Source: Rhizaria sp. SCN 62-66 (Eukaryota). From it: a DNA stretch of 34,427 bases. Location of the stretch: positions 1 to 34,427 of the forward strand of contig MEDY01000447.1 of NCBI GenBank assembly GCA_001724265.1. Direction: 5' to 3'. The translations under genes were made by a program, and so were the position numbers. Position 1 is the stretch's first letter. Each line of letters begins with the position of its first letter. The notes below the pieces were generated by a model. The model had not been told where the DNA came from. It searched no databases and saw only the letters and a program-made list of their open reading frames with translations. Shown here piece by piece: positions 1-34,427 of this stretch.

Positions 1-261
1 CTCAAAATCTCACTATCTTGGAAAGTACAAACTTAACCCCTGTGGGCAAGTCCGAGGTTTCTGCATGAAGAGCAAGTCGTAGAATTGTGTAAATGCACAT
101 TTAAAGAAGGGCAGTTAGTCCACATGTTGTCCACTGCCACCACTTCGTTCTAACAAACTGAATGTTCACTACATTTAACATCGTTGTCATAATAATTTTC
201 GATATCTTCATCATACATCATACTTAATTCATAAACACTATCATCACACAAAATCGCCGTC

Positions 262-633
262 GTGTTTGTGCGCAAATTGTTAGCAATCTCACATTGTAGT
301 TGCGTCGAGCGCGGTCACAGCTACTCCGAACACGAGACACATGTCAACCACAATAAGTTTCCTTGGGTCATTCGGGCGTGGGCGTACGCATGGGAGCCCG
401 CTGAGATCAAGAAAGGACGACATTTTATGCGCAAGGTTCATTCGCCTGGTGTTGACACTGCTGTCAACTCAGCTAACGGCAACTTTCGCTTTGCACTCGA
501 AACAGCGGGCGGCATTCACACAGCAGAAACATCCCGCGATCATGGGAAGGAGATTATTGACGGTCTTGACAAGCATACTTTGTGGGTATTAAGTAGTACA
601 CTGTACAGTGTAACTGGTATAGTGATGATATGA
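262..633 (+). other. Possible exon or fragment of a small unidentified gene convergent with gene A
   Basis: Moderately GC-richer island (~300-585) with open frame, flanked by a possible acceptor (TTGTAG, ~299) and donor (TGG|GTATTA, 586). No recognisable motif. Confidence 0.2.
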
Positions 634-1220
634 TTGCCAACTTGTTTTTTGATGGTCAACGCATGGATCTCTTTCCGCATGCACACCCACTTCTCACAAA
701 CGTTGCACAACCTGGTGATAGTATGCCACCGATCAACACAACGTCTTCACTTCAGGAGTGGATTGACGCGTTTGCGCGAGCAAACAAAATATCCATGACA
801 AGTATGTCGCTGTAGCGAGAACGCTGAGAAGCATTACACACAGTGTGACCTTGCTTCGGCAAGTCCAGAGGTTGAACCGTTGCTTCGGAATCACTTCGCC
901 CAAAATACCTTCAAAGGCACGCCATGGCGTGCTTTAACCCGAAAAATGTGACATACTGACCCACTCAACAGGTTCAATTTACAACAGCAAAAACAAAATA
1001 CTCATGAAGATGGAGATTAAATTGCGTATGAAGTGTATTGAGATTCACAAGTAACACTGCACGCAAGATCAAAAACATGCATAAATTGCGATTTAAACGA
1101 CAGATAATATTCTATTTCGAAAAATGACCAATGAATGATAAAGACATATGTTTAATGAACTAAAAGTACGAGCAAAAGAAATATTATTTCCAATCCTAAG
1201 TTGCGACTTCCGTTCGCCGC

Positions 1221-3977
1221 TTAGTTACTGATGTTGCTTCCACCGTTCTCAGTGTCAAGCTGCACCCAGTTGAGGAACTCCTTGCAGCCAACGAGTCCGT
1301 CACGGTCCGCATCCGCCGAGCGCATGAGACAGCCGGCCTCCACAGCCGCCGGGTCCACTGCCGCACTCACACTCACAGTGACGTTGCTGCCGACTGCAGG
1401 GGTGACCATGAGCAGGAGCGGGTCGCTGCGGTCAAGCGCGGCCGTGAGGGCCTTGCCAATCGGCGCTGTGAGTCCCAGAGCGCGCAGCAGACGCGCCACG
1501 TCGTCCTTCCGCAGCCACCCGCAGCCAGCCGAGTCAAACGCCGCGAACGCTTCAAGCGCGCCGCCGCGCCAGCGTCCCAGCGCCGCGCGCGCGAGACGGT
1601 CCAGCGCGTGCGCCAATAGCAAGCGGGCGGGGGTGCGCACCGAGAGGACCGTTTCGAGCGGAGTGCCCACGGGCGAGGTGCGCGCGCGGAGACGGCACTG
1701 CAGCGCCTGTGCAAAATGCAGAGCGCGCGCGCGCAGAGGCGCGGCGGCGAGAGCACGGACGAGCGAGGCCGTCTCGTCGACAGAGAAGAAGAAACGGTTG
1801 TCCAGGAAGCGCAGCGCATGGGCCGCGGTTGCGCCCTGTTCGCTGCGAGACCACACACCGACGGCTGCGTCGGCCAGCGAGCTAGCAACGACCGCGGTCG
1901 TCGCGCTCGCCGCAGGGGCGACACTGGTGTTGAAGTTGTGGCTCCAGGAGTCGAGAACTGACCCGTCGTCAAGCAGACGCACTGCCAGCGACACGCCCAG
2001 CAACGCGCCGTCATTGCCGCTGTTGTTGCCGATGTTGTTATTAGCGACGGCAGAGGCGAGGGACGCGAGCGAGCCGCTGTGGATTGCGCGGCGCAGACCG
2101 GCCGCTTCGGACAGCGTGAGCGCGACTAGACGCGATGACACGCACACCGCGCTATTGTCGCTCTCGCTACCGCGAGCACTTGCGTTGGGCACGGCGACCG
2201 TGCGGTGAGACGCGGAGAGCGATGCGCGCACAGACGACAACACTGCGGCGACAGAGGCGCGGGTGACGCTGCTCGCACCGGGCGCCGCGCGCGCCTGCAG
2301 CAGAGCAGCCTCAGTGTGCAGACCGGCGGACCGCAGGCTGGCCACGACTTCGCTGAGCGGGGCGCTGTCACAGTCAGCGCTCTTGTTCGCAACGTTCGCC
2401 GTATTGGCGTTGTTCGAGTGAGCGCGGGCGAGCATGGCGAAGACACGCACAAGATCCTCGCTCTCCTCTGTGTCAACATCAACGCATGCGTTGTCCTTTT
2501 CTTCGCTCTTGCTCTCATTCTTACTCTTATCCACCCCCTTGGTAGTCGCGGTGACACGAGAGGGAGCAGTGTTGGCGTGGAGGAGATGCCACTCCGCGAT
2601 GACGTGCACGTTGCGCAAGCGCGGCATCGTCGCACGGTCAAACAGCTGGCGTGGGTCGAAGAAATGGCGACTGTATAGCACAGAAGGCGGCAGCGCAAGC
2701 GGGGCCGCGTCACTGCCAGGCAGCTCAGCCTCGCTTGCACGGTAGAACGGATGCAGGAAATCATCCCGCTCGCTGACGCCATCACTGTTATTGCTGCTGA
2801 CGACAACAGCGGCAGTGGGCTTGGCGTCGGCGGAGCCGTCCTTGGCTTCGTCAGCGCCTGCGTGAGCGACACTGGTGATGGGCGGAGGGCCCACGCTGGT
2901 GAGGGGCGGGGGTCCGCCGCCGCTACTATTGAGAGGCGGAGGGCCACTGGCAGCGAGGTTAAACGTAAACGTGGGCTGCTCGTCATCGTCATCGCTGTTG
3001 TCGGCGACAAATGCGCTGCCAGTCGAAGCCTTGATCGCAGGCGCCGCCGCAGCAGCCTTGTCGGTGACAGCATACTGAGACGCACAGTCCTCAGCGGACG
3101 CAAGAGAGACAATGGTGCCAGCCGCCGGCCCCTCCGGGCGGAACAGCGCAGCCAGCGGCCAGGCCTTGGTCTCAGCGTTGAGCGCGAAAGAGAACTGCAG
3201 CATACTGTGCTGCACGGCCTGCTCCTCGACTTCAACCTCTTGCTCATTGACCATCTCCTGCTCCAGGCGGTCCACCTGCATCTTTCCAGCGCCCGCAGCC
3301 TCTAGCGCGCGCACTGCACGCGCGAAACTGCGCGCCCACTGCCGCGAGACAAGCTCGCGCGCGTTGGCAACAACCATCTTGTGCGCCATTGCACGAACAC
3401 GCGCGTCGACGCTCTCTCCGATCTCATCATCGTTCGGCACTCTCAGCTCGGCGCCGAGACCGATCTTGCCAGCCAGATCGGTGTCCGCGGCGGCGGCCTC
3501 GCGGCGCAGCACGGCCGCCAGCGACAGCGGCTGCGGGACGGCAGTCTCAAGCCCGTGCACGATCGGCTCCTTGAAGAACTGCAGACGCGCGGGCGCGTGT
3601 GACAGCTGCGGTGGCCCGTCCGCAGGCAGCATTGAGCGGACAACGATGCGGCGGACTGACTCGCGTGCGGCGTACTTGCAGTGCTGTACGAATTGCACGC
3701 GCTCAGCGTTGGCGGCGTTGACGAGTGACCACGCCATGACGTCGTTCGGGGTCACGCCCTCAGCACTCGCCACAGCAGTCGTCGACACGCTGGTGCTACG
3801 CTCTTCGCTGCTGGAGGCGTTTGTGGTGGCGAGACGAATCAAACGTGCGAGCTCAGGCACGACGAGTACGACAGCGCGCTGACCGGTGGCGATGCCACGC
3901 ATGCGGTAGGCGCCCTGGGAGTAGTCACGCAGAGTGAGGTCCTTGCCCAGCGTGATCGCAGCGACGGCGTTCGGAGC
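1221..3977 (-). CDS. Gene A terminal exon (918 aa + TAA): helicase motif VI-like QGAYRMRG, EQEMVNEQEVEVEEQ segment, low-complexity linker, EF-hand pair
   Basis: Acceptor CAG 3980-3978, exon in frame with the 893-aa ORF (3977-3902 = 75 nt). Confidence 0.9.
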   Translation of the reverse strand, partial: APNAVAAITLGKDLTLRDYSQGAYRMRGIATGQRAVVLVVPELARLIRLATTNASSSEERSTSVSTTAVASAEGVTPNDVMAWSLVNAANAERVQFVQHCKYAARESVRRIVVRSMLPADGPPQLSHAPARLQFFKEPIVHGLETAVPQPLSLAAVLRREAAAADTDLAGKIGLGAELRVPNDDEIGESVDARVRAMAHKMVVANARELVSRQWARSFARAVRALEAAGAGKMQVDRLEQEMVNEQEVEVEEQAVQHSMLQFSFALNAETKAWPLAALFRPEGPAAGTIVSLASAEDCASQYAVTDKAAAAAPAIKASTGSAFVADNSDDDDEQPTFTFNLAASGPPPLNSSGGGPPPLTSVGPPPITSVAHAGADEAKDGSADAKPTAAVVVSSNNSDGVSERDDFLHPFYRASEAELPGSDAAPLALPPSVLYSRHFFDPRQLFDRATMPRLRNVHVIAEWHLLHANTAPSRVTATTKGVDKSKNESKSEEKDNACVDVDTEESEDLVRVFAMLARAHSNNANTANVANKSADCDSAPLSEVVASLRSAGLHTEAALLQARAAPGASSVTRASVAAVLSSVRASLSASHRTVAVPNASARGSESDNSAVCVSSRLVALTLSEAAGLRRAIHSGSLASLASAVANNNIGNNSGNDGALLGVSLAVRLLDDGSVLDSWSHNFNTSVAPAASATTAVVASSLADAAVGVWSRSEQGATAAHALRFLDNRFFFSVDETASLVRALAAAPLRARALHFAQALQCRLRARTSPVGTPLETVLSVRTPARLLLAHALDRLARAALGRWRGGALEAFAAFDSAGCGWLRKDDVARLLRALGLTAPIGKALTAALDRSDPLLLMVTPAVGSNVTVSVSAAVDPAAVEAGCLMRSADADRDGLVGCKEFLNWVQLDTENGGSNISN

Positions 3978-5585
3978 CTGAGAACGTTAGAAAAAACAAA
4001 GAAAAATAAGATACATGAGAACACGTTTTTGATTTAATATGAAGTTCAAGGAATACTATTTAATTCAACGAATATATGGAGAGTTAGCAAAAGTGAGAGC
4101 GTACCTGGCTGATGTCGATACCAACAGTGTGAACCTGGTCATAGAACGTGAACCGACGCTCCGCAGGCAGACCGCACTGCGCAAGCGGGATCACAGGCCT
4201 GCGGCCGTGGCGGTCCGCGCCACGCAGCATCACACGCGGCGAGTCGTCAGCGCCGATGAAGACGACACCGTCGACGTGTGTGAGGCCGTGTGTGAGAAGG
4301 TAAGCCGCGACCTGCTCGTTAGTTAAGCCGGTGACGAGCGCACCGGTGTCAATCAGCGCATGGAACGCGTCCGCGCCAGTGGCCGTCGCGATACGGCGGA
4401 GCACCGAGGCGACTGTCCAGTCCGCAGGCAGCGCGAGCGTGGAGACAACAGCGGGGTCACATAGTGTCGACACGATCATGCCTTCAGAGCCGCGCTCAAA
4501 GTGGCAGCGGCCGAGCGCCACGGGTAGCATATCCGACGGCGTGCCGGAGAAGCCGATGCAGTGGTCAAACACGGCGCCCGAGCCCAAGTCAAAGCCAGCA
4601 GCGGAGAGGTTAGTTTCCTGGCGCCGCATAACTTCGGGGAACACGTGCCGCAGCAGGTAGTGCTCGACGACAGCGGGTACGCGTGCTAGTAACGCGTGGA
4701 CCGCGGAGAGCTGTGCGGGGTCACCGGGCTGCACACCCGCGAGCGCGAACGGCACGGCTTCGTCGGGCACCGCAGCGAGGGACGGGTAAACGCGGCGGCG
4801 CACAAGGGCGGCGCGAACCCACGAGTCGAATAGCACCGCCGAAGGACGCAGCGAGTCGGGGCCGAGCTCGCGCGCCACATCAGCCTTAAGACGGACGAGA
4901 ACACGGCGGAGGTCAGCGCGGCGGACACCTTGGATGAGGTAGGCCATCGCGGTCAGCCCGGCGAGCACGTCTGGATGCGCGAACTCGGACGACGGCATCG
5001 GCGCGTCTTTACCGGCGTACGGCACGGCCGTGAGAGCACGGGAGCGTGGTTGGTGCGGGTGCGCTGCGAGGTACGCCGGTGAAAGCAGACCGTACGTGAC
5101 GCGGTTCACCTTACCGAGCGAGTGCGGGAGGAAGCTCAGCAGCCAGTCACGCGCGAGGTTCACCAGGGACAGCTGCTCACCGGTCAGAGCGGCCGCCACA
5201 CTCGCGGCGGGCTCGACCGCGGGGGACAGAGAGCGCGACTGGAGATACTCGAGCAGGCTGTCCTGCGACTCATCGCTGCCGTTATCACCGGTGCCGGTGG
5301 TCGCGGACTTATTAGGCGCGACGCGGATGCCGTTGGCACGCAGGAACAGCCGCATCCAGCGCGCGAGCAACGGCAGCAGGCGTGCAGCGTAGAACGAATT
5401 ATCCAGCAGCACCAAGTGCGGGCGACGCAGCAGCGCGCGCGCGGAGAGGCCGTCGGCGAGCGCTGCGATGAGTTCAAACAGCAGCGTCTGGCCGTCAGTG
5501 GTCAGAGCGAGGTGGTTGCCCGCGGCAGTGCCCACAGTGACCGCCGCTGCAGTGCTCTTGCTGCTGTTGTTGTTGCCAGAGTTGC

Positions 5586-5619
<34 letters not shown>

Positions 5620-8600
5620 GCTGTTGTTGTTGTTGTTGTTGCTAGTGCGCTGAAGAGCAGAGGAAAGCGCGTCGACGAGCACGAGCGGGACCTGCCAGCG
5701 CGCGGGCGCAGGCTGGAGCTCGCGCTTAGCACCGACGGGGAAGTTGAGCTCGGACTTGAGAGGATGCAGCAGCACGTCAACTTCGTCCATGACCAGGCGA
5801 CTGCAGCGCAACTGCAGCAGCAGCGTCTGCAGCTGCTTCAGGGCGGCCGCAAGCGTGCGCAGCTGAAGCGCAGTGTACGGGAACCAGCGGCACAACCATT
5901 CGCACTCGGACAACTGCGAGACAGGCGAACCAAGCAGAGTCGAGGCTGTCTTAGCGGCCGCGGCGTCGAGCTGCGCTGTGTCATCAGCGGACATGCCCTG
6001 GTTGAGCATGTGCTGGCGTGCGGCCACAGTCGCGAGATCGCTCATCGCAGCCGTGACTTCGACAGCCTTGAGCAGGACGGACTTAAGTGTGACGTCAGTG
6101 CACACAACAACACCGCCGGCGCGGGAAGATTCGCGCAGTTGCTCCACGAGCTGTTGCAGCACAGGCGAGACGCTCGCGCGCGCGGGGCTGGGCAGCTTGG
6201 CCAGAATGAAATCGGGCGGTGTGGCATTGTTATTGCTGTTAGAGTCAGTGGAAGGCGGAGGGATGATCTTCTCAGCGCGGAGCCGCGTGACAACAAACCC
6301 AAACCGTTGGCCACGGAGCGAGGCGGCGTACTTCGTCATCCACTGCTCGGAGCGGCGCAGCAGCGCTGTGGCAGGCTGGTCTTCGTCGACTGCGCCGAGA
6401 CCCATGATGCCGCCCATGTCACGCTGGAACGAGAACGTGGAGACGGGCACGGAGAAGAGAGCGGTGAAGCGGGAGCGGAGCACAGCGGTGGACATGGGGA
6501 GAAGCGCGGTGGGGACAGCGTTGACAGTGCACGGCAGCAGCTTATCATCGTCGTCCTCCTCCTCTTCCTCCTCGTCGTCGTCATCGTCCTTATCAGAGCT
6601 CTTCTCGGAGCCAGAGTCAAGGTCTGAGAACGAGTCGGAGTCGGATTCCTTGGCGTCAGACCCGTCGTCGTCACTGTTACTGCGGTCACTCATCCGCTCA
6701 GTGCTAGCCTTCTCATCATTGTCGCCATCATCGATATTGTTGTTATCGTCATCATCGCACATCATGCAGTCCTCAGCCTTCTTCGCAGCAGCAACAGCAG
6801 CAGTCGAGTTCGACTTAGCCTCCGCAACAACATCGTTGTCATCATCAGCGTTGTTGTCGTGCTTGAGCGGCTTTGCCTTGATCGTCTTCGCGCGCGTCAT
6901 CACATTCTGCGACGTGAACACCAGCATCACCAGCGGGCCCACCACTGTCGTCTTGCCAGCACCCATGAGCATCTGATGCACCGAATTGCGCAGCGTATGC
7001 AGCCCCGTCTTGCTGTGCAGCTGCTTCCAGCCAGGCAGCACCGGCGCAGCCACGGGGCTCACGCCCGCGCGCGCCTGCACGTCGGCCTGGGTCGCGAGCA
7101 TCGCGCGCACGACACTGTTGCCATCGTACTGATCGCCCGTTGATGTCGGCAGCGTGCGCACTGCGCAGGCGAGCACCACACGCCAGCCGCGGGGCGCGCT
7201 CTCACAGGGCGCGAGCGCGGCCGCACGGTGTGACACTGCAGGCAGCAAACGCGGCGCACTCAGCGCGCTCATCACGCCGGTGCCCGCGCTGTTGCCGCCG
7301 CTGGAGCCTGTGTCGAGACCGACGACGGCGACGGAAGTGGCAGGCGCGGGGCGGTTCACTGCGGGCAGCGCCTTCGCCGGGGCCGCGATGAAAGACCGCA
7401 CGAGCTCAACCTGGCCACGGCGTAGGACGATGTCGAAGCAGTACTCAAACGCCAGGAAACGCGGGTCATACACCACCGTATCGCGGCGCGTCAGGCCTTC
7501 GTGTGCGCCGTTGGCGATCGCAGCGGCGCCCGCGGCCACGGCGGCGGCGTCGGCGCAGGCGGCGTTGGCGTAGAAGCGGCCCGTCGTGAGCAAAGTCGCC
7601 AGAGACTGCGTCTGCTGTGCCAGCGCGAGCAGCGCCGCGGGTGCCAGAAGCGGGCCGTCAGCGGGTGCGCCGGCGGGTGCACCGGCTGCTGCTGTGGCAA
7701 GAGTGCGGGCGCGGAGCACGAGAGCCGGCGGCGCGGGTTGCAGCGAGGCTGGGATGGAGTTGAACACAGCGCTGATGGCACCGTTGCGCGCGAGCGCCTG
7801 TGCGACTGAGCGCGCGGCCTGGAGTGCGCGGTACAGCAGCGCAGTGCGGTTCACCCGTAGCATGTACACGGCGAGCACGGACATCACCTGCGCCGCGCCC
7901 TCAGTGTCGTCGAACCGGCGCGCGAGGGCGGGCAGCAGCATCGCGTTGGGCCCTTCACCCGTGGTGGACATGAGACCTTGGATGAGGTCGTTCACGCGCA
8001 GTGTCGCGCCGCCGAGAGCAAGGCGGCGCAGCTGCTCTTCGCGCTGCTTCTTATCGTCGTACAGCACAAACCGCTGCGCGACAAGCCCGATCATCACGCC
8101 GGTCATATCGCGCACCAGCGACCACACCGCGGCCTCACGTGCGCGCTCACGGGCCGCCGCGGCGCCAGCGCGGACGGCGGCGACCGCGGCGAGGATGCCG
8201 GCGCGGCGGCGCTCGGTGGCCGCGCGTGCCTGGAGCTTAGAGCGCGCGTTGAGCAGAGGGCCGACGAGGTCGAAGCGGCGTGACGCCTCGTGAGTGCGGA
8301 TTTGGGACTCGACGTGCGCGAGACAGCGCAGTGTCTCTGTGAGGCCGCGCGTGCACTTACTCTCCTCAGCACACTGACTGACAGTCGCACTCTTATTCGC
8401 AACAGGAGGAGGAGCGACGTAGCCGGGGAGATCGCGGACATCACCGTCACCGCGGATACTAAGTCCGAGTGCGAGATACGCGTCAACCGCCGCGGGCGTG
8501 CACAGTGGACGCCCGTCGCCACAGTCATCCACGACGTTTTCAGCACTAGCGGCGCGCTCGCACAGACGCGCGGACACACGTGCCCACTCGCGGATCCTCA

Positions 8601-10489
8601 CCGCGCTGCCGTCATCAAAGCGCGACAGCGGCAGCGGGGCGAATAGAGCCATGGCGGCCGCGTGGCCAGTCGTCGCAATAACGACGGGGCCGACAGTGCG
8701 GGTTTCGTCCTCGGCCAGCGCGGCCTCCGCGGCGGCGACGGCGGCTTCGAAGCGGCCGCCCGTGCCAGCGAGCCTGAGCGCCACTGCACGCGTGCGCAGA
8801 GGGTGGTTCTCAGCCAGCGCGCTCGAGTCGAGCAAGTTGGGATTGCCGCAAAGCGCTTGGCGCATCGTCACTCGCAGAGTCTCACGGATCGTGTGCAGTG
8901 AGCTGTCAAACAGCGCGGCCGCGCCGGGCACGCGGAGCCGTTGCGACCACTCAGCGGACCACTGCGCTGCGGTGAGCCCGGGGCGAGCGAGCACTGCGTC
9001 GACGAGCTGCGTCATCGTCAGCAGGGCAGGGCCCGCGGTGTTGGCTGCAGAGAGCAGAGACTCAGGCTCCGACGCCGCTGCCGCAGCCTCGGCAGCGATT
9101 GAGCGCGCGAGAATGCGGGCTGAGCGCGAGCCCGCGGCCGAGGCGCCAGAGAGCGAACGTGTCAGCAGAGCCGCCGGGTCAAGAGACGCAGACTGCAGAC
9201 TGAGCGAGCGGTTCATCGACGGTGCGCGCTCCAGCGAGGGCGCTGCAACCGCAGCAGCCGACTTGGTGATATCGATGTCGACGTCGGTGTCAATCATCGG
9301 TGCAGGCCCGGCAGAGAGCGTCGCAACCGCTGAGTCGCCACCGCCGAGGGACTCGGTCGGCGTGCCCTCGGCCAGCGGGCGGAAGCTCAGGCGGTTCGCA
9401 GCCCACTCGAGGAAGATCCGCGCGCGCGACGTGTAGCTCGCGTCCTTGCGCAGAAGTTCCTTCAGCGACCCCACGAGCGCGCTGAGCCGCTGCGCAGCCG
9501 CCGCAGCGGTCGTGGTTGTCAGAGTGCCCGACTGGAGCTCGGACAGCAGTGCGAGAAGCTCAGGCACGACGGGACGCGCCGCGCAGCGAGTCTGGCGCTG
9601 GTGAAGCTCGTAGTCGCGGCGGATGCGGCCGAGCATGCCCTGCGCCTGTGGGGACGCGAATGCGGAGTGACCGTTTAAGTCAAATGGCAACGCTGCAGCA
9701 GCACTGTTGCTCTTGCCAGTTCCAGACTGCGACTGTGCCTGAGAAGTGAGGAGCTTGACGTGCTCATCAAGGTTCGCTGCGAAAAGCGGCTGTGTGAACA
9801 GACACTCGAGCTCAGCAGGCGCGATACGCAAGTGCGGCGGCAGCAAATCAAGCGAGATATACCTCTCGGCGAGCGAGCGGTCAACCTGCACCCTGCGTGG
9901 AGGCAACGACACCGCAAACGAGTACATATCACGGTCTTGCTGGAAGCGCGGGGGTTCCATCGCGGGCTTCACCCAGTTCTTACCCGTCACCAAGGAGCGG
10001 CCTGCAGAGCACACGCCGTCGAAGTACTTCGCGATGAACGTGCCGGGCGCGCGGATCGCGGTGCCCTTGACGAGACGCGGCCGCATGAGCGCGAAATCGA
10101 GCTGATGTTGCAGTACCGAGGGCTCTGACGCGAGTTTCGTGATTGGCGCAGAGGCGACGGCGGCCGGGGAGGTGCGCATGCGTACCTCAGCCGTCGTGCG
10201 CGCTGACGAAGTGATATTGCGCAGTTTGTTCTCGAGATCGTCCAGTGCACCGGCGACGGCCTGGTCGCGCAGGCGGCGGCTCTCCAGCAGATCCGCGACA
10301 AGCGTGATAGAGGGCTCGCGGAAGGTCGCACACTCCAGAGGCGTCCGCGTCTTATAAACACAGATCTGGGCAGCGGCGGTGCTGGAGCCCGCCAGCGGCG
10401 TCGCGGGGCGCTGCGGGATCGCGAGCTCAATCACATCCTCCGGTGCAACACTCGCCGGCGCAGCAGCGAGAATGCGCGCGCACTCAGCA

Positions 10490-10522
<33 letters not shown>

Positions 10523-13500
10523 TCGACTGTGGCGGTGGAGCGGGCCGGGTCCTCTTGCGGGTTTTGAGCGTAAAACTCATCGCGAGCCTTCTCCCACAGC
10601 TCGCGGTTGAACTTAGCGTTCTTGATCTTCACGTTAAGGAAGATGCGCTCGACGCGCCACTGGTCAATAAGCTCAAACCGATCGTGCTCCAGCTTCGCCC
10701 GCATCTCCGCCTCCACCGTGACCAACAGCTTCTCCACAGTAACGGCGTCGGCGGCCTGGACACGGCGGGCCGCAATCGCGTTCTCCGCCTGCCAAGCCGC
10801 CGTCGCAAGGATGCCGAACGAAAGGAACTTACCAGAGTACGACGCCATGCGGCCCATGCCTGTCTCGCGCATAAACTGCCACTGCACTAGCAACGACGCC
10901 AGCGCAACGCCTTCGTCAGACGGGCAGACGGGTTGCGAGTCGCTCTTGGACAGGATCGCGAAATCCTCAAGCCCTCGCAGTTCTAGCGGAGTATACGGCT
11001 CGCGTCGGGCACGCTTCGCCTTGAGACGCAGCAGACGCGCCTCACGCTGCTCAAACGTCTCCTTCTTCTTCTCGTCATCCTTGTTGCCGCTCTCAGAAGC
11101 GTCCGCGTCCGCGGCGGCGTCACTGTCAATCATATCCCCAGCAGTGGGCGTGGCAGAGGCAGCGCGAGCGGCACGGCGCTCAGCGCGCGCGGCGAGCAGT
11201 GCGGCACGACGTTGAGCGCGCGCGGCCGGCGTCTCATACAGCACAGGCTGGCGCGTGCCCTGTAGCAGCTCGACCAGGAAGAAGAAACCGAGGCGTTCAC
11301 CAGAACCTTCCATACTGTCCTTGATGGCGCGGTTAATGAGCGCGACGAGCTGCGGGCCACGCAGTTGCGAGCGCCGCGGCCGCTCGTAACAGATCGAGTT
11401 GTACCAGGAGACTTCACCATCGCCGCGGTAAAAACGCGTGTAGACGGGCTCTTGGATGTTGTACCAGCTGAGCCACGGCGTGATGCTGCCGAGGTTGACT
11501 GGCCCCGGCACGCGCGCTAAAGAGCACGCAGAGAGCTGGCCCACAGGGTCAGACACGTCAGACAGCCCGTGCGACGCGATACGGCGCACACCATCCTCCT
11601 CGACAACGTCATCGCGGGACTTATCGGCAGAGAACACGCCTACTTCGCGCTGCAGCAGCGGGGTTGTGAAGAGCGTCATCTGCGTCGTGTCCGCAAGCGT
11701 CGCGCGGCGACGGCAAATAGCGCCGTCTGCGCCTGCGTAGTACACGAAGTCAGCGGCGGCGCGCACGGCTTCAGCGACAACAGCGTACTTGGTATCGACG
11801 AGCGCCACGTCCTTGTGAAACTTATGCGGTGCGAAATCGTCGCTCTGCGAGGCCTGCGTGTTAAGAATGCTGGCCCAGCAGCGGATTTCACGCGGCAACG
11901 GCTCCGTGCGCCTGTCCTGCGCGTCTTGCAGCATCTCCAACAGCGCCGACCGGTCGCGAAGATCGATCTGACACGGCACCGAGACCTGACCAATCTTGCT
12001 CGCATACTCGACGGCATCGCTCATGACATCGTAGGCGGCGTCGGTGTCCACGCCCTTGCCAGTCTCCACGTCCGACGTACGCCATTCGACGCGGTCGGGG
12101 CACGACGCGAGCCGCAGCTGCAGCTGAATGCGCACGGCGGCGGCGTCCGGATGTGAGTCGCCCAGTGACGCCTCGACTTGCTTGAACATGAAAGCGTCCT
12201 CGAGCTCCAGCGCGGTGTCCACGTGCACAGCAGAGGCGAGCGCGAATGCCTCAGCGTAGCACCGGTGCAGCAGGCGCAGTGTGAGCAAGTACGCCAGCGG
12301 CCCCGCACCGGCGGACAGCGGCAGCGACACGCGCGTGAGAGACGTGTGCACTGGGTAGAGGTAAAACCGCGCCTTCACAGCATCCTGCCAGTCCGCGTGG
12401 TCACGCTGCTGCTCCAAGTCCGCGGTCAGCGGACTCACGCGCACCTCAGGCCGCACGACGGGGTAGTTGGGCACGAGCAAGAAGAACGCGTTGACAGCGT
12501 CTTGCATGAGCAGCGCATGCGGAAGACCCATGAAAAGCGGGGCAAGCTCATACGACCGCACATCCGAGACGTAGAGATTCGCGTGGTCACGGGAGTACAG
12601 CCGCGCGCGTCCACCCACTTCGCGCACATCGAGCGAGAGACCCAGTCGCGGGAGCCAGACCGTATCAAGCCGCAAACGCGCCACGGCCGCGGCCGCCGCG
12701 AGCGCGGAGGAGTCGAGCGCGCAGTCAAGCAACCCCGCCGTGAGCGACAGCGGCGCAGTGCCAGCCGCGAGCGCGGCGGTGCGCGAGGCGGCAGAGAGCA
12801 AAAACGGCGAGACATCGAGCTCAGCGGGGGGAGTCGCCCACACGAGCGCGTGCGAGAGGTCTTCCACGCGCGTCACCACATCCGCCAGCCGGCCCAGCGG
12901 GGAGCCGGGGATGGTGGCCGAGAGGTTGACCAGCAGTCGCACCGATGCGCTGGCGTTGGCACCATGCGTCACCGCGTCGCCAGCAGTGGCTGCGATGTCG
13001 ACTGGGTGCGGGATCCGGTACACAAGGGCACCGGTACGGCCGAGCGCGCGGAGAAACTCAAGCGGACGGTCAACGCTGTTCCTGCTGTTAGAAGCGATGT
13101 CGTCGGGGAGACGACAGGGCTTGACCAGGACACCGAAGCGCCACTGCGGGAGCGCGGCGTTGGCGGCAGTGGGCACACCGCGCAGGCAAAAGTCCTCAAG
13201 CGAGAGTGAAAAGTGGAACTTCTCAAGCAGAACCGCGGGCAACAGGCCGTTAAGCGCAAATTTAGGCACGAAAAGCGTCGAGCCAGCGGGCGCCCATGCC
13301 CACGAGCCCACCAACGCGGCGGGAGGGCCGGCAGACTGGCGGACAACGACAAGCGAGCCGTTGCGGTCCGCCGCCGCAGCGGGGTTGCCGCGCGCGAAGC
13401 GGTTCGTCTCAGTGAAAAAGCGTGTGCGCTTGCGAGGCTTGCTCTTGTTGCCCGCGTCATCCGCGGCGTCGGCGCTGCCCGAGCACGCGTCGGCCGCGAA

Positions 13501-16500
13501 CGACGATAACGCCAGCGAGCCAACCGTGGCGAACGCGAGCGACAAGTACATCACGCGGCCCTGCTCCACGAGCATGTAGATCTGAATCGCGGCACGGCGG
13601 CGCGCAAGAACCGCCAGACGCCATGTCTCAGACTGCGGGTCAAAACCAAGCAGTGAGACAAACGCAGCGTCCGCGGGCGCGGCGGCAGCGGGGAGAAACC
13701 ACGAGAAGTTGAGCTTCTCACGCTCCAAGTAGACTTCGTTGAGGAACGGCTCGAACAGGCGCGCGACCCACTCTTCGCCGTCGCCCAGCGGCGTGGAGCC
13801 GTAGCGACGCGTGTAGAACGTCCCGCGGAACTCCGCACCGTGCAGCTCGGCCAACAGCGACGGGCGCGCCGGCGCGTTTGCGTCCAGCGCACCCGCGGCG
13901 GCCTCGGCGCCCGACAGAGGGCGTGGCATTGCGGCAAGGGGCTCGAACATCGAGTATCCCTGCCAAGCCTCGAGCCGCGCGTCGCTGCCGAAAACGTTGA
14001 ACACGGCGCGCGCCGAGTGCGTATCCGCGCGCGTCACCAGCGGTTGTCCGCCGCCCAGTGCGTCGCGGAATGTACCGTGGCGAGCGACCGTTTCCGGCAC
14101 AGGCATCACACTGGAGGCCTTGGAAGAAACCAGAGCAGTGACGAGGGACAGAGTCGCGCCGGTTGTGGGCTGCCAGAACTCGCCGGCGACCTCAGCAACA
14201 GCCTCCCAAGCACCGTTCTTACTCTCAGCGCTCGCATCGCTGCTGCTAACATTGTTGTTGCTGTTGGCGCTGTTATTACCAGCAGCGCTGGCGGGCCCGC
14301 CCTGGATCCAGTGCAGTGCAGTGGCCATGACAGCAGACAGCGCGGCACGAGGCTGGCCGCACAACCACACATGCAGCGCACGGCGCCGTGCAGCGAGCAG
14401 AGCGTAGACTTCATCGCCAGGCACAGGGACGTGCGCGGCCCACGTGTCTGCGACTGCGGGGCCAGCGCCGGCGCCGCCGAGCCCGGTCTCGTCCTCGTCC
14501 TCGAGAAGCTTGGCGTCGGCGTCGTCGTCGTCCCTGTCCACGTCAGCGACGGACTGGTCGCCAGTCGCAAGCGCGCCGCCGGCAGCAGCACCGGCGGCAG
14601 CAGAGCCAGCAGCGCCCGCGGCGGCGGAGCTAGACTCAGCCTTGCTCTTCGCGTTGGCAGAGCGCTGGAGGAAGCCATGGCGATCCTTCTGCTTCGGCGC
14701 CGCCGCAGCCGGGTCCGGAGCGTCAGCCAGAGTCACTGCAGAATCCCGCTGGTGCGTGTCCGCGTTCCAGGTCTGCGCGAAACCGACCGCGCCCAGAAGC
14801 ACTGCGGCCTGAGACGGAGTGAGTGCGTCAAGCGAGAACAACTCGTGTCCACCACTCAACGCACTTGCGATCGCAGGAGCACTGCCAGCGGATGGTGATG
14901 AGTCAGCGGTGGCGATGTTGTGGTTGCGGAAGATGAGTGCGACGTGCGCGTGCAGTGCGACACAGCACGGCAAGTCACGGAACGAGACAGTCGAACTATT
15001 GCTGCTGCTGCTCTCGGAAGCCTTGCCAGCGTTCGAGGCCGCGACCGCCGCGGCAGAAGCAGCAGCAGCAGCGGAAGCGGCGGCTGCGCTGGCATCGGCA
15101 CCCGCGGGCGCGAGTGCGAGCGCGCGCCAGTGCAGCAGCAGCGGCAGAGCAGTGCGAACAAGGCGCACACGGACCTCCGCCAGCTGAACACGCAGCGCGT
15201 CAGCAGTGGCGCGCGCGGCCTCGGTCGAAGGCTGAGCAAAGGGCGAGTAGACACGGGCACTGCTGTAGCGCGCTGTGGTGACGCCGCGCAGCGCGAAGAC
15301 AAGCCAGCGCTCGACGCGGACGAGCAGGCGCAGAACAAACAGCAGCGGGGCGGCGATCGCACCTGTGGGCAGCGCGCTCGCCAGCTGCGGCGAAGCGGCG
15401 GCAGCGGTGTCATTGGCCGAGTGAGACGCCGAATCGGTCGGGGACATAAGCGCCGAGAGCTCAGCGGGCGTGGCCGTGGAGAAAAGCGCTGCCACAGCGG
15501 CGTCGGCTGAGAGTGTGGGGTCCAAAGCGGCAAGCGCGGCAGCCGTGGGGGGCGCGAAACGGGCGGCCACAGTGTCGAACATGTCACAAAGAGGGCGCAC
15601 GACGGCAGCGGGTGCATGCAGCACTTCGTTCGTCAGCAAACCAAACGGCGTGCCGAGACGGAACGGATGCACAGGCACTTGCGTCACAGCGCGGCCGAAG
15701 GAGAACGCCGACTGGAAGCGGTGCGGCTCTGTCACGACAGTGAAGAGAAGCTCGCGCAGAGCAGCGTTCTGCAGCCAGTTGTCCTTGGCGCCGGCGGCGA
15801 ATTGGGCCAGAATGAGCGGGATGCGCGCGTAGGGCTCCGACAGCGCGCTGAGCAGGCGTTCGGCGACCTCTGCGGTGAGGTAATGGTGGAACGACGGGTG
15901 CTCCGGGGTCAGCAACACGGCCTGTTCCGGGAGGTCAACGCAGAGAACAGAGTCGAAGTCGGCAGTAAGCACGACTGACTCGTTGCGAGACATGTACACA
16001 GCAGCGTTCCTGCTACCAGAACCACCAGCAGCAGCAGCGCCGGTAGCGACAACAGCGGTAACAGTCGCGGCGCGAGCGGTGCTCACAACAAGCTGAGCCG
16101 CGTCACCGCCGACAGCCTTGATGTCACCGGTGGGGCGCGGCTTCGTGACCTTGGGGGCAAATGACGTGCTCTCGTGCGCAAACACACGGCCCGAAGCACC
16201 GCCACCGTGGCCGCCCGCATCGTCGCCGTCCCCGTCAGCAACGGGCACAAGCGCGGCCTCGTCGCCACCCGCCGTCGAGTGCGTCGCGGTCTCGGCATCG
16301 TCGTTGTGCCGCTTGAAGTAGCCGCCGCCGTCGTTGGGGTCGAAAGGGGCCGCAGCGGGCAGCGCAGCGGACGGCGCGAATGCCTCCGGCGCGGCGGGGG
16401 GCGGACCAGCGCTCTCGAAGTCACCAGCGCCCTTGCCACGGGCGGCAAGAGCGGCGTTGACGCTCTGCGACGCGCGGATAAGCGCTGCGAGCTTCGGGTC

Positions 16501-19500
16501 AGCATTCTCGGCGTTGGGCTTCGAGTAATAGTTGGGCGAGGCGGGCGTGGTCACCAGTGTGCGGCCTTCGTCAAACTGCACTTGCTTCGCCTTGGCGAAC
16601 ACGCGGAGGAAGACTGCAAGACGCGACTTGTTGACGCCAGTACCGAAAAAAGACCACTGGAACGAGGACGAGCGCTCGGTCCACAGGCGCTGCGGGAAAA
16701 ACTCCCTGCGCGCGCTTTGCGGCAAGAGAAGCAGCTGCAGTGAGTAAGCGATATCACGCCAGACGAGGAACTCGGGGTGGTGCGCCGCAATAGGCGTGAT
16801 TTCCTTCGCGTGTCCGACGGAGTCGAACGACCGGCAGGAACAGAACCAGCGTCCGACGGCCTCAACCACGGAGCATTCGGTGCCGCGCTCAGACTTAGGT
16901 CGCGAACGCTCAATCACGATACCGGACTCGGCGGAAAAAGAACGCATCAACTCCAGCTCCGGCGCACCGAGGCCGAGAGTGAACGTGCGGCTACTGCTCG
17001 AGTCGGGGGTCGCGAAGACCAATGTATCCGCGCGCGCCTCGCGCTCCTTGAGATACGCCAGAGTCAAGCCACGCGCGACGGCGGTGGCGGGCTCGTTCAG
17101 CGGCAGAAGCGCCGTGAGCACATCAAGCGGGACGCCGTTGTTATCACTCGTCTTGACCGCGACGATCGGGTACCGCTGCTCATCAACCAGCGCCGGCTGC
17201 AGAGGGAGACCGCCTTCGATGACCGCAGTCCAAGGACCTGGGAGGTCGGTGGGCCGCACGCGCAACAGCGCGTCTGAGATGGCAAGCAACTGTGCCATGA
17301 CAGCGATGTTACGCGCTTCCGCAGACGGCGCAGACTGGTTGGTAGACACAACAGCGGTCAAGAGCAGTGCAGAAGTGCGCGCAAGCACGTCGAGAGCGCG
17401 GCGTTGCTCCCCCAGAGTCATGTTGACGTCCTGCCAAGCGCAGCAGAGCACGCGCCCGCCCGCGGGGCCAGCAGCCTCAGTCTCAGTCTCGCCGTCAGCC
17501 ATCGGTGAAGCGCAGCCGCTGATCGCGCTGCGAGAGCGCGCACCAAGAGCGTCGTCTTCGTCGTCGTTGACTGTGGGCTTATTGCGGTTCTTGGCCGCCT
17601 GAGCCTCGACTTCGTTCTCGTCACGAGCCGCGTTTTCGCTCTCGTTCAGCGCGGCAGACTGGGCGGACACGCCGATCTCTGATCGGCGCCACGGCAGCAG
17701 CTCCAGACCGCGCTCGCGGAGAGTCTTGGGCACAGGTACGTGCTCGCTGATCGCGGCGCAGAGGAAATGAACCGCGTGGAGATAATGCGTATGCGTCTTT
17801 TGCTTCAGCAGAGCAGCCACGGTCTCATTCGCACGCTCCAGAGTCAGAACAGCGTCAGTCTGCTCCTTAGCAAGCCGCGCGGCGACTGAGTCCACAATGA
17901 TCGCCTCTGCTGACTCAGCAGCCTCGCCAGGCGTTGCCGATAGTGAGAAGACGGGGGCGTCGTCGGGCGCGGAGTGTGTGGGCAGCAGAGTGACGAGATC
18001 AGGCATCGGCAGCACAGGCTCAGACGTGTCAGCACCGACGTACTTACTCGTCTCAGCAGAGTGATCCGCGGTGAAAGGGTCGAAACCACCGTGCAGAGCG
18101 ACCGCGCCAGAGCACTCAGCTTCAGCGCGCAGCACCGGCGGGAGATACGTCAGCGTCTGCGCCTTGGACGGCAGCTCGCAAAGCGAGGAGAGCGGCAGCA
18201 GCTGCTGCGAGAGGTCAGCGACAGCGCCGGGGGCGTTGCGCTTCTCCTCAACATCGTCGTCATCGTCATCGCTGTCGTTCTTGCCGCGGGTGCTGGTCGC
18301 GAGCGCGCCGGCGACGTCGCACGACCCCTGCCGCAGCAGCAGATCGGGCTGCAGCGCCAGGCCCAAGCCCATGCCAGCGGCGTCCAACGGCGCGCCGGTG
18401 GAGTCAGCAGCCCCGTCCTCATCGTCATCGCTGTCTGCGTCGGCGTCGACCTCGGTATCGTCGATCGCAAGCGTGACCGACGCAGGCGTGTACGCAGTGA
18501 CATCAGTGCTGACAACACCGCCAACAGCAGCGGCCATCACACGCTTACTGCTCGAGCTAGGTCCGCTGGCGCGCTTGCCGTCGTGGGCGAGCAGAAGCTC
18601 CTGGTACGCGGCGTCAGCAGCGACACTGGTCAGGTAGGTCGGCGCCCACTGGAGCGAGTCCGGCACCGGCAGCGCAGCGAGCCTGCGCTCAATGCGCGTC
18701 AACAGCCTGCGCAGAGCCTCACGGTCGACAGAGGTCGCATTGACGCGGAGCAGAGCCATCGCGGTCTGGCGGGCGCCAATGCGGATCAACGGGATGTCCG
18801 AGGCGTCGTAAAGCGCCGTGCAAACGTTGAGATCGCGGAGAGCGTCCTCGAGGATCATAAAGCGGATCCAGTAGGAAATGCTCTTCCACGTCTCATGTGT
18901 GATACCAGCGGCCATGAGGAGATAGCGGGAAAGCTCGACCACACAGCGGTAGTAGCACGTGCCAGCGCGCTGAGGAGTGCGGAAACTGCCGTTGAGCCAC
19001 GCAGGCTTTGTGGACATGCGCAGAGTCAGGGGGCCGCCGGCGAGCCACGGCAGGATTACATGGTACAGCATCTCGACCTAGAAAATGCGAGCGGAATACA
19101 ATAGGAGACGAAATAAATCGAATTAGCGAAATTAAAACATAGACATGTTTTCGGAAAATTAGGCGAGATTGTCATGTTTTTGTCTTTAAACAGTGCAAAA
19201 AAGGGTACCTGGTGGTCGTCGCTAGGGTAGGTCATTGCGCGGAGATACAGAGTCCAAAAAAGCTCCGAAGCCATTCGGCCACGCGGAATCCGCGGCACAC
19301 ACATCGTGGTGACTTGTCGTGTCTTGGTACCATGCGCCATGCCAGGATGGTTATCAAGACCGTTACCGGAGTTGCAGATTACGAAGTCGTACTCGTCTTC
19401 ACCGCTGCCATTACGGGTGATATCACCGTTCAGCTGCCCCATGTCAAGGCCGACCTTGGCTCCCTCCGCGCCTGCCGCGGCAGCCGCGGCAACGATCGCG

Positions 19501-21466
19501 TCGTTGTTCGCCGCGCCGCCGCCGCGGACGACGATCTGCATGATCGCGTGTCCGCCGTGCGGCTTGCGGTAGCCGCCCGGGAACGCGTATACTTCACCGG
19601 GCTGCAGCGCGAGAATCTTCTGCGTGTGTTGATACGCCAGCGCGGCCAGCGCAGTCTCCTTGATGGTCGGCGCAGCGGCCGCAGCGCCCGCGGAGCCGCC
19701 CAACGCACGCTTGCGGTTAAAATCCGCGGCGGCCTGATCGCTGCCGGCGGCGGCCGAGTCTTCACCTTTCTGGCGGCCTAGCAAAGCGCGCGCACCGTCG
19801 TCGATGGCGACGTCGTCTTCGTCGGGCTCGGCGCCGGAGATGGCTGCGCGCGCGCGGCGGCGGCCGATGGCGGTGGAGACCATATCCCAGATGCTCTCGA
19901 GCGGGAGAGTGGCGATGTCGACGGGCGCGGCTGACTCTGCGCTGGACTTGAAGTCGTCTTCGTCGTCAGAGTCAGTCCAAGCGCCGTCAGCGTCATCGCT
20001 ATCCCGCGCAGCAGCAGAGGGAGCAGCGGCTTTGTCTTTATCTGTCATGGTCGTGGTCGTGGTCGATGGCTTGGTGCCATCCTCCGCGGCGTCGTCATCG
20101 CCGTCAGCGTTGGTGCTCGAGGCGGCAAGAACGCCGTTTTTGAAGCTAACACCAGACGGATCCTCAGCCGGCATCGCCGTCACGAGGTTAAACTCCTTCG
20201 CAGCTTCATGTGCCTGTCGCAGAGTTGCGCTCACACGCGCCACGGCCGCGCGCGTGCCCGCCGACACGGTCTGCAGCGGCGCGATGCGGTCTGGCAATTG
20301 CGCGAGATAATGCTCGAAGAAAACGAGCGAGTCAAGCACACTTCCGCCCTCAAGTTCGGTGTTTTTGACGAACGGGTCGCCGAATTGACCTACGAAACCA
20401 CGCGCTTGCCAGACCGGGAACGGGTGCGGGTGGACGCGCATCGACGCCAGCGCATACCGCGTGTCTGGCACGACTGACCGCATCGCAAGAGCGGCGAGCG
20501 CAGGGTCAGAGTCGACGGCCGGGTGGGTCTGCCAGTGTTTGGGACGCTTGAAGCGGGACTCGAGCGTGTGGTTCAGAGGCAGACGCGGGGTGGTACCGAC
20601 TGAGCTGCCACAGTAGACGGCCTCGCCCTTGGACAGTAAGATCGGCTCGGCGTAGAGCGCGCCGGTGCAGTTGGGAGCGTAGTGTTGCGCGAGGGAGAAC
20701 ACGTGCCCACGTGCCAACGCGGCCTCGTATGAAGCCTTGGTAAGCAGTGCGCCGTCGAGAGACTGCACTTCAGCAGTAGCACAGGCTTCGCAGACGAGTC
20801 CCATGAGCTCGAACGATGAGTCCGTGTCAAACTCGGACTTGTCGGAAGCGTTGTACACGGCGAGTGCCATTGCGAACACGGCCGGGTCGGACATGACCCA
20901 CATCGAGACGTCGGCGCGCGTTTCGTCGCAATTGCGGCAGGCGTTGCACCAAGGGGATGACGTGTCAGTGGAGCACGAGTAGTAGCTAGACTCGGAGCCC
21001 TTAACGCACTGGCTGCACGCGGCGTGGCCGTTACCCTTGGCGAAGCTCAGCATGGAGCTGTGTTCACGGCAGCCGGGAAACTCGCAGTACTTGCAGTTAG
21101 GGCAGATCAGGACGCCGATTTTGTGAAAGAGACTCTCACTCGCCTTAGGTTTCACTACAGGGACGTCCATCAGCCGTGAGAGGTCATCGTAGACGGCCGT
21201 GTCGGCTGCTGTCATGACGTTTGTCCGCGGTAGCTGCATCGGAGCAGCGGCCCCAGATTCGGCGTTGGTGTTGTGGTCGGTAATTGACTGCCCGGCCTAA
21301 GGAGCCGAGGCGTCACTCAAAAACGACATAACCCCTAAAAGTATAAAAATACACACAGTGGAAAATCAATGAGTCTTGTGTTTGTTCGATGGCAGCGCGT
21401 TACAAAGTCCACAGAGCTAGGATATGTCGGCGCTCTGCTCGCCTCGCTCAACAAACTGGGCGCCAT
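1221..21466 (-). CDS. Gene A (spliced; exons 21466-21404 tentative, 21296-19209, 19077-4105, 3977-1221; 6,626 aa by this model): giant DUF3638/DUF3645-family protein with Cys-rich N-terminus, putative Cys-protease (DUB-like) module, SF2-helicase-like ATPase and C-terminal EF-hands
   Basis: Three long minus-strand ORFs (727, 4995, 893 aa) join in phase 0 across two GT-AG introns, giving continuous motifs across the junctions (YPSDDHQ|VEMLYHVILP and DQVHTVGIDISQ|APNAVAAITLGKDLTLRDYSQGAYRMRG). Other motifs: QMLMGAGKTT, MDEVD, AVPYAGKDAPMPSSEFAHPDV, GFSGTP. Ends at TAA 1223-1221. The 5' end is uncertain (ATG 21466, 21329 or 21239). Confidence 0.88.
1278..1535 (-). other. EF-hand pair at gene A C-terminus
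   Basis: AFAAFDSAGCGWLRKDDVARLL (degenerate loop) and MRSADADRDGLVGCKEFLNW (canonical DxDxDGxVxxxE loop). Confidence 0.75.
2869..2948 (-). repeat. Three tandem GPPP(L/I)(N/T)S peptide repeats
   Basis: SGPPPLNSSGGGPPPLTSVGPPPITSV. Confidence 0.7.
3978..4104 (-). other. Spliceosomal intron, 127 nt, phase 0
   Basis: GTACGC donor, AT-rich body, 3' end TTTTTTCTAACGTTCTCAG with CTAAC branch-like site. Removal restores the reading frame and joins motif V-like to motif VI-like segments. Confidence 0.93.
4105..19077 (-). CDS. Gene A main exon (4,991 codons)
   Basis: Uninterrupted ~15 kb ORF bounded by acceptor TTTTCTAG|GTC (19078) and donor CAG|GTACGC (4104). Collinear motifs shared with gene B. 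Confidence 0.92.
5566..5640. repeat. (GTT/AAC)n microsatellite encoding poly-Asn in gene A
   Basis: Visible GTT trinucleotide run with a few GCT interruptions. Encodes SNNNNNNSNNNNNNNNNNNSNSGNNN. Confidence 0.95.
6541..6860 (-). repeat. Low-complexity Asp/Glu/Ser-rich tract in gene A ATPase
   Basis: DDDDNNNIDDGDNDE ... SDSDSFSDLDSGSEKSSDKDDDDDEEEEEEDDDDK, with TCG/TCC/TCA triplet runs on the plus strand. Confidence 0.8.
18955..19550 (-). other. Putative cysteine-protease catalytic module (His 19550-19548, Asn 19373-19371, Gln 18972-18970, Cys 18957-18955), split by an intron
   Basis: GGHAIMQIV ... FVICNSGNG ... PQRAGTCYY: His-Asn-Gln-Cys order as in CE-clan (Ulp1-like) proteases, though Q-x4-C is shorter than Ulp1's spacing. 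Function is inferred. Confidence 0.6.
19078..19208 (-). other. Spliceosomal intron, 131 nt, phase 0
   Basis: GTACCC donor, AT-rich body, CATTTTCTAG acceptor. The spliced product aligns with the uninterrupted equivalent region of gene B. Confidence 0.9.
19209..21296 (-). CDS. Gene A upstream exon (696 codons): Cys-rich region, acidic linker, first half of the protease module
   Basis: The 727-aa ORF stays open upstream to 21296. Coding-like composition ends at donor CAG|GTACCC (19208), after which the ORF reads AT-rich intron sequence. Confidence 0.85.
20610..21104 (-). other. Cys-rich, probable Zn-binding N-terminal region of gene A
   Basis: CPNCKYC, CREH, HAACSQC, CNACRNC, CEAC, RGH, YCG. 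Confidence 0.55.
21404..21466 (-). CDS. Tentative first exon of gene A (MAPSLLSEASRAPTYPSSVDF)
   Basis: AAAATGG start context and donor TTT|GTAACG at 21403, phase 0 with acceptor CCTTAG|GCC at 21297. A stronger-looking acceptor at 21335 would be skipped, so the model is uncertain. Confidence 0.4.
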
Positions 21467-22670
21467 TTTTCGACGCTCATTCCAAGGCACAAACGCGCAT
21501 TTCTGAGCATGAAAATAAGAAAACCATAGACAAAGAAGTGCGTTCTTGGCAAATAGCAAAAGAAACGCTGAGATTGAGCGATTCCAATGTGAAATGTGTC
21601 AGTTAAGGGATACCATTTTGCGGCGCCTCATCGTTAATATTTTTTTTGTGTGGTCAGAAGTGGTCGCTTGCTCACGGTCACTTCTCCTTTCGCCGCATTG
21701 TGACAGACGATTGTGGTGACACCAAGGGACTCATCTTGCGCGCACTCTACGGCTTCGTCATTGGTTGACTTTGGACCAGTATTGGTGGACCTAAATGTGT
21801 TGTAACACCGTTTGAGCTGCAGTGTATAGTTTTGAAAGCGAATAACTCTCAATAACATTTCTCAAACAATCGTTTCCAGAGGCGCGCATATCTGATTCTC
21901 GCTCCAAGATGCGTTTGTGGTGGAGTCACACATCTTCCAGTTCCCGCATGATTATGAAGTCATGACTGCCAAATATGCCATATTCGTGTATTACATGTTG
22001 TTTTTTTAACTTTGGTTTATTGCACTGGCAGCACATGTGTTACCGTCGACATTCTGCATAAAATTCCAGTCGACAGCTTTTGCCGGTCGCGATTTAAAGG
22101 TGGCGTTTCTCGTGTATACACACTTCGTTTTCCTGTGAACACAGACTCTCTTTTTCTATGAAAACNCCACCTTTATATGCCCGCCCCGAAATGGCCGCGG
22201 GTGGTGTTTGCCCCAGTGTGAGCCTGTGAGACTTGGTATTTTATGCTGAATGTCGGCGGTAACAACATGGCGCTAGTTCAGTGAAGAGAGGACTAAATAA
22301 TGTTCTTACTCTTCGTTTGCTTCGCGTGCGCGCCCTTTGGCTCGGTTCAGTTTTTGATCTTTTGGGGAGCTATTCCGTTCGTCAAAGTGTGAAATTGGCA
22401 TTAATTTAAACGCAAATTAGAAAATAACCTGTGTATAAACTGTTGCCGCTGCTGATCAATGCGTATTTGATGTATACTGTAGCACGAAGAATGAAGACAA
22501 GCCCAGCTCAGATATCCATGCTGCCCAAGCTTAGAGAAGTCGCGTCAGACTGACCGTAGATAAGTTGTTCACAACTTACACATTAACAGTGTGATGTGTA
22601 ATCGTAACTCACAACTTATCTCCCTCCTCTCTTCTTGTCTTCGGTTTGTAACCTATGGTAGGATTGAAAT
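21467..22670. promoter_or_regulatory. AT-rich divergent intergenic region, probable shared bidirectional promoter and 5' UTRs
   Basis: About 1.2 kb non-coding, AT-rich segment between two outward-facing start codons, with no credible ORF. Confidence 0.55.
22558..22621. repeat. Nested inverted-repeat element upstream of gene B
   Basis: AGATAAGTTGT (22558-22568) pairs with ACAACTTATCT (22611-22621); TTACACAT (22576-22583) pairs with ATGTGTAA (22594-22601); also palindrome TAAGTTGT-TC-ACAACTTA (22561-22578). Confidence 0.7.
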
Positions 22671-25600
22671 ATGTCCGACCCTTCAGCTTCTGCTGATGTC
22701 GACGCTGTTGGTGAGATACCACAGTCTAGCATGATCTTTTCCCCGGGAAGGTACGCCTCTTTCTCAACCTCTCACTGGTTTTTTTGTATGATCTGATGTG
22801 TATGTGCTTGTTGATGACTGATCTCCCGCTCACAACTGACACTCTTCACTTTCGATGCGAACGCAATCAGGGCCTACGATGGCGACCAGATCGGCGCACA
22901 TGTCTTGTCTGATGATGGCCCCGCAAACATCAACCCGTTGTTCCGCACCTGCGGCAAGTCTGTGATGCGTCAACTGCGCCGCACTGGCCGTTTTGCCGAC
23001 AACAACGATGAGTTCGTGCCCGCAGCAGAGGCACTGTCCGTAGTGCAAGAGCGTGCCACCGTGCTTCGCCGCCTGCTGGACGCTGTGTCAAGCACTGAGA
23101 CTGCAGACGACAGCAGCGGCTGCACTAGGACAGCGCTCACGGACGCTGAACTTAAGCTGTTCTCAAACATTGCATTCAAGTCCGTCACAGCACCAACAGT
23201 GACTTCTGCTGCAGTAGACGCGGCTACACCAACGAATACATGCAAGAGCACCGCCAGTCACGCCGCCACACCGGTCAAGACAGCCCATGCAATGACTGAG
23301 TCGGCGACAGCAGCCGCAGGCGCCGCTACTGGCACTGGCACTGGCACGCTTACCGAAGACACGCCTCTGCCGACAGCGGCTGTGAATCTTCCAAACATGT
23401 ACTGCGAATCATGGAACGCCAATTTCTTCGACTTTCGCGGTAACGCTCTCCCCAAGGGCGCTACCTTGGTTGGCACGGCAGAGTTTGAGCGCCAGCCTGA
23501 CCACTCCACTGCTTTATCACTGGAACCGGGCGCTTACGTGCACCTCGACCTCAGCATTGGCTCTATGCTCCCCGCCAAGGCCAGCCGTACCACTGTCATC
23601 GTGCTCGAAATCCTCTGCCCTGTTCTGCCACGCGACGCTGCTTCACTCGTGGTGTATAACCCCGGTTTTCACACCGCCGCGGGCCGCGCCCCCGATGGCG
23701 ACGCGCTGCTTTCTTCCGACGGTGGTGTTGGTGCGCTCGGTCGTTTCGGACTCGGGGCACTCATGCTCATGACGCTCCCTGGCGGCGTCGGCGGCGGCGG
23801 CGGCGGTGCCGGCGGCAACAACGCGCCTCCCGTTGTGGTGCCCGGCGAGTGGACGCGTGTGGTGATCGTACGCTGCAAGGACCTCATGGGTGAGCAAACG
23901 CTGTCGACATACATCAACGGCGCACTCGCAGCGCAGATCGTTGACCCACTCCTCGAGTCGGACCGCTTTGCCATTGCGCGCAATGAGATCGATATTTTCC
24001 GCTCTGCGCGCACAGGGCTTCAGCTGCCCTTTAAGGTTCGCGTGGCCGCTGTGTTCGCGTCCCCAACGGACCGTGCTCCGCGCGACCTGCTCAAGGTCCT
24101 CAACAAGACGAACTTCATGTTTTCTTCGCACCGTTTGAAGCGTGAGGCCGTTGAAGCGAAGCTTTTCGCAAGTCTTACACTCGCGCCGCTGTACAAGCGC
24201 CCGCCGCCGCTTTGGATGCACTCGGCATTCCTCTACACGCTCTCGGCGCCACTGCTTGCGTTCACTTCAGAGGTCGGCGCCGCCACATTGCCAGACTTCC
24301 TCCCCGTCTTCTCACTGGTGCTCCGCGGCATGCTGGCGTCAAGCTTGACCACGCCTGTGCTCGACGCGCTGACTGTAGACCACCGTGAGCGTGTCGCCGC
24401 CGTTGCGCACTCGTTCGCGCGCGCGCTCCCGCTGGCAAAACGTTTCCCCGTGGGTCAGAATGCGGGCCCCGCGGGTTTGCTGAACTATCTGAAGCTCGTT
24501 GTCGAAGCTGTGGGCGCCACGCGTGTAGGCGAGACAACCGTTGTGCCGCTTGCGCTCACGCAAAACCGTGACATGCATACTGCTGCGCAGCTCGCCTACA
24601 TTGTGCTTGTCGAGCGTACCACTGAGACCGCGTGTACCGTGGTCATTGTCAACACGTCACTCGACTCTGGCCTGCGCTTCCACCCTACCTCCGCGGCAGT
24701 CCCCGGCGCATTGCAGTATCATCTCTCGCTGCCCATCGAGGACGTGCCGCTGGACCGGGTGACTGACGGTGCACTGTGGGCTCCTCTGATCTCCATGATT
24801 GACCCTGTCGGCGGCTGCCCCTTGACGCCGGACTCTGACTTGTACGCACGAGTTCTCATGCTGCTGACACAACAGCCGATTGCCACCACGGTCGCGCGCG
24901 CTGCCGCGACTGCTGTGGAGAACCCCGATGGCACTGCACAGGAATTCGCTCCTTTGCCTCTTCTCGCTGGCTCTCCTGCCGCGTTATGCCGCGAAGCGAT
25001 GCGTTTCATGCTCCGTCGCCGCGGGCTCTCCCGTGCGCACGCTCAGCTCGTCGACTTCGGCTTCCAAGCCCGGTTATTAGAGCTCGCCCACAGCGACGTC
25101 GTCTGTTTCCCTCGCCTCTCTGATGTGGACGCGCGCGCATTGCTCGCCGCAGTCGCCACCGTTGCCGGCGAGGCCGCGCGCTGCTCCGCTGAGACCGGAC
25201 TGCTCGGCACCGCGACTTTGGCTTCAGTCTGCGCCTCGCTGAAAGACCTGAGTGCGGGCATTGATGAGCTCCGTACGTCGTACGACGACGACGCGCCGCC
25301 GATGCTGCACTTGGACGACGGGGGTGTGTCGCACGATGCCACGCAGCACTCTTTATTCCCTTTCATGGAACGTTTCGTGCGTTATGAGTCGGTCGACGGG
25401 CTGGCTGGCACCACGAGCAGGTCTGAAGACACTGTGCCGTACGACGTCATGCGCCTGCCAACGCGCGCACGCACGTTTGACGAGATCTCGTCTGCGATTC
25501 TGTACACGCATGACCAGGCGTTCCACGTGTACGACCCCGACACTGTTCGTAACCGTCACGCAGTGTTTGTGACGCTTATTGAACATTTGGTGACGCGTAT

Positions 25601-28600
25601 CCTGCCCATTCCCGTCGCTGCGCACGCGTCTGAGGAGGCGCGCACGCGCTGCCCCTGGCAGACTCCCATCACACACTCGCTGCAAGCCCGTCTCGTTTAC
25701 GTGCTCGGTGATCTGACGCTGTGGTTCACCGCATGTGCGTCGTTTTCCAAGAACTCGCGCGCACTTGACTACACGCGGCTCGTTGTTGTGGCCGCACTTA
25801 CCACCATGGTGGACTCGCTTATGCGCCGCCGCACAACCGATTTCCAGTCGCCCTTTTCGCTCGCACTGTTTGAGGGCCGCTTTGGCCCCGGTCCCGGTGC
25901 GTTTGCTGAGCAAACTGCAACGGCGATCGGCGCATATCCAGAGCTGCAAGTTGTGCGCTCGCAGGTGATGGCGTATTTTACTGAGATTAGCGTAATGCGC
26001 CAGGTCTTTCTGTTTAACGAGGTCTTCTTCTCATCTGCGGACATGGAGTTTATGAAGGATATCCACCTTCGTTCGAGCCTGCCGACGCAGCGTGAGAATT
26101 TGTCCCAGGGTCTGATGCATAGTGATCGCGATTGCTCTTCGCATGTCATGGACGCGTACCCTGAGTTGCGTCACTATCGCGACGTTTGTTTCTATCTCCG
26201 CTTCCTTCAGGCGAATGTCACTGTTCTCACGGAGGACAATGATTACGCACACGAAGCCATGACCAAGGAAATGCCCAAACCCGTTAAGATGTACTCCCAT
26301 GGCGACGGCATGTTGCGTGCTGATTTTCTGCGCCACCATATGAAGTTTCAAGAAGCCCCCATGCTTCGCTTTCCTCCTGGGGCTTCAGTCCCACTGCTTA
26401 CTGACACACCTTCGATCAACACCGAGGACGACGTGCTGCACGTACCGTCACTGCCCGATTTCGACGGGGCGCTCGGTCAAGCAGACTCTGAGCTCCTGCT
26501 CTCGTACCTCACAGTGCCTTATTTGCGTATTCCTTTGGTGCTGGGCTTTTTTGCCTCCGAGGAGCGCATCAACGCACTCAAATCCTCCAAGCTCTGTGGA
26601 GTGCTTGAGGCAGTGTTGTTTGAACCTGGCCGCTTTTTGCCGATCCCCGCTGTCAAGAGCGTGACCGTGCAGCGCACGCTTCCCAACGGCTCGCTTTCGC
26701 GCTACCATGACAGTGCGACTGACGATACGAAAGTCGGCGATGCGTTGGCGGCGACTGCGACCGCGGCGCAACAGGAAGCGGCAGCTCTCGCTGGGGAGAC
26801 GTTAGTGCCGGTCGCTGACCCGGCCACACTGGCTACGCGCTACGGCCTTTTGCTCAACGAGCTTATTCATGCGCCCGGCAACGTGCTGTCCTCGGCTGTG
26901 ACGATGGTGGAGCTGGCGCTTGCGCTGGATATCGGCACGGTGCAGTCGTCCTCAGTGTCAATCCTGCTTTTTGTGTTCCGCATGGCGGCACGCGTCGAGA
27001 ACTACGCTGCATTTGCACTACGCCAAGCTGAGGCTTCGTCTGCACGCTCCAACGGCACGGCTGACTCGGTTAATTCAGAATCTGCACACTCAGAGTGTGA
27101 TGACGCGGCGCCGATGTCGCCGGCGCACGTCCTGGCGCTTGCAGACGGTCTCAAGAAGCTCCGGCGCCTGCTCTGGGGCCGTGTTGCGTCCGCGCTGGCA
27201 AAGTGGGGCGCTGAGCTGTGGCAGATTATCCGCAGTGTGAAGGATAACGACTCTGGCGACGGTGATGATAATATGGATGAAGGGAATGACTCCGACGAAG
27301 ATGATCCTTCGAAGCCCATCTCCTTGTATCGTTCTTCCTCCTCGTATTCATATGAGTTGGAGTACTTTGAATTCAGGAGTTCGCTCTCGCGTGATCGTCT
27401 TACGTATGATCTGGCCTCCAAGGCTTCGGTTCAGATGACGGGCTCTGACAAGCGCGCGAGAGAGCTCGCTGAGGACCAAAAGGCACTTAAGAAGCTGAGT
27501 TCCGACGCCGCCACTCGCCTTCTCTGTGATTTGCACGCTCATACGATTGTGCTTTTCCGCAACGTCGATACGAACGTTCTGCTTTATAATCCTGCCTATG
27601 GCGCTTCTCTCGTGACTGGCATGCTGTTCCTCACGACGCGTCACTCGTTCGGCAAGGACACACTGCAGATCACCGAACACCTTGTGTTTGAAGCAATGCA
27701 CACAGTGCGTCGGTCGCTCGTCACTTGGCTACGCAAACTCACCGCCACCGCGCTGAGCCTCGTCATGGAGGCGACGATCCGCGTCGTCACGTGCGAGGGC
27801 GTGCTTGACATGCGGCTCGTCGCCCCCGCAGACTCTGCTGAAGACGTGGTCTCGCCCGTCGCACCGAGAGCCAGCGCTGCCCCTGCGCCCGCGGTCCTCA
27901 CCTCCGGCACACTGCTTACGGCGCCGTCGTTTTTGCGCCGGACTTCAAGTCTGAAGCACTCCGGTGCCGAGGTTGATCCGAGTCAAGTTGCATTCGAAGT
28001 CTTGACGCGCATGCTCGGCCCTGCTCCCGGTGAGACACCTCGCCGTGTGTGGCGCTATATCCCGGGCCCCGCGTGCACGGGCCTTTTCGTCTCGGTTGAC
28101 TTGGCGCCCGGTATGACGGCAGAAGAACCCGTTGACGGCGTAGGCGCAGGCAATGCGCTGTGGGCCGCTGCCAAGCAAGGCATGAAGATTGACACACAGT
28201 CGTGGCAGCTTACGCTCAAGGGCTCGCAGCTGCAGGTGTTACCTCAATCAGTCATGAACCGAACAGACGTAGCTATTACCTGCGGCACTCGCGCGATGCA
28301 AGCCGCGCTTGTTGACTCCGCTAAGAACCGCAAGGTTTTCCTGCTCGTCGGCCGCAGCTATGAGCTCAGCCACTGGTCACCGCCCAACGTCGGCGAGTTC
28401 TTCGAAGCTGAACGGCTTTACGACGCGAACGATTTACACCCGCACGAGCGTTGGGTTGCCGAGCTGCTCGAACCCGTGCGTCTGGCCTTCTTCGAGATGC
28501 CGCCGCCGCCGCTAATGATTTTTATGCCAACGGAGGCCCTCGCCAAGAACGCCAGTGTCGCCTATCTTGTCGGAATGCATCCCGAGCGTCACGGTGCCTG

Positions 28601-31600
28601 GAAGGAGTTTGTGGTGTACAAACACCGGCGCATGGTCGAGATCTACACTGTGATCTCACATGGGCGTCGCTTTTACCGTACGCTGTCGTACACCACGCAC
28701 ACACAATTCTCACTGCGTGCTTTGACCAGCGATTCGTCCGACCGCAACTTGCCGTGGGCGGACTGGGAACGCTACGCCGCAGGCTCACCTGACGCAGAGA
28801 TGCGCTCAGACTCGGTGATCATTGCGCGTAGGCCCGAAAACGTTGAAAACCTCTCGCGGACGCAGGAGATGTTCCTCCCGGCCCGTTTCCTCGAGGGTAT
28901 GCTACCCGAGGGCCTGGTGCGTCAGTACCTCTTCTGGCAGGACGACAACGACAACATTCGCGGTTACCCCGTCGAGGTTAGTAACCACACCGTCTTGTTT
29001 ATCGAGATGTTGCGCGTGTCTCGCTGCGACGCGTTCGAGGAAGCCGGTGTCAGTGTGCGCGTTACGCGCATGCCGCGTACGCTGATGGCACAGCGCGCTG
29101 GCTTCGCCGCGGGCGCTGGTGTTGCTCAGACGACAGCGTATTCAGCGTCCATCAGCAGTATTGCGCTTGAGGATGAAGAGTTGGAGCTTGTGAATCTCTT
29201 GCACGCACCTAAGTACTCGCAGCTTTTCCAGATTGCGTCTGTACTGAGCCGCATTGAAGGCCTTTCCAATGTCTTGGCTTGGAAGCGCGTCAGCGCAGCA
29301 CCTTCGCTCGCAGGTGCCCGTCACTTGCCGTTGCACACTGTTGCATCTGACGACACTGCTGCCTCCAAGCCTGTCTCACAGCTGAAACTCGCGAAGACAG
29401 CGGAGCAGCTGGCTGTGCAGGCCTCGAAGGAAGTCGTGGCTCAACAGCTGCTGGATCTCCCACTGATCGAGCTTCCCAACCTCAAGATGTCATTCCACAC
29501 GCGCGTTGTTGACGGCGAGTGCCGGCTGTACTCGCTCGACCACTCCGACCTGTATGTGTCCAACGCACGCAGTGAAGATCTGGCGCGGATTTCTGCTGGT
29601 ATCCCCCACAGCCTGATCATGTCCAACGACAATGGTGAGCTGTCGATGCTCGTGCCGTGTGTCAATGTTGCCAGGCCGACGATCGCGTCTGCGCCGCTTT
29701 CAACAGAGCTTGTGTTGGAGCGTAACAACTTGTACTGGCTGGAGATGATGGAGACCCGCTATTTCCTCTACCCGATTCACGTCTCGCTGTCGTTCGTCTT
29801 CACGCCGACGCTCGCATCCGCGCTGTACCTCATGCTGCTGCGCCTGTTGCACCGCGACTACGCCGAAGTTTTCCGCCTTGCAGACACTATCGGCTCCGAC
29901 ACTGAACTGTCAGGCGAAGAGCGTCAGATCTTCGAGGCGCTGAGTGAAGCTAACACAGACGTTCACGCCGACGCCTGTGCGTGCCGGCTCAAGATTGCGT
30001 TGGCACTTATGGACTCAACTGATGTCCAACTGCCTTGGTTGCATACCCTGACGTACTGTCTGTACGCACAACGCATTGCGGCGCTCTCGGCCTCGTGCCG
30101 TCTGTCGTTCCACGATGAGATTGCTGTGGCGCGCCTGGCGCTTCCTCAGGCGCTGTGCGGTAAGATCCGTCGCTTCTCGCGCCCCTCGCGCGCTTACCGC
30201 CTTCCAACCTGGGCGCCCATGTTGGTGATGGCGTACAACCGTCTGCAGTATCTCGAAGCTATGGTCTACGGCCGTTCTGCCTTCCGGACGCTCACCGTGC
30301 CGCCGCCGGACTCGGCGAGCTTCTACACTGCCGACATCGGCACCCTGGAAGAGATGCTGGTTGGAATGGGCCACAAAGAGCTGCTGTCAGCGGAGGCGCT
30401 TGCGCTGGTGCGCCCGCGTCAAGTGCGCGTGTTCTCACGTCCCGTGAAGCAAGTGTATGCGTCGCCGCGTAACACTATGGGTGTTGACGTCCTCGCGATC
30501 GCGTCGCGCTATCTTGCACACTCTGAGAAGCCGCATAACCTTGGTCCCGGTGCGCTGGGCTTCATGTACATCTACCAACTGCTGCAGTCTGACATCCGCG
30601 TCAAGATCGCCGGTCAAGACTGTGCGTCAACCTTCGGTCTGTTTGCGCTGTCGATGATGCCTCTGCGCAAGATGAGCAAGTTGCTTGTGATTCTGCGTCT
30701 CATGGCGCAGCGGCCCGATATCGCAGCCGTGCTGCCCCGCTGGTCGGTCTTCAAGAAGTCACTGCATTCATCCGACACTGGTGACGCCATCCACGACCGC
30801 AACAGCAAGGCTGTCCCACTCGAAGGCTTCAACGCCTTTGTCACTGATATAATCACCGCTATTGCGCAGCTCTACAAGATCAACCCGATCCTCACAGCGG
30901 CTCCCTATGGCACGTCACCTGCGACCATTCACCGAGAGCTCGCGCTCGCTGTTGTCCCCCGCCCTGCGCAGACTGGTCTTTGTGCCGCGGTTCCGATGCG
31001 CGCATGGATCATCCCGCAGCTCTCCGACTACGACTGTGACGTGCGCTACCTTTTTGCTGCTCCTTCCGGGCTGTCTCACGCCGATGCTGCAAACAGCTCG
31101 GATGCTGCGCTTGAGCGCCGTGTCAAGCTGCAGATGGCTGCGACGGGCGCGGGCGCGGGCACCGCGTCCAGTGCTTTGCGCCGTGCGCTGCGCTTATGGG
31201 AGGCGGCGAAGAAGAAGGGACAGCGTCACTTGGCCGATGAGAGTTGGACGTCGCTTGCATCTGAGGCCGCGCGCGGTCTGAGCTCGCTCGTCTCGACGAT
31301 CCTTGGCGATCTCAGTGTCTCTGATGAAGTCGCACTGCGTGCGCCAACTGAAACGAGTGGGCCCGTGGGCGGAGAGCTGCCGATTAACGTGCGCGCGCAC
31401 CCCGGTGTCCAGTCTGGTGTTGCGCTCGCCATGCAGACGCGTATGGAGAAGGACACTGTGCTTTTCAGCACATCTTACAACTCCTCTAAGGATACGTTCA
31501 TCAAGGGACTGACTGATGCTGACGTCCGCGCGATGATTGGCTCTGGCAGCAGCACGGAATCTACTGCTACAAAATGCACTCTTGACGGCCTTAAGGCGAA

Positions 31601-34427
31601 CCTCACATCGTTGATCCGCCGTCTGACTTCAGCAAAGGCCGACGATGAGCGCGTTGTCAAGTTTGCTTTTTACGTTATCAAGCACTTGTCCCGCCAGCAG
31701 GTCAGTCTCGAAAAGTCCGGCGATGTGTTCGCAGAGCGTCTGTTTGGGCGCGACGCCGGCATCCTGCAGGCTGTGTCCTCACTGCAGAGTCACGAAGCGC
31801 TGGCGATTTCGCGTCACATGAGCCACTGGCTCGCAGTTATCTCCGGTCATGAGCCCGAGCTGAAGCTTGAGTACGTCATCGGTGCACTGCTTTCCTCGCG
31901 TGCGGTGTTTGACTTGCGCAAAATCAACCCGTTCCTCCCTGATGATGTTATTAACGTCATGATGGCTTTCACGGAGGCTGCGCTTCTGCGCGCCAATCGC
32001 ATTGGCCACATCAACCGCACCCTCGGCGAGGCACGCGACTTGCTGAAGCTTCTCGATTCTGTATCCAAGGTTGCTGGGAACACAACTGCTCCTGTTGCGC
32101 CTGGATCGTCGACCTCTCACTCCGCGCTTATTGCAGGCGTGATCCAGAAGAGCAAGGCTCTCGGCACGCAGCTCACTGCGGCGCGTTTCTACTGCGACAC
32201 GACCACTGCTGAGGCCGTGGCCGCAGTTGAGGGCGCAGATGCGGTTGCGGAGGTTTGCACAGCGGACAAGTGCGGCTCGTGGCTTTTCGCGGCGCAGGTA
32301 CCTGAGGAACATCTTAAGTACACGGAGTCTGTCAATGTCGCCGCCGCTGAAGATGCTGCGCTTGCACGCGAGGCCGCGGTTGCGAAGTGGGAGGCTGACC
32401 CAGCCAACGCGGGCAAGGACAACCTCACCAAGGCGCGCTGCTGCGTACTTGAGGCCCGCGTGCTGCGCCGACTGTTCAAGCACGGTATGCGCGGTGACAG
32501 CATTCCTGTGCACCGTGGTCCGCTTGAAAAGCTTGCTGATGAAGGCATGTACGGCGTCTCGCGCCCTGCCAAGGCCGGTGTGATGTTGCCTGTCTCCGGC
32601 AGTACGGCGCCGGCTGGCACTGCGCTAGTGCGATACGACCCACGCTTCCTTGTGTTCTAGTTCACGTGGAACATCATGTTGCGCAAGAGTCAGGTTGCGA
32701 TGGTGCGTGACTTTGCGGAGAACATCCGCTCTGGCAAGTCGATCGTCAAGCAGATGATCATGGGTGCGGGTAAGACCACTGTCGTCGCACCGCTGCTCAC
32801 GCTCATGTTCGGCGACGGCAAGTCCCTTGTCATGGAGGTCGTGCCGCCCGCGCTGCTTGAGTTCTCGCGCTCGATCATGCGCTCGACGTTCTCGACCGTC
32901 ATGTACAAGCGCGTGTCGACGTTCCACTTTGACCGCGCATCGATTCCGCACCCGTCGATGCTCACCAAGCTGCGCGCCGCCGTCGCCGCCCGCGGCGTCG
33001 TCATCTCGACCCCCACCTCGGTCAAGTCCGTCATGCTTAAACTGCTCGAGACGCAGCAGCAGCTCAAAGACCTCACTCTCCCGCGCACGCGCGAGCTAGA
33101 GCACGAGCGCGACGTGCTTGTGGCGTTGCTCCGTGAGTTCCAGAAGGGCGTGCTGCTCATGGACGAGGTCGATATGATTCTTCACCCGCTCAAGTCCGAG
33201 CTCAACTTCCCCATCGGCGCTAAGCACGAGCTTGACTTCGACCCCCTGCGCTGGCGTCTCGCTATGCACGTGCTGGACGCGGTGTATTATCACGCCACAC
33301 CCGTCGTGCCGGCCGACTTCCGCGACTCCAAGGCCGCCGTGGCGCTGCTGGAGCAGATCTCGGCCGCCGTGCGCGTCGGTCTGTCGGAGCGCCACATGCA
33401 GTCGTCGCCGCACGTCGTGCTGCTCAACGCAGACTTCTACTACGCGACGCTGCTGCCGCTCATGTGTGACTGGGTGATGCTGTGGGTTGAGGCACAGCAC
33501 CTCACGGGCATCACCTCCGCGCAACTGCGTGAGTACTTGCTTACTTCCGGTGTGCATAACGCCGAGCTCACGGCTGCGGTTGAGACGGGAGTGACGCCGC
33601 ACTTTCGCAAGATGATGAACCTCGCGCGCGACTGGCTGCGGTCGTATCTCCCGCACGTGCTGCAGAAGATCGACCGCGTCGGCTTCGGTCTGCTGTCCAA
33701 GGAGGACTACGAGCGCGCCGTCCGGAACGACCCCAACATCCCCGAGACGCGCGCCAAGCTCGCCATTCCGTTCCTCGGCAAGGACGTGCCCTCGGAGACG
33801 TCCGAGTTCGCGCACCCCGACGTCATCATCGGTTTGACCTACATGGCGTACCGCTACGAAGGTCTCCGCTACACCGATTTCTGCGAGGTGATTGACAGTC
33901 TGCACTCGTCGCTCGGCAAGGAGCTCGGCCCGTACATCAAGCGTCCCACCGTGGCGCGCTACGCGCGCTGGGTGCGCGAGGCCGGCGGTGTTATCCGCGG
34001 TGAGGCTTCCGCCCCCGCGCCGTCCGCCGTCCAGCAGGGCCTCGCCGCACTGCAGGAGAGCAAAGAACAGGGCGAGGACGAGGAAGATGAGAATCTGGTT
34101 GTTGACAAACGCGTTGAGGTGATGCCGCTTCGACTGCTGAAGCGGTCCAACGTCGACCACATGCAAGCTCTTTTCAACGTCCTGGTTTATGAGCCTCTGG
34201 TGATCCAGTGGTACTTGAATGATTTCGTCTTCCCGGCCCACCTGCGCCACCAGAAGGTCAAGCTCTCTGCCTCCGGTGTCGAGATCGGTGGCGACATGCT
34301 CTTCTCGCGCCGCGTCGGTTTCTCCGGTACGCCGTCCGACCTGCTCCCGCTGGAGCTCGGCCAGTGCGACTACGAGAAGGGCACCGACGGTATGATGGTG
34401 CACGTGCTCACCTCGCCCGACATGGTT
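22671..34427 (+). CDS. Gene B (exons 22671-22750 and 22871 to beyond window; one in-frame TAG at 32658-32660): giant DUF3638/DUF3645-family paralogue of gene A with LamG/ConA-like N-terminal domain and degenerate protease module; 3'-partial
   Basis: Exon 1 MSDPSASADVDAVGEIPQSSMIFSPG joins in phase 2 to the 3251-aa ORF frame. The same frame continues past the TAG for 589 codons to the window end with QMIMGAGKTT, MDEVD, AIPFLGKDVPSETSEFAHPDV and GFSGTP. 3,289 aa if TAG terminates, at least 3,879 aa if it is read through. Confidence 0.85.
22751..22870 (+). other. Spliceosomal intron, 120 nt, phase 2
   Basis: AAG|GTACGC donor (same hexamer as the gene A intron at 4104), T-rich body, CTGAC branch-like site, AATCAG|G acceptor. 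Restores frame (AG+G = Arg). Confidence 0.85.
23400..24060 (+). other. LamG/concanavalin-A-like beta-sandwich domain (putative) in gene B
   Basis: Alternating beta-strand pattern ALSLEPGAYVHL ... TVIVLEI ... PGEWTRVVIV ... LSTYINGALA resembles the W-x-H/R-V ... LYxNG signature. Contains a Gly-rich insert at ~23781-23823. Confidence 0.55.
32661..34427 (+). CDS. In-frame continuation of gene B: DUF3638 ATPase core and DUF3645 motif (absent from the ORF track, presumably because it runs off the window)
   Basis: Manual translation FTWNIMLRKSQVAMVRDFAENIRSGKSIVKQMIMGAGKTTVVAPLL; Walker A 32760-32780; Walker B MDEVD 33159-33173; HPLKSELNFP identical to gene A. Confidence 0.9.

What the first reader, a model, noticed from the sequence alone, without database searches (positions are those of the whole stretch)
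1221..34427. Head-to-head pair of giant protease-ATPase paralogues: candidate paired enzyme/pseudoenzyme system
Seen: two divergently transcribed genes ~1.2 kb apart are collinear over thousands of residues (A/B: LLSALSEPYARIPLIL/LLSYLTVPYLRIPLVL; GLLTNEVLHAP/GLLLNELIHAP; RLYSRDHANLYVS/RLYSLDHSDLYVS; FYLYPVHTS/YFLYPIHVS; LRLLHRCYAEAF/LRLLHRDYAEVF; HPLKSELNFP in both). They are highly diverged between motifs, so the duplication looks old, and they carry different N-terminal modules (Cys-rich vs LamG-like). Known: DUF3638/DUF3645 proteins are functionally uncharacterised, and head-to-head sensor/executor pairs occur among plant NLRs (RPS4/RRS1, RGA4/RGA5). Inference: a co-regulated heteromeric machine coupling an SF2-like ATPase, Ca2+ sensing and ubiquitin/Ubl-like proteolysis, possibly in defence or quality control.
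Basis: partly seen in the sequence, partly recalled or inferred. Interest (0 to 1): 0.85.

Follow-up and report, generated by a model that had tools for sequence, protein, structure and literature searches.

The report
Divergent pair of giant ATPase paralogues
Two neighbouring, oppositely oriented genes of an uncultured wastewater protist encode very old paralogues of an unstudied family of giant motor proteins; one keeps a protease-like active site, the other has lost it and carries a premature stop, but nothing yet shows that they work as a pair.

Summary
Gene A (minus strand, 3 exons, 6,586 aa) and gene B (plus strand, at least 3,879 aa, runs off the window) start about 1.43 kb apart and are collinear over their whole shared length. 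Both are DUF3638/DUF3645 giant proteins: a variable N-terminal module, a cysteine-protease-like head, a long scaffold and an SF2-type ATPase. A also has an EF-hand-like tail.

The scan has met this uncharacterised family before on other DNA (13 earlier notes).

New here:
- The A/B split is ancient. A groups with Thecamonas AMSG_03687, and an AU test rejects a local duplication.
- A keeps the head's His-Asn-Gln-Cys set. B has Leu-Asn-Pro-Ser, as do most members of its widespread clade.
- B has an in-frame TAG at a nearly invariant Glu just before its ATPase. DNA contigs of two studies show it.
- Head-to-head linkage was seen in 0 of 21 informative B-type loci from other protists.

Both ATPase cores look intact, so only B's head is a pseudoenzyme. 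A co-regulated heteromer is untested and unsupported. The protease label is also unproven: the closest solved fold, Legionella LegA15/AnkD, was reported to be a GTPase.

Verdict: new members of a known, unstudied family; moderate interest.

The parts
1221..3977 (-). Gene A exon 3 (918 codons plus TAA stop at 1221-1223): helicase motif VI QGAYRMRGI (3891-3917), low-complexity tail, EF-hand-like pair
1263..1553 (-). A C-terminal EF-hand-like pair. One canonical loop, DADRDGLVGCKE, at 1278-1313.
   Evidence: Pfam EF-hand_7 E 5.7e-4, 20.6 bits, below the cut-off of 30; loop read; coordinates
3978..4104 (-). A intron 2 (127 nt, GT-AG, AT-rich, ctaac upstream of the acceptor)
   Evidence: the join restores the family-conserved spacing around DISQ|APNAV
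4105..19077 (-). Gene A exon 2 (4,991 codons): second half of the head, the scaffold with the shared motifs, and the ATPase with long low-complexity inserts
4534..7467 (-). A ATPase first lobe: DPRFLAFE (7444-7467), Walker A MGAGKTTV (6943-6966), Walker B DEVD..HPLKSELNFP (5737-5790), GFSGTPS (4534-4554). Includes Pfam DUF3638 and DUF3645.
   Evidence: Pfam 42.6 bits (cut-off 31) and 41.7 bits (cut-off 25); coordinates
19078..19208 (-). A intron 1 (131 nt, GT-AG, AT-rich), inside the head domain
   Evidence: the join ...SDDHQ|VEMLY... aligns without a gap to P0006
19209..21239 (-). Gene A exon 1 (677 codons) from ATG 21237-21239
   Evidence: N-terminal length matches P0006
20928..21104 (-). 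A-type Cys-rich module (CPNCKYCEFPGC...C..C), probably metal-binding
   Evidence: 29 invariant columns of 75 against P0127; also in P0006; no Pfam hit
18823..19661 (-). A head domain (residues 527-762, split by intron 1). Putative catalytic set: His564 (19548-19550), Asn623 (19371-19373), Gln713 (18970-18972), Cys718 (18955-18957). Invariant His631 at 19347-19349.
   Evidence: fold from the model of the orthologue P0006
21240..22670 (.). Shared 5' spacer between the two start codons (1,431 bp, GC about 0.47-0.49)
22038..22264 (.). MITE-like insertion in the spacer: 31-nt terminal inverted repeats, ACATG on both flanks. High-copy, absent from one contig of run X2. Holds the N at 22166.
22671..22750 (+). 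Gene B exon 1 (predicted; ATG at 22671)
   Evidence: similar to the N-terminus of P0011; no RNA contig covers it
22751..22870 (+). B intron (predicted, 120 nt, GT-AG)
   Evidence: the join ...SPGR|AYDG... matches P0011 ...APEREYDA...
22871..34427 (+). Gene B exon 2, open at the window's end. The orthologue P0011 has 5,227 aa, so about 1,300 codons are missing.
23787..23942 (+). Weak ConA/LamG-like match inside B's N-terminal module
   Evidence: Pfam Laminin_G_3 E 0.032, 14.8 bits against a cut-off of 27.6; in L037 the equivalent module also matches the Pfam-recognised Laminin_G_3 region of P0012
24429..25109 (+). B head domain (residues 547-773). It keeps Asn621 and His631. The positions of the catalytic His, Gln and Cys hold Leu, Pro and Ser.
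32658..32660 (+). In-frame TAG at the Glu of the DPRFLxFE motif, 34 codons before B's Walker A
   Evidence: present without differences in DNA contigs of X1 and X2; the 3,231-aa product ending here was called on 4 contigs
32670..33839 (+). B DUF3638 (32670-33296) and DUF3645 (33744-33839). Walker A at 32760-32783, Walker B/HPLKSELNFP at 33159-33212, GFSGTPS at 34317-34337.
   Evidence: Pfam 97.6 bits (cut-off 31) and 56.1 bits (cut-off 25); coordinates; fold

Best explanation
A and B are two anciently diverged members of the uncharacterised DUF3638/DUF3645 family of giant eukaryotic proteins. In this uncultured wastewater protist they happen to lie head to head.

Shown, for each protein: a variable N-terminal module (Cys-rich in A, ConA/LamG-like in B); a roughly 230-residue head with the fold of the Legionella AnkD/LegA15/AnkH 'cysteine-protease-like' domain; several thousand residues of conserved scaffold; and an SF2-type two-lobe ATPase. 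A also has an EF-hand-like tail.

Inferred: A is a complete enzyme. Its ATP motor works on a bound macromolecule while the head's His564-Asn623-Gln713-Cys718 site carries out a thiol-dependent hydrolysis. Most likely this removes a ubiquitin-like modifier or cuts a peptide, and Ca2+ probably modulates it through the tail.

B belongs to a widespread clade whose head lost the nucleophile long ago but kept the fold and the motor. It therefore acts as a motor or scaffold whose head can at most bind.

In this lineage B also carries a nonsense codon just before the motor. It is therefore a freshly disabled copy, or a copy truncated to 3,289 residues.

The two genes most likely act independently. Their adjacency is specific to this lineage and is not a conserved operon-like pair.
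For: - Family membership: Pfam DUF3638 and DUF3645 score above the curated cut-offs in both genes.
- Collinearity: BLASTP E 2e-46. Of 315 family-conserved columns, A keeps 267 and B keeps 293.
- Ancient split: A, P0006, P0007 and Thecamonas AMSG_03687 form a clade with SH-aLRT 100. B and P0011 sit inside another clade with Eutreptiella and Diplonema sequences. Holding A's and B's groups together costs 257.6 lnL units, p-AU 3.5e-69.
- Head sites: A-type rows are H-N-H-Q-C-C in 4 of 4. Clade II has the Cys in 0 of 8 rows and clade III in 1 of 11 rows with a residue there.
- Co-variation across 185 head rows: with the Cys, the first His is present in 51 of 54 rows and the Gln in 54 of 56. Without the Cys, the His is present in 19 of 99 rows.
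- Head fold: the AF2 model of P0006 has pLDDT 90.2 and pTM 0.86. AnkD 7ew8 gives Z 11.3, rmsd 3.2 over 186 residues; LegA15 gives Z 10.9-11.1; AnkH gives Z 9.0. All other rows reach Z 7.8 at most and cover only a helical hairpin.
- Site placement: His43, Asn83 and Cys178 of the model sit where the AnkH paper places its triad (PMC6712400, passages read).
- ATPase: all 50 listed VIA rows are SF2 or SecA first lobes, Z 7.2-8.8.
- TAG: it replaces a Glu kept in 25 of 26 sequences and at 90% or more in a 99-row alignment. P0011 has Glu there. DNA contigs of X1 and X2, from two studies, cover it with no difference.
- No recoding: 1 TAG against 524 GAG/GAA codons, and no in-frame TAA or TGA, in 10,465 codons.
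- No conserved linkage: 0 of 80 related loci, and 0 of the 21 with at least 4 kb upstream, have a family match on the opposite strand.
Against: - No catalytic activity of any family member has been measured.
- For the nearest solved folds, AnkH showed no protease activity in vitro (PMC6712400). The equivalent site of LegA15 was reported to hydrolyse GTP (PMC9757750).
- Classical clan CE peptidases (Ulp1, SENP, XopD) were not among the listed fold matches.
- The head model is of the orthologue P0006, not of A itself.
- B may not be dead. Downstream of the TAG the frame stays open for 589 codons. 20 of 23 listed strain variants there are synonymous. A polyA metatranscriptome run has contigs on B at 24740-25105 and 31065-31402 and some depth beyond the TAG.
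- Two members of a small family lying next to each other by chance is unlikely in itself.
- All 21 informative loci are distant B-type relatives (34-47% identity). The closest one (L001, 71%) has only about 70 nt upstream, and no A-type locus could be fetched. Linkage in near relatives is therefore untested.
- The tree is a quick LG+G4 search with compositionally odd long rows.
Confidence: 0.6

Rival explanations
1. A and B are co-regulated from the shared 1.4-kb spacer and assemble into one machine. B's dead head and scaffold serve as sensor, adaptor or activator for A's live head, as in other enzyme/pseudoenzyme paralogue pairs.
For: - Divergent orientation with start codons 1,431 bp apart.
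- Live versus degenerate head sites.
- Both loci are represented in one polyA RNA run.
- A-type and dead-head types also co-occur in Thecamonas.
Against: - 0 of 21 informative B-type loci have a divergent family neighbour.
- The Thecamonas genes are on different contigs.
- Dead heads are clade-wide, and those proteins keep their own intact motors.
- B has a premature stop.
- No binding test was run, and contig depth cannot show co-expression.
Confidence: 0.12
2. B is still made full-length. The TAG would be bypassed by readthrough or by a suppressor tRNA, or a second, intact allele exists that contigs do not show. The pair would then be two working genes.
For: - 20 of 23 listed variants downstream of the TAG are synonymous.
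- There are no further stops in the next 589 codons.
- The RNA run has depth downstream of the TAG.
- TAG stands where Glu is expected, and some protist codes read TAG as Glu (NCBI tables 30 and 31, recalled).
Against: - TAG is used once against 524 standard Glu codons, with no in-frame TAA or TGA. A ends on TAA.
- GAG to TAG is a single transversion.
- No variant at 32658 was listed in any of 4 runs, although contigs drop rare variants.
- No protein spanning the site at over 64% identity was found.
- No full-length near-identical B was found among proteins of 1,804-5,740 aa.
Confidence: 0.2
3. The head is not a peptidase. Its His-Asn-Gln-Cys site hydrolyses a nucleotide, as reported for LegA15, or transfers an acyl group. 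Alternatively it is only a binding module in all clades.
For: - LegA15/AnkD is the best fold match, Z 10.9-11.3.
- It has the same Gln-x4-Cys spacing. It binds GTP and loses GTPase activity in C361S and Q356A mutants (PMC9757750, passages read).
- AnkH showed no protease activity in vitro.
Against: - His and Asn co-vary with the Cys in this family. In LegA15, H268A had little effect on the GTPase, so His would not be expected to be retained for that chemistry.
- The LegA15 residues named for GTP binding (R291, K367, R408) were not mapped onto the model here.
Confidence: 0.25
4. A is a recent, fast-evolving local duplicate of B. Its place in the tree would be a long-branch artefact.
For: - The two genes are adjacent.
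- A's rows have unusual composition and long low-complexity inserts.
Against: - The AU test rejects the joint clade, p 3.5e-69.
- A shares H-N-Q-C and the C+4 Cys with Thecamonas P0042 and with P0127, while B's clade lacks them. A duplicate of B would have had to regain three catalytic residues.
- The Cys-rich N-module is shared with P0006 and P0127 but not with B.
Confidence: 0.02

Closest known systems
Pfam DUF3638 (PF12340) / DUF3645 (PF12359) giant proteins, such as Thecamonas trahens AMSG_03687 and AMSG_00592, Saprolegnia SPRG_20090 and Hondaea FCC1311_030302. UniRef labels many of them 'ubiquitinyl hydrolase 1'.
   Same: Both Pfam domains score above cut-off. Same order of head, scaffold motifs, ATPase and EF-hand tail. 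A is nearest to AMSG_03687, with the identical H-N-H-Q-C-C head pattern.
   Different: - A is unusually long (6,586 aa) because of low-complexity inserts.
- Here two clades sit head to head.
- B has a nonsense codon.
- The family has no experimentally known function. The 2025 Tetrahymena paper says its mechanism is undefined (PMC12615304, passage read).
Cysteine-protease-like domains of the Legionella effectors AnkD/LegA15 (PDB 7ew8, 7kj6, 7xql) and AnkH (6mca)
   Same: Best and only clear fold matches: Z 11.3, 11.1, 10.9 and 9.0 over 175-192 residues. Same order His, Asn/Asp, Gln, Cys, with Gln five residues before Cys.
   Different: - Only 10-12% sequence identity, and no sequence-level match to any PDB chain.
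- The Legionella proteins are about 450 residues long, with ankyrin repeats and no motor.
- Their chemistry is disputed: a protease fold with no activity shown, against a reported GTPase.
SF2 helicase/translocase and SecA-type RecA-like motors
   Same: Walker A GAGKT, DEVD box, GFSGTPS and QGxxRMRG motifs. The model of B's first lobe matches DinG, reverse gyrase, Snf2, UvsW, RIG-I and SecA at Z 7.2-8.8 over about 135-150 residues.
   Different: - No subfamily stands out.
- Foldseek E-values are all 0.011 or above.
- The lobes hold long family-specific inserts.
- No nucleic-acid-binding domain was found.
Head-to-head paired NLR genes of plants (RGA4/RGA5, RPS4/RRS1; recalled, not checked in a call)
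   Same: Divergent orientation of two paralogues with different N-terminal modules.
   Different: - No NB-ARC, TIR or LRR domain.
- Linkage is not conserved in the loci that could be tested.
- No evidence for a defence role.

Membership tests
DUF3638/DUF3645 giant proteins | Pfam PF12340 and PF12359 above gathering score | tested here: met
   A: 42.6 bits (cut-off 31) and 41.7 bits (cut-off 25). B: 97.6 bits (cut-off 31) and 56.1 bits (cut-off 25)..
DUF3638/DUF3645 giant proteins | Family-conserved columns along the whole length (head N/H/W/Y, LLSYLTVPYLRIPL, DPRFLxFE, GAGKT, DEVD..HPLKSELNFP, GFSGTPS) | tested here: met
   A keeps 267 and B keeps 293 of 315 columns conserved in the 24 other sequences. 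B's one loss in the key motifs is the TAG at the Glu of DPRFLxFE.
Clan CE-like / AnkH-type cysteine-protease-like domain | Catalytic residues in the order His, Asp/Asn, (Gln), Cys | tested here: met
   For A: His564, Asn623, Gln713, Cys718. In the model of the orthologue P0006, His lies at the start of strand 42-51, Asn follows strand 76-82 and Cys lies at the start of helix 178-193, as described for AnkH.
Clan CE-like / AnkH-type cysteine-protease-like domain | The same catalytic residues in B | tested here: not met
   B and its orthologue P0011 have Leu, Asn, Pro and Ser at the four sites. B keeps the fold's invariant His631, Trp and Tyr.
Clan CE-like / AnkH-type cysteine-protease-like domain | Fold similarity to solved members | tested here: inconclusive
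   Clear for AnkD/LegA15 and AnkH (Z 9.0-11.3). Ulp1, SENP and XopD were not among the listed rows, which does not exclude them.
Clan CE-like / AnkH-type cysteine-protease-like domain | Thiol-dependent peptidase or isopeptidase activity | not testable with these tools
   Needs an enzyme assay. None was found in print for this family.
SF2-type ATPase | Walker A, Walker B (DExD) and arginine-finger motif VI on two RecA-like lobes | tested here: met
   A has all three: MGAGKTTV, DEVD and QGAYRMRGI. B has Walker A and B; its second lobe lies beyond the window. All 50 listed VIA rows are SF2 or SecA lobes, Z 7.2-8.8.
EF-hand Ca2+-binding proteins | Pfam EF-hand match above cut-off with canonical 12-residue loops | tested here: inconclusive
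   A: EF-hand_7 scores 20.6 bits against a cut-off of 30. One loop is canonical and one is degenerate. B's tail is off the window. P0011 and P0012 carry EF-hand families.
ConA/LamG-like domain (B N-terminus) | Pfam Laminin_G_3 above cut-off | tested here: inconclusive
   14.8 bits against a cut-off of 27.6, E 0.032. In L037 the equivalent N-terminal module matches the Laminin_G_3 region of P0012 at E 7e-8.
Paired sensor/executor gene pairs (NLR-like) | Head-to-head linkage conserved across relatives | tested here: not met
   0 of 21 B-type loci with at least 4 kb upstream (about 17 non-redundant) have a family match on the opposite strand. Near relatives and A-type loci could not be tested.
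Paired sensor/executor gene pairs (NLR-like) | NB-ARC/LRR or comparable immune-receptor domains | tested here: not met
   No such Pfam family at E up to 0.01 in any of the five translated pieces.

The most novel reading that the evidence does not exclude
The pair is a working module. A is a Ca2+-tuned, ATP-driven thiol hydrolase. It is guided or gated by B, a paralogue that has been reduced in steps to a non-catalytic partner: first by loss of the head's nucleophile, and in this lineage also by a stop codon that removes its motor. Both would be transcribed from one bidirectional spacer. This would be the first enzyme/pseudoenzyme pair in the DUF3638 family and a route to its function.
Probability: 0.1. 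Interest if true: 0.75.

Novelty: new member of a known kind. Interest (0 to 1): 0.4.

Why it matters
DUF3638/DUF3645 proteins are among the largest proteins of many protists, fungi, giant viruses and chlamydiae, and no function is known for them.

This locus gives a clear contrast within the family. One old clade (A-type, including a named Thecamonas gene) keeps a co-varying His-Asn-Gln-Cys site on a fold shared with Legionella AnkD/AnkH. Two other large clades have lost that site but keep the motor. This tells an experimenter which members to assay for catalysis and which to treat as non-catalytic.

If the head-to-head arrangement proved to be functional, it would also point to a partner. 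On present evidence it is a local arrangement, and one of the two genes is interrupted.

Tried and rejected
- **VTD deubiquitinases:** I recalled a link between DUF3638 and viral-tegument-like deubiquitinases. The paper (PMC9741609) has none of the terms searched, so I dropped it.
- **Head, sequence-level searches:** A Pfam scan of 16 head sequences at E up to 1 gave no meaningful family and no DUF6606. A PDB profile search of the head gave 0 hits, and phmmer of B's ATPase gave 0 hits.
- **Own genome:** none is held for this window.
- **Locus searches:**
  - Head alignment: no usable conserved stretch.
  - B's N-terminus as a single protein in metagenome contigs: 76 pattern matches, 0 relatives.
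  - Nine-sequence motif alignment: no usable stretch.
  - A's Cys-rich module in prokaryote genome contigs: 3 ten-residue chance matches in Clostridia MAGs.
- **Cluster look-up:** gave no accessions or neighbours.
- **Search across the TAG with X at the stop:** the best hit has 64% identity, so no fragment of the same organism was found and nothing was learned about other alleles.
- **L037:** it first looked like a tandem pair. The upstream hit is the gene's own LamG-like module.
- **A 9-nt GT..AG stretch around the TAG:** rejected as an intron, because it is too short and would remove the conserved Val-Phe-Glu.
- **Introns in RNA:** RNA contigs did not bridge any predicted intron. Parts of B have no RNA contig cover. 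This is not evidence of silence.
- **Tree:** the first run, with the mixture model, did not finish.
- **Organism:** its lineage was not determined.


Full report
**What is in the window**

The window has two GC-rich blocks (GC 0.57-0.71). AT-richer stretches lie at 1-1000 and 21001-23000 (GC 0.45-0.49).

Stop-to-stop ORFs show three long frames on the minus strand: 1221..3986, 4084..19077 and 19056..21296. On the plus strand there are two adjacent pieces of one frame, 22818..32660 and 32661..34427, the second open at the window's end.

Gene A:
- The minus-strand frames are joined by two AT-rich GT-AG introns, 19078-19208 (131 nt) and 3978-4104 (127 nt).
- Spliced, gene A runs from ATG 21239 to a TAA at 1221-1223. 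It encodes 6,586 residues.
- Both joins restore the spacing of residues that are conserved across the family.

Gene B:
- It starts most likely at ATG 22671, with an 80-nt first exon and an intron at 22751-22870.
- The peptide across that join (..MIFSPGR|AYDG..) matches the uninterrupted N-terminus of the orthologue P0011 (..LLFAPEREYDA..).
- B has at least 3,879 codons in the window. P0011 has 5,227 residues, so about a quarter of B lies beyond the window.

No RNA contig bridged any of the three introns. The introns therefore rest on sequence signals and homology.

- BLASTP of the two large exons gives 28% identity over 651 columns (E 2e-46), plus further collinear segments.
- In a MAFFT alignment of A, B and 24 homologues, conserved columns are shared from A277/B475 to the end of the window.
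- Of 315 columns conserved in the 24 other sequences, A keeps 267 and B keeps 293.
- Both genes match Pfam DUF3638 and DUF3645 above the curated cut-offs.
- The start codons are 1,431 bp apart. Of this, 227 bp is an inserted repeat (see the last section).

**The family**

B's central region found 33 proteins. Among them are entries from Eutreptiella, Diplonema, Thecamonas, Saprolegnia, Thraustotheca, Hondaea and Chromera. UniRef labels several of them 'ubiquitinyl hydrolase 1'. A's central region found only 4 proteins.

Full-text searches:
- 'DUF3638' found 6 papers and 'DUF3645' found 2. I read passages of three of the DUF3638 papers. None characterises the protein, and the 2025 Tetrahymena paper says its mechanism remains undefined.
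- 'DUF6606' found none.

Earlier notes of this scan describe the same family on other DNA (13 notes). They supplied the leads 'His-Asn-Gln-Cys head', 'Legionella effector fold' and 'SecA/helicase-like motor', which I tested here independently.

**The split between A and B is ancient**

I built a maximum-likelihood tree from 26 rows and 2,215 columns (LG+G4, quick search). It has three main clades:
- A with P0006, P0007 and Thecamonas AMSG_03687 (SH-aLRT 100).
- B with P0011, inside a clade that holds the Eutreptiella and Diplonema sequences.
- Thecamonas AMSG_00592 with the oomycete and labyrinthulid sequences.

Forcing A's and B's groups into one clade costs 257.6 log-likelihood units (p-AU 3.5e-69). 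The group was named after I had seen the tree, and long, compositionally odd rows are present.

A first run with the mixture model did not finish.

Two independent characters agree with the tree:
- The Cys-rich N-terminal module of A is shared with P0006 and P0127, not with B.
- The head's catalytic pattern, described next.

**The head domain**

A region of about 230 residues (A 527-762, B 547-773) is conserved in all clades, with invariant Asn, His, Trp and Tyr. It matches no Pfam family and no PDB sequence.

A profile search of 1.84 billion representative proteins found:
- 2,619 proteins at E up to 0.001;
- 1,059 proteins at E up to 1e-10;
- 203 proteins at E up to 1e-30.

In 185 aligned head rows, four positions behave as one unit:

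| Rows | First His present | Gln present |
|---|---|---|
| With the Cys (58 of 170 filled rows) | 51 of 54 | 54 of 56 |
| Without the Cys | 19 of 99 | 60 of the 112 rows without the Cys |

The pattern across the sites is as follows:
- A, P0006, P0127 and Thecamonas P0042 all read H-N-H-Q-C-C (4 of 4 A-type rows; P0007 has no head in its gene model).
- B and P0011 read L-N-H-P-S-L.
- The Cys is present in 0 of 8 rows of the third clade.
- The Cys is present in 1 of the 11 B-clade rows that have a residue at that position.

Structure:
- I made an AlphaFold2 model of the P0006 head with a 67-row alignment. It stands in for A's own head, which an intron splits.
- The model has pLDDT 90.2 and pTM 0.86.
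- Foldseek's best rows are Legionella LegA15/AnkD and AnkH (probability 0.82-0.96, E 0.016 or above).
- VIA-align gives AnkD 7ew8 Z 11.3 (rmsd 3.2, 186 residues), LegA15 Z 11.1 and 10.9, and AnkH Z 9.0.
- Every other row reaches Z 7.8 at most and covers only a terminal helical hairpin.

In the model, the His opens strand 42-51, the Asn follows strand 76-82, and the Cys opens helix 178-193, with the Gln five residues before it. The AnkH paper describes this same layout for its His-Asp-Cys triad and for clan CE peptidases such as XopD, with the motifs rGHa, D/NRg and GNC (PMC6712400, passages read).

Caution on function:
- AnkH showed no protease activity in vitro.
- A second paper reports that the equivalent LegA15 site (H268, N290, Q356, C361) binds and hydrolyses GTP. 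C361S and Q356A abolish the activity, and H268A has little effect (PMC9757750, passages read).
- 'Protease' is therefore the likeliest chemistry for A's head, not a demonstrated one.

**The motor and the other modules**

ATPase:
- Both proteins have GAGKT, DEVD followed by HPLKSELNFP, and GFSGTPS.
- A also has QGAYRMRGI in exon 3. B's second lobe is off the window.
- A model of B's 589 residues after the TAG is confident over residues 1-340 (mean pLDDT 69.4 overall).
- All 50 listed VIA rows are first lobes of SF2 helicases or translocases, or of SecA (Z 7.2-8.8, about 135-150 residues).
- Foldseek agrees only weakly (E 0.011 or above). No subfamily stands out.

EF-hand:
- A's tail has a sub-threshold EF-hand pair (20.6 bits against 30) with one canonical loop.
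- Homologues of B carry EF-hand families.

B's N-terminal module:
- It matches Laminin_G_3 only weakly (E 0.032).
- In locus L037 the equivalent module also matches the recognised Laminin_G_3 region of P0012.

**The stop codon in B**

Codon 3290 of B is TAG (32658-32660). It lies 34 codons before the Walker A motif, at the Glu of DPRFLxFE.
- That Glu is present in 25 of 26 aligned sequences.
- It is at least 90% conserved in a separate 99-row alignment.
- P0011 has Glu there.

The TAG is not an assembly slip:
- DNA contigs of run X1 (29813-32753) and of run X2 (31788-32753, another study) cover it without a difference. X1 may be the window's own source.
- The 3,231-residue product that ends at it was called on 4 contigs.

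It is not a sign of a variant code. There are 524 GAG/GAA codons against this one TAG, no in-frame TAA or TGA in 10,465 codons, and A ends on TAA.

The inactivation, if it is one, is recent or incomplete:
- The next 589 codons are open.
- 20 of 23 listed variants downstream are synonymous, as are 10 of 12 upstream. Seven further variants were not shown.
- The polyA metatranscriptome run X6 has contigs on A (six pieces) and on B (24740-25105 and 31065-31402), with some depth after the TAG.
- That library may hold DNA, and contig depth cannot rank genes.
- A search with X at the stop found nothing closer than 64% identity, so it said nothing about other alleles.

**Is the pairing conserved?**

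A scan of JGI metagenome contigs with the LLSYLTVPYLRIPL region returned 80 loci, all of B-type.
- None has a family match on the opposite strand at E up to 1e-6.
- In 21 loci (about 17 non-redundant) at least 4 kb lies upstream of the estimated gene start. That is enough to reach the head of a divergent neighbour arranged as in this window.
- At E up to 0.01 these 21 loci show only same-strand matches, which belong to the gene itself.

Limits of this test:
- These relatives are distant (34-47% identity over the query).
- The closest locus (L001, 71%) has about 70 nt upstream.
- No A-type locus could be fetched.

In Thecamonas the A-type gene and another family member are on contigs of different length (557,936 and 680,870 nt). 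There the types co-occur without linkage.

**Reading**

Shown:
- Two ancient paralogues of a catalogued but unstudied family lie head to head.
- A has an intact, co-varying His-Asn-Gln-Cys site on an AnkD/AnkH-like fold, plus a complete SF2-type motor.
- B has a degenerate head typical of its clade, an intact first motor lobe and a nonsense codon in front of it.

Inferred:
- A is an ATP-driven thiol hydrolase acting on a protein or modifier substrate, possibly tuned by Ca2+.
- B-type proteins are non-catalytic motors or scaffolds.
- This B is newly disabled or truncated.
- The genes act independently.

The heteromer, co-regulation, defence and NLR parts have no support so far, and I give them about 0.1.

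**Other things seen**

- The spacer holds a 227-bp MITE-like element (22038-22264). It has 31-nt inverted ends and ACATG on both flanks. Its depth is about a hundred times that of the flanks in three DNA runs, and it is missing from one X2 contig that joins 22032 to 22265.
- Rfam found no RNA family in the window.

Noticed in passing
window 22038-22264: MITE-like element in the spacer between the two genes. It is 227 bp long, with 31-nt terminal inverted repeats (90% complementary) and ACATG on both flanks. Its depth is about 100 times that of the flanks in runs X1, X2 and X4. It is absent from one X2 contig that joins 22032 to 22265. It holds the window's only N (22166). This looks like a recently mobile, polymorphic insertion in a putative bidirectional promoter region.
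   Followed up: partly
window 5566-5640 (A residues 5157-5181), and the acidic or Ala/Ser-rich runs elsewhere in exon 2: Gene A is inflated by long low-complexity inserts, including an Asn/Ser run and a roughly 130-residue Asp/Glu/Ser-rich insert inside the first ATPase lobe, between Walker A and the next conserved block. B and most homologues lack them.
   Followed up: no
window 23776-23810 (B, Gly run GGVGGGGGGAGG): A GC-rich simple repeat attracts contigs of other organisms in all four runs (depth peak in bin 23766-24432, many loose ends and false joints). Depth there says nothing about B.
   Followed up: no
window 32753 and 32888-34328: DNA contigs of X1 and X2 both end at 32753. Beyond it many third-position variants appear in contigs at least 95% alike. 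So at least two closely related strains or species carrying this gene co-occur in the bioreactor and wastewater samples. Whether the other one has the TAG is unknown.
   Followed up: partly
P0029, P0028, P0039, P0032 (third clade; head rows): Four of eight members of the oomycete/labyrinthulid/Thecamonas AMSG_00592 clade have Ser at the position of the catalytic Cys. Thecamonas P0029 also keeps His, Asn and Gln (H-N-H-Q-S-C). This might be a Ser-nucleophile variant rather than a dead site.
   Followed up: no
L037 119-661: The N-terminal module of a B-type gene from another metagenome matches both the N-terminal region (190-359) and the C-terminal Laminin_G_3 region (4180-4271) of P0012. Some B-type proteins therefore carry two copies of the ConA/LamG-like module.
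   Followed up: partly

Follow-up and report, generated by a model that had tools for sequence, protein, structure and literature searches.

Nuclear codes in which UAG alone has become a sense codon include those of the rhizarian exLh (UAG = Leu) and of Iotanema spirale (UAG = Gln) (PMC5304391), as well as those of phyllopharyngean ciliates (Leu, Gln), Protocruzia (Gln) and Scotinosphaera (Ser) (PMC11687900). In the excerpted text of PMC11687900, Glu as the meaning of UAG is given only alongside UAA = Glu or UAA = Lys, and in that of PMC12440015 it is given for Blastocrithidia only. The genome considered here, that of a protist best read as a cercozoan, probably uses a variant nuclear code in which UAG encodes Glu, with UAA and UGA both serving as stops; the lone 'stop' within one of its giant genes, gene B, is most likely a trace of this code variant and not a mutation.

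The window, i.e. the whole stretch of DNA analysed (34,427 nucleotides), is the entire contig G000:C447, and gene B runs off its end. The features of gene B and of its paralogue, gene A, are as follows.

22818..34427, + strand: main exon of gene B, encoding a giant DUF3638/DUF3645 P-loop protein of more than 3870 codons; runs off the contig
from ATG 22671, + strand: probable first exon of gene B
32658..32660, + strand: in-frame TAG, putative Glu codon; sole stop in the frame 22818-34427, GAG in the paralogues, present on contigs from three studies
32637..33296, + strand: Pfam DUF3638 match across the TAG (E 1.4e-29)
32763..32780, + strand: Walker A-like motif GAGKTT, intact
33153..33173, + strand: Walker B-like motif LLMDEVD, intact
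33744..33839, + strand: Pfam DUF3645 match (E 2.3e-15), with an intact HPD motif at 33813-33821
7444..7446, - strand: GAG (Glu) in gene A, at the column that corresponds to the TAG, by ungapped motif alignment
1221..1223, - strand: TAA, the true stop of gene A, in a last exon that follows an intron at 4104-3979 (intron GC 0.29)
21297..21299, - strand: possible second in-frame TAG, codon 11 of gene A after ATG 21329, which may be a splice acceptor instead

The frame of gene B comprises 3280 open codons 5' of the TAG and 589 open codons 3' of it, up to the contig end. A first-pass annotation of this DNA had set the single in-frame TAG at 32658-32660 against GAG at 7446-7444 of gene A, and had described the 589 downstream codons as open, with intact Walker A, Walker B and HPD motifs; both descriptions were borne out, with GAGKTT and LLMDEVD being the motifs that we take to be Walker A-like and Walker B-like, respectively. 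Its argument that the stop marks the boundary of the ATPase domain is weakened, because the DUF3638 match (residues 80-299 of the segment 32400-33299 read with X, model positions 9-221) begins 7 codons upstream of the TAG, such that the stop lies inside the domain match. Gene A was said to end in TAA, which holds for its real end at 1223-1221, whereas the TAA at 4086-4084 that closes its long frame is intronic.

Nine further copies of the DUF3638/DUF3645 family are present in the genome besides gene B, which, apart from its TAG codon, is an ordinary member of these giant Pfam proteins; our literature search for their function gave passing mentions only. All six paralogues that align at the TAG column have GAG. 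The closest (G000:C506, hereafter C506) has 4102 open codons and is 69% identical to gene B over 4053 columns, rising to 95% 3' of the site; the identity of 69% makes it a paralogue and rules it out as a second allele. TAG matches in another paralogue, C76, and in two dyneins were considered as sense codons and rejected as splice acceptors or intron sequence.

The TAG at 32658 is genuine, and this strain carries it as a fixed codon. Contigs from three studies (runs X1, X2 and X4, with depths of 39.6, 7.5 and 7.4, respectively) span it unchanged, with 0 other letters, although contigs lose rare variants, the assembly may itself derive from X1 and the three runs represent one identical strain, so that the result speaks for fixation in one strain and not for conservation. 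Sequencing error, which the first-pass annotation had held to be the simplest option, is ruled out by these contigs. Programmed readthrough specific to this gene, with short and long isoforms, is an unnecessary assumption, given that the paralogues have GAG and that TAG is not a normal terminator in this genome. The TAG of gene B most likely reflects a sparse variant of the genetic code, and neither an error nor a gene-specific trick.

Removal or alteration of the TAG in the mRNA, by its use as a splice acceptor or by U-to-G editing, was weighed against the sequence around the site. The bases just 5' of the TAG form an acceptor-like pyrimidine run, the TAGs of C76 and the two dyneins are true acceptors, and the RNA run X6, in which pieces lie on both sides of the window TAG and none across it, leaves this site uncovered. 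The same pyrimidine run, however, precedes GAG in C506. The 258 bases 5' of the TAG have a GC content of 64%, compared with 29-52% in five introns, and align with C506 codon by codon with a dN/dS of 0.07-0.10, a conserved motif included. An intron at this position is unlikely, since the preceding DNA is both GC-rich and under purifying selection relative to C506, and the earlier view that none is needed stands. Splicing or editing would, moreover, leave the tRNA and the gene ends described below unexplained; overall, we consider loss of the TAG at the mRNA level to be extremely improbable.

Gene B has no frameshift and no second stop, and its dN/dS relative to C506 is 0.036-0.044 for the 420 codons that follow the site and 0.20 for the final 170. 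The dN/dS values give no sign of decay of gene B, and do not date the TAG; the code itself was therefore examined. Our main sample (729 kb in 85 pieces) is non-random, consisting of 400 kb of contiguous stretches together with the window, the paralogues and search loci; the same filter was used for all triplets, and with a held-out sample of 130 kb it covers about 2.5% of the genome. Codon usage in the contigs that carry gene B, eRF1 and the tRNA gene discussed below is correlated at 0.98-0.99, which indicates that the three contigs come from one organism.

Within coding-like sequence of the main sample (111,288 codons) the internal triplets were TAG 11, TAA 0 and TGA 1, with 4817 GAG and 655 GAA; the strictest filter left TAG 6, TAA 0 and TGA 0 in 93,762 codons, and the held-out sample gave TAG 2, TAA 0 and TGA 0 in 18,528. 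Pooled, there are 13 sense TAGs in 129,816 codons, i.e. approximately 1 per 10,000 or 0.2% of Glu codons, and no internal TAA. Because random point mutation would itself give 71% TAG among internal stops in this genome, the observed excess (P ~0.1) was rejected as proof of reassignment. Internal tests with short flanks lost specificity (TAG 6, TAA 1, TGA 1 with 20 codons; TAG 3, TAA 2, TGA 1 with 12) and were set aside.

The gene ends provide a stronger test. With the strict filter they were TAA 20, TGA 21 and TAG 1 in the main sample and TAA 3, TGA 4 and TAG 0 in the held-out sample, so that 48 of the 49 pooled ends, all ab initio calls made without an RNA check in about 2.5% of the genome, are TAA (23) or TGA (25); the one TAG is an internal codon, being followed by nine codons and then a splice donor. 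If TAG ended genes at its share of stop triplets in non-coding AT-rich DNA (21%), the probability of 0 in 41 would be 6e-5. The loosest filter gave TAA 49, TGA 48 and TAG 5 (9, 6 and 0, respectively, in the held-out sample). Inspection by eye, which covered the TAG rows, placed two of the five TAGs before a donor and two in a continuing coding frame; the fifth (C63:65345) is ambiguous, since a TGA lies four codons further on and the TAG may be a genuine gene end. No convincing case of a terminal TAG, as a dual stop/sense meaning would entail, was found among the ab initio ends examined.

A candidate decoder of UAG was found by a pattern search and Rfam.

G000:C84:76008-76080: tRNA with a CUA anticodon and a tRNA-Glu body, single copy

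Of 19 matches to the CUA anticodon-arm pattern, this one alone folds as a cloverleaf (73 nt), which is followed by a T run, and a DNA search with it found one copy in the genome. Three matches on C404 are variable arms of tRNA-Leu(CAG). The Rfam score of the CUA tRNA (58.0 bits) is like those of tRNA-Glu(CUC) (58.3) and tRNA-Glu(UUC) (56.5). In a comparison with 37 further tRNA sequences, drawn from 52 loci and forming an incomplete set for which 63 of 506 candidates were scored, its best match is tRNA-Glu(CUC) at 47 of 73 positions, with tRNA-Glu(UUC) at 38, tRNA-His at 37 and tRNA-Gln at 31 and 25. Pyrrolysine as the meaning of UAG was rejected: the 'Pyl' label given by ARAGORN derives from the anticodon alone, and the tRNA body matches the tRNA-Glu of this genome. 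The CUA tRNA is approximately 64% identical to the Glu tRNA nearest to it, and does not look like a fresh point mutant; since it is intact and its sequence has moved far from that of its Glu parent, it appears to have been long retained. No UUA tRNA was seen, none of 25 pattern matches being tRNA-like as judged by eye with a pattern that intron-bearing tRNAs escape.

The sole eRF1 gene found, among three candidates scored (the other gene resembles Pelota), itself carries an in-frame, mid-exon TAG at G000:C63:103465, the position of human E107, and ends in TAA. In 120 homologues the corresponding residue is E in 109, D in 10 and V in one, the latter being the closest relative (P0005, 84% identity). 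An identical JGI metagenome contig, which may share its source with the assembly, repeats the TAG. The protein also differs from its homologues at several residues: T32S, G57S, L124M and K130Q (human numbering) occur in 0 of the 120, and T58K in one, again the closest relative, in which T32 is retained. T32 is described as bonded to the G of UAG, and is changed to Gly in Iotanema (PMC5304391); in a simulation, it is the backbone of T32 and not its side chain that binds the third-position G (PMC5681627), which weakens the case for T32S, since this substitution may then be without effect. A change at T58 has been noted in Paramecium (PMC5681627). The substitutions, as read from the gene, thus suggest, but do not require, that eRF1 has lost recognition of UAG.

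These results bear on the proposal that the standard code is retained, according to which gene B is a redundant paralogue whose TAG is a nonsense allele fixed in a clonal strain, with the CUA tRNA as an incidental weak suppressor and the other TAGs as mutation load. The nine other family copies, the identity of the strain in the three studies and an internal TAG excess that, taken alone, is compatible with random mutation would all fit. Loss of eRF1 is lethal, however, and no second eRF1 copy was found in an assembly that may be incomplete. The CUA tRNA is intact and far diverged from its Glu parent, gene B is free of frameshifts and other stops, and TAG is absent from gene ends. A recent nonsense allele private to gene B, as raised by the first-pass annotation, is unlikely given that TAGs of the same kind occur in eRF1 and TTLL9 and that TAG is missing at gene ends, and we regard retention of the standard code as very improbable.

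A proposal closer to our own invokes the same tRNA and the same residue, and differs in efficiency: the CUA tRNA would insert Glu while eRF1 still stops part-time at UAG, with the UAG in the eRF1 mRNA providing negative feedback. In bacteria, the internal stop of prfB exerts such feedback on its own expression. Part-time stopping would purge UAG from gene ends and keep it rare inside genes, and UAG is indeed >100-fold rarer here than in Blastocrithidia, where it makes up 1.38-1.66% of codons (PMC12153298), and much less frequent than in phyllopharyngean ciliates, where it is present in 78-91% of genes (PMC11687900). The single CUA tRNA, the unchanged state of E55, NIKS, S70 and the YxCxxxF motif (Y125/C127/F131) of eRF1, and the autoregulation of plant eRF1 by readthrough, a loose precedent (PMC5397192), point in the same direction, as does the chance of eRF1 carrying a TAG, put at ~4% by a per-codon estimate that is weak and post hoc. 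However, a seeming scarcity of G directly 3' of sense TAGs (2 of 17) was not repeated at the held-out sites, both of which have G, and a GC-rich codon bias alone keeps other A/T-rich codons rare (ATA 30 and AGA 64 of 111,288). A metagenome scan for eRF1 relatives in which conservation of the TAG could be checked returned 32 loci, of which one is the identical DNA contig and the others are all ≤69% identical. We therefore view such leaky decoding as conceivable yet rather unlikely. A more elaborate version, with an old CUA tRNA, a near-empty UAG codon for which eRF1 competes and the UAG of the eRF1 mRNA as a selected feedback switch that stabilises the reassignment, is in our opinion unlikely; if true, the switch would cap release factor levels and be the eukaryotic equivalent of RF2 autoregulation in bacteria.

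As to the amino acid inserted, the conserved columns at which TAG stands, few as they are, are Glu in 3 of 3 cases (gene B, eRF1 and TTLL9). TTLL9, which is on the same contig as the CUA tRNA, has its TAG at C84:3890, in a column with E in 119 of 120 homologues; TTLL structures in the PDB barely extend to the site. Since gene B was selected for its Glu, two independent sites are left, and the chance of finding Glu at both is 0.035-0.08, based on a Glu share of 19-28% among single-step routes to TAG. Two further TAG sites lie in acidic tracts. The fourth site, C63:74752, is uninformative, as the two homologues that align there are remote (30-37% identity) and have Arg and Leu, and it has no Pfam or PDB match; both TAGs on C77 lie outside regions alignable to paralogues. 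A public protein library holds one of these TAG-containing genes split in two at the TAG.

From bacterial amber suppressors it is known that glutaminyl-tRNA synthetase can be drawn to a tRNA by its CUA anticodon. Four of the TAG sites (C5:11539, C77:48328, L087:2721 and C27:69797) are located in Gln tracts, which leaves room for a mixture of Glu and Gln, and there are several precedents for UAG-only reassignment to Gln (PMC11687900). The tRNA, however, has a Glu-like body whose similarity to tRNA-Gln is the lowest, Glu occupies each of the three conserved columns, and the printed tallies for the eRF1 and TTLL9 columns contain no Gln. Further, of the routes to TAG the one from CAG is the most frequent (20-40%), and replacement of Gln by Glu is tolerable in low-complexity tracts, and we consider decoding as Gln, or as a Glu/Gln mixture, to be improbable.

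Reassignment of UAG to Glu, one of several options listed by the first-pass annotation, is the one supported by the three lines of evidence that it had proposed for inspection, i.e. a CUA tRNA, of which there is one intact gene with a tRNA-Glu body, an eRF1 with five substitutions and its own in-frame TAG, and terminal stops, of which all but the internal one are TAA or TGA. Building on the observed TAG sites, tRNA gene, gene-end counts and eRF1 substitutions, we propose that the CUA tRNA is charged with Glu and decodes UAG only. A CUA anticodon cannot read UAA (PMC11687900), so that UAA remains a stop. The altered eRF1 residues that face the third base of the stop codon (T32S, G57S, T58K) would have removed most or all recognition of UAG, and at the UAG of gene B the ribosome would receive Glu from the CUA tRNA with eRF1 as a poor competitor, such that a full-length, ATPase-bearing protein is predicted. 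The Glu codon of gene B may have arisen by silent drift from GAG to TAG. That UAG is so rare is probably explained by the preference for G/C-rich codons together with the presence of one CUA tRNA versus at least eight copies of tRNA-Glu(CUC).

The lineage was approached with a tree of Rpt5, one gene, comprising 118 rows (the query and 117 of the 120 matches, the self match and two with partial coverage having been dropped), built with a quick search and rooted at its midpoint. The organism falls within a clade of 57 rows (SH-aLRT 97), most rows being unnamed, and those with an identity (Amorphochlora, Paulinella micropora and Mataza sp.) are all Cercozoa; assignment of the organism as a cercozoan protist is the best reading of this one-gene tree. 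A polyubiquitin-junction pattern, tried as a lineage marker, was uninformative, with 0 matches in the genome. The best-matching sequencing runs are bioreactor and wastewater metagenomes.

In our literature search, which covered few subscription journals, we found neither a code with UAG = Glu and UAA/UGA stops nor a cercozoan nuclear code besides that of exLh, and the code proposed here is apparently undescribed. If it is confirmed, it would be a second, distinct code change in Rhizaria. A UAG that is absent from gene ends and near-absent inside genes in a GC-rich genome represents a rarely seen state that is predicted by codon-capture and unassigned-codon models, and capture versus an ambiguous intermediate would be testable in one organism, of bioreactors and wastewater. 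Changes as sparse as this one go unnoticed, as the gene split at its TAG in the public protein library illustrates.

Comparison with the known UAG-only codes reveals the same arrangement of a sense UAG, UAA/UGA stops and a CUA-anticodon tRNA; exLh is also rhizarian, and in Iotanema eRF1 T32 is changed as well (to Gly, here to Ser; PMC5304391), although T32S may occur elsewhere in the eRF1 alignment supplementing that paper. In contrast, the residue here is Glu, which the excerpts of PMC5304391 and PMC11687900 do not give for UAG-only codes, and UAG accounts for 0.2% of Glu codons, compared with approximately 8% of Gln codons in Iotanema (PMC5304391). Oligohymenophorea sp. PL0344 (UAA = Lys, UAG = Glu) likewise has CUA tRNAs derived from tRNA-Glu, but there UAA is also sense, UGA is the sole stop, the CUA tRNA genes number 10 and the genome has 30.6% GC (PMC10553269), whereas in the present genome about half of the genes end in UAA, the search yielded one CUA tRNA and the GC content of coding DNA is ~60-65%. 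UAG is also read as Glu, via a new cognate tRNA-Glu, in peritrich ciliates and Blastocrithidia; they differ in that UAA = Glu too, with UAA having a dual meaning and UGA = Trp in Blastocrithidia (PMC11687900, PMC12153298). The absence of internal TAA from 129,816 codons, the 23 TAA gene ends and the lack of a tRNA-like UUA match set the present code apart from those with UAR = Glu and from that of PL0344. Few codes treat UAA and UAG differently, and the combination of UAG = Glu with a retained UAA stop occupies a gap among them, likely as an intermediate of the kind that leads towards the codes of peritrichs, Blastocrithidia and PL0344.

The DUF3638/DUF3645 family is expanded in the genome assembly (G000), where we found ten loci with open frames of 2000-6200 codons. 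Another member, on contig C77 (L042), carries two in-frame TAGs, at 46471 and 48328, one of them inside a Gln tract, in a frame that has neither TAA nor TGA over at least 3332 codons. An internal TAG was also observed in a conserved protein without annotation at G000:C63:74752 (L147:4302-4991), which is represented in the public library by two entries, P0242 and P0243, i.e. as two pieces cut at the TAG codon.

Three long frames on the - strand of the window (1221-21329) are exons of the single gene A, a paralogue of gene B, which comprises ~6,600 codons and ends in an EF-hand-like tail (score under the Pfam cut-off). Genes A and B are arranged head to head, and the stretch between them contains a single N, at 22166. 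The ATG at 21329 may be the start of gene A; the TAG that follows it at codon 11 also looks like a splice acceptor. The features of gene A are as follows.

Near 19209-19078, - strand: intron
Near 4104-3979, - strand: intron
21329-21297, - strand: ATG 21329 to codon 11, a possible second in-frame TAG

Comparison of gene B with its closest paralogue, on contig C506, reveals that the synonymous distance is 1.0-1.6 upstream of the TAG site (32658-32660) and falls to 0.26-0.39 directly after it (32661-34427). This drop suggests that the ATPase part underwent gene conversion, with a border close to the TAG site.

The protein P0005 is 84% identical to the eRF1 of this genome, and T58K is common to both. 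In P0005, T32 and G57 are both retained, and position 107, the site of the in-frame TAG in this genome's eRF1, is occupied by Val. The owner of P0005 could provide a means of dating the proposed reassignment of UAG to Glu.
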